Origin: Nanobdellota archaeon | GTDB taxonomy: Archaea; Nanobdellota; Nanobdellia; Pacearchaeales; GW2011-AR1 | Length of the DNA: 64,000 nucleotides | Assembly: GCA_049324275.1 (NCBI GenBank) | Contig: JBMOLG010000004.1 | Location: 29,279 to 93,278 of the forward strand | Direction: 5' to 3' | In this document: piece by piece, positions 1-64,000 of the stretch | Numbering within the stretch: the first letter of the stretch is position 1 | Layout: each line of letters opens with the position of its first letter | Notes under the pieces: generated by a model | What the model was told of the DNA's origin: nothing | The model's database searches: none | Seen by the model: only the letters and a program-made list of their open reading frames with translations | Position numbers and translations under genes: made by a program

Positions 1-1
1 G

Positions 2-550
2 GCAACAGGGCCTGCGTGCGTCAGATATAAGATTGAAAAGAATCAATACGTGAAAGAATTACCATCATGCAATTATATTTCACGAAGAGAAATATCCCCA
101 AAATATGATGTAAATTTTTTAACAGCAGAAGATTCTGAATTTTGCTTCAAGATTTCTGAAAAAGGATATAAGATTCTTTATGCAAAGGATGTTGTTGTCT
201 ATCATCATCGAAGAGATAGCTTAAAGAAGCATATAAAGCAAATGTATATTTATGGCAGGGATATAGCATGGCTCACAAAAAAAGATTTTTCATTCGATAA
301 ACTTTATTTTTCTCTTTTGACATTATTTGTATTGGGAATTGTGGCAGGAATATTTTTATCTTTCTTTAATCCATTAATAAAAAATATTTTTTTGGTTTGT
401 CTATGCATCTACATCATTTTAATGGCATCTACAAATATTCATGAAAATTTTAAGGTAAGCTTTTTTTGTTTTGCTACGACAATTACCACGCATTTTGCAT
501 ATGGACTTGGATGGCTTAAGGGTATTTTAGTTAAGCAGGAAAAGGTATAA
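2..550 (+). CDS. Glycosyltransferase family 2, C-terminal fragment (5' end outside window)
   Basis: Frame is open back to nt 2, with no stop before the listed start at 50. AEDSEFCFKISEKGYKILYAKDVVVYHH looks like the GT2 C-terminal acidic/His block and is followed by hydrophobic helices. Confidence 0.5.
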   Translation, partial: ATGPACVRYKIEKNQYVKELPSCNYISRREISPKYDVNFLTAEDSEFCFKISEKGYKILYAKDVVVYHHRRDSLKKHIKQMYIYGRDIAWLTKKDFSFDKLYFSLLTLFVLGIVAGIFLSFFNPLIKNIFLVCLCIYIILMASTNIHENFKVSFFCFATTITTHFAYGLGWLKGILVKQEKV

Positions 551-609
551 TTTGTTGTATATAATTTGTTGCAATAAAACTTTTATTTGTAAAAATTTTC
601 ATATATGAT

Positions 610-990
610 ATGGATAAAATAAAAGAAGCAAAAAATGTTTCAGGATATTTTGTAAATGCTTCAAAATTGGGTGAAAAAACCAGTTTGTATTTGTCTAAAG
701 AAGAATGGGAAAAGAAAAGGGGATTAGATGGTTCTAATAGATTTAAAAAAAGGGTTATTGGGTTTTTTAGAAAATCAACAACTAAACCAATAAAAGAATT
801 GGCGAATCTTTTAGCAGAAGTTGGGGCAGTTGATACTTTTGAACAAGGAAAAGAATTAATTCCAAAATTATATGAAAATTATTTAGAATATGGCGGAATT
901 TATACTTTAGGCTTTTTTGAAGTTGAAAATAATTCAGGAGAAAAAGCAGTGAGAATAGTGAAATATATACCGCATGTCCATCCAAGATAA
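610..990 (+). CDS. Hypothetical protein
   Basis: 126-aa ORF in an intergenic-sized slot. No motif recognised. Confidence 0.4.
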   Translation: MDKIKEAKNVSGYFVNASKLGEKTSLYLSKEEWEKKRGLDGSNRFKKRVIGFFRKSTTKPIKELANLLAEVGAVDTFEQGKELIPKLYENYLEYGGIYTLGFFEVENNSGEKAVRIVKYIPHVHPR

Positions 991-999
991 TGATTAGTT

Positions 1000-1488
1000 T
1001 TAAAATTTCAAATACATCATTTGCTCATCAGGCTCATTATCCTTAAACATTTTACCCACTAAAGCTCCTTCCTTAAATCCAAATTTTTTATAAAGTGCTT
1101 TTGCATGGGCATTACTTGAACGTGTATATAAAAATAAAAATCTGCATTTTGCATTATATTTTTCGAAAAATTTTTGTGCTTCTGAAATTGCAAGCCACAT
1201 GATTTTTGTACCGATGCATTTACTTTGGTAGTCTTTTGAAATAGATACGCCTTCAATCTCACCAACTCCTAAGTAAGGATTTGCTTCCTTTGCTTCAAAA
1301 GAGACTCGCCCAACGATTTCTCCAGGATTTTTATTGGTATCTTCAGCAATTATAACAAAGTTTGATTTAATTAAGTATTCAAGTTGATTTCTTTTTATCA
1401 TTATTGGATCTCCATCATTTTTATGGATATAATTAACAAGCCTGTCTAAATCGCTTAAATCTGCTAACCGAATATTTATGTTTTCCAT
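1000..1488 (-). CDS. GNAT-family N-acetyltransferase
   Basis: About 160 aa, with a GNAT-like C-terminal block: YQSKCIGTKIM...LFLYTRSSNAHAKALYKKFGFKE. Confidence 0.65.
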   Translation of the reverse strand: MENINIRLADLSDLDRLVNYIHKNDGDPIMIKRNQLEYLIKSNFVIIAEDTNKNPGEIVGRVSFEAKEANPYLGVGEIEGVSISKDYQSKCIGTKIMWLAISEAQKFFEKYNAKCRFLFLYTRSSNAHAKALYKKFGFKEGALVGKMFKDNEPDEQMMYLKF

Positions 1489-1538
1489 TTTCTTATATAG
1501 TGAAAAATATTTATAAAGATTGTTAGTTTTTTTCGCTT

Positions 1539-3002
1539 ATGAAAATTTTTGTAGGCTATCCACCGACTGAATCTGAAAAGGGCACCGCCTGCCTTCCACA
1601 AAACAGGCAATTTCAATGGTTTAGCAATCCAAGTTATTTATATCCAGTTATAATGGGAAGTGCTGCAACTATTTTGAAAGTTTCAGGTTATGATGTAAGA
1701 TGGATTGATTGCATAACTGAAAAGATTGGTGAAAAAGATTTTTTTGAATTAATTGAAAAAGAAAAACCAAACGTATTTGCATTTGAAACAAAAACTCCGG
1801 TGATAAAACAGCATTGGAATATTATTAACAGATTAAAAGAAAAATTTCCAAATATGAAAATAGTGATAATGGGAGACCATGTTACTGCTTTTCCAGATGA
1901 AACTTTAAAAAATTCCAATGTTGATTTTGTTTTAACGGGGGGTGATTTTGATTTTTCCTTGAAGGAATTAGTTCAGCATTTATATAAAAAACAAAAAATG
2001 CCAAAGGGAATTTATTATAAAAAAGGGAAGAGGATTCTAAATTCCGGAAAATTTGAACTTAAACATAAATTGGATGAAGCTCCTTTTATTGACAGGGATT
2101 TGACAAAATGGCAGCTTTATCAAACTGAATATAATATCAGCAGAAAGCCTTATTTTTACATAATGTCGGGAAGGGATTGCTGGTGGGGAAAATGCAGGTT
2201 TTGTTCATGGACAACATTATTTCCATGTTTTAGGGTGAGAAGCGTAAAGAATGTTTTAGATGAAATTGGGATTTTGATTGAAAATTATGATGCAAAGGAG
2301 ATTTTTGACGATTCGGGCACATTGACAACAGGGCAATGGCTTAAAGATTTATGCAGGGGATTAATTGAACGAGGCTACAATAAAAAAATAAGATACTCCT
2401 GCAACATGAGATTTGGAACCTTAAAACAAGAAGATTATGATTTAATGAAGAAAGCAGGTTTTAGATTACTAAAGTTTGGATTAGAGTCTGCAAACCAAAA
2501 AACTTTGGACATTTTAAACAAAGGCACAAAAGTTGAAAATATTCTCGAAGGGTGCAAGATGGCAAAAAAAGCAGGGCTGACAGTTCATTTAACAATGATT
2601 GTTGGTTATCCTTGGGAGACAAAAGAAGATGCATTAAATACATTTAGGCTTGCGAAAAGATTAATGCAGTCTGGAAATGCAGATTTGTTGCAGGCAACTG
2701 TTTTAATACCATATCCAGGCACGCCTTTATGGAAAGAGGCAAAAGAAAAAGGTTGGTTTTTATTTGATGCTTATGATTATGAGAAGTACGACATGAGAGG
2801 ACCAGTCTTAAAAGCAAAAGATTGTGATCCAAATGAGGTAGCTGAAGTTTGTGGAAAAATTTATACGATATTTTTAACCCCACAATATGTTTTGTCAAGA
2901 TTCTTAGCAATAAGAAATTTTGATGATGTAATGTTAAATCTGCGAGGAGTTTTAGCTGTTTTAGGTCATTTAAGGGATTTTGCTATCAAGAAAAATAATT
3001 AA
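1539..3002 (+). CDS. B12-binding-domain radical SAM protein (COG1032-like), paralog 1
   Basis: N-terminal Rossmann-like block (IVIMGDHVTAFPDETL..VDFVLTGGDFDF), then PKGIYYKKGKRILNS and LDEAPFIDRD. The cluster motif reads CWWGKCRFC (Cx4Cx2C), not the canonical Cx3Cx2C. TIM-barrel-like GFRLLKFGLESAN follows. Confidence 0.75.
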   Translation: MKIFVGYPPTESEKGTACLPQNRQFQWFSNPSYLYPVIMGSAATILKVSGYDVRWIDCITEKIGEKDFFELIEKEKPNVFAFETKTPVIKQHWNIINRLKEKFPNMKIVIMGDHVTAFPDETLKNSNVDFVLTGGDFDFSLKELVQHLYKKQKMPKGIYYKKGKRILNSGKFELKHKLDEAPFIDRDLTKWQLYQTEYNISRKPYFYIMSGRDCWWGKCRFCSWTTLFPCFRVRSVKNVLDEIGILIENYDAKEIFDDSGTLTTGQWLKDLCRGLIERGYNKKIRYSCNMRFGTLKQEDYDLMKKAGFRLLKFGLESANQKTLDILNKGTKVENILEGCKMAKKAGLTVHLTMIVGYPWETKEDALNTFRLAKRLMQSGNADLLQATVLIPYPGTPLWKEAKEKGWFLFDAYDYEKYDMRGPVLKAKDCDPNEVAEVCGKIYTIFLTPQYVLSRFLAIRNFDDVMLNLRGVLAVLGHLRDFAIKKNN

Positions 3003-3913
3003 CCAGATTCCAAATTTTTCTTTTCCCATCTTTTTTTAGCACCAAGCATATATTCTTCTCCAATTATCATCCATGCAAATTTAAAGAAATCTTTTACTGA
3101 GGAATAATTTTCTTCGGATTTAAAATCATACATTTGAATAGCATGAACTAATTTTTGCAAGAATTCATTTTCATTTTTAATCTTAGCAGGATCAAATGCG
3201 CTTTGCCTTATACTGATTGAGGAAATCCCAAGGTGCTCTATGACATTCCCATCAGAAGTTGCAATATATGGAATTCTATATTTATCTGCTATTTCTTTTG
3301 CTTTTATATTTCTATTTTTTGCGTAATATTTAAGGATTGGCAACTGAGAAAAAAGAAAGTTAGGCAAACATAACTGGGAGTTATGTTCTATCGCTGTTAA
3401 TTTCTTCGAATCAGAAAATTTAATGAGGAGATCTAAACCTATGCCGTTATGGTCTGTGCATAAGGCATGTTCTGCGATTACAGGAAGATTATTATCCTGA
3501 AGAAATTTAAATGTCTCATCCCAATTTTTATTGTTTGGAACTTTATTCGTGCCCAATGTTAAAATATCATAAAACCTTCCGTCTTGATAGACTTTTATTG
3601 TCTGGCTGTTTAAAATATAAGCAGTATGAGAATTTCTTTTAATCTCTAGGATATTTTCGCCAATTTTTTCATGTTTAAGATTCCCTGATCTTAGTGCTTC
3701 ATTTAATAAAAATCCAAATCTATCATGAGGGGTATGTTTTATTAGCTCATAATTAGAGCCAGAATCACTTGTTATAGCACATACCTGAATATTTTTAGAT
3801 GCACATTGACCCATTATCTCTTCCAAAATATTTTTTCCGGCATAACCACATCTATTAATCCAATAATCTTCAAAGCTTGGCAATGCGTGATAGTGCAAAT
3901 CCAGTAAAACCAT
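2999..3913 (-). CDS. PHP-domain-like metal-dependent phosphoesterase (possibly CpsB-type)
   Basis: N-terminus VLLDLHYHALPS resembles PHP/CpsB motif I (D-x-H-x-H). Later His/Asp-rich blocks (AEHALCTDHNG, ATSDGNVIEHLG). Weak call. Confidence 0.35.
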   Translation of the reverse strand: MVLLDLHYHALPSFEDYWINRCGYAGKNILEEIMGQCASKNIQVCAITSDSGSNYELIKHTPHDRFGFLLNEALRSGNLKHEKIGENILEIKRNSHTAYILNSQTIKVYQDGRFYDILTLGTNKVPNNKNWDETFKFLQDNNLPVIAEHALCTDHNGIGLDLLIKFSDSKKLTAIEHNSQLCLPNFLFSQLPILKYYAKNRNIKAKEIADKYRIPYIATSDGNVIEHLGISSISIRQSAFDPAKIKNENEFLQKLVHAIQMYDFKSEENYSSVKDFFKFAWMIIGEEYMLGAKKRWEKKNLESG

Positions 3914-3961
3914 TTTAAAATCAAATTTTAAGAATTTAAAAATATTTCTATTGTTACCATT

Positions 3962-4726
3962 TTAAAGTTTTAAATAATCTGAAATAGTCGAAAATGAATA
4001 TTTTTTGTTTAAACAAAATTTTATGTAATTTTCAAATTTTTTATGTAATTTTCCAGGATTTCTCTTTATATAAAAAGGTATTTCAAATTTAGTAATATCA
4101 TTGCTAAATTCCCAGGGATGCATGATAATCATTGTATAATTGCTTGATACAAAATTTAATTTTGTGAAGAATTTGGAGTATACTAATGGAAAATTTTTAA
4201 ATGCAAGCCAAAAAATAGGGAGTCTTACTAAAGGCAAGGTGGAAGGAGGAATCTCTATAATATCTTCTAAATCATACTCTTTTCTTTTCTCGAAAAGATT
4301 AAAATATCGTCCGGGAAGCCATGTTGGATGAATCGAAGAGTCATATTTAAAATTAAGGCCACATAATTCTTTTATCTGAATCTGAAATCTTGGAGCCCTA
4401 TAACCATTTATTTCCTTGCCAATGATTTTTTCTTTTTCTTTTTTTGCCTGCTTTAATCTTTCAAATGAAAATGTTTCTGAATGAGAATAGCCATGGCTTG
4501 CAATTTCATATTTTTCTGAAAGCTCTCTTATTAAGGCAGGATATTTTTTTGCAAAATTTGCAGTTGTAAAGAAAGTTGCTTTAATTTTATATTTAGACAA
4601 TAACCTTGTCAGACTATCTAATCCATTTTTCGTGATTGAATACATTTTCTCATCACTGATTGTTTGATTAAATTCTCTGGGCAAATCAAATTCTTCTAAA
4701 TCAAATGTAAGCAATATAGATTTCAT
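3962..4726 (-). CDS. Polysaccharide deacetylase (CE4-like)
   Basis: LLTFDLEEFD, ATFFTTANFA, EIASHGYSHSE and GYRAPRF are the conserved blocks of the polysaccharide deacetylase family. Confidence 0.7.
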   Translation of the reverse strand: MKSILLTFDLEEFDLPREFNQTISDEKMYSITKNGLDSLTRLLSKYKIKATFFTTANFAKKYPALIRELSEKYEIASHGYSHSETFSFERLKQAKKEKEKIIGKEINGYRAPRFQIQIKELCGLNFKYDSSIHPTWLPGRYFNLFEKRKEYDLEDIIEIPPSTLPLVRLPIFWLAFKNFPLVYSKFFTKLNFVSSNYTMIIMHPWEFSNDITKFEIPFYIKRNPGKLHKKFENYIKFCLNKKYSFSTISDYLKL

Positions 4727-5418
4727 TTTAAAAATCTCAGGATAACAAGCCGTTTAACCATTCCGGGCAAATATTTAAGTTTGAAGGTGCTGAATTTTTC
4801 AGAATTAACAGGTATGTAGACGTCAGCAATCTTAAACTTATTTTTTTTTGCTTTATACAAAAATTCTATATCCCAATCAAAGCCATTGCATACAAATTTA
4901 TTTTTCTTATTGATTTCAGGCCATACTTCTTTTTTAAAGAATTTTGCTCCTGCCTGCGTATCGCGAAAATTCATGTCAAATATTATTCTCGAAAATACAA
5001 ATCCTCCCAAAGACACCAATCGCCTTAGCAGGTAATCTTGTTTTCTCTTTTTACCTCTTAAATATTTTGAAACTATGACTACATCATTTTCATTAAGATA
5101 ATCAATCATGTCAGATATTTTATTTAAGTCAAATGGATTATCTGCATCTAAAAATCCCATGAGATTGTATTGGGCTTCATTAAATCCTGCGGTTAAGGCA
5201 TAACCTTTCCCTCTCTTTTGGATAGAAATTACCTTTAATGGAATTTTTTTCTTGAGAGAAATGCAAATATTTTCAGTCTCATCAGAACAGCCATTGCATA
5301 CCACAATAATTTCCAACTTTTTGAATTTTTTTGAAAATATATCATAATATTGATACAATGAATCTTCTATAACCTTTGCAGAGTTATGTGCGGGGATAAT
5401 TAATGAAAGACTATCCAT
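4723..5418 (-). CDS. Glycosyltransferase family 2
   Basis: LSLIIPAHNSAKVIEDSL, LEIIVVCNGCSDET and GFLDADNPFD (DxD-type) are the GT-A signature. Overlaps the deacetylase gene by 4 nt. Confidence 0.8.
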   Translation of the reverse strand: MDSLSLIIPAHNSAKVIEDSLYQYYDIFSKKFKKLEIIVVCNGCSDETENICISLKKKIPLKVISIQKRGKGYALTAGFNEAQYNLMGFLDADNPFDLNKISDMIDYLNENDVVIVSKYLRGKKRKQDYLLRRLVSLGGFVFSRIIFDMNFRDTQAGAKFFKKEVWPEINKKNKFVCNGFDWDIEFLYKAKKNKFKIADVYIPVNSEKFSTFKLKYLPGMVKRLVILRFLK

Positions 5419-5507
5419 AAGAATATCAGCTAAAAGCAGTTTATAAAAATAGTTATAACAAACGATGATTTAGCAAAGTATTTAAGTCTGATTCTCAAAA
5501 AGCTGTT

Positions 5508-6644
5508 ATGAATTATACAGTATCTAAAGAGGCTGATAAAAAGGTTGAAGATGACATCAGCATTATTAAAAAAATTATTTTGCAGGAGACAAAGCCCATA
5601 TCAATAGTATTTTTTGGAGGATTCGGGCATGGCGGAGGAAGTTTTCGAAAAATTAAAAATAAAATACTGCCAATGAATGATTATGATTTGTACTTAATTA
5701 CAAATAATAAAGTTAGTGATTCTAAATTAGAAAAACTCGGAGAAAAATGTTCAAGAGCATTAGGAAGAGGAGGAATTGAAATTGTTGAAAATTTTGACAA
5801 AGACTATGATGCAAATGAATTTTTTCATGTAGACTTACATTGTATTAGATATAAAGACCTGCAAAAATTATATCCCACACAACGAACATTTGATTTAAAG
5901 ACAAGCAAGGTAGTTTATGGCGACGAAAAAATCCTGGACAAAATTCCTAAAATAAAAATTTCAAAATCAGACGCAATACGCCTTTTATTCAATAAGCTAG
6001 ATCACTTTGCAATTGCAGAAGACAATTCTGAAATAATCAAATCAATTTATGCAGTTAAGGGATTCACTGATTTATGCTCTGCCCTGTTGATTTTCGAGGA
6101 CAAATATGCATCCAGTTATCAGGAAAGAAATATCATTTTTCAAAAATTAGATTTTCCCAAGGAATTAAAGGAATCAGTTAAAAAAGCTACCAGGGCAAAA
6201 CTTTACGAGGGGTATCATGTTGATAATGTCAATGAATTTTTTTTGCAGTCAAAAAAATGGGTTGAATGGAGCCTTAAAAAAATTTTGCAAGAGCATTTAA
6301 AAATAAGATCAGATGACTGGAAAGTTATATGCAAAGAAATGTACAAAAAATTGCCTTATATCTATTTTAATGACTATCTCAGAAGCCAATATCTATTTTT
6401 TGGACAGTATTATTTGAACCTAAAATGTTTTTCAGCGGGATTAAGAAAAGATGAATTTTTATGGAAGACTCTAACCAGATGGAGAGACTCTGGCCTTATT
6501 ATTGCAATGTCGCTGATGCTATATATGTTTAATGAAAAAAAAGAGGCTGAAAAATATCTGAAAAAATTAACAAACAAAACAAGACCTTTGAAAGATAGGA
6601 TTTTAAAAATATATTCAGTTTATTATCTTCAAAAACTAGTTTAA
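5508..6644 (+). CDS. Hypothetical protein with Pol-beta-like nucleotidyltransferase N-terminus
   Basis: VFFGGFGHGGGS followed by NDYDLYLIT matches the G-[GS] ... D-x-D pattern of minimal nucleotidyltransferases. The C-terminal half is long and helical. Confidence 0.35.
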   Translation: MNYTVSKEADKKVEDDISIIKKIILQETKPISIVFFGGFGHGGGSFRKIKNKILPMNDYDLYLITNNKVSDSKLEKLGEKCSRALGRGGIEIVENFDKDYDANEFFHVDLHCIRYKDLQKLYPTQRTFDLKTSKVVYGDEKILDKIPKIKISKSDAIRLLFNKLDHFAIAEDNSEIIKSIYAVKGFTDLCSALLIFEDKYASSYQERNIIFQKLDFPKELKESVKKATRAKLYEGYHVDNVNEFFLQSKKWVEWSLKKILQEHLKIRSDDWKVICKEMYKKLPYIYFNDYLRSQYLFFGQYYLNLKCFSAGLRKDEFLWKTLTRWRDSGLIIAMSLMLYMFNEKKEAEKYLKKLTNKTRPLKDRILKIYSVYYLQKLV

Positions 6645-6645
6645 A

Positions 6646-8046
6646 ATGAAATTCATGATTATTGCCCCGCCGAATGATTTGGATGCTACTAATAATGAAA
6701 GCACAAGCTATGACAATAGAATAACCCCATTAGATATTGCTTATATTGGAGCAGTCTTAGAAGGATCTCATCAAGTCAGAATTTTAGATGCATTAGCATT
6801 AGCATTGAATAAAAACCAAATTATAGATGAAATTGCAAAATTTAATCCGGATATTATATGCCTGACTGCTTTTGACAGATGCCGTTGGGGAATTGACAGC
6901 TCAAATAAGCTCGTAAGGCTGATAAAAAACAAAAAAAGAATTATAGGCTTAATCTGGACTTATAATTCTGATTTATTATCTGAAATATTGGAAAATAACA
7001 AGGATTATGACTTTGCTGTTTTTGGAGACCCTGAATTTACCTTATTGGATGTTGCAAATAAAAAATCTTTTAGAGATATTAAAGGCTTAGTATATAGAAA
7101 TAAAGATAAAGTTATCAAGAACAAACCAAGAGAATTGATTAAGGATTTAGATGAATTGCCCTTTCCTGCGAGGCATTTGCTTGATTTGCAAATTTACAAA
7201 AGAATGCCTCATGAATCATTAATAGAGCCTAATTTTGATATAGCGGTCACTAGAGGATGCCCATTTAATTGCACTTTTTGCTTATTGAAAGTTACGAGCG
7301 GAAAAAATAGAAGAACAAGAAGTCCTGAAAAAGCTGTTGAAGAAGTGGAAATCCTAAAAAGAATGGGTGCAAGACAAGTTCATTTTCAAGACCCCGTGTT
7401 AACATTAAATAAAGAATGGTCAGAAAAATTTTGCAATCTATTAATTGAAAAAAATTTTGGAGTTATTTGGTCTTGCCAAACAAGAGTAGATTGCATTGAT
7501 GAAAAATTGCTGAAGTTGATGAAAAAAGCAGGATGCAGATCCATTCTTTATGGCATTGAAAGTTTAGACCAAAATATTTTAGATAATATCAAGAAAGGAG
7601 TAAAGGTTGAAGACATTATAAGAATAATAAAAATAACAAAACAAATCGGAATTGAAACGAGATGTAGTTTAATGCTTGGATTGCCCGGAGAAACAAAGGA
7701 ATCATTTGAGGCAATATTAGATAAATTAATCAAATTAAGTCCTGCATTTGCGCAATTTCATGCCACTGTTGCTTTTCCTGGCACAGAGCTTTTTGAGAAT
7801 TTTGATAAGTTTGGAAGGCTCGCTGAAGATAAACATGTAAAAAAATTTGATCTTACAGGCAAGCCTTTTATTCCAAATGGATATAACAATGAACAAGAAA
7901 TCTTGGCAACCCAAAGGCATGCTTACAAAAAATTTTATATAAGGCCTTTTTTTGTATTAAAAAAAATCTTTAATTTTAAAGACATTGAAAGAAACATTAG
8001 AGGGATTAAAATAATTTTAAAATTACAAAGAAATTCTGACAGATAA
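6646..8046 (+). CDS. B12-binding-domain radical SAM protein, paralog 2
   Basis: IKGLVYRNKDKVIKN, DLDELPFPARH and TRGCPFNCTFC (Cx3Cx2C). Same block order as the other paralogs. Confidence 0.8.
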   Translation: MKFMIIAPPNDLDATNNESTSYDNRITPLDIAYIGAVLEGSHQVRILDALALALNKNQIIDEIAKFNPDIICLTAFDRCRWGIDSSNKLVRLIKNKKRIIGLIWTYNSDLLSEILENNKDYDFAVFGDPEFTLLDVANKKSFRDIKGLVYRNKDKVIKNKPRELIKDLDELPFPARHLLDLQIYKRMPHESLIEPNFDIAVTRGCPFNCTFCLLKVTSGKNRRTRSPEKAVEEVEILKRMGARQVHFQDPVLTLNKEWSEKFCNLLIEKNFGVIWSCQTRVDCIDEKLLKLMKKAGCRSILYGIESLDQNILDNIKKGVKVEDIIRIIKITKQIGIETRCSLMLGLPGETKESFEAILDKLIKLSPAFAQFHATVAFPGTELFENFDKFGRLAEDKHVKKFDLTGKPFIPNGYNNEQEILATQRHAYKKFYIRPFFVLKKIFNFKDIERNIRGIKIILKLQRNSDR

Positions 8047-8087
8047 TTTATAGAAATCTTTATTAATTAATTCTCTTGAAATGAATT

Positions 8088-9536
8088 ATGAAAGTCTTGC
8101 TTGTAGAACCTAATTATGAAGGTTATGCTCTAATGCCCACAATGTCCCTTGCAATTCTTAAGGGATTTATAAATCAAAAGACAAAACATAACGCGAAAAT
8201 AGTTGATCTGGTTTTTCACAAGAAAAATTGGCAGGAGTATTTAATTAATCAAATCAGAACTGAAAAGCCAGACTTAATCGGCATATCAGTCTTAAGCTTT
8301 AATTATCTTCAGGCAGTGGAAATAAGCAAACTGATAAAAAAAAATTTTGATATCAAAATACTTGCAGGAGGAGTTCATGCAATATTGGCTCCAGAAGAAC
8401 TCATCAATAATGATGAAATTGATATAATCTGCACAGGGGAAGGCGAAGAGGTCATTAAAGATCTGTTAGACAGTGGATTAAAATGTAAAAATGTTAAAGG
8501 TATTTGGTATAAAAATGAAGGCAAGATTATAAAAAATTCTTCTAAAAAATTGAGAGATAATTTAGATGAACTTCCTTTTCCAGAATGGGATGACTTTGAA
8601 ATGGAAAAATATTTTTTAATAAACAATTTTCATTTGCCAATTATGGCATCACGTGGATGTCCTTATCAATGCACTTATTGCAGCAATCATGCCCTTAAGA
8701 AAAGGCTTGCAGGGAAATATGTAAGATTTAGAAGCGTGGATAATGTAATGAAAGAAATTGAATTAAGAATAAAACAGTATCATTCAAAAGGATTAAAATT
8801 TCTATTCTTTTATGATGATACTTTTATTATGTATAAAGATTTTGTAAAAGAATTCTGCAAAAAGTTTAAAGAAAAAGGATTTGATAAACTTGTAAAATGG
8901 AATGTTAATGTTCGAGCGAATCTAGTTGATGAAGAAGTTATTAAATCTATGAAAGATGCAGGATGCTATGAAGTAAGGATGGGGGTTGAAGCAGGGAATG
9001 ATTATATAAGAAATGTTCTTTACAAGCGAAACATGACCAAAGAACAGATATTTAATGCAGTCAAAATAATAAAAGATAATGGACTTCAATTGAGAGTTCA
9101 ATTTATAATTGGTGCTCCTTATGAAAATAAAGAAAAAATTGAGGAAAGCCTGAACATGGCGAAAAAGATAAATCCGGATTATGCCTTATTTCCAATTTTA
9201 GTGCCTTTGCCCTCGACTGAAATTAAAGAAGTCTGCGAAAAAGAAGGATTGATAGAAAAAAACAAATTCAAAAATTCGCATGAAATGTTTACAAATCCAG
9301 TTGTCAAAACAAAATATCTGTCAAATAAAGAAATAAAAAAAATTGTTAATAAGATCAGAATATATCAAATGAGACAATATATAACTGAAGGCTTAAAATT
9401 AAGGGGGCCATTGTTTATTTATGATTCTTTAGTTTTTCTCATTTATTATAAAAGAAAATATGATCTTGAAATAGATCACGCATTCAGATTTACAATTAAT
9501 AAATATAAGCTGAAAGAAAAGAAACTACTAGATTAA
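8088..9536 (+). CDS. B12-binding-domain radical SAM protein, paralog 3
   Basis: AGGVHAILAPEEL..IDIICTGEGEE, VKGIWYKNEGKIIKN, LDELPFPEWD and SRGCPYQCTYC. Confidence 0.8.
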   Translation: MKVLLVEPNYEGYALMPTMSLAILKGFINQKTKHNAKIVDLVFHKKNWQEYLINQIRTEKPDLIGISVLSFNYLQAVEISKLIKKNFDIKILAGGVHAILAPEELINNDEIDIICTGEGEEVIKDLLDSGLKCKNVKGIWYKNEGKIIKNSSKKLRDNLDELPFPEWDDFEMEKYFLINNFHLPIMASRGCPYQCTYCSNHALKKRLAGKYVRFRSVDNVMKEIELRIKQYHSKGLKFLFFYDDTFIMYKDFVKEFCKKFKEKGFDKLVKWNVNVRANLVDEEVIKSMKDAGCYEVRMGVEAGNDYIRNVLYKRNMTKEQIFNAVKIIKDNGLQLRVQFIIGAPYENKEKIEESLNMAKKINPDYALFPILVPLPSTEIKEVCEKEGLIEKNKFKNSHEMFTNPVVKTKYLSNKEIKKIVNKIRIYQMRQYITEGLKLRGPLFIYDSLVFLIYYKRKYDLEIDHAFRFTINKYKLKEKKLLD

Positions 9537-9552
9537 ACAACTATTATAATTA

Positions 9553-10449
9553 ATGAAAAAATTAAAAGTAATTATGATTGATGGCTTTAAGCCGGAATAT
9601 CTAAAATATGCACCTTATTTAAGTTCTTTGACAAAATTCTTGCAATGGGGAAAATTGGAAATGCCAATGGGTCATTGGAGAGGTGTACAAGTTTTATTTG
9701 AAGGATATTCTGACATTATCTCTGTTTTTTACAAATCAGATAATTCTTCATTAAAATTTGTGAAAAGATTAAGATGGCTTGAGAATTTTGGAGAAAGCGG
9801 CAGATTTATAGTAGACTCATTAATAAATTTGAATAGGTTGATACAACGAAAAGAATTATTCAGGACAGGAAAGATACCATTAGATATATTGGATGAATTT
9901 GAAATAAGCATTAACAGGCATTTTTCAAAAAAGCCAGGAATTAAATTTTATTGTTTTGGCGACCTTGATAGTTTGGCACATAAGCACGGTACAAAAAGCC
10001 CGGAAATTATTAAGGCCATAAAAAGAATTGATAAAAAAATATCAAAGATGAAATTTGATTTTATCTTTTCAGACCACGGCATGTGCGATATTCAAAAGAT
10101 TATTTCTGTTCCTGAAGCAAGAAAATGTTTTATTGATGGAGATATGGCAAGGTATTGGGGAGATAAAAAAGAATTAGAACAAATAAAAAGCAGGCTTCCA
10201 TTAAAATTCGGCAAAATAATCAAGTGGGACGAGAAGTATGGGGAATTGATTTTTTTAGTAGATTCAGGAGTTTTAATATATCCCAATTTTTGGGATAAAA
10301 AAGGCCCAGCCAAAGCAATGCATGGATATGATGGAAAAAGTGAAGATATGAAAGCAGTTTATATTTTAAATAAGAAAGGAAATAAAAAAGATTTAGATGC
10401 TTATCAGTTACATAAGATTTTAAAGAATCAGTTTAACGAAGTTTTGTAA
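9553..10449 (+). CDS. Alkaline-phosphatase-superfamily enzyme (nucleotide pyrophosphatase/phosphodiesterase-like)
   Basis: KVIMIDGFKPEYL, FGDLDSLAHKHG, FSDHGMCD and MHGYDG match the metal-ligand blocks of type I phosphodiesterase/NPP enzymes. Confidence 0.65.
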   Translation: MKKLKVIMIDGFKPEYLKYAPYLSSLTKFLQWGKLEMPMGHWRGVQVLFEGYSDIISVFYKSDNSSLKFVKRLRWLENFGESGRFIVDSLINLNRLIQRKELFRTGKIPLDILDEFEISINRHFSKKPGIKFYCFGDLDSLAHKHGTKSPEIIKAIKRIDKKISKMKFDFIFSDHGMCDIQKIISVPEARKCFIDGDMARYWGDKKELEQIKSRLPLKFGKIIKWDEKYGELIFLVDSGVLIYPNFWDKKGPAKAMHGYDGKSEDMKAVYILNKKGNKKDLDAYQLHKILKNQFNEVL

Positions 10450-12056
10450 TAATTGTTTTCATATATTATTAAAACTGGCTGATTATTTTGTTGGTAACCC
10501 ATTACAGGCATCCAAGTATTATTACTTTTTTCTATATAATCATTAATCCAGTCAGGATGCTGTTCAAAAATTGATACAGTCATATAACGTGGATGTTGAG
10601 TTTTTACAAATTCTTCAAATTCAGTCCTATTTTTTCTGGTCACGTCCCTTCTAATTGCAAGATTAAATGGATATGTTGTTCTTTCTGAATAATATTCAGT
10701 CTGTGGCCTAGATGCTGAAATTATAATATCTTCAGGATTAGAATGCACTTTAATCCATTCTCCAGCTAATTTTACCTCAAGATATGATGTTTTCTTTATT
10801 TCAATTAAATTATTAGCCCAAATCATGTTTGGCATCATCAATGCGACCAGCAAAATTATTATTCCAAATGATATTGTTTTATTCTGCAATGTGGTTTTAT
10901 TCTTCAATATATCGAATAGGCTGTTTATTGGATAAACGGCAATTAAAAATAAAAATGGCAAAGTTTGCATTGCGTATCTTTGTTCAAGGTGCGGGGCAAT
11001 ATAACCTAATAATAAAAAAGTGATTACGATCCAAGACAAAACGAAAAATCTCTTTTGGATATCCGGATTTTTAAAAATTTTATCAAAACCTAAAAATAAA
11101 TCAGAAAACAAAAGTACAAATCCTATTAAAAATAATATATACATTGGACTTATTACAAATAATGAACTATACCCTTTTTGAACCCCATCTAAAATATAAG
11201 GGAGATTAAAGAAGTAAACAAATAAATCCGAGAATTTTAAGGCCAGCCCACCTACTTCTCCTGTTTTTGAGATTCCTTTTACGCCAAGGTAATAATTTGC
11301 TAAATCTAAAAAAGGATTTCCAAAATGATTCGCATGCATAATAAATTGAGGTATAAAAATTATAGCAACAATTAATACAGCTGTCCACAAATGCTTATTT
11401 GTGAAAACTTTATGCTTATCCTTAATAATCATGAATAAAAACAATGGTATAGCAAACATTAAATATTGCATTCTAGTCAAAGCCGCTAATGCAGCAAAAA
11501 TTCCAAAAAGATAATAGTTTACTTTAGATTCATTTAATACAAAACCGTTCCAAAAAAAGTATAAGCCCCCTAACAGGAAAAATGTCGAAGGCAATTCAGT
11601 CATGGGCCTTCCTGAAAAGAATAAAACTACCCACGAAAAAGCTACGCAAAAACTTGTAAGAAGAGCCAATCTTTTGTTGAACATTTTAGAGATAAGGAGA
11701 TATGTGAATGCTACAACTCCCGTGGAAATTAAAACAACAGAAAATCTAAGTCCTATTTCACCCAGGCCAGTCAAATAAAATAATGATGCAAAAAAAGGCC
11801 AAAAAAAACCTCTTCTATAATACCATGTATCTAAAAAATTAGGATTAATGCCCGCCCAATTTTTTGCAGCAGATAAATAATCTGCAGTATCCCACCATAT
11901 TGGCTGATTAGAAGTCTTTAAAAAAATCAGGATTCTGATAATTAAAGCAAGAATTATAAGAGCCAAAAATAATTTGTTATAGGGATCTTTAAGCCAATTT
12001 GAAATTTTATTTTTCAATTTGTCTTTTCGATTTTTAATGGTATCCTCTTCTGCCAT
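10428..12056 (-). CDS. GT-C fold membrane glycosyltransferase (ArnT/PMT, GT39/GT83-like)
   Basis: 542 aa with more than 10 hydrophobic helices. First-loop acidic motif IWWDTADYL. Large soluble C-terminal domain. Confidence 0.55.
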   Translation of the reverse strand: MAEEDTIKNRKDKLKNKISNWLKDPYNKLFLALIILALIIRILIFLKTSNQPIWWDTADYLSAAKNWAGINPNFLDTWYYRRGFFWPFFASLFYLTGLGEIGLRFSVVLISTGVVAFTYLLISKMFNKRLALLTSFCVAFSWVVLFFSGRPMTELPSTFFLLGGLYFFWNGFVLNESKVNYYLFGIFAALAALTRMQYLMFAIPLFLFMIIKDKHKVFTNKHLWTAVLIVAIIFIPQFIMHANHFGNPFLDLANYYLGVKGISKTGEVGGLALKFSDLFVYFFNLPYILDGVQKGYSSLFVISPMYILFLIGFVLLFSDLFLGFDKIFKNPDIQKRFFVLSWIVITFLLLGYIAPHLEQRYAMQTLPFLFLIAVYPINSLFDILKNKTTLQNKTISFGIIILLVALMMPNMIWANNLIEIKKTSYLEVKLAGEWIKVHSNPEDIIISASRPQTEYYSERTTYPFNLAIRRDVTRKNRTEFEEFVKTQHPRYMTVSIFEQHPDWINDYIEKSNNTWMPVMGYQQNNQPVLIIYENNYYKTSLN

Positions 12057-12081
12057 TATGATTTGTTATTCGACTATGTTT

Positions 12082-13080
12082 TTAACCTTTGTTATTTTTA
12101 ATTTCAATAGCGTTTAAAACTTCATCAGCAGAAATGCTTTTAACCAAATCTTCTGAATATTGATCCATTTTTTCCGGAAAAAAATCATTTAAACGTGGAG
12201 AAACAATTTTCTTAAGTAGATTATAGTCCTCAATTTCATTAGGAGATGTACAGAAAAATAGTCCTATTGTTGGCTTTTTTAATCCCAATGCTAAATGAAG
12301 AGAAAAACTATCCGGGCAAATAATCTTTTCACAAATGCTGATTAAAGAGGCAAATTCCAAATCAGAATTATTTGGCTCATTATGGTAAAATGTTATTTTT
12401 CTCTTGTCTAACTCTTTTTTTAGCGCGAAAAATTTCTCTGTTTCATCTGGGCCGGATAAAATTAAAATTTCGTATTTTTCTTCCTTAGCTTTAATGATAA
12501 AGTCTAAAATATTTTTATTATGCCATGCCTTTGAAGGCCAGCGTTTTGAAGCACCAATATGGATTCCGATTAATTTTTGTCCAAAAAGATTATTATTTTT
12601 TTGAAAATCTTTTGCATATTTTTTTGCATGTTCTGTTAAATAGATTGGATGATGCTGTTTTTTGTAATCAAGTTCGGCAATTTCAAATATCATTTGTTGA
12701 TATGTTTTTTTATTCAATTTTTTGAGTTCATCATCAAATAATGTATTCAAATAATACTCTGAGGGAAGATTGTAAGATAAAACATAGTTATCTGAAGAAT
12801 AAAATCCATATTTCTTTTTTGCTTTGACTTCTTCAGCCAAATTCGTTGCTTCTTTTTCTATATCGAAGTTATAAACTGCGTCAAATTCTCCAAGTTTGAA
12901 ATTTAAAGGCACGACCATAACATCATTAATGTAGGGGCTTGATTTAACAATCTCTTCAGACGATTTTTTTGTAATCCAAGTTATCTCCGAATGAGGAAAT
13001 TTTTCTTTTAAGGCAATTAGCACAGGCAAGGTTCTGACTACGTCTCCCTTTGCGCCTAATTTGATTATTAAGATTTTCAT
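12082..13080 (-). CDS. Glycosyltransferase family 9 (heptosyltransferase-like)
   Basis: MKILIIKLGAKGDVVRTLPVLIALKEKFP..ITWIT, IGIHIGASKRWPSKAW and CPDSFSLHLALGLKKPTIGLF follow the RfaF/RfaC-type GT9 pattern. Confidence 0.75.
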   Translation of the reverse strand: MKILIIKLGAKGDVVRTLPVLIALKEKFPHSEITWITKKSSEEIVKSSPYINDVMVVPLNFKLGEFDAVYNFDIEKEATNLAEEVKAKKKYGFYSSDNYVLSYNLPSEYYLNTLFDDELKKLNKKTYQQMIFEIAELDYKKQHHPIYLTEHAKKYAKDFQKNNNLFGQKLIGIHIGASKRWPSKAWHNKNILDFIIKAKEEKYEILILSGPDETEKFFALKKELDKRKITFYHNEPNNSDLEFASLISICEKIICPDSFSLHLALGLKKPTIGLFFCTSPNEIEDYNLLKKIVSPRLNDFFPEKMDQYSEDLVKSISADEVLNAIEIKNNKG

Positions 13081-13116
13081 AGTTAAATTTAAAATTTATT
13101 GATCTATTTAAAAATT

Positions 13117-13533
13117 ATGAAAGCTTACATAGCAGGAAAACTCTGTTCTCAGGAAGAAAGGAAATTTTTGGAAGAGATTGCAAAATTATGTGAAGAGCTT
13201 GGGCTTGAAACATTTTTGCCACATAGAGATGTAGGTTTAGCAAAAAATATTAAAGATGTTAAAAAAATATTCAGAGGAGATATTGAAGAAGGATTCAAGG
13301 ACTGCCATTTAATTATAGCAGATTTAAATGGCCTTCATGTGGGAGCAGGAACTGCATGGGAATTGGGATATGCTTATGCTAAAAAAATTCCTGCAATAGG
13401 CATAAAAACTGATGAGCCTATTGAAGATGCGTTAGATTATTTGAGTGCGATTTTAATTCATTCAATGGAAATTGTAGATTCTATTGAAAAATTAAAAGCT
13501 AGAATTAAAGAGAAGTTTAATCTAAAGGTCTAG
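13117..13533 (+). CDS. Nucleoside 2-deoxyribosyltransferase-like protein
   Basis: MKAYIAGKL... and DLNGLHVGAGTAWELGYAYAKKIP fit the family signature. ATG at 13117 is preferred over the TTG at 13099. Confidence 0.6.
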   Translation: MKAYIAGKLCSQEERKFLEEIAKLCEELGLETFLPHRDVGLAKNIKDVKKIFRGDIEEGFKDCHLIIADLNGLHVGAGTAWELGYAYAKKIPAIGIKTDEPIEDALDYLSAILIHSMEIVDSIEKLKARIKEKFNLKV

Positions 13534-14437
13534 TTGATTTTATCTCAACATTTCTCCATCCATCTGAATAAGATTTTCTCTTTTTAATATCTTTGAATGC
13601 AACATAATAAAGATAAAGGCGGGCAAAATACAATTGTATTGTCCAAAATAATTCTTGCAAATTTTCAGGATAGATAAACAAGAAATACCAGCCATATTTT
13701 ATTTCATTAAAGAAAGATTTTGTTCTTGGCATATCCGGTGCGATTTTGTTGAGATTTTCATGACCTTTAATATTTCTAGATTTTTGATTCAACCAATCTT
13801 TCCAATTATCCGGATTTTTAACATAAACCTTGGCTTTTTGAATATAAGCTATTTCAAATCCCTTTTTCCAAAATAAATAAGGAATTATGCTGTCTTCAGA
13901 TGTTTCAAGAGGAAAATCAAAAATTATGCCTTTCCTTATGGCAAATAAATAACCGGAACATTCAAAAAATTTTTTTTCTCTTGAAAGTTTTTCCCGCGTC
14001 TTGTCTATTCCTGAAAAAGCAAAATGCGCCCAATAACCATACTTTGAATTTTTTGTATCTAATGGAATCGGCTTTCCAGTAACACACCCTACTTTTTTGT
14101 TTTCAAATGCATTTATTATTTCTGAAAATGCATTATCAGAAACATAAACATCTCCATCAGTCATGATAAATAAATCGTCTCTACTATTGGAGCCAAGCTC
14201 CTGAAATAAGAGATTTAAAGCATAACTTTTACCCTCACCAGGATCAAGAAAAAAATTGAACCGTTTATCCTTTACATTTTTTTTAAAAAATTTTTCAACT
14301 TCAGGAAAAGGGTCTACGACAGTTACTCTAAAATCTTTTTTTACTTTCGAATTCAAAAAAACATTGACAGCCCTTAAAGTTGATTTCGGCTCATTGTAAG
14401 AAGTTATAATTATGTCTATCATATTATTTAACTTCAA
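13517..14437 (-). CDS. Glycosyltransferase family 2
   Basis: IDIIITSYNEPKST, RVTVVDP, GKSYALN and LFIMTDGDVYV. Confidence 0.75.
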   Translation of the reverse strand: MKLNNMIDIIITSYNEPKSTLRAVNVFLNSKVKKDFRVTVVDPFPEVEKFFKKNVKDKRFNFFLDPGEGKSYALNLLFQELGSNSRDDLFIMTDGDVYVSDNAFSEIINAFENKKVGCVTGKPIPLDTKNSKYGYWAHFAFSGIDKTREKLSREKKFFECSGYLFAIRKGIIFDFPLETSEDSIIPYLFWKKGFEIAYIQKAKVYVKNPDNWKDWLNQKSRNIKGHENLNKIAPDMPRTKSFFNEIKYGWYFLFIYPENLQELFWTIQLYFARLYLYYVAFKDIKKRKSYSDGWRNVEIKSTRPLD

Positions 14438-14615
14438 AAGGATAATCTTCTGGACGGATGATTACTATTTTTTCTTTTTCTTTTGAAGCAACTATTCTGC
14501 ATTTTTTTGTCCCTTGTTTTCCTATATCAGATAATTCAATTTCTTCAATAATTAGCACATCCGTTCCGATTTGAATTTTATCGCCTTTCTTTAATTCCCT
14601 CGCCTTTTTCTTCAT
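14424..14615 (-). CDS. Small beta-barrel protein resembling the N-terminal domain of aIF5A
   Basis: LKKGDKIQIGTDVLIIEEIELSDIGKQGTKKCRIV lines up with the aIF5A pattern LK.G..v.idG.p..Iv.is.SKPGKHG.AK.Rv. Only 63 aa, so the C-terminal OB domain is absent. Confidence 0.45.
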   Translation of the reverse strand: MKKKARELKKGDKIQIGTDVLIIEEIELSDIGKQGTKKCRIVASKEKEKIVIIRPEDYPFEVK

Positions 14616-14664
14616 AAACTAAAGATATAACTTAAACTTATAAATTTTATGAAATTAAACTTAT

Positions 14665-15348
14665 ATGAAGAATGCTATAGTTTTGTGTTCAGGTGGCATA
14701 GATAGTGTTACAACGGCTTATTACGTTAAGAAAAGATTACACTATAACAAAATTTTGATTATTTTTTTTGATTATGGGCAGAGAACAATAAAACAAGAAA
14801 GAAAAGCAAGCAAGGACTGTGCAAATAATATTAGCGCAGAATTTAATGAAATACAGCTGAGATGGCTTAGTGCTATCTCAAATTCACTCATAAACAAAGA
14901 AGAAAATAAAAAGTTTAATAAAAATTTGAAGGATACAAAAGAGGAATCAATGAGTTATTATGTGCCATGCAGAAACAGCATTTTTTTAACATACGCCCTC
15001 GCTTTTGCAGAATCACATTTTATAAAAAATAAAGAAAAATGTGACATTTTCGTCGGTTTTAAATGTGAAGGGCAAGAGCATTATCCAGATACAACACAAA
15101 AATTTGTAAATCAAATGAATAAGCTCAGCAAAATTTCATGTTCTTATCATTTTTTAGTAAAAGCTCCTTTAATTAAAAAAGACAAAGAGGATATAATCTT
15201 ACTAGGAAAAAAATTACGAGTCAATTTTAAAAAAACTTTTAGCTGTTATGTAAGTCCGAATAAAAAACATTGTGGAAATTGTCTTGCCTGCAGGCTAAGA
15301 AAGGCAGGTTTTTATTGGGCTGACGTTGATGACCCAACTGAATATTAA
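14665..15348 (+). CDS. queC: 7-cyano-7-deazaguanine synthase
   Basis: PP-loop AIVLCSGGIDSVT, FDYGQR, VPCRNSIFL, HYPDTT, and the C-terminal zinc site SCY...CGNCLACRLRKAGF. Confidence 0.8.
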   Translation: MKNAIVLCSGGIDSVTTAYYVKKRLHYNKILIIFFDYGQRTIKQERKASKDCANNISAEFNEIQLRWLSAISNSLINKEENKKFNKNLKDTKEESMSYYVPCRNSIFLTYALAFAESHFIKNKEKCDIFVGFKCEGQEHYPDTTQKFVNQMNKLSKISCSYHFLVKAPLIKKDKEDIILLGKKLRVNFKKTFSCYVSPNKKHCGNCLACRLRKAGFYWADVDDPTEY

Positions 15349-16880
15349 ACTTTATATCTAACCTTATCATACCAAATTTTAAAACTCAGGGGCAAAACCT
15401 GTCTATAAAATGGTTTCATAATTTTTTCTCTTATTGAATCATAAAATCCGACTGCTTCAAGAACAACCATACTAGGAAATTGATTATTCAAATTTCTTCT
15501 TATTACATCCTCTCGGGTCAGATATAAAAGCAATGGCCTTGGCAGCATTCCAAACCTTTTTTCGGTAACGCTTCCACGCATCAGATTCAAGATAAGATTC
15601 AAGTAAATATTTTTTCTTTTTAATAATATATGCGCCTTCCTGTCCCAATAATTCAGATGATAGGCTGAATCTTTTTCAGTTTTAATTGAGCCATCTTCAC
15701 GTGCTCTTTGATAAAGTTTAGAACCCGGAAAAAATACAAGATTATTTACAGACAAGAAATATGGCACAGGTAGTTTCTGCAGTAGTTTTATCAAGCTTAT
15801 AATGTGAATGGGCTTTTCATAAGGGTTGCAAGTTATAACATCATACATAACAGTCAGTTTATTACTGTATTTGTTTAATATTTGGGCAGCACGAATCACA
15901 TCTTCATCTAACTGGTTTCTATGATATATTTCTTTATTTGTCAATTCGCTTCCCTGTATTCCTATAATTATGTCAGTGCATCCAGCGTCGATCAAAAGAT
16001 TTATTTTTTCTTCAGTTATAGTCTTTGGGTCACCTAGACATTTAAATCTCATTTTCACTTTTTCCTTGTATAATTTACAAAACTTTTTTATGTCCTCAAT
16101 AGGACGCAAAGAAAAAGTATCATCTCTAATATCAAAATATCCTAAGGTGGGAAATCTCTTTTTAAGTTCAAGAATGCCATTAATTATATATTCAGGAGAA
16201 TGCCATCTAAGAATAGATCTTCTTTTTCCTTTATATAATTCATTAAATAAACTATTACTGCAGTAATGACAGCCGTAAGGACATCCTCTTCCTGTTAAAA
16301 AGAAGATTTCACCGCCTAAATCTTTTTCCTCAAATCTCCTTATGGCATGATTTTCTAGAATGAAATGATCTTCAATATCATAATCTGGCATTGGCAAACT
16401 GTCTAAATCTTCAACTAAATTCCTAATTTCATTTTTTATTATTCGGTCATTTTTTTTAATCCATAAATTTTTTATTTTTGAATAATCTTTTTTATTTTTG
16501 ATTGCATTAGCTAATTCGACAATTGCTTGTTCGCCTTCCCCAATACATAAAATATCATTGTCATTAATACAGGATTCTGGAGAGATTGTAACATGAACTC
16601 CACCATAAACAATTGGAATGTTTAATTTTTTCAGAAATTTAATTATTCTGTCAGCTCTTTTGGATGTTGAAGCAAATGAATTTATTCCGATTAATTCACT
16701 TTGCTTGCAAAAATTTTCAAGCTGTTTTAATTCTTCGTTTGTATAATTTCTGCTATAATTTTCACTTAAAGTCATAAAAATTATTTTAACATCATAACCT
16801 GCTTTTTTCAGCACAGAAGAAATTGTCCTTATGCCTTGATCAGATGGATAGGTAGATGTGGAGATTAATGTTATTTTCAT
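15345..16880 (-). CDS. B12-binding-domain radical SAM protein, paralog 4
   Basis: YGGVHVTISPES..ILCIGEGEQ, IKNLWIKKNDRIIKN, DLDSLPMPDYD and GRGCPYGCHYC. Confidence 0.8.
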   Translation of the reverse strand: MKITLISTSTYPSDQGIRTISSVLKKAGYDVKIIFMTLSENYSRNYTNEELKQLENFCKQSELIGINSFASTSKRADRIIKFLKKLNIPIVYGGVHVTISPESCINDNDILCIGEGEQAIVELANAIKNKKDYSKIKNLWIKKNDRIIKNEIRNLVEDLDSLPMPDYDIEDHFILENHAIRRFEEKDLGGEIFFLTGRGCPYGCHYCSNSLFNELYKGKRRSILRWHSPEYIINGILELKKRFPTLGYFDIRDDTFSLRPIEDIKKFCKLYKEKVKMRFKCLGDPKTITEEKINLLIDAGCTDIIIGIQGSELTNKEIYHRNQLDEDVIRAAQILNKYSNKLTVMYDVITCNPYEKPIHIISLIKLLQKLPVPYFLSVNNLVFFPGSKLYQRAREDGSIKTEKDSAYHLNYWDRKAHILLKRKNIYLNLILNLMRGSVTEKRFGMLPRPLLLYLTREDVIRRNLNNQFPSMVVLEAVGFYDSIREKIMKPFYRQVLPLSFKIWYDKVRYKV

Positions 16881-16904
16881 AATTCAAGGATAATAATTTA
16901 GTTT

Positions 16905-18035
16905 TTAATGCTTTTTATTAGAAACATCGTAAGCAGGGCAATGAATGCATTCCGGAGGGCATTTATTCTGGCGTATCATCTTTCTCATTTTAACATATCT
17001 TGGAGAATACCAAATCTCACGAAAAGGCTTTTGCAATGCATTTCCAATTGAAGTCCTGTGCTGCCAATCACGAACATTTGCTTCATTTTGGCCGCAACAT
17101 GGAGTCACATCGCCATCAACGAAAATAAATGGCATTATCAGTTCCTTGCAGTTATTAATGCTTGGTTTTTTCTTTAGGCTTTCTGCTTCTTTTTTTGCAC
17201 ACATATTGATTGTGATTGGTATTTTGTATTTTTTTGCTCTTGCTTTTATTTTTTTGACATATTCAGGATCAATTGAAACTGAAAATTTTTCTGCTTCTTT
17301 AAATGTATGAAGCATAGGCGTAACCAATATTTCTCCGACTTCGGTATTCAATGAATGGACAAAATCAATAAATTTAGGAATTTCATCTTTTGATTCGCTT
17401 GTTACAATATAATGAAAACTTAAAATAGGGAATCTTTTTTTCATTTGCTTTTTTAATTTTACAAATGTTCGAATATTTTTTTCAATTAAGTCATAATTGC
17501 TTCCAACACATACTTTTTCAAAAGATTTTTTAGATGCTCCGTATGTGGAGATGAACTGGAAATCGGGGCCGATTTCAATAAGTTCTCTTATCTGCTCATC
17601 ATTCTTGAAATGTGCAAAATGGTCAAAAACTTCGATAATTGTTCCTTTAGATTTGGCATAAGCCATCATTTTGTGATAATCTTTATTTGCATAAGAAGAT
17701 CCTATCCCTGTTAATCCTAGCCATTTAAGCCTTCCGAAATCATCAAAAATTTTTTTGAACTGTTCAAAAGTCATGAATTTAGATGGCTCTTTCCAATAAG
17801 TATGTTCACAACAAACACATCTGAAAGGACAAATAGTTGAAGGCTCAATTTCAAGAAATGGAGGGAATAAATCTATTCCAAATGTTGGAAGAAACTTGTT
17901 CAATATGAATGCAGCAGTTTTCCGATTCCACCATAATGGATAAACCCAAAACATGTTATATAATTCAACAAACCTTCCAGAATAAACATAATTTGAAACT
18001 AACTTAATCTTATGACTTAATGGCATAGTTGGCAT
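16905..18035 (-). CDS. Radical SAM protein with C-terminal SPASM/twitch-like Cys-rich domain
   Basis: EIEPSTICPFRCVCCEH (Cx3Cx2C). C-terminus: CKELIMPFIFVDGDVTPCCG...IGN...REIW...CPPECIHCP. Confidence 0.7.
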   Translation of the reverse strand: MPTMPLSHKIKLVSNYVYSGRFVELYNMFWVYPLWWNRKTAAFILNKFLPTFGIDLFPPFLEIEPSTICPFRCVCCEHTYWKEPSKFMTFEQFKKIFDDFGRLKWLGLTGIGSSYANKDYHKMMAYAKSKGTIIEVFDHFAHFKNDEQIRELIEIGPDFQFISTYGASKKSFEKVCVGSNYDLIEKNIRTFVKLKKQMKKRFPILSFHYIVTSESKDEIPKFIDFVHSLNTEVGEILVTPMLHTFKEAEKFSVSIDPEYVKKIKARAKKYKIPITINMCAKKEAESLKKKPSINNCKELIMPFIFVDGDVTPCCGQNEANVRDWQHRTSIGNALQKPFREIWYSPRYVKMRKMIRQNKCPPECIHCPAYDVSNKKH

Positions 18036-18117
18036 ATTAAGCTAAAAATAGGGAGGTTTATAAAGATAATTGCGATTTTCTATAAAAATTTTTAAAGTTC
18101 GAATTTAATCTAAAACT

Positions 18118-19374
18118 ATGTGGCTTTTAATTTTGTTAATAATAGTCGGCTCAATTTATTTTTTATCAATGCAGGGGATAACATGTTGCAATTCAGGGAG
18201 CACTTATGCACTTGTCAAATCTTTGGTGGAAGATAGAAAGCTTGAAATAAATAAATACATTAAGCTAACAAAATTTTTAGATTATGCTAATGTCAACAAA
18301 AAGTATTATACAGACCGTCCGCCGGGGCTTGCATTTACAGCAACTCCTTTTTATGCAATTGGCTTAAATGTAACATTAGTCTGTGTAATTGCAGGAACTT
18401 TATCCAGTGCATTAGTGTATTTGATTTCAATGCATTTAGTAAAAAATCCTTTAATCTCTTTTGCTACAGCTTTAATTTTTGCATTTTGCACTTTGAACTG
18501 GAGATACAGTACGATTTTTATAATGCATCCATTATCTACATTTTTGATCCTTATATCAGTATACTTTTTTTTACTGGGCTATCCAATCTTTTTAATAGGA
18601 TTAATTCTCGGGCTTTCAACTTTCTTTGAGTATACTGATTTTGTTTATTTTTTTGGAATAGGTTTAACAGAACTGATTACTGGGAATTTTTCAAAAATTC
18701 TCCCATTATCTATAGGATTTTTTATAGGGGTAATACCAATACTAGCATATAATAAAAGATGTTTTGGTTCGCCGTTAACTACTTCTTACAAGTATAGTGC
18801 TCATTTCAAATGGTCAAATTCATTCAAGACGACATTTATAACCCCAATATCTGAAGGAATAAAGGGCCTCTTATTTTACATTAAAAATAAAAATGGAATA
18901 AAAATTCCAGGAGGAATTTTGTTAGTGAGCCCGGTTTTAATATTCGGAATAATTGGATTTTTGTATATGCCTTTTGAGCTATTGATATTATTTTTAAGCA
19001 TTACTCTGCCTTTATTTTTGCTGATCTCAAAACATAAAACTTATTGGGCAGGAGGAGCAGGGGATTATAGATACCTGTCATCAATGATACCTTATATCAC
19101 AATTCCAATTTCCTTAACATTAAATAACTTAACATTTTTATGGCCAATAGTTCTGATACTTGCTTTAATTTCTCTGGCAATGGTTATTTTAAAAATGGTT
19201 ATTTTAACAATCTCTATAAATGATTTAAATAAAATAGAACCTGATTTGATAAAAAAGATAAAATCAGGAAATTTTAGTTTTTTAAATTTAAATGCAATGG
19301 GAAAATTTATAGCCGTAATATTTGATACATTATTCATCAGAAAAAAAAGACTTGAAAAAACTATGGGCAATTAA
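18118..19374 (+). CDS. GT-C-like polytopic membrane glycosyltransferase (PMT_2/ArnT-like)
   Basis: 418 aa, almost entirely transmembrane. YYTDRPPGLAF resembles the conserved first-loop motif of the ArnT/PMT_2 family. Confidence 0.5.
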   Translation: MWLLILLIIVGSIYFLSMQGITCCNSGSTYALVKSLVEDRKLEINKYIKLTKFLDYANVNKKYYTDRPPGLAFTATPFYAIGLNVTLVCVIAGTLSSALVYLISMHLVKNPLISFATALIFAFCTLNWRYSTIFIMHPLSTFLILISVYFFLLGYPIFLIGLILGLSTFFEYTDFVYFFGIGLTELITGNFSKILPLSIGFFIGVIPILAYNKRCFGSPLTTSYKYSAHFKWSNSFKTTFITPISEGIKGLLFYIKNKNGIKIPGGILLVSPVLIFGIIGFLYMPFELLILFLSITLPLFLLISKHKTYWAGGAGDYRYLSSMIPYITIPISLTLNNLTFLWPIVLILALISLAMVILKMVILTISINDLNKIEPDLIKKIKSGNFSFLNLNAMGKFIAVIFDTLFIRKKRLEKTMGN

Positions 19375-19375
19375 C

Positions 19376-20911
19376 ATGGAGAAAAAAATTTTATTTTTAA
19401 AAGCCAGAATTGGGATTGAAGACCCATTTCCCCCCTTGGCATTTAGTTATCTTGGAAAAATCGCTCAGGATAAAGGCTTTAAAGTTATTATTGAAAATTT
19501 AAACGCACAATATAATTCAAAAACTGATGAGGATATAGCAGAATTAATCAAAAGAGAAAATCCCGCTATTGTCGGGATAAATATACTGACCAACTTTGCA
19601 AGAGATTCTTACAAATTAATTTCTAAGATAAAGCCTGATTCAAAAATGATTATTGCAGGGGGGCCCCATTGCACAATCTGTCCAGAAGAAGTTTTAGAAA
19701 AAGGGGCAGATATAGTTTTTATAGGAGAGGCGGAAAATTCATTTGAAAGATTTCTTGACGCATTTATTGCAAATAAAAGCATTAAAAATATCAAGGGAAT
19801 TGCATACAAAGAAAAAAACAAAATGATAAAAAATAAACTTCCTGAACCATTAGACTTGAACACGCTTCCAATCCCTGATAGAGATATTCATAAAAAAGAA
19901 GATTATGTTAAAGTAAAGGAAGAAATCAATAATTTTGGGGCAGTCTTAACAAGCAGGGGATGCACAGGGCAATGCAGTTTTTGCTTTCATTCTTTGTTTG
20001 GAAAATGTTTTAGATTTAGATCTTCAGATCTAGTCATCAAAGAAATTGAAGAGTTGAATAAAAAATATGGAGTAAATTTTATTGATTTTGTCGATGATGC
20101 TTTTACTGCAAACAGAAAAAGATTGATGGAAATATGCGATTTGATAATTGCAAAAAAAATTCACATAAAATGGTGTTGTGCTTCAAGAGTTGAATTCCTG
20201 AACAAGGAAGTATTGATGAAAATGAAAGAGGCAGGATGTGAAATGGTCAGCCTCGGCATGGAGAGCAATATTCCTGAAACCTTAATTAAGACAAAAAAAA
20301 CAAGTAATCCTCAGTGGTATATACAACAAACTGAAAATGTTTTAATATGGTGCAAGGAGACTGGCATCAGAGCAGGAATAAATACTTTGACAGGATTTCC
20401 ATGGGAAAAAGCAGAGGATATTAAAAAAATGCACATTTTTATTAAAAAAATCAAAAAGTATGTTACACAAGGTTTTGATGGAGGGATTATCCAACCACAA
20501 CCAGGAACAGAAATCTACAATCAATATGCAAAAGAATACCGATTTGAAAAATGGTGGCTTGATAAGAAACCTTTATTTAAGGATAACTACCGCCCATTTT
20601 TTATTATATATTATCATAGATTTTGGGATCATTTGCATAATAATTTTTTTAGTTTTGATAAAGATGTATTCAGAGAAATAGATAAAATGTATAAGTTTAT
20701 GGGAAAATGGAATTTATATATAATTACAAAGAGAAGATTCAGAAATCCCATAAAAGTTTATGTTATTTATCAGGCATTATTCATTTTAAGCAATTTTTCA
20801 CTTTTCTTATATAAGATCTCTCCAAAATTGGAAAGAATGATCATGGAAAGAATTAAAAAATTCAGTTATAGGTTTAAATTCAGAAAAGGTACAGATAATT
20901 CGAACTTATAA
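19376..20911 (+). CDS. B12-binding-domain radical SAM protein, paralog 5
   Basis: The ATG at 19376 (MEKKILFLK) lies directly after the upstream stop, so the listed 19322 start is an overlap artefact. AGGPHCTICPEEVL..IVFIGEAEN, IKGIAYKEKNKMIKN, DLNTLPIPDRD and SRGCTGQCSFC. Confidence 0.8.
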   Translation: MEKKILFLKARIGIEDPFPPLAFSYLGKIAQDKGFKVIIENLNAQYNSKTDEDIAELIKRENPAIVGINILTNFARDSYKLISKIKPDSKMIIAGGPHCTICPEEVLEKGADIVFIGEAENSFERFLDAFIANKSIKNIKGIAYKEKNKMIKNKLPEPLDLNTLPIPDRDIHKKEDYVKVKEEINNFGAVLTSRGCTGQCSFCFHSLFGKCFRFRSSDLVIKEIEELNKKYGVNFIDFVDDAFTANRKRLMEICDLIIAKKIHIKWCCASRVEFLNKEVLMKMKEAGCEMVSLGMESNIPETLIKTKKTSNPQWYIQQTENVLIWCKETGIRAGINTLTGFPWEKAEDIKKMHIFIKKIKKYVTQGFDGGIIQPQPGTEIYNQYAKEYRFEKWWLDKKPLFKDNYRPFFIIYYHRFWDHLHNNFFSFDKDVFREIDKMYKFMGKWNLYIITKRRFRNPIKVYVIYQALFILSNFSLFLYKISPKLERMIMERIKKFSYRFKFRKGTDNSNL

Positions 20912-20938
20912 GCGAAAATTTATATAATTGAAAATTTT

Positions 20939-22123
20939 TTGAAGAAAATGAAAATTAAATCAATATTTCTTGCTCATGATTCCTTCACATATTGGTCGGG
21001 GGAAAGCGGAAAACCATTAAAGCAATTCATTGCTGATGATTTCTTTTCATTGACTGCACAACAGATAAAAAAATATTATCCGGAGATTGAAATAGAATGC
21101 TGGTGCCCTGAAAAAACTTATGACAAAATGCATGAATTTGATTATAACGGAATAAAGTATAAACAATTTCCAACCACACTTTCTTTGGTTTATGCAACAG
21201 ATTTTTCAATTTCAATGTTAAAAGAGCTGAGAAAAGAAGCTGAAAAAAGCAAGAAAGAGGGATATAAATTGATATTGCATGTTCATGAAATTCACAATGT
21301 CCACGGCATTCTTATTGCGAAATTATTCAAAGGAGAAAATATAATTGTCCAGCATCATGGAGGAAGCTGGCCTTTGAAACATCTAAAACAAACTAAAAGA
21401 TACAAGTTCTTTTTTCCATTCTTTTTTCTAGCCCAAGTTTTTGAAAATAAATGGCTGAAGAATGTAAAATACTATTATGCATTAAGCAATGATGAAATAA
21501 AATATCTAAAAAATGTTGCACCGGAATCAAAGATAAAGTTTCAAACCATGGGAATAGGAGAATATCTTTTCAAAAAGATAGAGAAAAAAACCGCAAGAAA
21601 AAAATTAGGCCTGAATATAGACAAAAAAATAATAATTTATCTTGGAAGAGTAAATCAAGTCAAGGGAGTAAAGATTTTGATTGATACAATGAAAGGCCTG
21701 CCTGACATTGAATTAAAAATTTTAGGGTATGGCCCGCAAAAAGATGAATTTGAGACTTATGCAAAAGAACTTGGGTTGAAAAATGTTAAATTTTTCGGAG
21801 GAGTATTTGGGGAAGACAAACATTTATATTTAAGCGCGGCAGATGCGTTAATCTTGCCCTCTGCAAAAGAAGGCGCCCCTGTAGTGATTATGGAGGCCAT
21901 GGCTTCAAATCTTCCGGTAATCGTTACAGACATAGGGGGAACTTCAATAATGGTAGCCAATAAAAAAAATGGGATAATTACAGAGAGAAAACCTGAAAAA
22001 ATTGCAGAAGCAATAAAAGAAATCTTAACCTGGAAACCAAAAGATTTTTCAAAATATGCAGAATTATATAGATGGAAAAAAATTGTGGATAATACTGTTA
22101 AAGACTACAAAGAGATAAAATGA
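20939..22123 (+). CDS. Glycosyltransferase family 4 (GT-B)
   Basis: GRVNQVKGVKILID and ILPSAKEGAPVVIMEAMASNLPVIVTDIGG form the E-x7-E region. Confidence 0.8.
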   Translation: MKKMKIKSIFLAHDSFTYWSGESGKPLKQFIADDFFSLTAQQIKKYYPEIEIECWCPEKTYDKMHEFDYNGIKYKQFPTTLSLVYATDFSISMLKELRKEAEKSKKEGYKLILHVHEIHNVHGILIAKLFKGENIIVQHHGGSWPLKHLKQTKRYKFFFPFFFLAQVFENKWLKNVKYYYALSNDEIKYLKNVAPESKIKFQTMGIGEYLFKKIEKKTARKKLGLNIDKKIIIYLGRVNQVKGVKILIDTMKGLPDIELKILGYGPQKDEFETYAKELGLKNVKFFGGVFGEDKHLYLSAADALILPSAKEGAPVVIMEAMASNLPVIVTDIGGTSIMVANKKNGIITERKPEKIAEAIKEILTWKPKDFSKYAELYRWKKIVDNTVKDYKEIK

Positions 22124-22560
22124 AAATATTAAAAGAAAAATTTTTTGAAGAAATTACGCTTTTTGGCGGAGCATTGTTTTATGTTTTTGTTATATTTTTA
22201 GCTCATCTCATTGGCGAAAAAAATTATGCGTTCAAACTTTTAATTGGTTTGTTTGCTATATATTTTGTTGCATTTATAATAAGACTGGTTTATTTTAAGG
22301 AAAGACCAAAAAAAGTAAAACATTCAAATCTACTTGAAAGGCTAGATGCATCTTCATTTCCAAGCGTGCATTCGGCAAGAATAATCTTTTTATCAATATC
22401 GTTTATTATGTTATATTCAAAAGATTTAGTTGTTGTTTCTCTTCTCTTTTTATTAAACTTGGCTGTTGTTTATTCAAGAATATATTTGCTTAAACATGAT
22501 TTGATTGATGTCATCGGAGGAATTTTGTTGGGAATTGCCTGTGCAATTATAATTATATAA
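22120..22560 (+). CDS. PAP2-family (polyprenyl-)phosphate phosphatase
   Basis: All three PAP2 motifs are present: KERPKK, FPSVHSA and YSRIYLLKHDLIDV. 4-5 TM helices. Confidence 0.8.
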   Translation: MKILKEKFFEEITLFGGALFYVFVIFLAHLIGEKNYAFKLLIGLFAIYFVAFIIRLVYFKERPKKVKHSNLLERLDASSFPSVHSARIIFLSISFIMLYSKDLVVVSLLFLLNLAVVYSRIYLLKHDLIDVIGGILLGIACAIIII

Positions 22561-22561
22561 T

Positions 22562-23410
22562 TTAATGAAAATACAATCCAATTAAAACCAAAACAAGCCA
22601 TAATAAAAAAGTGAAAAGGATTTTTTTATCAAAGATAAAATTCTCAGGATTTCTTATTTTTTCAGGGCTATTACATGCATTATCAAAATATAATATTAAC
22701 AGATAAAATGAGATTGGCAGGGTCAATAAAAGCAATGGATAAAACATAATGCAATAAACACTAAACAAAATTAACAAGGCATTTGCAGAGAGAATTATTG
22801 CAAGATTAAAGACTTTAGCATGATCTTTCTTCAAGCATGGGCGGTAATTTTCAAGGCCTCTTAAATTTACTTCTGTTATTCGTTTTCCTGAAACTAAAAA
22901 TATGGAAAGGAAAAACGCGAACAATAAAATCCAATAAGAAATAGGAATATTTAGAATAAGAAAACCAGAAATTGCCCTAATTACAAAATTGACAGCAATG
23001 ATTATGATGTCCAAAAAAGCAATGTCCCTAAATAAAAATGTGTAAAGCTGGGAAGACAAAAATAATAAGATGATACTATAAAAAAAGTTTCGTGAAAGAT
23101 AAAGTGCCATGATAAGAGACAATAAAAATAATACAATACAAACAGCTATGCCAAACTCTTTTGAGATTTTCTTTGAAGCCATTGGGCGTTTGCATTTCTC
23201 AGTATGATTTCTATCTTTTTCAATGTCCTTCAAATCGTTTATTATATAATAACTTGAAGAGATAAAGGAAATTGAAATGAAACCAAGAATTACCTTAATG
23301 AATAAAGATAGATTAAACAAGTTCAATGAGAATACTAATGGAACAAAGATAATTATATTCTTATACCACTGCTCTATTCTAATTAATTTAAAAAAATCTT
23401 TTATTTCCAC
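22562..23410 (-). CDS. UbiA-family prenyl-phosphate transferase, DPPR-synthase-like
   Basis: YIINDLKDIEKDRNHTEKCKRPMASKKIS matches ND..D...DR.H..K..RP.ASG, the motif of decaprenyl-phosphate phosphoribosyltransferase-type UbiA enzymes. About 8 TM helices. Confidence 0.7.
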   Translation of the reverse strand: MEIKDFFKLIRIEQWYKNIIIFVPLVFSLNLFNLSLFIKVILGFISISFISSSYYIINDLKDIEKDRNHTEKCKRPMASKKISKEFGIAVCIVLFLLSLIMALYLSRNFFYSIILLFLSSQLYTFLFRDIAFLDIIIIAVNFVIRAISGFLILNIPISYWILLFAFFLSIFLVSGKRITEVNLRGLENYRPCLKKDHAKVFNLAIILSANALLILFSVYCIMFYPLLLLTLPISFYLLILYFDNACNSPEKIRNPENFIFDKKILFTFLLWLVLVLIGLYFH

Positions 23411-23492
23411 CTATCTTTTTAATATGTTTTGTTTAAAAAACTTGTGAAATTTATGAGAAAAATTTAAATAGGTTGATTTTCTTTTTTGTTTT

Positions 23493-24473
23493 ATGGAAGT
23501 TTTAGTTACTGGAGCCCCAGGCTGGCTTGGGACTAGTCTTGTTGAGGAATTGGTTAAAAAAAGGTTCAAGGTGAGATGTCTAGTTTTAGAGGGATTAGAT
23601 TCTTCATACTTAGAAAAATTAGGTGCAGTAGTAATTAAAGGAAATGTATTAAACAGGGAAACATTAGACAAGGCAACAAAGGGAGTTGATATCGTATTTC
23701 ATTGCGCAGGAATAATTCATCCTAAAAAAATAAAAGAATTATATCAGGTAAATTATTTTGGAACAAAAAATCTTTTGGATTCGGCAATTGATTCTGGGGT
23801 AAAAAAGTTTATTCTTGTAAGCAGTAATTCTCCGATGGGATGCAATGAATACAGAGAAATTTTGTTTAAAGAAGATGATCCTTATAATCCTTACAAAAAT
23901 TATGGAAAAAGCAAGATGCTCGCAGAAAAATATGCAAATTATATGTTTAAGGAAGGAAAAATTGATGTTACAATAATAAGGCCCTGCTGGTTTTATGGAC
24001 CTAACCAGCCCCTAAGACAAACAACTTTTTTTAAGATGATAAAGAAGGGAAATCCGATTGTTTTTGGAGATGGACAAAATTTGAGAAGCATGAGTTATGT
24101 AGATAATATTGTCCAAGGATTAATTTTAGCTGCAGAAAGCAAAAAATCAAGCGGACAAACTTATTGGATTGCAGATTCAAAGCCCTATTCAACATTAGAA
24201 ATTTATGGAACAATTGCAGATTTGCTTAATGTTAAATTAAAACCAAGATTTGTTCCTGGCCTAATGTCAACAATGTGTGAAATCAGCGATGGAATTTTAC
24301 AGGGAACTGGATTATATATTAAAGAAATACACGTTGCAGGGGAGATGAATAAAAATATTGCCTGCAGCATTGAAAAGGCAAGAAAAGAATTAGGTTATAA
24401 TCCAAAGATAGATTTAAGGGAAGGCATGAAGCGATCTATTGAATGGTGCAGGAAGCAAGGGGTAGAGATATAA
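23493..24473 (+). CDS. NAD-dependent epimerase/dehydratase (extended SDR)
   Basis: VLVTGAPGWLGTSL (Rossmann fold) and YGKSKMLAE (YxxxK). Confidence 0.75.
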   Translation: MEVLVTGAPGWLGTSLVEELVKKRFKVRCLVLEGLDSSYLEKLGAVVIKGNVLNRETLDKATKGVDIVFHCAGIIHPKKIKELYQVNYFGTKNLLDSAIDSGVKKFILVSSNSPMGCNEYREILFKEDDPYNPYKNYGKSKMLAEKYANYMFKEGKIDVTIIRPCWFYGPNQPLRQTTFFKMIKKGNPIVFGDGQNLRSMSYVDNIVQGLILAAESKKSSGQTYWIADSKPYSTLEIYGTIADLLNVKLKPRFVPGLMSTMCEISDGILQGTGLYIKEIHVAGEMNKNIACSIEKARKELGYNPKIDLREGMKRSIEWCRKQGVEI

Positions 24474-24480
24474 TTTTAAA

Positions 24481-25506
24481 ATGTATTTAGTAACAGGGGG
24501 GTCTGGTTTTTGTGGTTTAGAAATTGTTAAACTTCTGTTAAAGGAAAATGAAAAAGTTAGAGTTTTAGATTTAGAGCCATTGCCTAAAGAGTTTCGGAAT
24601 GATAGACGAATCGAATTTTTACAAGCAGATATCAGAGATAAGGAAAAGGTTTTTGAGGCGTGCAAAGGAATTAAAAAAATAATACATACAATTGCAAAGG
24701 TTCCAATAAGCAAGGCAGGAAAAGTTTTTTGGGAAGTCAATGTCGCAGGAACTGAAAATTTGTTAGAAGCAGCCTTGAAAAATAAAGTTGAAAAAGTGGT
24801 TCATATCTCTTCGAGTGCAGTCCAATTCACAGAAAAAAATCCTGTTGATGAATTGGATCCTTATAATCCTATTGGGCCCTATGCTGAATCAAAATTAGAA
24901 GGAGAACTCGTATGCAAAAGATTCATTGAAAAAGGTCTAAATATAGACATAATCAGACCAAGAACAGTTTTAGGGGAGGGGAGATTGGGCATATTTGATA
25001 TTTTATTTGAGTGGATTTCAGAAGGTAAAAATGTTTATGTCATGGGATCAGGAAATAATATAATTCAATTCATTCATTCAGAAGACCTAGCAAGATGCTG
25101 TTATTTGGCATCTTTAAAAAAAGGCTCAAACATATTTAATGTTGGCTCAAAAGAATTTGAAAGTTTAAGAGAGGATCTTCAATACCTTATTGATTATGCT
25201 GGAACAAAATCAAAGGTTAGATCAATACCAATTAAGCCGGCTATTTTGATATTGAAATCTTTAGATATACTTCATCTTTCACCATTAGCTTCGTGGCATT
25301 ACATGACTTATCATAAAGATTTTTATTTTAACAATGAAAGGGCAAGAAAAATTTTGAAATGGGAGCCAAAGTATGGAAACAAAGAGATATTTAAGATTGC
25401 ATATCAAAGTTATATTAAAAACAAAGGCAAAAAGTCAGAATTTGGCACAAGCCATAGAAAACCACTAAAACAAGGAGTCTTAAAGGTAGTTAAATTATTT
25501 TCATAA
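24481..25506 (+). CDS. NAD-dependent epimerase/dehydratase (extended SDR)
   Basis: YLVTGGSGFCGLEI and YAESKLEGE (YxxxK). Confidence 0.75.
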   Translation: MYLVTGGSGFCGLEIVKLLLKENEKVRVLDLEPLPKEFRNDRRIEFLQADIRDKEKVFEACKGIKKIIHTIAKVPISKAGKVFWEVNVAGTENLLEAALKNKVEKVVHISSSAVQFTEKNPVDELDPYNPIGPYAESKLEGELVCKRFIEKGLNIDIIRPRTVLGEGRLGIFDILFEWISEGKNVYVMGSGNNIIQFIHSEDLARCCYLASLKKGSNIFNVGSKEFESLREDLQYLIDYAGTKSKVRSIPIKPAILILKSLDILHLSPLASWHYMTYHKDFYFNNERARKILKWEPKYGNKEIFKIAYQSYIKNKGKKSEFGTSHRKPLKQGVLKVVKLFS

Positions 25507-26109
25507 TTCATTTTTTAATAAAATTTTTTTTGAGAGATTATAGTTATGCTCTGAATTTTCCATCCATTTAATGGCATATTTTCTATCAATATTCTCTCCC
25601 GGAAAACTTTTGCTGTTCATTCTCTTATATCTAATTTTCTTTGATTCTTCAACTAGGAAGACTTTGGAAGATTTTGGTAATTTTTTGATGATAGAAGAAA
25701 GTTCTTTCTCATTTGCTTTTTTCTGATATATCATGAAAATAGACTGCAAAAAAAATTCATCGACAAATATTTCCTGATTATTGTCTCTTAAAAGATAGCA
25801 TCTTGCAAAAACAGCAGAGAGATAAGAATTTCGCATAAGAAAAATTTTAATATATTTTTTGAAATTCAGCCTTTCTAAAGTAATCCAGTTAGTATTCATT
25901 GTATAAAATAGATATAAGGATAATGATAAATTTTCAAAAAAAAATTTGAGAAAAGGAATTATCTTTTCAAAAGAATTATCTTTTATTGAATTATATTTGA
26001 ATCCCTTCTTTTGAAGGTCTTTTAGATAAGTAGTTTTTCCAGAATTGGACAAACCAAAAAATTCGTTAGTGCGAGATTTATTCGAAAATGTTAAAATTTT
26101 TATTTTCAT
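25501..26109 (-). CDS. P-loop protein (kinase/sulfotransferase-like), function unknown
   Basis: Walker A motif GLSNSGKTT near the N-terminus. Overlaps the upstream methyltransferase gene by 4 nt. Confidence 0.4.
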   Translation of the reverse strand: MKIKILTFSNKSRTNEFFGLSNSGKTTYLKDLQKKGFKYNSIKDNSFEKIIPFLKFFFENLSLSLYLFYTMNTNWITLERLNFKKYIKIFLMRNSYLSAVFARCYLLRDNNQEIFVDEFFLQSIFMIYQKKANEKELSSIIKKLPKSSKVFLVEESKKIRYKRMNSKSFPGENIDRKYAIKWMENSEHNYNLSKKILLKNEL

Positions 26110-26849
26110 TTTTTCGCATAGATAATAAAACTTTCCGATAAATATTTAGTCATGAGGTTTATTGAAAAATTTCTATCAATAAGTTTCGAATGAAATTTCT
26201 GTGAAAAATATCTAAACAAGGGAAAATGAAAACCCTTGCCAAAAACCGCAGGATAAATTTTCAAAACCTGGAAACCATTTTCTTCTAATTTGCTTTTTAA
26301 CTTCAAAATATCTATTTGCTTTGAATGTATCTCTTTATCACGCATTTTAATGCTTAAAAAATGAGGATTTTTTGTTATTAACAACAGCTTACCGTCTTTT
26401 TTTAGAAGCCTCATAAATTTTTTGATTGCTTTATCTTTTTCAGGGATATATTCGAAACATCGAATCGAATAAACTAAATCATATTTAGATTCAGGCAGAT
26501 TTAATTTTAGAAAATCTCCCTCAATAAATTTAATATTTTGAGTGCCAGCAAACCTCTTTTTTGCCATTTTAAGCATTTCTTTTGAAATGTCGATAGCGTC
26601 TATTTTTTTGCAATGATGAGAAAGCAGTTCAGTCCAGATGCCATCACCAGGGCCTATTTCAAGTGCAGAATTAAAATTCTTTTCTTGTATTGATTTTATT
26701 ATAGATGCCTTTGTTTGATTAAATTGTGAAATTGATGATTTTGTTCTGAACCATTTCCAATCAGAATAAGTTTTAAATTCAGATTTTTTATTAAGATTAT
26801 CATAAAAAGTGCCAATTTTTTCTGAGAAATTATCTTTATGGTTAATCAT
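26106..26849 (-). CDS. Class I SAM-dependent methyltransferase
   Basis: Motif I ALEIGPGDGIW, followed by the acidic loop AIDIS. Confidence 0.75.
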   Translation of the reverse strand: MINHKDNFSEKIGTFYDNLNKKSEFKTYSDWKWFRTKSSISQFNQTKASIIKSIQEKNFNSALEIGPGDGIWTELLSHHCKKIDAIDISKEMLKMAKKRFAGTQNIKFIEGDFLKLNLPESKYDLVYSIRCFEYIPEKDKAIKKFMRLLKKDGKLLLITKNPHFLSIKMRDKEIHSKQIDILKLKSKLEENGFQVLKIYPAVFGKGFHFPLFRYFSQKFHSKLIDRNFSINLMTKYLSESFIIYAKK

Positions 26850-26884
26850 ATTATTATATTTTTGCTGTTCTTTTAAGTTTTTAG

Positions 26885-27943
26885 TTAGATAAAAGCTTTC
26901 ATATATCTTTCTTTGAGATTATTATAAGAGGTTTCTTTTATGATCGCCTTTCTATTATTTTGCCCCATCTTTGAGCGCTCATTTTCAGGCATTGAAAAAA
27001 AATTGTCAATTTGTTTTTGCATATCAGAAATATTGTTCTCAGAAGTTATGACTCCAGGGATAGATTTTAGTGCAGTAATATTTGAAACCAAAGCAGGGGT
27101 TTCACATAACATTGATTCTCTTGAAACTATACCAAATCCTTCTATTCTGCTCGGCAAAATTGACAAATCCGAAGCAGAATAATAATCCGGCAACGCCTCA
27201 TTTTTGATAGAAGGCAAAACCAAGACATTTTTTAATTTGTTTTTAGAGAATGAATTGTCCTCTTCTTTTCCGATTAAAACGAAATATTTTTCTTTATTAT
27301 TTTTAGCTAATTGAAAAAGAGTATCAGAACCCTTTAAATATTGTATTCTTCCAACAAAAATGATTATTTCTTTGTTTAGGGGAAGGCCTAATTTTTTTCT
27401 CATTTCTAATTTATTTTTTTTGAAAAAAATTTTTTCATTCAAGATAAGAGGGAGATGGAGTATTTTATGTTTAAATGGAAAAAAATATTTTTTTATAAGT
27501 TCTGCCTGATCTTGAGCGCCAAATATTATTTTATCAGAAAAAATAAAAGGAATGCTTAAAGATATTGTTCTAAGGAGTTCAATTAACTTTTTACGTAAAT
27601 TTTTCTGAATTTTATACGCTTCAAGGGCATTGCCATGAATATTAATTATAAATTTAACATTAGTAAAAATTGAGGAAAAAAGCAAAGCATAGCTCTCTAA
27701 AGGCGTGCCTAAATTAGTTAAAAAATTAACCTTATTTTTTTTACAAAATCTTCGCAAATATATTAAAGAGCTTAATTTATCCTCATCTATATGAATTATT
27801 TTTGTCCTTTCCAATTCATATTTATCTTGAGTTTTGGGGGTTGCTAAAAATATTTCAGAGGCTTTTGGAATATATTTTTCTGCATAAGACAATCTTAACT
27901 GCTTGTGTTCAGCAAAACATGTTGTAAAGAAGCATATTCTCAT
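26885..27943 (-). CDS. Glycosyltransferase family 4 (GT-B)
   Basis: VGRIQYLKGSD and ILPSRIEGFGIVSRESMLCETPALVSN. Confidence 0.75.
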   Translation of the reverse strand: MRICFFTTCFAEHKQLRLSYAEKYIPKASEIFLATPKTQDKYELERTKIIHIDEDKLSSLIYLRRFCKKNKVNFLTNLGTPLESYALLFSSIFTNVKFIINIHGNALEAYKIQKNLRKKLIELLRTISLSIPFIFSDKIIFGAQDQAELIKKYFFPFKHKILHLPLILNEKIFFKKNKLEMRKKLGLPLNKEIIIFVGRIQYLKGSDTLFQLAKNNKEKYFVLIGKEEDNSFSKNKLKNVLVLPSIKNEALPDYYSASDLSILPSRIEGFGIVSRESMLCETPALVSNITALKSIPGVITSENNISDMQKQIDNFFSMPENERSKMGQNNRKAIIKETSYNNLKERYMKAFI

Positions 27944-27983
27944 TTTAATAAATACTTAAAAATTTAAATGTTTTAAAATCTTT

Positions 27984-28922
27984 GTGGAAATCAAAAATAA
28001 GAAAGTATTGATAACCGGTGCAGGGGGATTTATTGGAAGCCATTTAGTTGAAGAGTTGATTAAACTTAATGCAGATATTTTTTGTTTTTTATCTTCAAAC
28101 GATGAAGTTGCAAATTTAAGGGAAATTGAAGGATGCTTAGATCAAGTTAAAATAATTTATGGGGACCTGAAAAATTATAATGAAATCAAAAATGCTGTAG
28201 AAGGAAAGGATATTATTTTTCATTTAGGCGCATTAGTATCAGTTTCAGATTCTTATGAAAAACCTTTTGATTTTTTTGAAACAAATTCCTTGGGAACATT
28301 TAATTTATTAAATGCTTCAAAGATGAAAAAATTAAAGAAAATAATAATCACCTCAAGTGCAGAAGTTTACGGCAATGCAAATGGATTGGTTGATGAAGAA
28401 TTTCCACTTCATGCAAACTCTCCTTATGCTGCTTCAAAAGTATCTGCTGAAAAATTTGCTGAAAGTTTTTATTTTTCATATTGCCTTCCTGTTTCAATCG
28501 TTAGGCTGTTTAATGTGTTTGGACCTAGGCAATCATTAAAGCCTATAATTCCTTCAATAATTTCAAAAAGCCTCAAAGATGAAAAAATTAATATTGTTAA
28601 TCTTTATGCAAAGAGAGATTTTATATTTGTAAAAGATGTTATCGATGCTTTTTTAAAAATTGCAGAATCTGAAAATTCAAACGGAGAGGTATTTAATATA
28701 GGAAATGCAAAAGTCGTTTCAATAAAAGAAATATTGGATATTGTTGAAAGATTAATGAATAAAAAAATTAAAAATCTTGAAATCAAAAATACAAATGAAA
28801 ATTCAGAAAAATTGCTTATTTGCAATAATGCAAAAGCAAGAAAAATTTTGAAATGGGAGCCAAAGACTTCATTAGAAGAGGGATTAAAAGAATGCATAGA
28901 TTACTATAAAACTAAGCATTGA
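27984..28922 (+). CDS. NAD-dependent sugar-nucleotide epimerase/4,6-dehydratase (extended SDR)
   Basis: VLITGAGGFIGSHLVEEL, TSSAEVYG and YAASKVSAE. GTG start. Confidence 0.75.
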   Translation: MEIKNKKVLITGAGGFIGSHLVEELIKLNADIFCFLSSNDEVANLREIEGCLDQVKIIYGDLKNYNEIKNAVEGKDIIFHLGALVSVSDSYEKPFDFFETNSLGTFNLLNASKMKKLKKIIITSSAEVYGNANGLVDEEFPLHANSPYAASKVSAEKFAESFYFSYCLPVSIVRLFNVFGPRQSLKPIIPSIISKSLKDEKINIVNLYAKRDFIFVKDVIDAFLKIAESENSNGEVFNIGNAKVVSIKEILDIVERLMNKKIKNLEIKNTNENSEKLLICNNAKARKILKWEPKTSLEEGLKECIDYYKTKH

Positions 28923-29892
28923 CATATTCGAGAATTATTTCTTCTAAATATTTAAGAGAGATCCTATCTGCAACAAAAGAATTATAAAATTTTATGTTGC
29001 TTTTTTTGAAGCCAGGATAGTTTTCAGGATTTTTCACAACTATAAATAATTCTTCATTTTCAATAAGATGACTTAATTCAAGCTCATTCAATAAATCTTC
29101 ATGAAGCTTTTCGCCGACTAATAATCCTTTTGTTTCTATTTTTATTTTTTTATTAAACATAGGAGCTATTTTATTTTCCATTAATTGAGCCAAATCTCCT
29201 AATTTAAAAGAGTTCATTTTAAGTATAAAAATTTCTCCGCCTTGCATAATATCCGCCGCCTTTAAAACTAATTTTACCGCATCCGGAATTTTCATAAGAA
29301 ATCGCGTAACTTCCTTGTCAGTTATCCAAATATCTTTTGAATTTTTTATTCTATCAACCATAATCGGGATAACAGAACCACGCGAATTAGCTACATTTCC
29401 AAATCTAACGCATGAAAATTTTTGCTCTTGATTAATATTGCCATTTAAGGTTATTCTTTCTGCAATAAATTTTGTGGCACCCATAACACAGCTGGGGGAA
29501 GCTGCTTTATCTGTGCTGATTGTTATTGTCTTTTTAACTTTATATTTAACGCACAGGCGTATTAAATTAGATGTTCCAAGAATATTAGTCTTTGCGCATT
29601 CAATTGGCTCATCTTCAGCAATAATTAAATGCTTCATTGCCGCAGCATGAAAAACAATGTCAATTTTGTTATTCTCAAAAATGGATTCCAAAGTATCGTA
29701 ATCTCTTATATCGCCCATAAAAATTTCAATGCGGTTATCGTCAAGCTTTTGTTTTAAAGAAAATTGCTTGATTTCATCTCTGCTGAAAATAATAACTTTG
29801 CTGATCTTAAAATTTAAAAGTTGTTTGACTATTTCGCTTCCTATTGACCCCGTCCCTCCAGTTACGAGAATGGTTTTATTATCCAATTCCAT
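28912..29892 (-). CDS. UDP-N-acetylglucosamine 4,6-dehydratase (PseB/FlaA1/CapD-like)
   Basis: ILVTGGTGSIGSEIV, FSRDEIKQ, HAAAMKH and ISTDKAASPSCVMGATKFIAE are hallmark blocks of this subfamily. Confidence 0.8.
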   Translation of the reverse strand: MELDNKTILVTGGTGSIGSEIVKQLLNFKISKVIIFSRDEIKQFSLKQKLDDNRIEIFMGDIRDYDTLESIFENNKIDIVFHAAAMKHLIIAEDEPIECAKTNILGTSNLIRLCVKYKVKKTITISTDKAASPSCVMGATKFIAERITLNGNINQEQKFSCVRFGNVANSRGSVIPIMVDRIKNSKDIWITDKEVTRFLMKIPDAVKLVLKAADIMQGGEIFILKMNSFKLGDLAQLMENKIAPMFNKKIKIETKGLLVGEKLHEDLLNELELSHLIENEELFIVVKNPENYPGFKKSNIKFYNSFVADRISLKYLEEIILEYVNA

Positions 29893-29975
29893 TTTTTGAT
29901 CAAGGCGGGCTAATTTAAAAGTATTTTTGTTTTAGATTAGCAATAATTTTTAAATATAAACATGATATAAATTAA

Positions 29976-30743
29976 ATGATTTATATCACAGGCGATGTTC
30001 ATGCATTCTTAAATAATTGGGAGCAGAAAAAAATTGGGTCTGAGGTAAGAGCTTCATTAAAATACCTACAAATATTACATAGATACAAATTGAATGCAAC
30101 GCTTTTTGTTAATGGAATTTGTTTAATGAAGGAAAAGGAAAATGTTGATAAACTTCTCAAATTTGATGTTGAATTAGGGGGGCATACTTATAATAATTTT
30201 GGGAGTATGAATATTTTCAAAAGTTATGTCAACAGAAAATATTTTGGATGCATATATGGCTCTGATAACTTTCAAAAAAAGGATATTAAGAAAACAAAAG
30301 AAGCTTTCGAAAATGTCGGATTAGAAATGAAATCATGGAGAACCCATGCTTATGGTTCAAATGACGCCACGTTTAAATTTTTAAATCAAAATGGAGTTAC
30401 TCATGTCTCGGATCTTCTTGGAGACACGAGACCTTTTCGAGAGAATGGCGTAATTCATGTTCCAATAAATATTCCTCCTGACCAAAATACAATTGCTTAT
30501 GGCCTATTAAATCCAGAAAATAGAGATCCATTTGCATCCTGCACCAAAGGAAGAATTAAGCCTGAAGAATGGTTCGAGATATTAAAAAAAAGAATTGAAA
30601 AAAATGAAAAAGATAATATTGTAAGTATATTATTGCTACATCCTGCAACAATGGCATATATCAACAATTTTAAGCTTTTTGAAAAAATAGCAAAATTTTT
30701 ATCAAAGTATAAATCTGGAAAGATCTCTGAAATTAAAGCTTAA
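29976..30743 (+). CDS. Polysaccharide-deacetylase-like protein
   Basis: ATLFVNGICL and ELGGHTYNNFG resemble CE4 motifs. Weaker match than 3962..4726. Confidence 0.4.
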   Translation: MIYITGDVHAFLNNWEQKKIGSEVRASLKYLQILHRYKLNATLFVNGICLMKEKENVDKLLKFDVELGGHTYNNFGSMNIFKSYVNRKYFGCIYGSDNFQKKDIKKTKEAFENVGLEMKSWRTHAYGSNDATFKFLNQNGVTHVSDLLGDTRPFRENGVIHVPINIPPDQNTIAYGLLNPENRDPFASCTKGRIKPEEWFEILKKRIEKNEKDNIVSILLLHPATMAYINNFKLFEKIAKFLSKYKSGKISEIKA

Positions 30744-32242
30744 TTTTTTTGAAAAAAATACTTTATCAATAAACAATCCTCTTTTTTTATTCCTTTTATA
30801 GCAAACATCACAGTAAAATAAACTAACGCTCCAAAAATAACTTCAGATATTCCCAACAATAGATTCATGTCTTTAAAATGTAAATTGATTGCATAAAGAA
30901 TCATGGACATAATAATCGCACCAAAAATCGGCTTGATAATATGAATTTTATTTAGTTTGATATCAAATTTTCTTTTTGAATAAATGTAAAGGCCAATCAT
31001 ATAAACAGACCTTGAAGTAATAGTGGCGATTGCTGCCCCGGTGATAGCCCAGATTTCAGAAAATCCTAATAAATATTTTATAAGAATTGCATTTAAGATT
31101 ACATTTGAAAGCGAAGCAATAATCAAAAGGTTCAGCAAATACCGCGATTTTTCTTTGGCAGCCAACAATGCCCTAAATGAATTTGAAATTGGAACTTCAA
31201 AAATCAGGAATGAAAGAACATAAAGAGGAAGCAAGGCAGGAAGATATTCATAACCATAAACAGTCTGCACAATATAACCCCCAAGTATTATTAAACCTGC
31301 CAATAAAGGAATTGATATCAGAAGTGTATATTGCAGGACTTTTTCAAATGCCTGCGGAAGTTTTTCTTTTTTTAATTTAACAAACATAGGAATTAAAATC
31401 GGGGCAATTGAAAGTAGGACTCCTAACCCTTCGGCAATAGTCATCGCAGCAGCGTAAAACCCCGCAAATTTTTTTTCACTTATATAAAATCCAATCATGA
31501 TAATATCAACATACCCAAATATTACAGAAAATGCACTTGCAAAAATAAAGTAGAACAAAAACTTGTTAATTCTTTCTTTATCTGCACCAATTTTTTGTTT
31601 TTCAAACAAGAAAGGAGCAATTTTGAACGAATAGTATAGCAAAAATAATAATGCAAAAAGCATTGAAATCGAAAGCACAACAAAAACTCCGGAAGTATAA
31701 TACTGTCTCATAAAATAAGTAAAAACTAACAAAACCCCTATTATTCGAATAAATTCCCACATAAGCTGCTTAACTGTCAATAGTTTTACTTTTCCAAAGA
31801 CATAAAAAATCGATTCGTAAAAAGATTCAAGAGAATAAACCAACAAATAAAAACTGCTAAATATTAATGGGAAAAGCAAAGCCTTATCTTTGTATACAAA
31901 AAAAGCCAATGGATAAGATACTAATAATAATCCAATGCTTAAAACAAGCGAAAGTATCAATTTGAGTTTTAATAAATATTTATATCTGGCAATTGCCAAG
32001 GATTTTTTTGAATTTTTTAGGGCTTCTGAAACATATAATGCCAATGCTTGATTTATTCCAAGATCTGCAAACATTAACAGCATTAGAGTAATAGACAATA
32101 CAAGATTAAAGACGCCAAAATCTTCAGGCAATAAAAATCTTGCAATTAAAATTGTAAAAATCAATGCACCAATTTTACTGAAAAATTTCATTAAGAAGTC
32201 CCATAAAGAATTTTTTACTGCATGCGATTTAATTGATTCCAT
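30740..32242 (-). CDS. MOP-superfamily polysaccharide flippase (Wzx-like)
   Basis: 500 aa with about 12-14 TM helices. N-terminal KNSLW..F..K....LIFTILIARFL is typical of Wzx/PST proteins. Confidence 0.65.
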   Translation of the reverse strand: MESIKSHAVKNSLWDFLMKFFSKIGALIFTILIARFLLPEDFGVFNLVLSITLMLLMFADLGINQALALYVSEALKNSKKSLAIARYKYLLKLKLILSLVLSIGLLLVSYPLAFFVYKDKALLFPLIFSSFYLLVYSLESFYESIFYVFGKVKLLTVKQLMWEFIRIIGVLLVFTYFMRQYYTSGVFVVLSISMLFALLFLLYYSFKIAPFLFEKQKIGADKERINKFLFYFIFASAFSVIFGYVDIIMIGFYISEKKFAGFYAAAMTIAEGLGVLLSIAPILIPMFVKLKKEKLPQAFEKVLQYTLLISIPLLAGLIILGGYIVQTVYGYEYLPALLPLYVLSFLIFEVPISNSFRALLAAKEKSRYLLNLLIIASLSNVILNAILIKYLLGFSEIWAITGAAIATITSRSVYMIGLYIYSKRKFDIKLNKIHIIKPIFGAIIMSMILYAINLHFKDMNLLLGISEVIFGALVYFTVMFAIKGIKKEDCLLIKYFFQKN

Positions 32243-32296
32243 TTAAGATATACAATAAATATAAACATATAAAAACTTTATCTGAGGTTTCATTGA

Positions 32297-32689
32297 ATGA
32301 AAAAGACCTTAAAACAATTTTTAGGCTATGTGGTCATTGCAGGTTTGGCGACCTTATTGGATATTTTTATTCTATTTTTCTTAACAGAAAAAATAGGTTT
32401 ATGGTATTTTTATTCTTCAATAATTTCTTTTGTTTCAGCATCCATCCCTAACTTTATGTTAAATAAATATTTTAATTTTAAAAATAAGGATAAAAGATTA
32501 GTTCAACAATATGGAGTATGGTTTTGCATCTCCATTGTAGGCTTGATATTAACGCAAATGTTTATGTTTATTTTTGTTGAATATTTTAAGATTTATTTTT
32601 TATTGGCAAAGTGTTTAACAATTATGATGGTAATTTTTTGGGATTTTTTTGGAAACAAAAGTTTAACATTTAATTCTAATTTCTTTTAG
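32297..32689 (+). CDS. GtrA-family membrane protein
   Basis: 130 aa with 4 TM helices. KQFLGYVVIAGLATLLD...NFMLNKYFNFKN fits the GtrA signature. Confidence 0.7.
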   Translation: MKKTLKQFLGYVVIAGLATLLDIFILFFLTEKIGLWYFYSSIISFVSASIPNFMLNKYFNFKNKDKRLVQQYGVWFCISIVGLILTQMFMFIFVEYFKIYFLLAKCLTIMMVIFWDFFGNKSLTFNSNFF

Positions 32690-34139
32690 AAAGATAAAGA
32701 ATACTGTATTTTCGGACTACATTAAAATTAGTAAGATTTGCAGGCTCATTTATTCCTATTGCAAAATCAACATCAGAATAATTAGTTGAATCATTCACAT
32801 TTGCAGTCATTCCTCCTGCAAACCATATTTGGCGCCTTTCATTAATATTGGGGATTGGCATAAATTTTTTTTCATAAAAAGATGTTTTATTAGCTAAAAA
32901 TAAATTATAATCCTGGATGCTGACAAACTCCTTCACATCCTTGCCCCAATAAAGATGAGCTAAAAGCTGGAAGTCATCCGGATTATTGCCCACGATAAAA
33001 GTTTCATTTTTATAAACAGAAGTTATATTTTCCAAATCTTCGGAGATCATCTTCCCCATAGGCTTTTCTCTTAAATGAATCCCATTGTTAAGCATCCAAT
33101 TGAATTCCGTCCCATAAATTAAATTTCCTTCCATAGGGAAATTAATTTGAATTATATATGGTACTAAAAATAAGAGCAAGATTATGGCAGAAAATATAAG
33201 TTGTTTTTTGAATTGATTTCTATCCAGATTTTCTGAAATAATGAGAGTCATAATTGGGACCAATAAAAGCATATACCTAATTTGAGGATTGGATAAAATA
33301 AGCAGAAGCGATAATGAAACAAAAACTATATCCTTTTTATAATTTTGAAAAAGCGAAGGCTTGTACATTATCCAATAATAAAACGGAATTGACAAAAATA
33401 TGCATAAAAGATTTAGAAAACTTTTTTCAGAATGGCCTGAAGCCCTGTTATAAATTCCTCCGGATATATTTGCAATAGTTCCAAATGTACTTTTTAAAAT
33501 AGTAAAAAATGGAAAGTTGAATAAAATTTGGTCAAGTAAAAGCCTGGGCAAAAGCCCAATAAAAACAAAAAAGGAAAATAAAACAAAATGATAAAATTTT
33601 TTATCGTATAAATAAACGACAGCCAAAATAAATCCAAAAAATAATATTGTATCCCAAACAGCCCAGCCCAGCCCTGCAAAAATTGCCGAATATACTAAAT
33701 ACTTCCAATGCTCCTCATTATCGAATTTTTTAATGAAATAATATGCCCATAGCATAAAAAGGGAAGCTAACTGAATTGGGTTTATCCATGGGGCCATATA
33801 CCATAAAACTGGTGAGAGTAAAATCAATAAGAAAGATTTTTTGTCATTTCCAGTTATAACGTATACCGAATAAATTATTAGAAACAAAAATATTAAACTG
33901 GTGATTTTAAAAATCAAAAAATTATCAAAAAATTTGAGAAAAGGAGAATGAATATAACCGTATAGATAAGAGTGAGAAGATCTTATGTCAGCAGAATATT
34001 TGCCTGAAAAATATTTTGCAGTATCTGAATAGTCTCCTATGTCAGTAGAGCCGTAATATTTAGTAAGAAATGTTATGAAGATTAAAGTTAAAATTAAAAA
34101 TAACACGATTTTTTTATAAGTGTATTCGTTCATTTTCAA
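32676..34139 (-). CDS. Polytopic membrane protein, probable GT-C glycosyltransferase
   Basis: 487 aa. About 11 TM helices followed by a soluble C-terminal domain. Sits next to GtrA-like and GtrB-like genes. Confidence 0.4.
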   Translation of the reverse strand: MKMNEYTYKKIVLFLILTLIFITFLTKYYGSTDIGDYSDTAKYFSGKYSADIRSSHSYLYGYIHSPFLKFFDNFLIFKITSLIFLFLIIYSVYVITGNDKKSFLLILLSPVLWYMAPWINPIQLASLFMLWAYYFIKKFDNEEHWKYLVYSAIFAGLGWAVWDTILFFGFILAVVYLYDKKFYHFVLFSFFVFIGLLPRLLLDQILFNFPFFTILKSTFGTIANISGGIYNRASGHSEKSFLNLLCIFLSIPFYYWIMYKPSLFQNYKKDIVFVSLSLLLILSNPQIRYMLLLVPIMTLIISENLDRNQFKKQLIFSAIILLLFLVPYIIQINFPMEGNLIYGTEFNWMLNNGIHLREKPMGKMISEDLENITSVYKNETFIVGNNPDDFQLLAHLYWGKDVKEFVSIQDYNLFLANKTSFYEKKFMPIPNINERRQIWFAGGMTANVNDSTNYSDVDFAIGINEPANLTNFNVVRKYSILYLSKRN

Positions 34140-35988
34140 TATATTGCTTGTACCAAAGCTGGAATGATATTAAACTCCATAATTGCCTTGAATAATACAA
34201 TTTCGAAGCTTTAAAATTTTTATTTATTTTTTCTATATAATTAAAATTAAATATTTTTTGTTGATTTATAAAATTGGGAGAAAGCAAATCTTGTCTAATT
34301 CCAGAAAGTTCATTGTTAAGCCAATTTTCTATTGGCACAAAAAAGTGCCTTTTTTTCCTCTCACTTGTTTCTTTTGGAATCAAATTTTTAAAAGATTCTC
34401 TTAATAAAATTTTATTTTGAAGCAAATCTAACTTTAAATTTTGAGGAAGTTTAAATGCAAATTCCGCAAGTCTATAATCTAAAAAAGGCACTCTGCCTTC
34501 TACTCCAAAAGCCATTGTATTCTTATCAACTTTCATTAGTAAATCATCAACCATTGGTTCTTTAAAATCAATTTTCTGGCATGAATAAACTATATCTTGA
34601 TTAAAGTTTTTTTCATAATTTTCATAAAGATTAATTTTGTGCGATAATAATTCAGATTGCTCTTCTTCATTGAAAATTGAAATCTGGTTAAAATAACTTT
34701 CTGCATTATTTGGAGAATTAACATAATTTGAGAATCTTTCAATTCCCTTTTCACCTAATGCTGAAGCGAATTTGAAATTTTTATCTAATATTGAGTAGGG
34801 TATTTTTTTCAAAAATTGCGGAATTAATTTTTTAAAATTTGCAGGCGTAGATTTTAGGAATAATTTTTTAATTAACATAAATTTATATTGTGGATATCCT
34901 GCAAATAACTCATCTGCACCTTCTCCGGTCAAAATGACTGTGCAATATTTTTTTGCAAATTTTGATAAAAGATATGTGGGGATTGAGGTGGGGTCTGACA
35001 TTGGCTCATCCAAATGATATATTATTTTGGGAAGATGCTTAATCGAATCCCCATTTATAATAAGTTCATGATGATTAGTTCCAATTTTTTCTGCCAGGTA
35101 TTTGGCCTCATTAAGTTCTGTATATTCCTGTTCTTCAAAACCAACTGAAAAAGTTTTTATCGGATGCGAATATTTTGACATTAAAGCAACAATAGTCCCA
35201 GAGTCTATGCCTCCAGAAAGAAATGCCCCGTATGGCACATCAGACATTAATCTCGATTTAACAGCATCATCCAATAATTGGCGAAATTCTTTTATTGCAG
35301 TACTTTTTTTGATAGTTTCAAGATTTTCTGGCAAATCCCAATATTTTTTTATTTCAATAGTTTTAACATCTAATTTGTAAATCAAATAATGTCCAGGCAT
35401 CAATTTCTTTATTCCCTGAAAAAAGGTGTTTTCAGTAGTATTGGCCCTAAATGTCAAGAAGGAACTAATAGCATCTTGATTTACAATCTTAGTTATTTCA
35501 GGATATTTTAATATCCCTTTTATTTCTGAAGAAAAAATGAATTTCTTTTTATTATAAAAATAATATAAGGGTTTTATTCCTACCCTATCCCTTGCTAAAA
35601 ATAAAATTTGTTTTGCAGCATCATAAATACAAAATGCAAACATTCCCTGAAGCTTAGAAAGCATCTCGGTGCCATACTCTTTATATAAATAGATTAAAAC
35701 TTCTGTGTCCGTATTTGACTTAAAATTATACTTTTTTTCTAATAATGCTTTTAATTCTATGTAATTATAAATCTCTCCATTAAACGTGATCCATATTTTT
35801 TCATCCTTATCAGACATAGGTTGTTTGCCTGATTTTGACAAGTCAATTATGGAGAGCCTATTATGGCCTAGAGAAACATTCTTGTCGGAATATATCCCAG
35901 AATCATCTGGCCCTCTATGTTTTATTTCATTTAAAGAATCTCTTAAAAATTTTTTATCTTCAAAATTAAATCCTATTATCCCGCACAT
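34114..35988 (-). CDS. Asparagine synthase (glutamine-hydrolysing) family amidotransferase
   Basis: N-terminal nucleophile MCGIIGF, and PP-loop FLSGGIDSG. Confidence 0.85.
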   Translation of the reverse strand: MCGIIGFNFEDKKFLRDSLNEIKHRGPDDSGIYSDKNVSLGHNRLSIIDLSKSGKQPMSDKDEKIWITFNGEIYNYIELKALLEKKYNFKSNTDTEVLIYLYKEYGTEMLSKLQGMFAFCIYDAAKQILFLARDRVGIKPLYYFYNKKKFIFSSEIKGILKYPEITKIVNQDAISSFLTFRANTTENTFFQGIKKLMPGHYLIYKLDVKTIEIKKYWDLPENLETIKKSTAIKEFRQLLDDAVKSRLMSDVPYGAFLSGGIDSGTIVALMSKYSHPIKTFSVGFEEQEYTELNEAKYLAEKIGTNHHELIINGDSIKHLPKIIYHLDEPMSDPTSIPTYLLSKFAKKYCTVILTGEGADELFAGYPQYKFMLIKKLFLKSTPANFKKLIPQFLKKIPYSILDKNFKFASALGEKGIERFSNYVNSPNNAESYFNQISIFNEEEQSELLSHKINLYENYEKNFNQDIVYSCQKIDFKEPMVDDLLMKVDKNTMAFGVEGRVPFLDYRLAEFAFKLPQNLKLDLLQNKILLRESFKNLIPKETSERKKRHFFVPIENWLNNELSGIRQDLLSPNFINQQKIFNFNYIEKINKNFKASKLYYSRQLWSLISFQLWYKQYIENERIHL

Positions 35989-35989
35989 T

Positions 35990-36955
35990 TTAAGACAATT
36001 CTTTTACACTATAAATACTTTGATCCTTGAAATAAATGCGCGCAAGTACCTCGGATAAAAATCCAAATATTAAAGTCAAAAGCCCACTTAAAACCAGTAG
36101 TACTGAAAACATCAAGAATGGGCCTAACTGCAAACTAGACTTATATTTAACAATTTGCCATGTTGCAATTAAAATTGCAAAAATCCATTGAATTAATGCA
36201 AGGGCTCCAAAAAAATGAAGCGGGCGAGAAGAATAAATTGACCAAAATTTTAAAAAAAGTAAATCAAAAAATCCCTTAATTCCCCGATTAATGTTACCGT
36301 ATTTTGTCTTTCCATGTTTTCTCTCACGATGATTTACTTTTATTTCCCCTATTTTATATCCTTTTATATACAAATATGCAGTTATATATCTGTGAAGCTC
36401 CCCAAAAAGCTCTAAGTCTTTTAAGCATTCTTTTTTGTAGATTTTTAATGCACAACCATAGTCATGTAATTCATCTCCGATAAGTTTTTTTCTTAAAAAA
36501 TTTATGGATTTAGAAGATATATTTTTTGAAATTTTATCTTTTCTATCAAATCTCCATCCAGAAACAACATCATAACCTTCTTTTAATTTTTCTATTAACT
36601 TAGAAATATCATTAGGATCATTCTGCAGATCTCCGTCCAGAGTGACTATTAAATCACCTCTTGCATTGTCAAACCCTGCCTTTAAAGCGGGAGTTTGGCC
36701 GAAATTTTTTCTTAACTCAAGTATTTTCAGATTTTTATCTTGAATTTTCAATTTGCTTAAGATTTCTTGGGTATTATCTGTTGAGCCGTCATTGACAAAA
36801 ATAATTTCATATCCGGAAATTTTTTTTGTTTGAATCAGATCAAGATTTGCATTTTTTAGCTCAGAATACAGCTGATGGATATTTCCTTCTTCATTATATA
36901 CGGGTATAACTTCGCTCAAAAAAGGCAATATCATTAGATTTTGAATATAAAACAA
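35990..36955 (-). CDS. GT2 polyprenyl-phosphate glycosyltransferase (GtrB/ArnC/DPM1-like)
   Basis: IPVYNEEGNI, IIFVNDGSTDNT and LDGDLQNDPNDI, plus two C-terminal TM helices. Confidence 0.8.
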   Translation of the reverse strand: MFYIQNLMILPFLSEVIPVYNEEGNIHQLYSELKNANLDLIQTKKISGYEIIFVNDGSTDNTQEILSKLKIQDKNLKILELRKNFGQTPALKAGFDNARGDLIVTLDGDLQNDPNDISKLIEKLKEGYDVVSGWRFDRKDKISKNISSKSINFLRKKLIGDELHDYGCALKIYKKECLKDLELFGELHRYITAYLYIKGYKIGEIKVNHRERKHGKTKYGNINRGIKGFFDLLFLKFWSIYSSRPLHFFGALALIQWIFAILIATWQIVKYKSSLQLGPFLMFSVLLVLSGLLTLIFGFLSEVLARIYFKDQSIYSVKELS

Positions 36956-36965
36956 TTTTTAAACC

Positions 36966-37421
36966 TTATTTAAATTCCTGCTTCTTTGAATTCTTAATCA
37001 AAGTATAAATTGGTGAAATCTTTGAATAAAAAGGAAACTGATGATAAATCTCGTCTGGAATGTCCGCAATCATATGAATAAAAACCCCAATTAGAATAAA
37101 AAGAAAAAAATTATGCCAAAATGAAAGTGAGATAAGAATAATCCAAAATTCAATTCCGTGGAATATAAAAATTCCTAATTTGTATTTTCGTTTTTCAGAA
37201 TATGATAATTTATTCAGGGTTTTTGTTCTTGCTATTGCTTTCTCATAAAATGTAAATGGATTATAATAATTATATTTTATCATATAATAAAAATAATGAT
37301 CTATATCAATAAGAATAGATGATAAAAAGATTATCAAACCAGAGAGCAAGGAAAATCTAAAAAAATATACAAGTATGTAAGAAAAAACAAATCCAAACAA
37401 TATATGCCATTTAGGTAACAT
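36966..37421 (-). CDS. Membrane protein, DUF457/YdjM-like putative metal-dependent hydrolase
   Basis: WHILFGF...IDIDHYF...HGIEFW...HMIADIPDE: His/Asp residues lie at helix ends in a 4-5 TM protein. Confidence 0.35.
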   Translation of the reverse strand: MLPKWHILFGFVFSYILVYFFRFSLLSGLIIFLSSILIDIDHYFYYMIKYNYYNPFTFYEKAIARTKTLNKLSYSEKRKYKLGIFIFHGIEFWIILISLSFWHNFFLFILIGVFIHMIADIPDEIYHQFPFYSKISPIYTLIKNSKKQEFK

Positions 37422-37450
37422 AATTTTAATAGAAAGATTTGATTTTTAAA

Positions 37451-37738
37451 TTATATCATGCTAAATAATCCTTTTTGAAACAAGATTAAAGTTACAATGA
37501 GAGCTATTAAACCTGGAATTTTAAATGATAATGAATAAAAAATTATCAAAGAACATGCAATATCACTTATAGAAGCTATATTTTTTGAAATAGAAAAAGA
37601 AATTCCTTTAATCAAAAGGAGCAATGCAAAGAAGAACATAATATCTTTTGAAGGGAATTTATAGAAGAAAAACATCCAAAAGCAAATTGAAGTTAATATA
37701 TCTATTAAACCTAATAATCTTACCAAAAGTTTAGTCAT
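37451..37738 (-). CDS. Small membrane protein
   Basis: Three hydrophobic helices. The internal ATG (MTKLLVRLL) is preferred because it limits overlap with secD. Confidence 0.35.
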   Translation of the reverse strand: MTKLLVRLLGLIDILTSICFWMFFFYKFPSKDIMFFFALLLLIKGISFSISKNIASISDIACSLIIFYSLSFKIPGLIALIVTLILFQKGLFSMI

Positions 37739-39299
37739 TTTTAATTTGACGCGTGATGTCTGCAAATGCAGGCCTTGTTATAAATACACCAACAGAGATG
37801 CCAATTAATGTCGTAATGGCAAATCCTTTAAGCAATCCTGCTGAAACTGCTCCAATTCCTATGATAGTCAAGGCGCCTGTTAAAGGTAATAGTGAAGCTG
37901 CAGCAGTTATATAAGAAGACATAACAATTTTTAATGCATTCTTTATTCTCTGTTTTAGAGTTTCATCTGTTTTTGTGCTGGCTTCATCGAGAATAACTAC
38001 TTGATCATCGACCCCTGTCCCGATAGCAGCAACTATCCCTGCTAATGACGGCAAATCCAAATTCCATCTTATCAGTGCAGCGATCCCTAGCGTGAGTATC
38101 AATTCGGAAAATAGAATAACCAAATTAATGACAGATATCTTAAAATTTTTATATCTAATAAATATAACCAAAGCAACTGCAATAAAAGCTGCAACGCCGG
38201 CTAATAGAATATGCCTTGTGAAATCATCTCCAAGCCTTGGCGAAATTCTATCTATTTTAATAATTTTTAATTTAAAGGGCAGACTTCCGGTAATTAAAAT
38301 TGTCTGAAGTTTTTTCATTTCTAATTTGGCAGAATCTATCGCTTCTTTTCGGTCTTTTCCGAGTCCAGAACCTTGCAAAGAATGCTTTGGTTCATAGCTT
38401 CCTTTTAAGTCTTTACTGATTAATAAGGACTCCAACAAAACACCATCAACATAAAAGTCAATTGTTTTTTCCAAATATTCAGGGTTTGATTTGTTGATTG
38501 GAATGTTTTTAGTTACATTAGCATAACGCTCAATTGCAGTAGGACTCAAAGTAATTGTAAACATGAATTTGCAAGCTTCGCCACTACTTATTGTATAACA
38601 CTCATAAACTCCTGCATCTTTTCCAGTTTTGCCAACATATGTAATGTCTTCGCTCTCTCCTGTGAAAACAGTTTCATTTCCGATTTTTGCTTCAAATTTT
38701 CCTTGTTTTGTAACAAGCTCTTCTAAGTCAGATGGGGAAGAGCCTGCAATTTCTACAAGCATATATTTATTCCCGGATATATCTGAAACTTTTGTTACTT
38801 TGACGTCAGAAAGTCCATAAACATTAAGCCTTTGTTGTGAGATAGCTATAAGATCATCAAGCTGTGATTCTGTCAATGGCTGGTCTGAACCAATTAATGC
38901 CCTCGCTCCACCTTGAATATCCAAACCTGTTGCAAGCCGCGTTTTTGGAATAGAACCGACAATAACTTGATTCGCTGTTTCAGGAGGAAACATATTGGTG
39001 ATAACAATATTTTTTGAACCAAAACCTGCACCTGTTTTAACCTTGATGTCTAATTTAACAGAGTTATTTGTAAAAATTGATAAAGCATTTGCGTAATCCC
39101 CAAGATTTGCGATTTGTTGATTATTTATTTCTTTTATTATCATGCCTTTTCTTAATCCACTGTCAAAGGCAATAGAATTTCTTTCTACAGATTTAATCAT
39201 GACCCCTTTTTCTAAAAACATTGGGGGGAATGAGAATATTGAAATTAAAGCTAATATTACAAAGATGATATATATCCAAATTTTAAATGTAAATTTCAT
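37731..39299 (-). CDS. secD: Protein-export membrane protein SecD
   Basis: LATGLDIQGGARALI and the C-terminal 6-TM block with AAIGTGVDDQVVILDE. Carries an extra PDZ-like stretch near the N-terminus. Confidence 0.8.
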   Translation of the reverse strand: MKFTFKIWIYIIFVILALISIFSFPPMFLEKGVMIKSVERNSIAFDSGLRKGMIIKEINNQQIANLGDYANALSIFTNNSVKLDIKVKTGAGFGSKNIVITNMFPPETANQVIVGSIPKTRLATGLDIQGGARALIGSDQPLTESQLDDLIAISQQRLNVYGLSDVKVTKVSDISGNKYMLVEIAGSSPSDLEELVTKQGKFEAKIGNETVFTGESEDITYVGKTGKDAGVYECYTISSGEACKFMFTITLSPTAIERYANVTKNIPINKSNPEYLEKTIDFYVDGVLLESLLISKDLKGSYEPKHSLQGSGLGKDRKEAIDSAKLEMKKLQTILITGSLPFKLKIIKIDRISPRLGDDFTRHILLAGVAAFIAVALVIFIRYKNFKISVINLVILFSELILTLGIAALIRWNLDLPSLAGIVAAIGTGVDDQVVILDEASTKTDETLKQRIKNALKIVMSSYITAAASLLPLTGALTIIGIGAVSAGLLKGFAITTLIGISVGVFITRPAFADITRQIKND

Positions 39300-40315
39300 T
39301 TTGTTTCAACATACCATTTAATTATTGCAGCATTGGTAACCCAAGTATTATAAATGTCCATTGCTAGCCCTATTATTAGTATAATAAAAATTTCATTGAT
39401 TACACTTTGGTATGCAAAAATTATTGGCAATGCAAAAACCAAAGCAAATAATGATGTTAAAGTCTCTGTCAAACCAGTTTTCAATGAAGCTAGAAGGATC
39501 TTGTTTGTAGATTCTTTTCTTTTAAGCATTCGCGTATCTAACATAATGTCAGTATCAACTGAATAACCAATTAACATCAAGAAAGCAACAATACCTGAAG
39601 CTGAAACTTTCATGCCAATAAAATTGACTATAGCCAAAGTGAATACTATGTCTGCAAATGCTGAAAGCGTGACGGCAAAACTAGGGACTGAAAAATATTT
39701 TTTGTAAATATGCAGTAAAGGCAAGAAAAGAACTGCAAATGGAAGAACAGCATAAATGAAACTATAATTTAAAAAAATGTTGAATAAAAATTTTGCAAAT
39801 GCTAAATTTAAAACAACAATAAGCACTTTTGTTTTAATTCCGGCATCAGAGAAAATCAAGAAGACAACTGCAGACATCCATAAGAAAGCCAATAAAACAG
39901 CTGGAATAAGCTGTCTGTAAAATGTATTGCTTAAGCTTGAACCGGTAAATTCTATACTAGAGTTGTCTTCTGTCAATTTATATCCAAGATATTCCTCTAA
40001 AATTGGCACAATTTTTTCAGGCATATCCGAGGAAGTAATTATAAGATGAGTCTGCTTGCCACTACCATCAGATAAAGAACCAACGTCTAAATCAGAAATT
40101 TTCAATGATAAAGTTTTTTTCAATTCTAAAGCTGAAATCGCAGATTTAACTGTAATTGTTGTACCGCCTGTTAATGAGATATCTTTTTTTATTATATCCC
40201 CAGTTTTAACATAAAAAAATCCCAAATAAGAAATTGCTATTAATAATAATATTGCAGATATGATTGGAATTTTCTTATAATGCTTGTCGTAAAATGCTGG
40301 AAATTTTTCTTTCAT
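39296..40315 (-). CDS. secF: Protein-export membrane protein SecF
   Basis: Overlaps secD by 4 nt. 6-TM block with IGYSVDTDIMLDTR. Confidence 0.8.
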   Translation of the reverse strand: MKEKFPAFYDKHYKKIPIISAILLLIAISYLGFFYVKTGDIIKKDISLTGGTTITVKSAISALELKKTLSLKISDLDVGSLSDGSGKQTHLIITSSDMPEKIVPILEEYLGYKLTEDNSSIEFTGSSLSNTFYRQLIPAVLLAFLWMSAVVFLIFSDAGIKTKVLIVVLNLAFAKFLFNIFLNYSFIYAVLPFAVLFLPLLHIYKKYFSVPSFAVTLSAFADIVFTLAIVNFIGMKVSASGIVAFLMLIGYSVDTDIMLDTRMLKRKESTNKILLASLKTGLTETLTSLFALVFALPIIFAYQSVINEIFIILIIGLAMDIYNTWVTNAAIIKWYVETK

Positions 40316-40373
40316 TTGTGCATTGTTCTTTTTTAGGAAGTAATGTATTATTTATTTACCAACCTTTTCTCTA

Positions 40374-40444
40374 TGCGCGGACCGGGACTCGAACCCGGGT
40401 CACTAGCTTGGAAGGCTGGTATTCTGCCACTAAACTATCCACGC
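40374..40444 (-). tRNA. tRNA-Gly (anticodon UCC)
   Basis: Hand-folded cloverleaf. Acceptor GCGTGGA/TCCGCGC, anticodon loop CTTCCAA, T-arm CCGGG-TTCGAGT-CCCGG. No encoded CCA, no intron. One C:A mismatch in the anticodon stem. Confidence 0.85.
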
Positions 40445-40492
40445 TTAACAGAAAAAGATAAAAAGGGTTTTTAAAGCTAGTGATAATTTAAA

Positions 40493-41188
40493 TTAATTTG
40501 ACAAAATCTTTATTCCATTATCGTCAATTTTCATTCCTATCGGACCTCTTACATGACTTGTCATTCTCATTTTCAAGATTCTTAATGCCCTATCACCTGA
40601 ACTTGAAATTCCAGAAGAGAATAATTCTGTTACAGAATCAGATAAATATTTAGAAAAAGAAATGCTTTCTGAAATTGACTGGACTGAATTTGATTCATCT
40701 GATTCTGCAGATATCAAGATGCATGAATCCAGCTCCTTTATCAACAAAAAAAAGTTGTAAATTTGTTTTCTGATGTTTGTTTCCTTGGGAATTTCTAAAG
40801 ACAAAACATTAATAGGATCAAAGCATATTCTTTTTATGTCATACTGTGTAACCAACTTGACTAATTTTTTTTGCATTTCCTTTAGGGGCATATCTGGTTC
40901 GAATTTCAGGAAAAAACATTTTTTTGCTTTCTCCAAATTTTCAAAGTCCATTCCCTGAAGCTTGCCAGTCTTATATAAATCATAAATTTCTTGTTCAAAA
41001 CTTATGAATAATCCATTTTCATTTTTTAAACTTCCATTATATAAAAATTGAAGTAAAAAGGTAGTTTTTCCCGAGCCTGCATTTCCAATAATAAGATTTA
41101 TGCTATTTTTTATAAAACCCTCTTTGCATAGAGAATCAAACCCTTTTATCCCGGTTGAACACCGTTCAGCACTCATCTTTTTTAGCAT
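40493..41188 (-). CDS. KaiC/RecA-superfamily ATPase (single domain, COG0467-like)
   Basis: STGIKGFDSL..GF and Walker A GNAGSGKTTFLLQFLYNG. Walker B-like ICFDPI. Confidence 0.7.
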   Translation of the reverse strand: MLKKMSAERCSTGIKGFDSLCKEGFIKNSINLIIGNAGSGKTTFLLQFLYNGSLKNENGLFISFEQEIYDLYKTGKLQGMDFENLEKAKKCFFLKFEPDMPLKEMQKKLVKLVTQYDIKRICFDPINVLSLEIPKETNIRKQIYNFFLLIKELDSCILISAESDESNSVQSISESISFSKYLSDSVTELFSSGISSSGDRALRILKMRMTSHVRGPIGMKIDDNGIKILSN

Positions 41189-41190
41189 CT

Positions 41191-41982
41191 TCAGGAATTT
41201 ATATATCTTTCTACATCTTTTATTTTTTTAGCATATTTTCTTTTATTTTCTTTTGTCATATAATTATAGAGCATATTTATACGGGAAAATACTTTTTTAG
41301 CTTCCTTTTTTTTATTTTCATCCATTAGATTATTTGCTTCTTCAATGAGATAGGTTAGAACATCTTCAGGGTCTTGTTCTTCGATTTTATTTTTTAATTT
41401 TATCCAAGGAAGAAAAAATGATTTAATCAAATAGAGAATAATGGCAATCAAAATTAATAATATTAATATAATTGAAATCGTTTGGATTCTGTTGATTTTT
41501 TCTAAATCAAACGTCATAGTTTTAATCTTCTCGTCAATCACATCAGCAAATCCTATCTTTTCATTAATGCTTGAAACTTGAATTAGCGCGCTCTTATTAG
41601 ATAAAGATCTTAAATAGATTGAGACATCATAATATTGATCATTGTCTAAGTTTAATTTTTCTGTTCCAAAAAGCTGCAAAGAATAAAAACTTGTGTCATC
41701 AACTAAAAAATATATTTTTTTGTTGGAAGCATTTATACCATGAAATTTAAAATAATGTGTTTTAACGCCTGTGATTTTTATTAGATCATTTTCAGTTATT
41801 GCCAAAGTTTGAGTAGAAAATTGATTTAAGTCAAGAGAAATTATATTTCCAGATTGAATAGAATTATTTTTTATGACTCCAATAGGATAATTAGATTCCC
41901 GTATTCTAAATGAATTAAGCAAAAAAAATAAACATGCTAAAATTAAAAGCAAAAATATAGTAACATATTTCTCTTTTTGCAT
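41191..41982 (-). CDS. Bitopic membrane protein: extracytoplasmic domain, TM helix, charged helical tail
   Basis: N-terminal signal anchor, about 150-aa beta-rich region, second TM helix, then a Lys/Glu-rich tail. Ends 2 nt before the KaiC-like gene. Confidence 0.45.
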   Translation of the reverse strand: MQKEKYVTIFLLLILACLFFLLNSFRIRESNYPIGVIKNNSIQSGNIISLDLNQFSTQTLAITENDLIKITGVKTHYFKFHGINASNKKIYFLVDDTSFYSLQLFGTEKLNLDNDQYYDVSIYLRSLSNKSALIQVSSINEKIGFADVIDEKIKTMTFDLEKINRIQTISIILILLILIAIILYLIKSFFLPWIKLKNKIEEQDPEDVLTYLIEEANNLMDENKKKEAKKVFSRINMLYNYMTKENKRKYAKKIKDVERYINS

Positions 41983-42087
41983 AAAAGTTATATAACATTG
42001 TCTTTATTAATTTTATGTTTAGAATCTAAAATTTTAAGTTGAAAATTTATTTAATCTTTAGATCTATCAGACTTAAGTAATTTATGA

Positions 42088-42161
42088 TGCCCTCGGCAGG
42101 ACTTGAACCTGCGACCCCAAGGTTAGGAACCTTGTGCTCTATCCAGCTGAGCTACGAGAGC
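42088..42161 (-). tRNA. tRNA-Arg (anticodon CCU)
   Basis: Acceptor GCTCTCG/CGAGGGC, D-arm GCTC..GAGC, anticodon arm CAAGG-TTCCTAA-CCTTG, T-arm GCAGG-TTCAAGT-CCTGC. Confidence 0.9.
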
Positions 42162-42197
42162 TATTATAATTGATAAACAAAGACTTATAAAATTATT

Positions 42198-42788
42198 TTG
42201 TTTAGCTATTTAATGAAAATAAAAAGAGGGACTTTAAATATTTCTAAAGTTATCATTGTCTTATCAATAATTGCAGCGGTATGCACAATGATCTTATGGT
42301 ATATTCAAAATCCAATTTATAATAAGAATGACCAAGAAAAAATAATTGTAGAAATACAGAATCCCGCCCTAAAATATGCTGAAAAAACAAATTTAAATTT
42401 GGAAGAAATTGAAAATATTACTTTATTAGCACAAAATGAAACAAATGACTTTGATATAGCCCTAATAAAATTTATCCTTTTTGGAATTGGGATTAACAAT
42501 TTACATAATCCTCCATTCAGCTCAGATAATCCAAAAATTGAATTTGTTCTTGATGATAATAATTATGCTGTTGAAATTAAAAAAGAAGGAATGAAAATTG
42601 ATATTGGAGATGTTGAAAATAAAGATATAATAATAAAAACTACCAGAGCTGAAGCAATCAAAATGAGCTTTAATGAGAGTTATATTTCAGATTCATTCAG
42701 ACAAGGAAAATCTTCTATTGAATTAATGGCCGGCAAACCGACACTTTTAGCTAAAGGTTATTTAGAGATTTATGATAAATTAAGTTGA
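42198..42788 (+). CDS. Membrane-anchored protein with SCP2-like C-terminal domain
   Basis: N-terminal TM helix. The C-terminal region (KIEFVLDD..AVEIKKEGMKIDIG...IIIKTTRAEAIKM...GKSSIELMAG) resembles the SCP2 sterol/lipid-binding fold. Confidence 0.4.
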   Translation: MFSYLMKIKRGTLNISKVIIVLSIIAAVCTMILWYIQNPIYNKNDQEKIIVEIQNPALKYAEKTNLNLEEIENITLLAQNETNDFDIALIKFILFGIGINNLHNPPFSSDNPKIEFVLDDNNYAVEIKKEGMKIDIGDVENKDIIIKTTRAEAIKMSFNESYISDSFRQGKSSIELMAGKPTLLAKGYLEIYDKLS

Positions 42789-42829
42789 GTGATTCGAACC
42801 AGGTTCGAAGAGAAATATGCAGGGAAGAG
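42788..42829. repeat. 42-bp perfect direct repeat, copy 1 (tRNA-Leu 3' end plus downstream flank)
   Basis: AGTGATTCGAACCAGGTTCGAAGAGAAATATGCAGGGAAGAG is identical to 42878..42919. Confidence 0.95.
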
Positions 42830-42877
42830 TCCTAAAAAATCTTTCAGATTTTTGGGAACTTAAAATTTTGTATTTTA

Positions 42878-42919
42878 AGTGATTCGAACCAGGTTCGAAG
42901 AGAAATATGCAGGGAAGAG
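42878..42919. repeat. 42-bp perfect direct repeat, copy 2 (overlaps the true 3' end of tRNA-Leu)
   Basis: Identical to 42788..42829. Its last 12 nt are the discriminator plus the 3' acceptor/T-stem of tRNA-Leu(CAA). Confidence 0.95.
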
Positions 42920-42991
42920 GATTCGAACCTCTGCACTCACTAAGAGAACAGCTCTTGAGGCTGTCGCGTTTAACCACTTCGCTATCCCTGC
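42908..42991 (-). tRNA. tRNA-Leu (anticodon CAA), class II
   Basis: Acceptor GCAGGGA/TCCCTGC, anticodon arm ACAGC-CTCAAGA-GCTGT, long variable arm, T-arm AGAGG-TTCGAAT-CCTCT. Confidence 0.9.
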
Positions 42992-43094
42992 TTAATTTTC
43001 TTATAGCGCCTTTGTTTTTAAGCCTTGCTTAATATTTAATTAAAATTCCATTTATTTATCAAAGGGAAAAGCAATCAAGGAGAGCTCTCAATCA

Positions 43095-43110
43095 AGGAAA
43101 GGTTTAAAAA
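43095..43110 (+). promoter_or_regulatory. Putative archaeal BRE/TATA promoter of the 5S rRNA gene
   Basis: GGAAAGG followed by TTTAAAAAA. The TATA centre lies about 24 nt upstream of the inferred 5S 5' end. Confidence 0.5.
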
Positions 43111-43128
43111 ACCAGATTTCTAGTTCAT

Positions 43129-43243
43129 GTTAAGACGGCCATAATAACTAGGAAACACCCAGACCCATTCCGAACCTGGAAGTTAAGCTGGTTATGTTTT
43201 ATGTTGTACTGCTAAAAGTGGGAAGCATAAAAGCTGTCTTACC
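43129..43243 (+). rRNA. rrf: 5S ribosomal RNA (not linked to 16S/23S in this window)
   Basis: Universal 5S core CCCATTCCGAACCTGGAAGTTAAGC and GTACTGC...GTGGGAAG. Helix I pairs AAGACGGC (43131-43138) with GCTGTCTT (43233-43240). Confidence 0.9.
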
Positions 43244-43252
43244 TTTTTTTTT
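43244..43252 (+). terminator. Oligo-T terminator after 5S rRNA
   Basis: Run of nine T directly after the 5S 3' end. Oligo-T tracts are the archaeal termination signal. Confidence 0.6.
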
Positions 43253-43285
43253 AAAATATTTATAGTTCAACTAATTTCTAATAAT

Positions 43286-43531
43286 ATGAAAAATAAAGAG
43301 AAAACCTTTGAACAAATTATGATCCTGATTAAGAACAAAAATTTTCAAGATAACAAGAAAGCAAAAAAGCTGGCAATGAAGAATAACATTCAGTTAAAAG
43401 AATTAAGAAAAGAATTTTGCCAGGAATGTTTTTATCCACTAGAACAAGGCAAGATAAGAATAAAAAATGGTTATAAAAAAATAAAATGCAAAAATTGCAG
43501 CAAATTGTATAGATTTAAAATTAAAAATTAA
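43286..43531 (+). CDS. RNase P protein component 4 (Rpp21/Rnp4)-like zinc-ribbon protein
   Basis: Basic helical N-terminus, then FCQECFYPLEQGKIRIKNGYKKIKCKNCSKLYRFK (CxxC...CxxC with the R/K pattern of Rpp21). Shorter than typical. Confidence 0.5.
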   Translation: MKNKEKTFEQIMILIKNKNFQDNKKAKKLAMKNNIQLKELRKEFCQECFYPLEQGKIRIKNGYKKIKCKNCSKLYRFKIKN

Positions 43532-43725
43532 AATTTTTTGAATTTATTGACTAATTCTAAAATGTCTACTTGGCCCAAGAATAACGCTCTGCAGCAATAT
43601 CTTTCAAGTCCAAGTGAGTCCAAAACTTTTTTAGGGTCTTCACCTTGCTTAACTCTCTTTTTATATTCAACCCATAAATTTGCAATGGGCTTTCCACAAC
43701 TGTAACATCTTACTGGCATTATCAT
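43528..43725 (-). CDS. rpoN: DNA-directed RNA polymerase subunit N (Rpo10)
   Basis: MIMPVRCYSCGKPI...W..Y...LGLERYCCR is the invariant Rpb10/RpoN zinc-bundle sequence. Confidence 0.9.
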   Translation of the reverse strand: MIMPVRCYSCGKPIANLWVEYKKRVKQGEDPKKVLDSLGLERYCCRALFLGQVDILELVNKFKKF

Positions 43726-43884
43726 AGTAATAGTTCAAAATAAGGCTATTTAAACTTTTTTATGAAATAGTTCCAACTTAAATATTTTTCGATGATTGAA
43801 TTAATCTTAATTTTCTCAAGTATTAGTAACTTCATAATGGTTACAGAAGAAAACTTTAAATACTATCTTTCATTAAAAGCAATT

Positions 43885-44556
43885 ATGCAGACACAAATAA
43901 AATTAGATTACATAACTAAGGCATACAAAATGGGAAATACAACTATAAGTGCTTTAGGAGGCATTGACTTAGAAATTAAAAAGGGAGATTTTATGGCAAT
44001 AGTAGGCCCATCTGGCTCAGGGAAAAGCACTATGATGAATATGGTAGGCGCATTAGATGTAGCAACTACCGGAAATATTTTTTTAGACAATATAAATATA
44101 GAGCATCTTCAAGAATCAGAGCTTGCGCAAATAAGGGGTCAAAAAATCGGATTTGTTTTTCAAACATTTAATCTAATCCCAACTTTAACCGCTTTGGAAA
44201 ATGTCATGCTTCCTATGTTGTTTCAGTCTATTCCGAGGCAGAAAAGAATTGACAGAGCAAAGAAATTATTAAATGATGTTGGGTTATCTCAAAGATTAAA
44301 CCACTTGCCAGGTGAAATGTCTGGGGGGCAAAGGCAAAGAGTTGCGATTGCTCGTGCATTAGCAAATGACCCGGATATTATTTTAGCAGATGAACCCACG
44401 GGAAATCTGGATTCAAAAACAGGTGAAGAGATCATACAGATGTTTATAAATCTCAATAAAGAAGGAAAAACAATTATTATTGTTACGCATGATAATGAAC
44501 TTGCCAAAAGAGCAAAGAAAATTGTAAGAATTAAAGACGGAAAAATTGTAAAATGA
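43885..44556 (+). CDS. ABC transporter ATP-binding protein (MacB/LolD-type)
   Basis: GPSGSGKST, Q-loop, LSGGQRQRVAIARAL and ILADEPTGNLD. ATG at 43885 preferred over the listed 43792. Confidence 0.85.
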   Translation: MQTQIKLDYITKAYKMGNTTISALGGIDLEIKKGDFMAIVGPSGSGKSTMMNMVGALDVATTGNIFLDNINIEHLQESELAQIRGQKIGFVFQTFNLIPTLTALENVMLPMLFQSIPRQKRIDRAKKLLNDVGLSQRLNHLPGEMSGGQRQRVAIARALANDPDIILADEPTGNLDSKTGEEIIQMFINLNKEGKTIIIVTHDNELAKRAKKIVRIKDGKIVK

Positions 44557-45389
44557 AAAAACAAATTAATTTAATTTTAATATTAGTTTTAGCAGTATAT
44601 CTTATTAGCTTAAGTTCTGCATTAAACATTGAATCAGTAACGTCTAACCCTGAACAGGTTGCTCCTGGTGAAAAATTAGATGTATTTTTACGCATAGCAA
44701 ATGATTTTGACTATGATGCAGAAAATATTAAAGTAAGTGTTGATTTAATGAACAGCCCAATTTCCCCAAAAATTAGTTCTGAATTCTTTTTAGATAAAAT
44801 CAAAAAAAACAATGATGAAGAAGTGGAATTTGGATTCATTGCTGACGCTGAAGCTGAACCGGGAATTTACAAGATACCCATAAAAATCGAATATGTTTTG
44901 GATGGAACTCAAAAAATAGAAGTGTCTATGATTTCGATCATTATAAACTCAAAACCCAATCTTATGATTAACTCAGAAAGTGTTTTATTAAAAAATCAAA
45001 AGAATGATTTAGATATTGAAATTATCAACAAAGGCCTTGGCAAAACAAAATTTCTTGAAATTGAACTGTCACAATCAGGGGATTATAATATTCTATCTTC
45101 AAACAAAGTTTATATTGGGGATTTAGATTCAGATGATTTTGATTCTGCCAAATTTGAAATTTATTCAAAAGATAAATCATATATTATAATTCCCGTAACC
45201 TTAAAATATAAAGATGCATTAAATAAAGTTTATGTTGAGAATCAGGAAATTACAGTAAGATCATATTCGACAGATGAAGCAACAAAATTGGGGCTAATTA
45301 AAGATTCTAATTTTACAAAATATTTAGTTGCGATTCTTCTAATAGTTGTTTTATTTTTAATATATCGAAAGTTAAAGAAAAGGAAATAA
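44553..45389 (+). CDS. Secreted, C-terminally anchored beta-rich protein (COG1361/CARDB-like) of the ABC operon
   Basis: Signal peptide, two repeated Ig-like segments, and a C-terminal TM helix plus KKRK. Overlaps the flanking ABC genes. Confidence 0.45.
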   Translation: MKKQINLILILVLAVYLISLSSALNIESVTSNPEQVAPGEKLDVFLRIANDFDYDAENIKVSVDLMNSPISPKISSEFFLDKIKKNNDEEVEFGFIADAEAEPGIYKIPIKIEYVLDGTQKIEVSMISIIINSKPNLMINSESVLLKNQKNDLDIEIINKGLGKTKFLEIELSQSGDYNILSSNKVYIGDLDSDDFDSAKFEIYSKDKSYIIIPVTLKYKDALNKVYVENQEITVRSYSTDEATKLGLIKDSNFTKYLVAILLIVVLFLIYRKLKKRK

Positions 45390-45390
45390 A

Positions 45391-46608
45391 ATGATCCTTG
45401 ATTTTATGCAATTTTCCTTGAATAATCTTAAAAGAAGAAAATTACGAAGCTGGCTTACTATGATAGGAATTTTTATTGGAATTGCAGCCGTTGTTGCATT
45501 AATCTCATTAGGCCAAGGACTTCAGGATTTTATTACTTCTGAATTTGAAAGTTTGGGAGGAGATAAAATAATGATTCAAAGCAAAACAATCGGCCCTCCT
45601 GGTTCTGCGACAAGCAAAGAATTAATTTTGACTTCCAAAGATTTAACAATCATAAAAAATGTGAGGGGAGTCGAAGATGCAGCAGGAATTTTAATGAAAA
45701 CAACTTCTGCAAAATCTCAAGACGAAAGAAATATTGGATTAATAATAGGATATGATGACAATTATGAAAAAGTCCTTGGAAAAAACAATGTGGAAAATCA
45801 GATAGTCGAGGGACGAGGACTTGAAGAAGGCGATAAATCCAAGGTAATTGTAGGAAATAACCATGTTAATGGAGATATTTGGGATAAACAATTAAAATTA
45901 AGAGATACAATAGAAATTGAAGGCAAGGAATTTAAGATTGTGGGTGTAATGAAAAAGACTGGAAGTCCATTTGAAGATAATGCTTATTTTGTAAGAAAAG
46001 AAACATTAAAAGAATTATTAAATGTTCAAGATGAGGAAAGCCAGATTACTGTAAAAGTAGCAAAAAATTATGATCCTGAAGAAGTTGCTGATGCAATAAA
46101 AAGAAAATTACGCCAATCCAGAGGAGAAAAAGAAGGCGAGGAAACATTTAGCGTCCAAACATCAGAGCAATTGCTCCAAAGCTTTTCAAATATTTTTAGT
46201 ATTGTTCAAGGAGTTTTAGTCGGCATTGCTGCAATCTCATTATTGGTTGGAGGAGTCGGGATTATGAATACAATGTATACTTCAGTCTTAGAAAGAACCA
46301 AAGAGATTGGAGTAATGAAAGCGATAGGTGCTACAAACAATCAGATTTTATTTTTATTCTTAATAGAATCAGGATTACTCGGATTAGTTGGCGGATTAAT
46401 TGGTATAGGGCTGGGAATTGGCCTGGCTAAGGCTGCAGAATTAATTGCAGGAGCTGCGATAGGGACGCCCTTATTAAAGGCAAGTATAAACCCTTCTTTA
46501 ATTATCGGGGCCTTATGCTTTTCGATTATTATTGGAGGGTTATCAGGAATTTTTCCAGCAAAACAAGCCTCAAATTTAAAGCCGGTAGACGCATTAAGAT
46601 ATGAATAA
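45391..46608 (+). CDS. ABC transporter permease, MacB/FtsX family
   Basis: N-terminal TM helix, about 220-aa extracytoplasmic domain, and a C-terminal FtsX 3-TM block with GGVGIMNTM..V.ERTKEIGVMKAIGA. Confidence 0.85.
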   Translation: MILDFMQFSLNNLKRRKLRSWLTMIGIFIGIAAVVALISLGQGLQDFITSEFESLGGDKIMIQSKTIGPPGSATSKELILTSKDLTIIKNVRGVEDAAGILMKTTSAKSQDERNIGLIIGYDDNYEKVLGKNNVENQIVEGRGLEEGDKSKVIVGNNHVNGDIWDKQLKLRDTIEIEGKEFKIVGVMKKTGSPFEDNAYFVRKETLKELLNVQDEESQITVKVAKNYDPEEVADAIKRKLRQSRGEKEGEETFSVQTSEQLLQSFSNIFSIVQGVLVGIAAISLLVGGVGIMNTMYTSVLERTKEIGVMKAIGATNNQILFLFLIESGLLGLVGGLIGIGLGIGLAKAAELIAGAAIGTPLLKASINPSLIIGALCFSIIIGGLSGIFPAKQASNLKPVDALRYE

Positions 46609-46621
46609 CCCGTAAGAATCT

Positions 46622-47217
46622 TTAAATTATTCTGAAATTGTTAGACAAGCATTTGACACAAAAAAAATTTTTATAATTAGTCTTAATATTTTTATCCAAA
46701 CTTTTAAGGTCAAGGATTCTAAACATTACACATTTATTATTAGGACAATGCATTCCCATATTTACTTTATGTTTTGTTTCAAGATTTTGATAGATAGCGT
46801 TTTTATAATGTCTTTGATTCTTGACTAAATAATGCCCTAATTCATGAACAACAATAAATTCTAATCTTTTTTTATATTTAGATTTGGAAATTTTCAATGT
46901 TTTTTCAGGAATTTCTTCGGTTGATCTTAATCTTGAAGTTGAAATAATAAATTGTTGATTAGTTGTAGCAATTCCAAAAACCCAATCATCTTCTCTTGAA
47001 GAGGAGCCAAGGGGAAAATATTTTTCGACGTCAAAAGGAGATTATTTTTAAATTTTTTATTAATTTGAACTTCATAACCGTTAAGTTTTTTATTGAATTT
47101 CAATAATCCTTTAAAATTTCCTTTTTGTATTTTGCATTCTATTTTAAATATTTTTTCCAAAGTTTTCTTTGCAATATTTGCTTCATATTCTAAATTTTTT
47201 TCAAACAAGATTTCCAT
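46622..47217 (-). pseudogene. Archaemetzincin-like zinc protease, interrupted by a frameshift near 47030-47040
   Basis: The downstream frame encodes FIVVHELGHY...HCPNNKCVMF...FCVKCL (the HExxH...C..C.M...CxxC pattern). That frame continues upstream as PFDVEKYFPLGSSSREDDWVFGIATTNQQFIISTSRLRS until a stop. The N-terminal 96-aa ORF (46927..47217) is in a different frame, and the two overlap around CTCCTTTTGAC. Confidence 0.65.
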
Positions 47218-47326
47218 AAAATTTCAGTAAAATATTCTTTAAAAATGATATGCATAATGATGAAAACATAAATTTAAAAACTATGAATTAAATTATTTTT
47301 ATTAATTATAAAAAAAGGGTCAAAAA

Positions 47327-47494
47327 ATGAAAAAATGTATTTATTGCAGTTCCGAAATAGATGAAAAATCGGTAGTTGATGTTTGTGAAAAATGTATGTA
47401 TAAAGTTTGGGGTCCAAAAATGGCTAAAGCCATTGTAGACAATATGGAAAAAGCCAGAGACAGAGGAGATGGAGAGCTCTGGAAAAATACTTAA
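47327..47494 (+). CDS. Small zinc-ribbon protein (55 aa, absent from the ORF track)
   Basis: [55 protein letters not shown] has a CxxC...CxxC pattern. It fills the gap upstream of L21e on the same strand. Confidence 0.45.
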
Positions 47495-47567
47495 TCTAAT
47501 TACTCCTACAAAATTATAGAACAGAACATTTTTAAATAGAGAAATTTTTCTTGATAAGGAAGTTAAG

Positions 47568-47816
47568 ATGAAAAATAAAAATATTAGAGAAAAAGGAAAG
47601 ATAAGATTTAGTGAATATTTTAAAGAATTAAAAGAAGGAGACAGAGTAGCAATTGTAAGTGAAAGCAGCATAGATAGCTCATTTCCAATCAGAATCATTG
47701 GAAAAAGCGGAAATGTCGTTGGAGAGAGAGGATTATATAAATTAGTTGCAATACGGGATGGTAATAAAATGAAAACATTTATAATTCATCCTATACACTT
47801 AAAAAAATTAAAATGA
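47568..47816 (+). CDS. rpl21e: 50S ribosomal protein L21e
   Basis: F.ELKEGDRVAIV...GKSGNVVGERGLYKLVAIRDGNKMKTFIIHPIHLKKL matches the L21e SH3-like core. Confidence 0.8.
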   Translation: MKNKNIREKGKIRFSEYFKELKEGDRVAIVSESSIDSSFPIRIIGKSGNVVGERGLYKLVAIRDGNKMKTFIIHPIHLKKLK

Positions 47817-48115
47817 TAAAGAAAATAACACCTTTGACAATGTCTGAAGTAATGGAATTATCAAAAGAAGGAAAAAAATCAGAACAAATAAATGTGTTTA
47901 TTAAAAAATTTTCACCTCTCAAAATAGAAGATATAAAAAAATTAAGAGAAGAGCTTAAACAATTGGATTTAGTAAAATTAAAGGAAGAATTTATAGTAAA
48001 AATAATAGATTTTTTACCAGAAGATGCTTCAGATTTAAATAAAATTATTGCTGATGTTTCATTTGATCAAGATGAAGTCACAAAGATATTGGATGTTATT
48101 AAAAAATATAAGTAA
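47813..48115 (+). CDS. rpoF: DNA-directed RNA polymerase subunit F (Rpo4)
   Basis: 100-aa helical protein in the conserved archaeal L21e-RpoF-DUF655 position. LTMSEVMELSK...IIDFLPEDASDL...DEVTKILDVIKKY fits the Rpb4/RpoF pattern. Confidence 0.6.
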   Translation: MIKKITPLTMSEVMELSKEGKKSEQINVFIKKFSPLKIEDIKKLREELKQLDLVKLKEEFIVKIIDFLPEDASDLNKIIADVSFDQDEVTKILDVIKKYK

Positions 48116-48120
48116 ACAAG

Positions 48121-48657
48121 ATGGAAAAAGAAGAAAATGCAATTGTGCTAGACTATTTACCTTATGGTTACCCATTAGAGAAGAAAATGATTTCAGTAGT
48201 TCAAGCTATTGGAGAAAAGAATTTAATACTTTTAGAGATAGTCCCAAGGAGAGGGATAAGCTTTGAACTAAAAGAAATTGTTTACATTGGCGAGGGTAAA
48301 CGGGAAAAAGTGCTTTATATAAAAGGCAGATTACCCCGAGAAAAATTAACAGAAACAGCAAAAATTCAATTAAATGAATTCATTGAAAAATATGTTGAAC
48401 AAAATGAAGGAAAATTTGTTGAATTTTTTAATAATGCACAGGCAATAAATACCCGGTTGCACCAATTTGAATTGTTGCCTGGATTTGGGAAAAAACATAC
48501 AAAGGCAATCATAGAGAAAAGGGAGGAAAAACCCTTTGATTCCTTTGAGGATATCAAAAATAGGGTATCAAACATACCAAATCCAAAAAAAGCAATTGAA
48601 AAACGTATAGTTGAAGAATTGACCGAAATTCAAAGAAATAGTTTATTTATAAGATAA
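48121..48657 (+). CDS. DUF655-family putative RNA-binding protein (OB plus HhH)
   Basis: EENAIVLDYLPYGYP at the N-terminus and LHQFELLPGFGKKHTKAIIEKRE (helix-hairpin-helix) are typical of archaeal DUF655. Confidence 0.75.
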   Translation: MEKEENAIVLDYLPYGYPLEKKMISVVQAIGEKNLILLEIVPRRGISFELKEIVYIGEGKREKVLYIKGRLPREKLTETAKIQLNEFIEKYVEQNEGKFVEFFNNAQAINTRLHQFELLPGFGKKHTKAIIEKREEKPFDSFEDIKNRVSNIPNPKKAIEKRIVEELTEIQRNSLFIR

Positions 48658-48658
48658 A

Positions 48659-49123
48659 ATGGAAAATACAAATGAAGAAGTAAAATTAATAAGAATCTTA
48701 TCAAAAGACATACCCGGAAGTATGAAGGTTTACGCAGGACTCACCTCAATAAAAGGAATATCATGGAGTTTTTCAAATGTAATTTGCAAAAGATTAAACA
48801 TTGACAAAAATAAAAAAATTCAAAATTTAAGCAAGGAAGAGATAGAAAAAATAACAAATTTTATGAAAAAACAGGATATCCCCCAATATTTTGTTAACAG
48901 AAAAAATGACATAAGCTCAGGAAATAATATGCATTTAGTTGGGGCGGATTTAGATCTCCAAAAAGATTTTGATATAAAGAGATTAAAGAAAATTAAATCT
49001 TATAAAGGGATAAGGCATACTCATGGACTGCCAGTAAGAGGCCAAAGAACAAAATCTCATTTCAGGAAAAACAGAAAAAAGAGCGGAGCAACAGGATTAA
49101 AGAAAAAAGGAGTTACCAAGTAA
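48659..49123 (+). CDS. rps13: 30S ribosomal protein S13
   Basis: IRILSKDIPGS..V..LTSIKGI and GIRHTHGLPVRGQRTKS. Confidence 0.9.
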   Translation: MENTNEEVKLIRILSKDIPGSMKVYAGLTSIKGISWSFSNVICKRLNIDKNKKIQNLSKEEIEKITNFMKKQDIPQYFVNRKNDISSGNNMHLVGADLDLQKDFDIKRLKKIKSYKGIRHTHGLPVRGQRTKSHFRKNRKKSGATGLKKKGVTK

Positions 49124-49124
49124 G

Positions 49125-49616
49125 ATGGGCGATATAAAAAGGAAAAAAAGCAAATTTAAAAGACCAAAAAAACCATACGATAAGAAGAGAATTGAAGAAG
49201 AAAATCTGATTATTAAGAAATATGGATTAAAGAACAAAAAAGAGATTTGGAAAGCAGAAGCAGAAGTTTCGAAGATTAGAAGAATAGCTAAATCTTTGAT
49301 ATCAAAGTCAGACGAAGAAAAAAATGAGTTTTTCAATAAATTAAAAAAAATGGGATTTAATATAAATAAGATTGCAGATGTTTTAGCTTTAACAACAGAA
49401 GATTGGTTGAATAGAAGATTACAAACATTTGTATTCCAATCAAAATTAGCAAATTCTCCTAAAGAAGCAAGGCAAAAGATTGTGCACAAAAAAGTTTTAG
49501 TAAACAACGCTGTAGTAAATATTCCTTCATTTATGGTCGATACAGAATTTGAGAATAAGATTACGATAAAACAAAGTTCAAGAGCTAAATTAAAAGAGGA
49601 AGTTTCAAATGAGTAA
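49125..49616 (+). CDS. rps4: 30S ribosomal protein S4
   Basis: KFKRPKKPYDKKRIEEE..IIKKYGLKNKKEIWK, followed by the S4 RNA-binding domain RLQTFVF..KLANSPKEARQKIVHKKVLVN. Confidence 0.9.
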   Translation: MGDIKRKKSKFKRPKKPYDKKRIEEENLIIKKYGLKNKKEIWKAEAEVSKIRRIAKSLISKSDEEKNEFFNKLKKMGFNINKIADVLALTTEDWLNRRLQTFVFQSKLANSPKEARQKIVHKKVLVNNAVVNIPSFMVDTEFENKITIKQSSRAKLKEEVSNE

Positions 49617-49989
49617 TACAAAATCAGGTATTGTCCATATTTATACAAGTTTTAACAATACTGTTGCACAAATTACAGATTTAGCTGGAAACACAATAGG
49701 GCGAGTTTCAGGAGGGTTGATTACAAAGCATGATAGATTAAAAGCTAATCCCACCATCGCAATGTTTATTGGAAAAAGAATAGGGGAGTTTGCTAAAGAT
49801 AAAGGAATTGAATCTTTATATATACGAATTAAAGCCCAGACAGGGTCGACCGGCATGGGCCCGGGAGCACATTCAGTTGTAAAAACATTAACAAAAGAAG
49901 GATTCAAAATATTAAGTATAGCCGAAGTTACTGCAATCCCGAGAGGGGGACCTAAGAAAAAAGGAGGAAGGCGCGGTAGAAGAGTCTAA
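49609..49989 (+). CDS. rps11: 30S ribosomal protein S11
   Basis: GIVHIYTSFNNT.AQITD..GN and PGAHSVVKTLTKEGFKILSI.EVT.IPRGGPKKKGGRRGRR. Confidence 0.9.
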   Translation: MSNTKSGIVHIYTSFNNTVAQITDLAGNTIGRVSGGLITKHDRLKANPTIAMFIGKRIGEFAKDKGIESLYIRIKAQTGSTGMGPGAHSVVKTLTKEGFKILSIAEVTAIPRGGPKKKGGRRGRRV

Positions 49990-50023
49990 TTAAATTTTTA
50001 AACTCAAAATTAACTAAAGTAAT

Positions 50024-50725
50024 ATGATAAAACAAATTACAAAAACCCCAGAAAAAATAGTATTTACTACTGATATGGAAACAAGCCTTGCAAATACTAT
50101 CAGAAGGGAGATAAATGAAATACAGATACTTGCTATTGATGAAGTGGATATTTATAAAAACGATTCTGCATTATATGACCAAATAATTGCTCATAGGTTG
50201 GGCTTAATTCCCTTAAAGAACCAAAAGTTGAAAAAAGAAGACGACTTTGTTGAGATAAGACTAAAGGCTATGGGGACTGAAGTTTTGTCAAAAGAATTAG
50301 GTGATTATGCAGTCCATGAGAATATTCCGATTGTGTTATTAGAAAAAGATCAGGAATTAGAGTTAGTAGCTCGAGCTAAATTGGGAATGGGGAAACAGCA
50401 TGCAAAATTTATACCAGGATTAACTTATTATAGAATATTGCCCAAGATAGATATTTCAAAATCAGGAGAAAAAAATCATGAACTATCTGAATTATATCCT
50501 CAAATCTTTGAGTTTAAAAATAATATACTTAAGGTAAAAAATGATTGGCAATGCGATTTAGATCAAGAAGATATTAAAGAATATGAAGGAATAAAAATTA
50601 CTCCTACAGATGAATTGGTATTTTTTATAGAATCCTGGGGCCAGATTGAAGCAAAAGATATATTTTTGGAATCCTTAAAAGCCTTAAGAAATAACCTATC
50701 CGAGCTGAAAAACTCACTAAAGTGA
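50024..50725 (+). CDS. rpoD: DNA-directed RNA polymerase subunit D (Rpo3)
   Basis: Conserved position after S11. SLANTIRREI...I.AID.V.IYKNDSALYDQIIAHRLGLIPL is the RpoD/Rpb3 dimerisation motif. Confidence 0.85.
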   Translation: MIKQITKTPEKIVFTTDMETSLANTIRREINEIQILAIDEVDIYKNDSALYDQIIAHRLGLIPLKNQKLKKEDDFVEIRLKAMGTEVLSKELGDYAVHENIPIVLLEKDQELELVARAKLGMGKQHAKFIPGLTYYRILPKIDISKSGEKNHELSELYPQIFEFKNNILKVKNDWQCDLDQEDIKEYEGIKITPTDELVFFIESWGQIEAKDIFLESLKALRNNLSELKNSLK

Positions 50726-50807
50726 GGGGATGCCGGAGCGGTCAAACGGGACACGTTAAGGCCGTGTTGGCTTAGTGCCTGCGAGGGTTCGAATCCTTCT
50801 CCCCTCA
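50724..50807 (+). tRNA. Class II tRNA, apparently tRNA-Leu with anticodon AAG by hand folding
   Basis: Acceptor GAGGGGA/TCCCCTC, D-arm CCG..CGG, perfect anticodon stem ACACG/CGTGT around loop TTAAGGC, variable arm GGC-TTAGT-GCC, T-arm GAGGG-TTCGAAT-CCTTC. Overlaps the rpoD stop codon by 2 nt. Confidence 0.8.
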
Positions 50808-50814
50808 TAAAAAA

Positions 50815-51183
50815 ATGAAACAAATAAGTAAAACACAAGTTGAAAAAAGATTGAAAAAGAAAACAAATTCCATATTAGTTGAAACTATAATAAAGCTAAA
50901 AAAAACAAATCCCTTAGTTGCAAAAATTCTTGCCACGCCAAAGAAAAAGTCTGTAAAAATAAATCTTGATAGGATAAACAAAGAAAGCAAAGAGGGAGAT
51001 AAAATATTAATTCCCGGAAAAATTTTGTCAAATGGAGAATTAAATAAAAAATTAGAAATAGTGGCTTGGTCTGCTTCAGAAAAAGCAATACAAAAAATCC
51101 AAAAATCAAAATCAAACTTTAAAGAAATTATTGAAGAAATTAAAAAAAATCCGGAATTAAAAAATTTGAAAATTCTAAAATGA
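50815..51183 (+). CDS. rpl18e: 50S ribosomal protein L18e
   Basis: Conserved position between rpoD and L13. Basic 122-aa protein with the INLDRIN....GDKILIPGKIL..GEL.KK.EIVAWSAS pattern. Confidence 0.8.
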   Translation: MKQISKTQVEKRLKKKTNSILVETIIKLKKTNPLVAKILATPKKKSVKINLDRINKESKEGDKILIPGKILSNGELNKKLEIVAWSASEKAIQKIQKSKSNFKEIIEEIKKNPELKNLKILK

Positions 51184-51581
51184 ACAAAATAGTATTTGAT
51201 GCAGAAGATGCAGTTGTAGGAAGATTAGGAAGTCATGCTGCAAAGGAATTATTAAAAGGAAAAGAAGTAATAATTATAAATTCAGAAAAAGCAATTATTA
51301 CAGGAGATAAAAAAAACATAATTGAAAGAATTTTAAGATTGAGAAAAAAAGGAGGCAGTTCACAAAAAGGGCCAAAAATTTCGAAATTACCAGATAAATT
51401 GCTAAAAAGAATGATTCGGGGAATGCTTCCATGGGACAAACCAAGAGGGAAAGAAGTATATAAAAATTTAAAGTGTCATTCTGGAAATAGTATTAAAATA
51501 GATGCAGAAATAAAAAAAATTCAAATTGGAAAAAAGCCTTCAAAATATTTAACAATTAAACAGATATCAGAATTAATATGA
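51180..51581 (+). CDS. rpl13: 50S ribosomal protein L13
   Basis: VFDAEDAVVGRLGSHAAKELLKGKEVIIINSEKAIITG and MIRGMLP. Confidence 0.9.
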   Translation: MNKIVFDAEDAVVGRLGSHAAKELLKGKEVIIINSEKAIITGDKKNIIERILRLRKKGGSSQKGPKISKLPDKLLKRMIRGMLPWDKPRGKEVYKNLKCHSGNSIKIDAEIKKIQIGKKPSKYLTIKQISELI

Positions 51582-51979
51582 AAGAACAAATTTTTTCAGG
51601 AAAAAGAAAGACGGCCATTGCGAGAGCAAATATCAAAAAAGGAAATGGAAAAATTACTATTAATAAAAGACCAATTGAGCTTTTTCCAGAATTAAACCAA
51701 TTAGAATTGAAAGAGCCAATACTTATAGCACATGAAATTTTAGGAAAAAGTGATTTTGACATTAATGTTAATGTTATCGGAGGAGGATTATCCTCGAGAA
51801 TAGAAGCTTCAAGGTTGGCAATCGCAAGAGCGATACTTGGTTTTTCGAAAGATGAAAAATTGAAAAGTGCATATATCAAATATGACAGAAATATGTTAGT
51901 TGCAGATACAAGAAGAAAAGAAGCATATAAGCCAGGAGACTCAAAAGCTAGGGCCAAGAGACAGACTTCTTATAGATAA
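51578..51979 (+). CDS. rps9: 30S ribosomal protein S9
   Basis: GKRKTAIARANIKKGNGKITIN, GGGLSSRIEASRLAIARAIL, and C-terminal ARAKRQTSYR. Confidence 0.9.
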   Translation: MKEQIFSGKRKTAIARANIKKGNGKITINKRPIELFPELNQLELKEPILIAHEILGKSDFDINVNVIGGGLSSRIEASRLAIARAILGFSKDEKLKSAYIKYDRNMLVADTRRKEAYKPGDSKARAKRQTSYR

Positions 51980-52534
51980 TTAAAGGCTAGCACCATTAAT
52001 TGTATCTTTTTGAGGTTTTAATTTTTCTTTCAATTTCCTTTGTACGGCATAAAAAATTTCCGGTGAAATAATCTGTGCATGCAAACCTTTATTCAGTTTT
52101 CCTGCAAATTTTATTTCCCCCAAATACGTTCGATTAGTTAAAACTTTTTTTATTCCATTAACTGACAGCCCATAATGTTTCGATAAAGAATTCAGTGAAT
52201 AATCTTTCTCTAAAAATGTCTTAAACAATGAATGAACCTTTGAAGCATCCTCATTTGGAATTAATTTACCTTCAATTACATTATACCCCCATGGTGCCCT
52301 TGTTACCAAACAACCATAATTTGCTTTTTTATCCATACCTTGTTTAAGCTTTTCTCCTACGGACTGGCCGAACTTTCTAAATGTATCTATTATCCTCCAA
52401 TCAATTTTTTCGGAAACATATTCATCAAAACTTTGTTTAAATTCAGGTGCAAAATGAGAACAAATTCTGCATAGGGTTAGTCCATTTTTTTCAGTCTCTT
52501 TTTTATCAGAATATCCGCATTTCGCACATACCAT
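51980..52534 (-). CDS. Zinc-ribbon protein with serine-recombinase 'Recombinase' domain but no resolvase catalytic domain
   Basis: N-terminus CAKCG...CRIC. Then APWGYNVIEGKLIPNEDASKVHSLFKTFLEKDYSLNSLSKHYGLSVNGIKKVLTNRTYLGEI...HAQIISPEIFYAVQ matches the P-x-G-Y...EA..V..IF...L...G......V..IL.N..Y.G pattern of large serine recombinases. Confidence 0.5.
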   Translation of the reverse strand: MVCAKCGYSDKKETEKNGLTLCRICSHFAPEFKQSFDEYVSEKIDWRIIDTFRKFGQSVGEKLKQGMDKKANYGCLVTRAPWGYNVIEGKLIPNEDASKVHSLFKTFLEKDYSLNSLSKHYGLSVNGIKKVLTNRTYLGEIKFAGKLNKGLHAQIISPEIFYAVQRKLKEKLKPQKDTINGASL

Positions 52535-52630
52535 AACCTAATTATAAAAGATCCAATTTAAATATTATTGGATAAGTATTGGAAATTTTAGAATGGTTTA
52601 TTATAGATAGATTTTTTAAGTCATTAAAAT

Positions 52631-52686
52631 TTTAAACAGCTGTTTGTTTTTTAAACAGCAACGGACATTTAAACAGCTGTTTAAAT
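52631..52686. promoter_or_regulatory. Cluster of AAACAGCTGTTT(AAA) palindromic motifs in a divergent intergenic region
   Basis: TTTAAACAGCTGTTTG (52631-52646), half-site TTTAAACAGCA (52650-52660), and a perfect 20-bp palindrome ATTTAAACAGCTGTTTAAAT (52667-52686). Confidence 0.6.
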
Positions 52687-52743
52687 TATAAGTTGGGTAA
52701 TTAATTAAAATTTAAAAATAAAGAAAAGTTAAAATAGAAAAGA

Positions 52744-53103
52744 ATGGCTGAGGGACTTCATATCTTGGCAAATTTTTATGAATGCAGAAAGAATGTTAAT
52801 TTATTGATTGACAAAAAAGAACTTGAAAAGATTTGTGTGAAGATGATTAAGGGTCAAGACCTTCAAGTAATTGAAGAGAGCTTTTATAAATTTGGGGAAG
52901 ATGGAGGGATTACGGGATTTATCATGCTGGCAGAATCTCATTTTTCAATACATACATGGCCTGAAAAAGATAATTTTATTGCATTAGACATCTATGTTTG
53001 CAATGTTAAAAATGATAATTCAGGCAAGGTAAAAGAGATATTTAAATATTTAAAATTATTATTTGAACCGAAAAGAATAAAGAAAAAATTTGTTTTAAGA
53101 TAA
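52744..53103 (+). CDS. speH: S-adenosylmethionine decarboxylase proenzyme (pyruvoyl, SpeH-type)
   Basis: [11 protein letters not shown] and the self-cleavage site [13 protein letters not shown]. Confidence 0.8.
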
Positions 53104-53931
53104 AAAGCCATCATCAATGGGCGATTTGATCTTTTTGAGTTCTTCGGCTGAGATATGCGTATAAATTTGTGTTGTGGACAGATCTGAATGCCCTAATAAT
53201 TCCTGAATTTTTCTAATATCCACCCCATCTTCCAATAAGTGAGTTGCAAATGAATGACGCAATGTATGCGGATGAATTTGCTTTTCGATGCCGGATTTTT
53301 TCATGGCATTGTTTATTATTTTCTGCAAGTTTCTAGGAGATAATTTTCCTTTTGGGCCAGTAAACAAAAAATCATTTCCGGATTTTTTTTGAAAATCAGA
53401 TTGCTTTTTCAATTCATCAAATAAAAATTCAGGAATATTAAAAATTCTGTCTTTTTTTCCCTTGGCCTGACGTATATGGCCTATTTTTTCATTAAAATTC
53501 AAATCTTTTACTTGGAGATTGGTCAATTCCGAAACCCGAAAACCACAGGCATAAATCAAACAAATCATTAATTTGCTCTTTTGATTTTTTATTGAATTAA
53601 TTAGACTTTTTATTTCTATTTTTGTAAGAACTGCAGGAATTTTTTTTTCTTTTTTTGGACGTTTAATGCTTTCAGTTATGTCTTTTGAGAGAATATTTTT
53701 ATATGCGTACTTTATTGCGGACAAAAACAAAATGATAGAAGACGTAGCTTTACTCGATAAATTTGTTGCCATGAACTCTTTTACGTCATCAGTATTAATT
53801 TGATCCGGATTTTTTTTGAAAAAATCAATCAGGACAGAATTAAAATAAAGATAATTCCTAATTGTATAATCTGAATTTTTTGAAATTTTAAGTTCAACAT
53901 TTAACTTTCTTAAAAATTCCTCTTTTTCCAT
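53095..53931 (-). CDS. xerA: Tyrosine recombinase, XerA/XerC/XerD-like
   Basis: C-terminal catalytic region ACGFRVSEL (R), [40 protein letters not shown] (H-x-x-R...H...Y). 278 aa, the size of Xer enzymes. Confidence 0.8.
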
Positions 53932-54031
53932 ATGTTCAAATTTGAAAATGAATTTAATAATTTTCTTAATTCAAATCAAATAAATAACTAAATATAATAA
54001 AGCTTTTAAATATAATAAATATATCTTTTTT

Positions 54032-54298
54032 ATGGCATTTGAAAATGAGATGAAAATGTTGTCAGCAATGTCTGAAGCTCTTAGATATAGAAAAATGCAC
54101 CCTAATGCAGACCATGAGGAAATAATAAAATATATGGTTAAAATTATTAGAAGAGAAAAAAATCAAACAGGCAAGATATTAATGATGGCAGCTGTTTCAA
54201 AATCATTAGATTTAGCTAGACAAAATCCAGACTATTCTGATAAAGAGATTATTAAAATAGTAGTAAATGAAGGATTTCCAAATCCAGAAGAAAACTAA
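54032..54298 (+). CDS. Hypothetical protein
   Basis: 88-aa helical ORF. No motif recognised. Confidence 0.35.
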   Translation: MAFENEMKMLSAMSEALRYRKMHPNADHEEIIKYMVKIIRREKNQTGKILMMAAVSKSLDLARQNPDYSDKEIIKIVVNEGFPNPEEN

Positions 54299-54330
54299 TT
54301 TTTGTTAGTTAAAGTTTAATTTATTTTACA

Positions 54331-54948
54331 ATGAATCTCGAAAATGAAACTTTAAGTATGATTAATCAATTTTTTCCTGCTTATATTCAGTTAGAAAACT
54401 TGGGAATAAATCAAACAAGTTTAAAAGATTTAAAAAAGTATAGACTTAATTATTTAGACATTGGATGCGGAAACGGCGATTTAGTAAATTTCTTTTTAGA
54501 ACAAGGAATTAAAGCAGAGGGAATTGATACAAATGCCCCAAAGGGATTTAATTTTATAAAATTAAACATAGGGGATTATAAAAATGAATCAAAAGGAAAA
54601 ATTCCAAGAAAAGACCAATATTACGATTTAATTACTGCACATTCAATTCATCCATTTTTGAAATTCAGTTTAGGTTTGACAAAAGATGAAGGAATATTTA
54701 TAGTAAAAGAAGCTTTAAGGGTTCTGAATTTTGGAGGGATGTTTATGGCATATCCTGGTTTATATAAAATTGAAGAAAACATAAAAAATGAATCTTTTAG
54801 GATTGAACATCATATTTCGGGATTAGGCTTAAGAAGGTCTGATGAAGATATTCTTAAAATCTTTTCTAAATTGAGAGAATTGGGAATAAACAATGAAAAC
54901 ATCCTAAAAACAATGAAGTATAAAACATTAATATTCAAACATTATTAA
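54331..54948 (+). CDS. Class I SAM-dependent methyltransferase
   Basis: Motif I YLDIGCGNGDLVNFFLEQG followed by EGIDTN. No DPPY/NPPY-type DNA-methyltransferase motif seen. Confidence 0.6.
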   Translation: MNLENETLSMINQFFPAYIQLENLGINQTSLKDLKKYRLNYLDIGCGNGDLVNFFLEQGIKAEGIDTNAPKGFNFIKLNIGDYKNESKGKIPRKDQYYDLITAHSIHPFLKFSLGLTKDEGIFIVKEALRVLNFGGMFMAYPGLYKIEENIKNESFRIEHHISGLGLRRSDEDILKIFSKLRELGINNENILKTMKYKTLIFKHY

Positions 54949-54952
54949 AATG

Positions 54953-54975
54953 TGCACTTTGGTTAGGTTTGTGCA
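54953..54975 (+). repeat. R element copy 1 (TGCACTTTGGTTAGGTTTGTGCA)
   Basis: 23-nt unit with complementary 5-nt ends (TGCAC...GTGCA). Identical to copies at 55100, 55577 and 55975. Confidence 0.9.
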
Positions 54976-54996
54976 AAAAATTTATGGGTTTTTATT

Positions 54997-55022
54997 GTTC
55001 GCACAATATATCTTGTGCGAAC
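54997..55022. other. Perfect 10-6-10 palindrome GTTCGCACAA-TATATC-TTGTGCGAAC (candidate recombinase site or hairpin)
   Basis: The two 10-nt arms are exact reverse complements around a 6-nt AT spacer. Lies in a convergent intergenic region about 1.07 kb from the XerA-like gene. Confidence 0.6.
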
Positions 55023-55063
55023 TTTTCAGGCGATTTTGACATTATATTGAGTTAAAAGGGGTT

Positions 55064-55133
55064 TTGGTGTAATTTTTCTTGGTTTCTTCGGTTAGATTTT
55101 GCACTTTGGTTAGGTTTGTGCAAATTAGTTAAT
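55064..55133 (+). repeat. 70-bp perfect direct repeat, copy A (contains R copy 2 at 55100..55122)
   Basis: TTGGTGTAATTTTTCTTGGTTTCTTCGGTTAGATTTTGCACTTTGGTTAGGTTTGTGCAAATTAGTTAAT is identical to 55939..56008. Confidence 0.95.
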
Positions 55134-55172
55134 TTTAAGGTTGTATGAAGAACAACAACACACGCCATAGTT

Positions 55173-55192
55173 TGCACTTTGGTTAGGTTTGT
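55173..55192 (+). repeat. R element copy 3 (3' end degenerate)
   Basis: TGCACTTTGGTTAGGTTTGT followed by TAGGCAC instead of GCA. Confidence 0.8.
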
Positions 55193-55237
55193 TAGGCACT
55201 GATTTTTTGTAGATGAGTTAAGTATTAAGACAGCTGT

Positions 55238-55540
55238 TTAAATTTTTTTGAACATGACAAAATCCCAATTGAAAAAACCGTAACGCTCACCCATTCTTAC
55301 AGAAATTTTCATACCTTTTGTTAATTTTGACCAGGTAGGAATATTTTTTGGATTTGTATATCTTTCAACTTTTATAATCCTAATTTTATCCCCCCAGGGT
55401 GTTTGAAATATCTGTCCTCTTTTATATTTGTTTAATTCATAGCAGCTACGAATAGTGGAACAATGATCTAATTCTCTTAATTGAGCTTTGATATCTTGCC
55501 ATTCTTTTTCTGGAAATGACATTATAGAGTATTTTTTCAT
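55238..55540 (-). CDS. Hypothetical protein (possibly ASCH/PUA-like beta-barrel)
   Basis: The internal ATG (MKKYSIMSF) is preferred because the listed N-terminus (MHKPNQSAQ) is just the translation of R copy 4. The STIRSC...KRGQIF...GDKIRIIKVER pattern is weakly ASCH-like. Confidence 0.4.
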   Translation of the reverse strand: MKKYSIMSFPEKEWQDIKAQLRELDHCSTIRSCYELNKYKRGQIFQTPWGDKIRIIKVERYTNPKNIPTWSKLTKGMKISVRMGERYGFFNWDFVMFKKI

Positions 55541-55576
55541 TGTTTTTAAAAGCAATAAGATTTTATGAATGTTTTG

Positions 55577-55599
55577 TGCACTTTGGTTAGGTTTGTGCA
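55577..55599 (+). repeat. R element copy 4
   Basis: Exact TGCACTTTGGTTAGGTTTGTGCA, about 40 nt upstream of the preferred start of the 55238..55540 gene. Confidence 0.9.
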
Positions 55600-55603
55600 T
55601 CAG

Positions 55604-55855
55604 TTACTTATTTAAAAAGATAGTAGTATGAAAATGATAAGAATTAATACTGGATGGAGGGAGATTAATCTTTATTTTAGAATAAAATTTATCTAAGAGA
55701 GACCTATATTCCTTTGGGACTTCCTGATATCTTGAGCAAATATAAGTTCCATCTGAATTATATTGAGTAGTTACTAAAGCAGGAATAAAATTATCTATTA
55801 TTTCAATTTTTTTGGATGAATTTTTTGAAGGCCATAAAAAATTAATTAATCCCAT
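55604..55855 (-). CDS. Hypothetical protein
   Basis: 83-aa ORF between R copy 4 and the 70-bp repeat copy B. Confidence 0.35.
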   Translation of the reverse strand: MGLINFLWPSKNSSKKIEIIDNFIPALVTTQYNSDGTYICSRYQEVPKEYRSLLDKFYSKIKINLPPSSINSYHFHTTIFLNK

Positions 55856-55938
55856 GAATCTGAAGATTTATTGAAGTTTAATAACTTTTGCATTTATTTC
55901 CATTACATGATATTTTATTATTTTATCTTGTGGGAGTA

Positions 55939-56008
55939 TTGGTGTAATTTTTCTTGGTTTCTTCGGTTAGATTTTGCACTTTGGTTAGGTTTGTGCAAAT
56001 TAGTTAAT
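55939..56008 (+). repeat. 70-bp perfect direct repeat, copy B (contains R copy 5 at 55975..55997)
   Basis: Identical to 55064..55133 and offset from it by 875 bp. Confidence 0.95.
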
Positions 56009-56035
56009 ATTGATGCTTTAATGGAATTTATTAAG

Positions 56036-56239
56036 CTAGTTAAAAGCATATTTTATTATTTGAATAAAACTGCTTATAAGGATAATCCATCCAGCAATTT
56101 GTGTTATAATAACGGGCAAAATTTCTATTTTTAGAGATTTAGAAATTAGAGCAAAGGATATGATTAATGATAATAAAATTTCTGAAATTATAAAAAATAA
56201 ATTTATAAAAGGATATTTATTTTGATCCATTTTACTCAC
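56036..56239 (-). CDS. Small membrane protein (2 TM)
   Basis: Two hydrophobic helices. Overlaps the upstream membrane-protein ORF by 8 nt. Confidence 0.4.
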   Translation of the reverse strand: MSKMDQNKYPFINLFFIISEILLSLIISFALISKSLKIEILPVIITQIAGWIILISSFIQIIKYAFN

Positions 56240-56525
56240 TAGTACCCTTAGATTTTTGAAAGTGAAATATGGTAAAAGGAATTATAAAAGATATAAGCAA
56301 AACTAAAAAATACGCTTCCATTAAGCTAGAAGTATAACCCAAATATAAAACCGAAGACATTATTTTCATATTTAGATCTGGATTAAAATTACATAATTTC
56401 CACGAATATTTAGAATTTGGAATCTCGGGGGCGATTTGACAAGGAATAAAATTGATAAACATTGAAGAGAAAAAAACTATCAATGCAAATGTAATAGAAT
56501 ATATTATTTTTTTTTGAAACCTCAT
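56232..56525 (-). CDS. Small membrane protein
   Basis: N-terminal signal anchor and a C-terminal TM helix. Confidence 0.4.
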   Translation of the reverse strand: MRFQKKIIYSITFALIVFFSSMFINFIPCQIAPEIPNSKYSWKLCNFNPDLNMKIMSSVLYLGYTSSLMEAYFLVLLISFIIPFTIFHFQKSKGTSE

Positions 56526-56657
56526 TTATCTAAATTAGAATAACTTATTTATAAATTTTTTCAGGAAAATTGTTATTTTTAGTTTATTTCAATTTTTTTA
56601 TGATAAAAGATAATTAGATCACAGTATATCGTCGATTAATAGTTGTTTGTTTAATAT

Positions 56658-56740
56658 TCAAACAGGTGTTTAAATTTAATTTATTACTTAGTCAAAAGGT
56701 GTTTAAAACATAAACAACTCAAACAGGTGTTTAAATTTAA
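56658..56740 (+). promoter_or_regulatory. Three AAACAGGTGTTTAAA-type boxes upstream of the 56779 gene
   Basis: TCAAACAGGTGTTTAAATTTAA occurs at 56658-56679 and again, identically, at 56719-56740. A degenerate AAAAGGTGTTTAAAA lies at 56694-56708. A TATA-like ATTTATAAA follows at about 56747-56755, about 28 nt before the ATG. Confidence 0.6.
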
Positions 56741-56778
56741 GAAAAATTTATAAACAACAAATAACTAAAATTTATAGG

Positions 56779-57414
56779 ATGTTTTGGTTTTTTGGCAAAA
56801 AAAAAGAGGTTAAAGAATTAAAAAGCAATATTCAAAATTCTTTTGATGCTGTTAAAGAAGATTTTGGAAAAATTGGACAATGGATTACTCATTTAGACGG
56901 AAAACATAAAACCCATGATGAAGATATTATAGAGTTAAAAGCTATTGTTTCTAGCCTGCAATCAGATGTTGAAGAGATAAAAGACTTTATTTCTTTTTTT
57001 GGACCACAGCTGTCCAAACAGCTGTCCAAACACCCCCAAACAGGTGTGGAGAAACAAACAGGTGTTGAACCTGTCCAAACAGCTGTCCAAACAGCTGTCC
57101 AAACAAGCATTTTATCTAATCTTACTGTGATGGAAAGAGCTATTGTGTGGGCTCTAATCAATTCTGATATGAAATTAAGTTACGAAGACCTAGCTGCATT
57201 GCTTGGTAAGGATAAAAGTACTATAAGGGGCCAAATAAATGCAATAAAACAGAAAAGTGAGGGTTTAATTGAGGAATCAACGGAGCCAAATGGTAAAAAG
57301 AGAGTATTTATTCCGGATAAAATCAAAGCTTTAATCGTAAAAAACGTAAAAGTGAGAGTTAAATCTAGTAAAAAAGTCAAAAAAGAGGAAAAAGAAGAGG
57401 AAATAAGAGAATAA
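56779..57414 (+). CDS. Coiled-coil / repeat-linker / winged-helix DNA-binding protein
   Basis: N-terminal heptad-like region, then linker QLSKQLSKHPQTGVEKQTGVEPVQTAVQTAVQT, then a wHTH-like LTVMERAIVWALINSDMKLSYEDLAALLGKDKSTIRGQINAIKQK and a Lys/Glu tail. Confidence 0.5.
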   Translation: MFWFFGKKKEVKELKSNIQNSFDAVKEDFGKIGQWITHLDGKHKTHDEDIIELKAIVSSLQSDVEEIKDFISFFGPQLSKQLSKHPQTGVEKQTGVEPVQTAVQTAVQTSILSNLTVMERAIVWALINSDMKLSYEDLAALLGKDKSTIRGQINAIKQKSEGLIEESTEPNGKKRVFIPDKIKALIVKNVKVRVKSSKKVKKEEKEEEIRE

Positions 57415-57570
57415 AGTGAGAATAAAATGACATATATTATAAATAAAGATGAAAGTGAGGGAAATAAGAGAATAAAATTTAAGTGAAATTAAGAAAAAAA
57501 GTGAGATAAACATAAATCAATAAAAATAAGAGAATAAGAAATATTAATCGGTATAACGAAAATTAAATAA

Positions 57571-58278
57571 TCACAGCTCTCTTAATTTAATTATTGTAGT
57601 TAAGGGGGCGATTTTTAATAGGTCTGGGGCGATTTTTAAAGTGATTTTTTTATTATTCTGCCTTATTTTTATAATAGGAATACCCTTACTCGAAATTTTA
57701 TTAATATAATCCCTAATAGAAGATTCACTTAAATTAAGATTATTTGCAATTATTTTATAAGTTATTTCTTCTATATTTTGCTCTTCTAATGAGTATAACA
57801 TCGAAAATACAACCATTTCCTGATTTGTTAAACGCTTGAATTTAAGCCTTATTTCCTTACGAATAGAATCGAGGGAATCTAGAATCTCGGTGGCTCTTTC
57901 AAATTCATTATTTTTAGTTAAATGTAGCTCAGAATAGCTATTTTCCATTTGTTGGTTTGTCTGTTGGTTTGTCTGTTGGTTTGTTGGTTTGTCTGTTGGA
58001 ACCCCCCTATTTCCTATGGAAACATCAAAATTTTGACCTTTTAGAGCTTCTTCTGCCTGTTGGACTGTTGGAATATGTGTTGGTATATCTGAAACGGAGG
58101 TATTATGCACTGGAATATGTGTTGGAGTTGTTGGATAAGGCTTATTAGAATTAATATTAAGCAATTCTGTGTTTAATTTTCTTAATTCTGTAATTTCTTC
58201 CCTTAATAAGTCAATTTCTTCCCTTAAAACATTAACATCTTGCTTTATTTTATTAAAAGCCTCTTTTATCAAATCCAT
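57571..58278 (-). CDS. Coiled-coil / repeat-linker / winged-helix DNA-binding protein (same architecture as 56779..57414)
   Basis: LREEIDLLREEITELRKLNTELL, then PTHIP and TNQQ repeats, then LTNQEMVVFSMLYSLEE..ITYKIIANNLNLSESSIRDYINKISSKGIPI. Confidence 0.5.
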   Translation of the reverse strand: MDLIKEAFNKIKQDVNVLREEIDLLREEITELRKLNTELLNINSNKPYPTTPTHIPVHNTSVSDIPTHIPTVQQAEEALKGQNFDVSIGNRGVPTDKPTNQQTNQQTNQQMENSYSELHLTKNNEFERATEILDSLDSIRKEIRLKFKRLTNQEMVVFSMLYSLEEQNIEEITYKIIANNLNLSESSIRDYINKISSKGIPIIKIRQNNKKITLKIAPDLLKIAPLTTIIKLREL

Positions 58279-58312
58279 GAAAATAGTTAAAGTACTAAGT
58301 TTATAATGTTAA

Positions 58313-58597
58313 TTATAATTTATTTGATAATTTTTTATATATATCATACGCTTTATTAGAAATTCTCCACCTTAATCTTCTAGAATAATCAATGCCCTTT
58401 GAATTTTTGACTACTTTTATTACCAATTCTTTTTCAAGTAAATCAAATAAGAGAACTTTAATGAATTCTTCATCTCTTGCCATTTCTCTTGCAATATCTG
58501 AAGTAAATGGCTGTTTCGGAAAAACATTATACAAATAAAATAAAATTTGTTCAAGAATTTTATCTTTCTTTTGCTTGCTTATTTTTGGCATTAACAT
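58313..58597 (-). CDS. Small winged-helix transcriptional regulator
   Basis: 94 aa. ILEQILFYLYNVFPKQPFTSDIAREMARDEEFIKVLLFDLLEKELV fits a wHTH recognition unit. Confidence 0.5.
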   Translation of the reverse strand: MLMPKISKQKKDKILEQILFYLYNVFPKQPFTSDIAREMARDEEFIKVLLFDLLEKELVIKVVKNSKGIDYSRRLRWRISNKAYDIYKKLSNKL

Positions 58598-58702
58598 GTT
58601 ATTCGGTTTTAATTTAAAAATCTGCCGATAATCTTTGGATCGGATAAAACTTATATACCTAGTTTTATTTTAAAAATAGAATTCTTAAAATTCTTATTTA
58701 AA

Positions 58703-61276
58703 ATGGAAAAATTTGAATTTATTAAAAATAGAAATAAAAATGAAATTATAGATAGTTTAGACCCTCTTGTAAAGGAGTGGTTTTTTTCAAGATTTAAAGA
58801 ATTTTCATTAACACAATCATATGGCGTTATGCCTATCTTTGAAAGAAAGAATATTTTAATTTCTGCTCCAACTGGCGGGACAAAAACCTTAACCGCTTTT
58901 TTAAGTATTTTAAATTATCTCATAATCCTTGCAAAAAGAAATGAGTTAGAAGATAGGGTTTATTGCACATATATCAGCCCATTAAGGGCCCTTAGCAATG
59001 ATGTATATATTAATTTGATTGTACCCTTAAAAGAAATAGAAGAAATTGCAGATAAAAATAAAATAAAAATACAAAAAATAAGGGTTGGGCTAAGAACAGG
59101 CGATACTTCTTTAAGTGAGCGAACAAAAATGATGAAAAAAGCTCCGCATATTTTAATAACAACCCCCGAAAGCCTTGCTATAATGATAAATTCGCCAAAA
59201 TTTTCTGAAAAATTTAATTTAATTGAATTTTGTATAATTGATGAAATACATTCTCTGGCTGAAAACAAAAGAGGAGTACATTTATCCCTAACAATTGAAC
59301 GGCTACAGGAATTATCCAGGATTGAAATTACGAGAATAGGTTTATCTGCAACTATTGCACCTTTAGAAAAAATAGCCTATTTTTTAGTAGGGGAAAATAG
59401 AGAATGTAAAATTGCAGAAGTAAAATTACAAAAAGCGATTGAATTGAAAGTGTTTAGCCCAATAGAAAATTTTCTTGAAACCAATTCTATTGAAATAAAC
59501 AAAAATTTGTATAAACTTATGGATGGCCTGATTGAACAGCATAAAACCACTTTGATATTTACAAATACCAGAAGCGCTACAGAAAGAGTTGTGCATAATC
59601 TAAGAGAAAGATTTCCAAAAAAATACCTTCAGACAATTGGGGCCCATCATTCTTCTCTAAGCAAGGAGCATAGATTTGAAATAGAAAATAAATTAAGAGA
59701 AGGAAAATTAAAGGTAGTCGTATGTTCCACATCATTAGAACTTGGGATTGATATTGGTTATGTAGACTTAGTTATATTATTAGGAAGCCCTAAATCTGTT
59801 TCAAGAGCTATGCAAAGAATAGGAAGAGCAGGGCATAGAATGCACGAACTTACAAAGGGATATTTTATAGTGAATGATATAGATGATTTAGTTGAATGTT
59901 CCATTATATTAAAAAATGTAAAAGAAAGTGTAATAGATAAAGTTCACATACCTGAAAATTGCCTTGATGTTCTTTCGCAACATATCTATGGGATGGCAAT
60001 TTCAAGAATTTGGAATGCAAATGATATGTTTAATTTGATAAGAAAAAGTTTCTGCTACAGAAATTTAACAAAAGAAGACTTTTTTTCAGTCATTTCTTAT
60101 TTATCAGGAGCTTATGAATTAAATGCAAAAAATATTTATTCAAAAATCTGGTTTGATGAAACTACCAAAGAAGTTGGAAAAAAAGGAAAATTAGCCCGGG
60201 TAATTTATATGACAAATATCGGAACAATTCCAGATGAAAGCTTTACCAATGTTGTTTGCAATAATCAAAAAATAGGGGCAATAGACGAATTATTTTTAGA
60301 AAGAATGAAAAAAGGAGATGTTTTTGTTTTGGGAGGATCAAAATATCAGTTTCTTTATACCAGGGGAATGAATGTTTATGTAAAAAGTGCTGAACATAGG
60401 AGACCCACGATTCCATCTTGGTTTTCTGAAATGCTTCCCCTAAGTTTTGATTCCGCGCTTTCTATCCAACGATTTAGGAAATTCTTGAATGAAAAATTTG
60501 AAAAGAACAAATCTCCAGACGAAATAAAGGAGTTCATAAAAAATTATGTTTTTGTTGATGATAAAACAAGTGAAAGCATATATAATTATTTTAAGGATCA
60601 ATTTAAATTTTCTTTAATTCCACATGAAAATAAAATATTAATTGAAGAATTTAAATCAGATAAGAACTATCTTGTTTTTCATACTTTATTTGGAAGAAGA
60701 GTAAATGATGCATTATCTAGAGCTGTTGCTTACAATGTTGCAAGTTCCGGAAAAAGAGATGTTGAGATAGGAATAAGTGACAATGGATTTTTCATTTCCG
60801 GGCCAGATTTAAATCTAGATAAAGTTGAAAAAGAATTCTTAAAATTAAATTCTGGAGATTTAAGAAAAATTTTAGAAGAAGCAATTGAAAAAACTGAAAT
60901 ATTAAAAAGAAGATTTAGGCATTGTGCTTCCAGGGGATTGATGATATTAAGAAGTTATAAGGGAAATATTAAAAGTGTCGGAAGGCAACAGATGTCCTCG
61001 CATTTTTTGCTTGCTGCTATTAACAAAAAGACAAAAAATTTTCCGATTTTAAAGGAGGCCAAAAGAGAGGTTTTGGAAGATTTAATGGACATTGAAAATG
61101 CTTCATTAACATTAGATTGGATTAAGCAGAATAGAATCAAAATTGAGAAAAAAAATACCCGGGCAGTTTCACCTTTTGCGATTAATTTGCTTCTTCAGGC
61201 TCATGCAGACGTCATTAGAATTGAAGACAAAATTGATTTTATTAAAAGAATCTATGCTGAGCTGAGAAAAGAATAA
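58703..61276 (+). CDS. lhr: Lhr-family ATP-dependent SF2 helicase
   Basis: Motifs SAPTGGTKT (I, atypical), DEIH (II), LSAT (III), TNTRS, HHSSLS, STSLELGIDIG and QRIGRAGHR (VI), plus a long C-terminal DEAD/DEAH-associated region. Confidence 0.8.
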   Translation: MEKFEFIKNRNKNEIIDSLDPLVKEWFFSRFKEFSLTQSYGVMPIFERKNILISAPTGGTKTLTAFLSILNYLIILAKRNELEDRVYCTYISPLRALSNDVYINLIVPLKEIEEIADKNKIKIQKIRVGLRTGDTSLSERTKMMKKAPHILITTPESLAIMINSPKFSEKFNLIEFCIIDEIHSLAENKRGVHLSLTIERLQELSRIEITRIGLSATIAPLEKIAYFLVGENRECKIAEVKLQKAIELKVFSPIENFLETNSIEINKNLYKLMDGLIEQHKTTLIFTNTRSATERVVHNLRERFPKKYLQTIGAHHSSLSKEHRFEIENKLREGKLKVVVCSTSLELGIDIGYVDLVILLGSPKSVSRAMQRIGRAGHRMHELTKGYFIVNDIDDLVECSIILKNVKESVIDKVHIPENCLDVLSQHIYGMAISRIWNANDMFNLIRKSFCYRNLTKEDFFSVISYLSGAYELNAKNIYSKIWFDETTKEVGKKGKLARVIYMTNIGTIPDESFTNVVCNNQKIGAIDELFLERMKKGDVFVLGGSKYQFLYTRGMNVYVKSAEHRRPTIPSWFSEMLPLSFDSALSIQRFRKFLNEKFEKNKSPDEIKEFIKNYVFVDDKTSESIYNYFKDQFKFSLIPHENKILIEEFKSDKNYLVFHTLFGRRVNDALSRAVAYNVASSGKRDVEIGISDNGFFISGPDLNLDKVEKEFLKLNSGDLRKILEEAIEKTEILKRRFRHCASRGLMILRSYKGNIKSVGRQQMSSHFLLAAINKKTKNFPILKEAKREVLEDLMDIENASLTLDWIKQNRIKIEKKNTRAVSPFAINLLLQAHADVIRIEDKIDFIKRIYAELRKE

Positions 61277-61330
61277 ACAATTAATATAGATTTGAAAAAA
61301 TTTTTAAAAAGAATCTATTATATATTCTAG

Positions 61331-62185
61331 ATGGAAAGATTTTATCTTAAATTAGGATTATTATTTATTATGTTTGTTATAGCAGGATGGATTATTAAGG
61401 CAAAAGAAATTTTAGTTTTCTCAAACATAGTCTTATCGGGATATTTAGTAATATCTTCTTTTATTTTTGGGATTTTAATAGCATTTAGCATATCCGGGCG
61501 GCGAGCAAGGCTAAATTCTATAAGAGAAAACCTAAGAGAACAGGATGCTATACTATTAAATATATATAATTTATCAAAGCTTTTTGGGAATAAAATAATA
61601 AAAAAAGTTAGGAATAAAATTGATGATTATCTTATATTACAATTAGATTATAAATTAGAAGATTTTGGAAAATCTATACAAGGATTAATGCGACTAAATG
61701 AGTTTTTAGAAAAGGTAGAATCCAAAACAAAATTGCAAGAAGAGGCAAAAAGCAAAATTTTAGACCAGGCTGATGAATTAACCAAGATTCATAAAAAAGT
61801 TTTTTATGAAGTTAAAGAAAAAATGATGGCTTATGATTGGTTTAGCTTGTTTATATTAAGCGGAGTAATAATTTTTTGCTTATTTTATATTAATAATAAC
61901 ACAATAATGTCTATTTTTATTACTGGAATTATTTCGACTTCATTGGTATTACTGTTCTTTATCTTAATTGAATTAGATAATCTTAAATGGCAAGAACAAA
62001 ATTGGATTTGGATACCAATATCTGAATTATTTTTAGAATTAGGATTAATGCCTTATTTTCCTGAAGAAGTTTTCAAGAAAAAAAGACTAAATTATAAAAA
62101 AATAAAGAAAAATGGAAAGATTAGAATTGCACATTATCCTGAAAAGTATCCAAATATGGCTGGAAAAACAGTAGAAATTGTTTAA
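61331..62185 (+). CDS. Membrane protein of unknown function
   Basis: Two N-terminal and two or three central TM helices separated by a helical soluble segment. Confidence 0.4.
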   Translation: MERFYLKLGLLFIMFVIAGWIIKAKEILVFSNIVLSGYLVISSFIFGILIAFSISGRRARLNSIRENLREQDAILLNIYNLSKLFGNKIIKKVRNKIDDYLILQLDYKLEDFGKSIQGLMRLNEFLEKVESKTKLQEEAKSKILDQADELTKIHKKVFYEVKEKMMAYDWFSLFILSGVIIFCLFYINNNTIMSIFITGIISTSLVLLFFILIELDNLKWQEQNWIWIPISELFLELGLMPYFPEEVFKKKRLNYKKIKKNGKIRIAHYPEKYPNMAGKTVEIV

Positions 62186-62209
62186 ATAATATTATTTCTT
62201 AACAAGTTT

Positions 62210-63022
62210 ATGAAAATTAATCAATTTGAAATAATAGATAGATGCTTATTTTGGCCTGAAAAGAAAATTTTGATAGTTGCAGATATACATTTGGGCTATG
62301 AAGAATATCTAAATGAGCTTGGATGGACTTTTCCAAAAACCCAATTTGAAGTTACTGAGAAAATTTTTGAAAAAATTTTTGAAAAAGTAGGAAAGGTATC
62401 AAAAATAATTATTTTAGGAGATATAAAGCATCATATTGGAGGAATTTTGAGAGAAGAATTTGGGGATTTTTATAAGATTACAAATTTATTTAGAAAAAAT
62501 TTAGTTGAAAATGGAGAAATTATTATAACAAAAGGCGACCATGATAAAATTTTAGAGCCTGTTATTAGAAATTATTCTTTTGTAAAATTAGTTAATTACT
62601 ATAAATTAGATAATTTAATGTTTTTTCATGGCAATAAAAAGGATTTTGATAAATATCAATTAGAAATTTTTGATACACAAAAAAAATCAAAAGATTTTGA
62701 TCATACCCCCAAAAAACTTAAAGAGAAACAGGAAAGTTTTAATACAAGTACTGGTTGTTTGGTAATTGGACATTTTCATCCTGCAATTATAATTGGACAG
62801 GATTCAAAAAGAGAAAGATATAAATGTTTTTTATTAGGTAAAATTAAGAAATATAATAAAAATTTGATTATTTTGCCAAGTTTTTTTCCCTTAATTGAAG
62901 GAACAAATATTTTAGAAGAACAATTATTAGAAAATTGGCTCAATATTGATAATTTTGATGTATATGTTTTAGATGAAAATGAAAATGTTTATGATTTTGG
63001 AAAAGTTAAAGAGTTAAGATAA
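62210..63022 (+). CDS. Calcineurin-like metallophosphoesterase (PdeM/MPE, SbcD-related)
   Basis: Metal-ligand blocks LIVADIHLGYEE, ILGDIKHH, KGDHDK and IGHFHP. Confidence 0.65.
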   Translation: MKINQFEIIDRCLFWPEKKILIVADIHLGYEEYLNELGWTFPKTQFEVTEKIFEKIFEKVGKVSKIIILGDIKHHIGGILREEFGDFYKITNLFRKNLVENGEIIITKGDHDKILEPVIRNYSFVKLVNYYKLDNLMFFHGNKKDFDKYQLEIFDTQKKSKDFDHTPKKLKEKQESFNTSTGCLVIGHFHPAIIIGQDSKRERYKCFLLGKIKKYNKNLIILPSFFPLIEGTNILEEQLLENWLNIDNFDVYVLDENENVYDFGKVKELR

Positions 63023-63113
63023 TTTTATTATGTTATAACATTAGAATAATTAATTCATTTTATATATAATTAACAGAATAAAATTTTATAAAAAAGAACA
63101 TTAACTGATTAAT

Positions 63114-63413
63114 ATGAATTGGGGCTTTGGTTTCACAGATAAGAATTTATATAAGGAATATAAAAAAAATAAAAAACATTTGCAGCCAGGTTTGATTGTC
63201 AATGATGGGAAAAGCGATTATATAACTGCTTCAAAAAAAAATAATTTTACAATAACTATAGAAGATTTAATTCTAAAATCTATCTTTGAAGATGATAAAA
63301 TTGATTTTAGCGAATTAGATGAGAAAGAGCTAAAAAAATATAGAATCATAGCAAAAGAAGAAATTAAAATTAGTTTAGACCTAATTTATAAGAATGAGTT
63401 TGATATAAAATAA
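63114..63413 (+). CDS. Hypothetical protein
   Basis: 99-aa ORF. No motif recognised. Confidence 0.35.
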   Translation: MNWGFGFTDKNLYKEYKKNKKHLQPGLIVNDGKSDYITASKKNNFTITIEDLILKSIFEDDKIDFSELDEKELKKYRIIAKEEIKISLDLIYKNEFDIK

Positions 63414-63602
63414 TTATATAATGGAATAATAAGCCAAAATTTGCAGGACACCATTAATTAAGAGCCAAAATCCTATTGCATAATTTATAATTTTAGGCCA
63501 AATTAGTATTATAATTCCGGCTATTATAGAAATTATGCTAGTGGGAGGATTAATGCAACCATAATATAATCAAATTTTTGGAATTTATATAATTTTTGAA
63601 TG

Positions 63603-63995
63603 TTATCTTTCAGCAGTTAGTCTGGATAATAAGCCTTTTCTTACTTGTTTAAATGTATTAAGCCAATCATTCCAATTATATTTTCCATTTGGATCAAAGT
63701 AGTTGGGCTCTAAAATCATTTCTCTTCCACAATAACCTCTGATTCTCACCCGGTCACATGAACCATCTATATTATAATCATCAAATCTTAATTCTCGGCT
63801 ATTATTGGGGTCATTAATAAGATATGTTATTCCTTTATTGGTTATATAAAATTTTGATAATACTCTTTGATGGGAGGTATTAAAATCAGTGTTTTCTATT
63901 TTTGGCAATATTAATTTTTGATAATTTGTTTTTGTATTTTGATTTTTAGTTCCAAGGGCAATACCTGCTGAGATTGCTATTATGGTTATTAGCAC
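63603..63995 (-). CDS. Hypothetical secreted or membrane-anchored protein
   Basis: N-terminal hydrophobic helix MLITIIAISAGIALG, then a soluble domain. Confidence 0.4.
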   Translation of the reverse strand: MLITIIAISAGIALGTKNQNTKTNYQKLILPKIENTDFNTSHQRVLSKFYITNKGITYLINDPNNSRELRFDDYNIDGSCDRVRIRGYCGREMILEPNYFDPNGKYNWNDWLNTFKQVRKGLLSRLTAER

Positions 63996-64000
63996 TTTCC

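What the first reader, a model, noticed from the sequence alone, without database searches (positions are those of the whole stretch)
1539..20911. Surface-glycan locus packed with five paralogous B12-domain radical SAM enzymes plus a SPASM radical SAM
Five COG1032-type proteins lie within 20 kb: 1539-3002, 6646-8046, 8088-9536, 15345-16880 and 19376-20911.

- They share one block order: a GG.H....PEE...D....GEGE Rossmann block, then IKGI.YK....IIKN, then LDELPFP, then the Fe-S motif.
- A sixth radical SAM with a SPASM-like Cys-rich tail sits at 16905-18035.
- They are not in tandem. They are interleaved on both strands with GT2, GT9 and GT-C transferases, deacetylases, an AlkP-family enzyme and a Pol-beta-like nucleotidyltransferase.
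- The whole set lies inside a continuous ~37-kb glycosylation locus.

B12-dependent radical SAM enzymes normally act on unactivated carbons (C-methylation, ring contraction, C-C bond formation). Examples are aminoglycoside and phosphonate C-methylases, hopanoid methylases and archaeal lipid ring or calditol synthases. Six radical enzymes in one glycan locus of a small-genome archaeon suggests a heavily C-modified sugar or lipid-linked head group with no described pathway. This is my best candidate for an undescribed system in the window.
Basis: partly seen in the sequence, partly recalled or inferred. Interest (0 to 1): 0.75.

Follow-up and report, generated by a model that had tools for sequence, protein, structure and literature searches.

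The report
Radical-SAM-rich archaeal N-glycosylation gene island
A tiny symbiotic-type (DPANN) archaeon carries a conserved cell-surface sugar-building gene island. It sits beside its protein-glycosylating enzyme AglB and holds six radical enzymes of unknown function, which probably remodel lipid-carried sugars in a way not yet described for archaeal glycosylation.

Summary
**Observation: confirmed.** Five B12-domain radical SAM (rSAM) genes and one SPASM/twitch rSAM lie exactly at the stated coordinates. They sit among GT2, GT4, GT9 and GT-C transferases, CE4 deacetylases, an AlkP-like enzyme and a Pol-beta nucleotidyltransferase.

**What I added**
- **Context:** the island is anchored on the oligosaccharyltransferase AglB, which lies about 5 kb left of the window. 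The glycan genes run to about 37 kb.
- **Paralogy:** the five paralogues are ancient, 21-27% identical to each other. R1, R3, R4, R5 and S6 each have 57-78% orthologues in other Pace-/Woese-/Nanoarchaeota; R2 has only one, at 60%.
- **Three conserved modules:**
  1. R1/R3, GT2b, deacetylase, nucleotidyltransferase and AlkP, often with a flippase-like protein.
  2. R4, GT2c and GT-C. GT2c is present in 26 of 27 loci and GT-C in 24 of 27.
  3. GT4, R5 and S6.
- **Known families:** none of the six reaches any curated family cut-off. The nearest relatives act on sugars or sugar head groups: HpnJ, AprD4, BtrN and DesII.

**Best reading (about 0.55).** The rSAMs tailor lipid-linked sugars by radical chemistry. 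The sugars are then flipped and transferred by GT-C enzymes or AglB.

**Main rival.** They modify membrane lipids instead. R3 orthologues in Thermoplasmatota have no glycosyltransferase neighbours, and one sits next to mevalonate-pathway genes.

The chemistry and the use of B12 are untested. I rate it a new variant of a known kind, of moderately high interest.

The parts
50..550 (+). C-terminal part of GT2a, a 312-aa GT2 with two C-terminal TM helices (GtrB/ArnC-like architecture). The gene starts left of the window. It is the last gene of the AglB - AglH-like - flippase-like - GT2a operon, which lies outside the window.
1000..1488 (-). GNAT acetyltransferase; a possible re-acylation step for an amino sugar.
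   Evidence: also present next to R1 in L028
1539..3002 (+). R1, a B12-domain radical SAM. It has the variant CX4CX2C cluster motif in 13 of 13 family members.
   Evidence: orthologues at 59-74% identity lie beside R3, the deacetylase and GT2b
2999..3913 (-). u304, a soluble protein of unknown function. It is the last gene of the GT2b-deacetylase-u304 operon.
   Evidence: no family hit; a weak homologue in L028
3962..4726 (-). CE4 polysaccharide deacetylase with a DUF3473 domain (DAC).
   Evidence: translationally coupled to the GT2b and R3 orthologues in L005, L002 and L028
4723..5418 (-). GT2b, a small soluble GT2 of 231 aa. It aligns over its full length, but weakly, with polyprenyl-P-GalNAc synthase PpgS, AglJ and dolichyl-P hexose transferase.
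5508..6644 (+). u378, a DPANN-specific Pol-beta-fold nucleotidyltransferase with motif GGFGxGEGS...NDYDL. Its predicted fold is closest to the aminoglycoside nucleotidyltransferases ANT(4') and AadA.
6646..8046 (+). R2, a radical SAM whose B12-like domain is weak (below the Pfam cut-off). It is the variable member: only one orthologue at 45% identity or more was found.
8088..9536 (+). R3, a B12-domain radical SAM. It is conserved at 48-75% identity across DPANN, Thermoplasmatota and anammox bacteria.
9553..10449 (+). AlkP-superfamily (phosphodiesterase/PglZ-like) soluble enzyme. It is the conserved partner of u378.
10428..12056 (-). GT-C glycosyltransferase of the PMT_2/ArnT-like type, with at least 9 TM helices.
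   Evidence: found downstream of R4-GT2c in 24 of 27 loci and near R3 in 10 of 13
12082..13080 (-). GT9 (heptosyltransferase-family) glycosyltransferase.
13099..13533 (+). Protein resembling nucleoside 2-deoxyribosyltransferase. It travels with GT9 in related loci.
13517..14437 (-). GT2c, a GT2 that also passes the Pfam cut-off for Glyco_transf_21. It is the constant neighbour of R4.
14665..15348 (+). QueC (PP-loop SGGxDS motif and C-terminal Zn Cys motif). It is transcribed against the operon and is probably a housekeeping passenger.
   Evidence: present beside R4 in 23 of 82 loci
15345..16880 (-). R4, a B12-domain radical SAM. It is the most widely conserved member: the best 120 of 829 matching protein clusters are 68-75% identical and nearly all carry DPANN labels.
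16905..18035 (-). S6, a radical SAM with a SPASM/twitch auxiliary-cluster domain. It is the first gene of the S6-R4 operon.
18118..19374 (+). u418m, a polytopic membrane protein resembling the LA_3751/LA_3752 putative glycosyltransferases.
19376..20911 (+). R5, a B12-domain radical SAM with a hydrophobic C-terminal tail.
   Evidence: orthologues at 57-60% identity always lie with GT4a and S6
20939..22123 (+). GT4a, a GT4 glycosyltransferase.
22120..25506 (.). PAP2 phosphatase (22120-22560 +), UbiA-family enzyme resembling decaprenyl-P phosphoribosyltransferase (22562-23410 -) and two SDR epimerase/reductases (23493-25506 +). Together they form a module like the one that makes lipid-P-pentose donors.
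26106..36955 (.). The rest of the glycan island: SAM methyltransferase, GT4b, LegB-like and PseB-like dehydratases, a second CE4 deacetylase, Wzx flippase, GtrA, a membrane protein resembling the LA_3751 glycosyltransferases, an AsnB-type amidotransferase and a GtrB-like GT2d.

Best explanation
The region is the core of an aglB-anchored N-glycosylation and surface-glycan island. It spans about 42 kb, from about -5.1 kb to +37 kb in window coordinates, in a Pacearchaeota-like DPANN archaeon. The six radical SAM enzymes are integral tailoring enzymes of this island, conserved in gene order.

**Proposed mechanism**
1. On the cytoplasmic face, GT2 enzymes (GT2a, GT2b, GT2c) load single sugars onto a polyprenyl (dolichyl) phosphate or another lipid.
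2. In module 1, the HexNAc loaded by GT2b is N-deacetylated by the CE4 deacetylase.
3. R3, with R1 and the variable R2, then rewrites the hexosamine ring by hydrogen-atom abstraction. Candidate reactions are deoxygenation (as in AprD4), ring contraction (as in HpnJ) or C-methylation.
4. The ANT-like nucleotidyltransferase, the AlkP-like enzyme and the GNAT add or trim substituents.
5. In module 2, R4 acts on the product of GT2c.
6. In module 3, S6 acts as a BtrN/DesII-like sugar oxidase or deaminase, and R5 acts together with GT4a.
7. The tailored lipid-linked sugars are flipped by the PF03706 flippase-like protein, Wzx or GtrA.
8. They are then transferred outside the cell by the GT-C enzymes, or as an oligosaccharide by AglB, onto surface proteins or glycans.

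**Shown versus inferred.** Shown: gene identities at domain level, conserved gene order, operon coupling and AglB anchoring. Inferred: substrates, the order of steps, the chemistry and any use of cobalamin.
For: **AglB anchoring**
- AglB/STT3, an AglH-like enzyme, a flippase-like protein and GT2a lie immediately upstream on the same contig.
- STT3 lies within 10 kb of the R1/R3 module in 7 independent R3-centred DPANN loci, plus one R4-centred locus.

**Operon coupling**
- GT2b, R3 and the deacetylase have overlapping start and stop codons in L005, L002 and L028.
- In the window, the GT2b-DAC-u304 operon is divergent from the u378-R2-R3-AlkP operon.

**Module conservation**
- In the 27 R4-centred loci of 12 kb or more, a GT2c homologue is present in 26 and a GT-C in 24.
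- Module 1 and module 3 show matching co-occurrence.
- DPANN loci average 2.6 B12-rSAMs and 3.7 glycosyltransferases per 21 kb.

**Nearest characterised relatives act on sugars**
- HpnJ is the top NCBIfam hit for R1, R2 and R3.
- AprD4 is the top PDB sequence hit for R2, R3 and R5. It is also the best whole-chain superposition of the R3 model, with TM 0.70-0.75 and rmsd about 4 A.
- The S6 profile hits the BtrN twitch domain at 9e-5 and the DesII core at 0.03.
- The u378 fold is closest to the aminoglycoside nucleotidyltransferases.

**Precedents for the logic 'GT, then N-deacetylase, then rSAM on a hexosamine'**
- HpnI/HpnK/HpnJ (PMC13459092).
- Paromamine to AprD4 (own knowledge).

**Precedents for GT2 plus flippase plus GT-C acting on lipid-P-monosaccharides (own knowledge)**
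- ArnC/D/T.
- PpgS/Rv3779.
- Haloferax AglD/R/S.

**Composition.** GC content is uniform across the window, so the island is not a recent insertion.
Against: - No biochemical data exist for any member.
- All similarities to HpnJ, AprD4, BtrN and PpgS are far below the family cut-offs. They show the fold and superfamily, not the function.
- R3 orthologues at 52-60% identity in Thermoplasmatota have no glycosyltransferase within 10 kb. One sits beside a flippase-like gene and archaeal mevalonate-pathway genes.
- Whether GT2b or GT2c uses a polyprenyl phosphate acceptor is not established.
- Cobalamin binding cannot be read from sequence, and AprD4 has the same domain without binding B12 (PMC12931638).
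- DPANN archaea are not expected to make cobamides (own knowledge).
Confidence: 0.55

Rival explanations
1. The rSAMs modify membrane lipids. Some or all of them would act on membrane lipids that the symbiont scavenges or makes. One option is a cyclitol-like or modified amino-sugar head group that stays on the lipid, in true HpnI/J/K/L style. The other is modification of isoprenoid tails or backbones, as done by Grs, Gmm, Cgm and Ted.
For: - R3 pairs with a PF03706 flippase-like (HpnL/MprF-type) protein in three phyla: DPANN, Thermoplasmatota and anammox bacteria.
- One Thermoplasmatota orthologue lies beside mevalonate-pathway genes AcnX, UbiD and a GHMP kinase.
- Thermoplasmatota orthologues lack glycosyltransferase neighbours.
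- B12-rSAMs are the known modifiers of archaeal lipids (10.1101/2025.10.20.683597; PMC13459092).
- R5, and more weakly R3, have hydrophobic C-terminal tails like those of peripheral membrane rSAMs.
- GT2c passes the Pfam cut-off for GT21, the family of ceramide glucosyltransferase.
Against: - In DPANN the genes are embedded in the aglB island, next to GT-C transferases, which use lipid-P-sugar donors.
- GT2b, R3 and the deacetylase are translationally coupled.
- Pacearchaeota lack Tes homologues and are thought not to make GDGTs (PMC8941075).
- I could make no direct sequence comparison with Grs, Gmm or Cds.
Confidence: 0.22
2. The locus makes a small molecule. Part of it would make a soluble pseudo-oligosaccharide or nucleoside-type natural product, like an aminoglycoside, rather than a surface glycan.
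For: - The nearest solved relatives are aminoglycoside-pathway or resistance enzymes: AprD4, BtrN and ANT(4')/AadA.
- QueC and an NDT-like gene lie inside the cluster.
Against: - AglB, AglH, Wzx, GtrA, the GT-C enzymes and the polyprenyl-P enzymes dominate the island.
- There is no 2-deoxy-scyllo-inosose synthase, no aminotransferase set and no exporter.
- The arrangement is a conserved lineage-wide feature of reduced genomes.
- QueC is transcribed in the opposite direction and is absent from most loci.
Confidence: 0.07
3. The rSAMs mature a peptide or protein. The B12-rSAMs and the SPASM rSAM would modify a ribosomal peptide or a surface protein (RiPP-like C-methylation or thioether formation), with the glycosyltransferases decorating it.
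For: - B12-rSAM plus SPASM rSAM is a classic RiPP pairing.
- The NCBIfam lists include RiPP methylases (ApyD, rSAM_ocin_1) at scores similar to the others.
Against: - No precursor-like small ORF, leader peptidase, RiPP recognition element or dedicated exporter lies beside the rSAM genes.
- The constant partners are glycosyltransferases, a deacetylase and GT-C.
- The S6 auxiliary domain matches BtrN best.
Confidence: 0.05
4. The clustering is coincidental. The rSAMs would serve unrelated housekeeping functions (tRNA, cofactor) and merely happen to lie in a glycan-rich region.
For: - QueC, a tRNA-modification gene, really does sit inside the cluster.
- R3 occurs alone in other phyla.
Against: - Gene order is conserved over dozens of genomes at 57-78% protein identity.
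- Coding regions overlap.
- None of the six reaches the cut-off of any housekeeping family.
Confidence: 0.03

Closest known systems
Hopanoid side-chain module HpnI (GT2), HpnK (deacetylase), HpnJ (B12-domain rSAM) and HpnL (flippase-like membrane protein), which makes bacteriohopanetetrol cyclitol ether
   Same: - It has the same four component types: a GT2, an N-deacetylase, a B12-domain rSAM and a PF03706/TIGR00374 flippase-like protein.
- HpnJ is the top curated family for R1, R2 and R3.
- HpnL aligns, weakly but over its full length, with the flippase-like protein.
- It follows the same logic: load HexNAc on a lipid, deacetylate, then apply radical chemistry.
   Different: - Scores are far below the cut-offs: HpnJ 172-212 bits against 577.6.
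- The deacetylase here is a CE4 enzyme. HpnK is, to my knowledge, of the YdjC type.
- There are no hopanoid genes, and the host is an archaeon.
- GT-C transferases and AglB are attached here, which suggests the sugar is passed on rather than kept on the lipid.
- Several additional rSAMs are present.
Aminoglycoside sugar-tailoring rSAMs: AprD4 (1,2-diol dehydratase acting on paromamine), BtrN (twitch-domain dehydrogenase) and DesII
   Same: - AprD4 is the best PDB match for R2, R3 and R5. It is also the best whole-chain superposition of the R3 model.
- The S6 auxiliary-cluster domain matches BtrN, and its core weakly matches DesII.
- The substrates are amino sugars or aminocyclitols produced by a glycosyltransferase followed by a deacetylase.
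   Different: - Identity is about 17-20%, and the AprD4 family score is 33-108 bits against a cut-off of 500.
- There is no AprD3-type partner and no 2-deoxystreptamine genes.
- The context is a surface-glycan island, not an antibiotic cluster.
Pathways that make lipid-phosphate-monosaccharide donors for GT-C enzymes: ArnC/ArnD/ArnT, mycobacterial PpgS/Rv3779, Francisella FlmF2/NaxD/FlmK and Haloferax AglD/AglR/AglS (own knowledge)
   Same: - A small GT2 (GT2b aligns over its full length with PpgS), a deacetylase acting at the lipid-linked stage, a flippase and a GT-C transferase of the PMT_2/ArnT type.
- AglD/R/S is an archaeal N-glycan precedent.
   Different: - None of these pathways contains a radical SAM enzyme.
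- All scores are far below the equivalog cut-offs.
Archaeal lipid-modifying B12-rSAMs (GrsA/B, Gmm, Cgm/Pgm, Ted) and calditol synthase Cds
   Same: - Archaeal class-B-type rSAMs that act at the membrane.
- Cds is proposed to contract a lipid-bound glucose into a cyclitol (PMC13459092; 10.1101/2025.10.20.683597).
   Different: - I could not compare sequences directly.
- The reported distributions (TACK, Euryarchaeota) do not include DPANN.
- Those genes are not described as sitting in aglB/GT islands.
TIGR04157 'glyco_rSAM_CFB', a glycosyltransferase family named for its association with rSAM genes in Bacteroidota
   Same: It shows that GT/rSAM neighbourhoods of unknown function exist elsewhere. 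GT4a hits the model weakly, at 64 bits against a cut-off of 400.
   Different: It is bacterial and also uncharacterised, and it is not a member match.

Membership tests
Class B (B12-binding-domain) radical SAM superfamily | Radical SAM core (PF04055) with a CX3CX2C [4Fe-4S] motif | tested here: met
   PF04055 scores 53-102 bits in R1-R5. CX3CX2C is present in R2-R5 and all their orthologues. R1 and its 12 orthologues carry CX4CX2C instead.
Class B (B12-binding-domain) radical SAM superfamily | N-terminal Rossmann-type B12-binding domain (PF02310) | tested here: met
   Above the gathering score in R1, R3, R4 and R5. R2 scores 29.3 bits against a cut-off of 32.1. The R3 model superposes on CysS, MgmA/QCMT, TsrM, OxsB and TokK.
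Class B (B12-binding-domain) radical SAM superfamily | Actual binding and use of cobalamin | not testable with these tools
   AprD4 and ArsL have the same domain without binding cobalamin (PMC12931638). AprD4 is the closest solved relative of R2, R3 and R5.
HpnJ (TIGR03471) | Score at or above the equivalog cut-off of 577.6 bits | tested here: not met
   R1 184.5, R2 212.2, R3 172.1, R4 67.4 and R5 125.5 bits.
HpnJ (TIGR03471) | Hopanoid biosynthesis context (shc/hpn genes) | tested here: not met
   None were found in the window or in related loci. The host is an archaeon.
BchE, AprD4, HpnR, PhpK, MCR glutamine methylase and ladderane-type B12 rSAM equivalogs | Score at or above each family's curated cut-off | tested here: not met
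   All are far below their cut-offs. Examples: BchE at most 168 against 481; AprD4 at most 108 against 500; TIGR04072 at most 116 against 360.
Tetraether synthase Tes | Homology to MA_1486-type Tes | not tested
   No Tes sequence was available for comparison. The Tes paper reports that Pacearchaeota have no Tes homologue (PMC8941075).
SPASM/twitch radical SAM | C-terminal Cys-rich auxiliary-cluster domain (PF13186) | tested here: met
   S6 scores 45.5 bits against a cut-off of 21.5. Cys296, 313, 314, 363 and 366 are invariant in 8 orthologues. The BtrN twitch domain matches at E 9e-5.
Tungsten-cofactor oxidoreductase maturase (TIGR04317) | Score at or above 380 bits | tested here: not met
   S6 scores 98 bits.
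Archaeal agl (N-glycosylation) gene island | Clustering with the oligosaccharyltransferase AglB (STT3) and an AglH-type initiating transferase | tested here: met
   STT3 (916 aa) and a PF00953 gene lie directly upstream on the same contig. The same linkage is seen in L002, L007, L008, L011, L012, L014, L028 and L085.
Arn/PpgS-type pathway for lipid-P-aminosugar donors | GT2 that charges a polyprenyl phosphate with HexNAc | tested here: inconclusive
   GT2b aligns end to end with PpgS, but at 45.6 bits against a cut-off of 370. The acceptor is unknown.
Arn/PpgS-type pathway for lipid-P-aminosugar donors | Deacetylase plus GT-C (ArnT/PMT_2-type) transferase in the same locus | tested here: met
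   A CE4 deacetylase lies at 3962-4726. A PMT_2 GT-C lies at 10428-12056 (50.9 bits against a cut-off of 26.1), with at least 9 TM helices.

The most novel reading that the evidence does not exclude
Pace-, Woese- and Nanoarchaeota would use a lineage-specific toolbox of B12-domain and twitch radical SAM enzymes to build carbocyclic, deoxygenated or C-branched amino sugars while these are still attached to dolichyl phosphate. The loci sampled here contain at least 26 subfamilies, and R4 was recovered from very many DPANN contigs. The products would then be installed on surface proteins by GT-C enzymes and AglB.

This would be the first radical-SAM chemistry in archaeal protein glycosylation, and the first at the lipid-linked monosaccharide stage in any organism. 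It would also make the symbiont's surface coat depend on cobamides supplied by the community.
Probability: 0.3. Interest if true: 0.8.

Novelty: new variant of a known kind. Interest (0 to 1): 0.62.

Why it matters
**Biology.** DPANN archaea live attached to other cells, and their surface glycans are probably the contact interface. Yet nothing is known about how their glycans are made.

**Enzymology.** This island shows that their aglB cluster routinely recruits several orphan radical SAM enzymes. R4 in particular is strongly conserved and nearly restricted to DPANN. If these enzymes tailor lipid-linked sugars, that would add a new reaction class to N-glycosylation. It would also give function to several large orphan clades of the class-B rSAM superfamily, which has more than 220,000 members.

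**Ecology.** It would imply a cobamide dependency for organisms that cannot make B12.

**Testability.** The tight GT2b-R3-deacetylase operon and the R4-GT2c-GT-C operon are small enough for heterologous reconstitution.

Tried and rejected
- **Assignment to a curated family.** NCBIfam and Pfam scans of all six rSAMs put none above an equivalog cut-off.
- **Sequence search of S6 and u378 against the PDB.** Single-sequence S6 and the u378 profile gave nothing. Only the S6 profile and the u378 structure prediction were informative.
- **Tes identity.** Rejected from the literature only.
- **RiPP reading.** No precursor-like ORF lies beside the rSAM genes.
- **Recently acquired island.** Rejected, because GC content is flat at 0.27-0.33 across the window.
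- **Structured RNAs.** Rfam found only tRNAs and a 5S rRNA outside the locus.
- **Distant R3-like loci (L034-L084, at most 37% identity).** Their neighbourhoods are too heterogeneous to inform function.
- **A conserved R3 partner in Thermoplasmatota.** I found only two local gene-order types, with unannotated neighbours of about 360 and 400 aa and a KaiC-like gene.
- **u304, u126 and u202.** No family was found even at E up to 5.
- **Literature.** Searches for an existing description of rSAM-rich DPANN or agl loci found none.

Full report
**1. Observation**

Pfam finds the following:

| Gene | Window coordinates | B12-binding PF02310 (cut-off 32.1 bits) | Other |
|---|---|---|---|
| R1 | 1539-3002 | 35.4 | Radical_SAM |
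| R2 | 6646-8046 | 29.3, just below cut-off | Radical_SAM |
| R3 | 8088-9536 | 56.9 | Radical_SAM |
| R4 | 15345-16880 | 49.0 | Radical_SAM |
| R5 | 19376-20911 | 70.3 | Radical_SAM |
| S6 | 16905-18035 | none | Radical_SAM plus SPASM |

- The five B12-domain proteins are 21-27% identical to R1.
- R1 and all 12 of its orthologues carry CX4CX2C rather than CX3CX2C.
- The 'Pol-beta-like nucleotidyltransferase' is the 378-aa ORF at 5508-6644. It has no Pfam hit. It does have the GGFGxGEGS...NDYDL motif, a confident AlphaFold model (pLDDT 92) and a fold closest to the aminoglycoside nucleotidyltransferases ANT(4') and AadA.
- Glycan genes continue to 36955. SecDF, tRNAs, a 5S rRNA and archaeal housekeeping genes follow.
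- GC content is flat across the window.

**2. Organism and wider context**

- The window comes from a metagenome contig.
- The best homologues of R3, R4 and u378 are labelled Nanoarchaeota, Pacearchaeota or Woesearchaeota.
- Reading the contig to the left of the window shows what the window cuts off. On the + strand lie STT3/AglB (916 aa), an AglH-type PF00953 transferase, a PF03706/TIGR00374 flippase-like membrane protein and the full 312-aa GT2a. The window's 50-550 ORF is the tail of GT2a.
- The locus is therefore an aglB-anchored N-glycosylation island of about 42 kb.
- STT3 lies within 10 kb of the R1/R3 genes in L002, L007, L008, L011, L012, L014 and L028, and in the R4-centred locus L085. 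The AglH-like gene is present in 12 loci and the flippase-like gene in 10.

**3. Conservation**

*R3-centred loci.*
- A genome-collection scan with an R3 alignment found orthologues at 48% identity or more in about 29 species. They fall in DPANN, Thermoplasmatota and the anammox genus Scalindua. Identity then drops sharply to 37% or less.
- Comparing every ORF of these loci with the window's ORFs shows conserved gene order in DPANN: R1, (GNAT, u304), deacetylase, GT2b, u378, (R2-like), R3, AlkP, GT-C, GT9, NDT-like, GT2c, QueC, R4.
- In L005, L002 and L028 the order is GT2b-R3-deacetylase with overlapping stop and start codons.

*R4-centred loci.*
- A metagenome scan with R4 returned 80 loci at 61-75% identity.
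- Of the 27 loci of 12 kb or more, 26 have a GT2c homologue and 24 a GT-C next to R4, often co-directional.

*Neighbour statistics within 4 kb define three modules.*
1. R1, R3, u378, AlkP, GT2b, deacetylase and GT-C.
2. A GT4, R4, (QueC), GT2c, (NDT-like, GT9) and GT-C.
3. GT4a, R5 and S6.

*Variability.*
- Most DPANN loci also carry extra, divergent B12-rSAM and SPASM-rSAM paralogues. The mean is 2.6 B12-rSAMs, 0.5 SPASM rSAMs and 3.7 glycosyltransferases per 21 kb.
- 155 B12-rSAMs fall into 26 clusters at 45% identity.
- The window, with five plus one, is at the rich end of a recurring and variable theme.
- The R4 family is large and tightly conserved. The best 120 of 829 matching protein clusters are 68-75% identical. 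Nearly all are labelled DPANN, and two are labelled Patescibacteria.

**4. What the enzymes resemble**

- No curated family is reached. HpnJ is the top model for R1-R3, at 172-212 bits against a cut-off of 577.6, followed by BchE.
- Against solved structures, AprD4 is the best sequence match for R2, R3 and R5. AprD4 is a B12-independent 1,2-diol dehydratase that acts on the glucosamine ring of paromamine.
- AprD4 is also the best whole-chain superposition of a confident R3 model (pLDDT 91; TM 0.70-0.75; rmsd about 4 A). The cobalamin-dependent enzymes CysS, MgmA/QCMT, TsrM, OxsB and TokK have comparable E-values.
- The N-terminal domain of R4 aligns with the cobalamin domains of TokK and CysS.
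- A profile of S6 orthologues matches the BtrN twitch domain (E 9e-5) and, weakly, the DesII core (E 0.03).
- These are all weak, superfamily-level similarities. They do point the same way, toward rSAMs that act on amino sugars or cyclitols.
- A recent review stresses that AprD4-like proteins carry the Rossmann domain without binding cobalamin (PMC12931638). B12 dependence is therefore unproven.

**5. Mechanistic model**

*Module 1.* It has the same parts list as the hopanoid module HpnI (GT2), HpnK (deacetylase), HpnJ (rSAM ring contraction) and HpnL (flippase-like) (PMC13459092). HpnL aligns over its full length, though weakly, with the flippase-like protein. It also matches the pathways ArnC/ArnD/ArnT, PpgS/Rv3779 and Haloferax AglD/AglR/AglS, which make lipid-P-monosaccharide donors for GT-C transferases (own knowledge). 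GT2b aligns end to end with PpgS, at 45.6 bits. I therefore propose these steps:
1. HexNAc is loaded on a lipid phosphate.
2. It is N-deacetylated.
3. R3, R1 and R2 tailor it by radical chemistry.
4. The ANT-like nucleotidyltransferase, the AlkP-like enzyme and the GNAT edit substituents.
5. It is flipped across the membrane.
6. A GT-C enzyme transfers it.

*Modules 2 and 3.* R4 acts on the GT2c product, and S6/R5 act with GT4a. The island also contains a module of PAP2, UbiA and two SDRs that resembles the mycobacterial route to decaprenyl-P-ribose/arabinose, plus Wzx, GtrA and a GtrB-like GT2d. These fit an organism that decorates its surface through several lipid-linked donors.

*Status.* Gene content, gene order, operon coupling and AglB anchoring are shown. 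Substrates, chemistry and cofactor are inferred.

**6. Main rival**

R3 is not tied to glycosyltransferases outside DPANN.
- Thermoplasmatota orthologues have no GT-like neighbour within 10 kb.
- In a Thermoprofundales-type contig, R3 is followed by a flippase-like gene and by the archaeal mevalonate-pathway genes.
- In the anammox loci, the flippase-like gene directly precedes R3 within a cluster of rSAMs, methyltransferases, SDRs and, in the Scalindua locus L017, a GT2.
- The link between R3 and the flippase-like protein therefore spans three phyla, though only in part of the loci.

This keeps open a membrane-lipid substrate, either head group or tail, by analogy with Cds, Grs, Gmm, Cgm and Ted (PMC13459092; 10.1101/2025.10.20.683597). 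R5 also has a hydrophobic C-terminal tail. Against this rival, in DPANN the genes sit in the aglB island with GT-C partners, and Pacearchaeota are reported to lack Tes (PMC8941075).

The RiPP, small-molecule and coincidence readings are weaker. Their evidence is set out under the rival explanations.

**7. Novelty**

I found no description of rSAM-rich DPANN glycan loci or of rSAMs in archaeal N-glycosylation. A 2024 review of the field never uses the word 'radical'. The kind of thing is known: a glycan biosynthesis island with tailoring enzymes, and rSAM tailoring of amino sugars in natural products and hopanoids. The new variant is the combination of several orphan class-B and twitch rSAMs embedded in, and conserved with, an archaeal aglB/GT-C island.

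**8. Verdict**

Interest is 0.62.

Noticed in passing
window 22120-25506: A PAP2 phosphatase, a UbiA-family enzyme and two SDR epimerase/reductases lie together. The UbiA enzyme scores 159 bits against 'decaprenyl-phosphate phosphoribosyltransferase' (cut-off 234) over its full length. The set resembles the mycobacterial route to the lipid-linked pentose donor (Rv3806c, Rv3807c, DprE), here in an archaeon.
   Followed up: partly
window 1539-3002 (R1) and its orthologues in L002, L005, L007, L008, L011-L014, L028, L118: The whole R1 family uses a CX4CX2C radical SAM cluster motif (13 of 13 members). The other four families use the canonical CX3CX2C.
   Followed up: partly
L016, L018-L033, L166 (Thermoplasmatota); L017, L168 (Scalindua/Brocadiaceae): R3 has orthologues at 48-60% identity in Thermoplasmatota and anammox bacteria, followed by a sharp drop to 37% or less. 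This suggests horizontal transfer of one well-defined function. In the anammox loci it sits in a cluster of five or more rSAMs with methyltransferases and SDRs, directly after a PF03706 flippase-like gene.
   Followed up: partly
L166 9612-13431: In a Thermoprofundales-type contig, archaeal mevalonate-pathway genes (a GHMP kinase, UbiD-type decarboxylase, LpdD and AcnX) lie about 2 kb downstream of the R3 orthologue and its flippase-like neighbour.
   Followed up: no
window 14665-15348 and 13099-13533: A bona fide-looking QueC and a nucleoside 2-deoxyribosyltransferase-like gene are each transcribed against the surrounding glycan operon. QueC has the SGGxDS and CGNCLAC motifs and scores 145.8 bits against a cut-off of 150.3. 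Both are kept at these positions in many related loci (QueC beside R4 in 23 of 82). They could be passengers or participants.
   Followed up: partly
L089, L090, L094, L118, L121, L123 (between the S6 and R4 orthologues): Related loci carry a 625-635-aa protein between S6 and R4. It fuses a sugar-1-phosphate nucleotidyltransferase (N-terminal GGxGxRL motif) to a GT4-like C-terminal half. It is absent from the window, where S6 abuts R4.
   Followed up: partly
L071 (Patescibacteria MAG), also L062, L079: A candidate-phyla-radiation bacterium has a comparable cluster of three B12-rSAM-like genes interleaved with GT4, GT2, GT-C and AsnB homologues. rSAM-rich glycan loci may be a shared trait of ultra-small episymbionts.
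   Followed up: no
window 34114-35988: A full-length AsnB-type glutamine amidotransferase/asparagine synthase lies inside the glycan island, next to a GtrB-like GT2. It may amidate a uronic acid.
   Followed up: no
window 51980-53931: A tyrosine recombinase (XerC/D or phage-integrase family, 53095-53931) lies next to a short ORF with a serine-recombinase fragment (51980-52534), about 15 kb right of the glycan island.
   Followed up: no
window 40374-43242: Three tRNA genes (Gly-TCC, Arg-CCT, Leu-CAA) and a stand-alone 5S rRNA gene (43131-43242) lie together, with no 16S or 23S rRNA nearby.
   Followed up: no
window 16945-17310 (+): A 121-aa ORF lies antisense inside S6. It is almost certainly spurious.
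   Followed up: no
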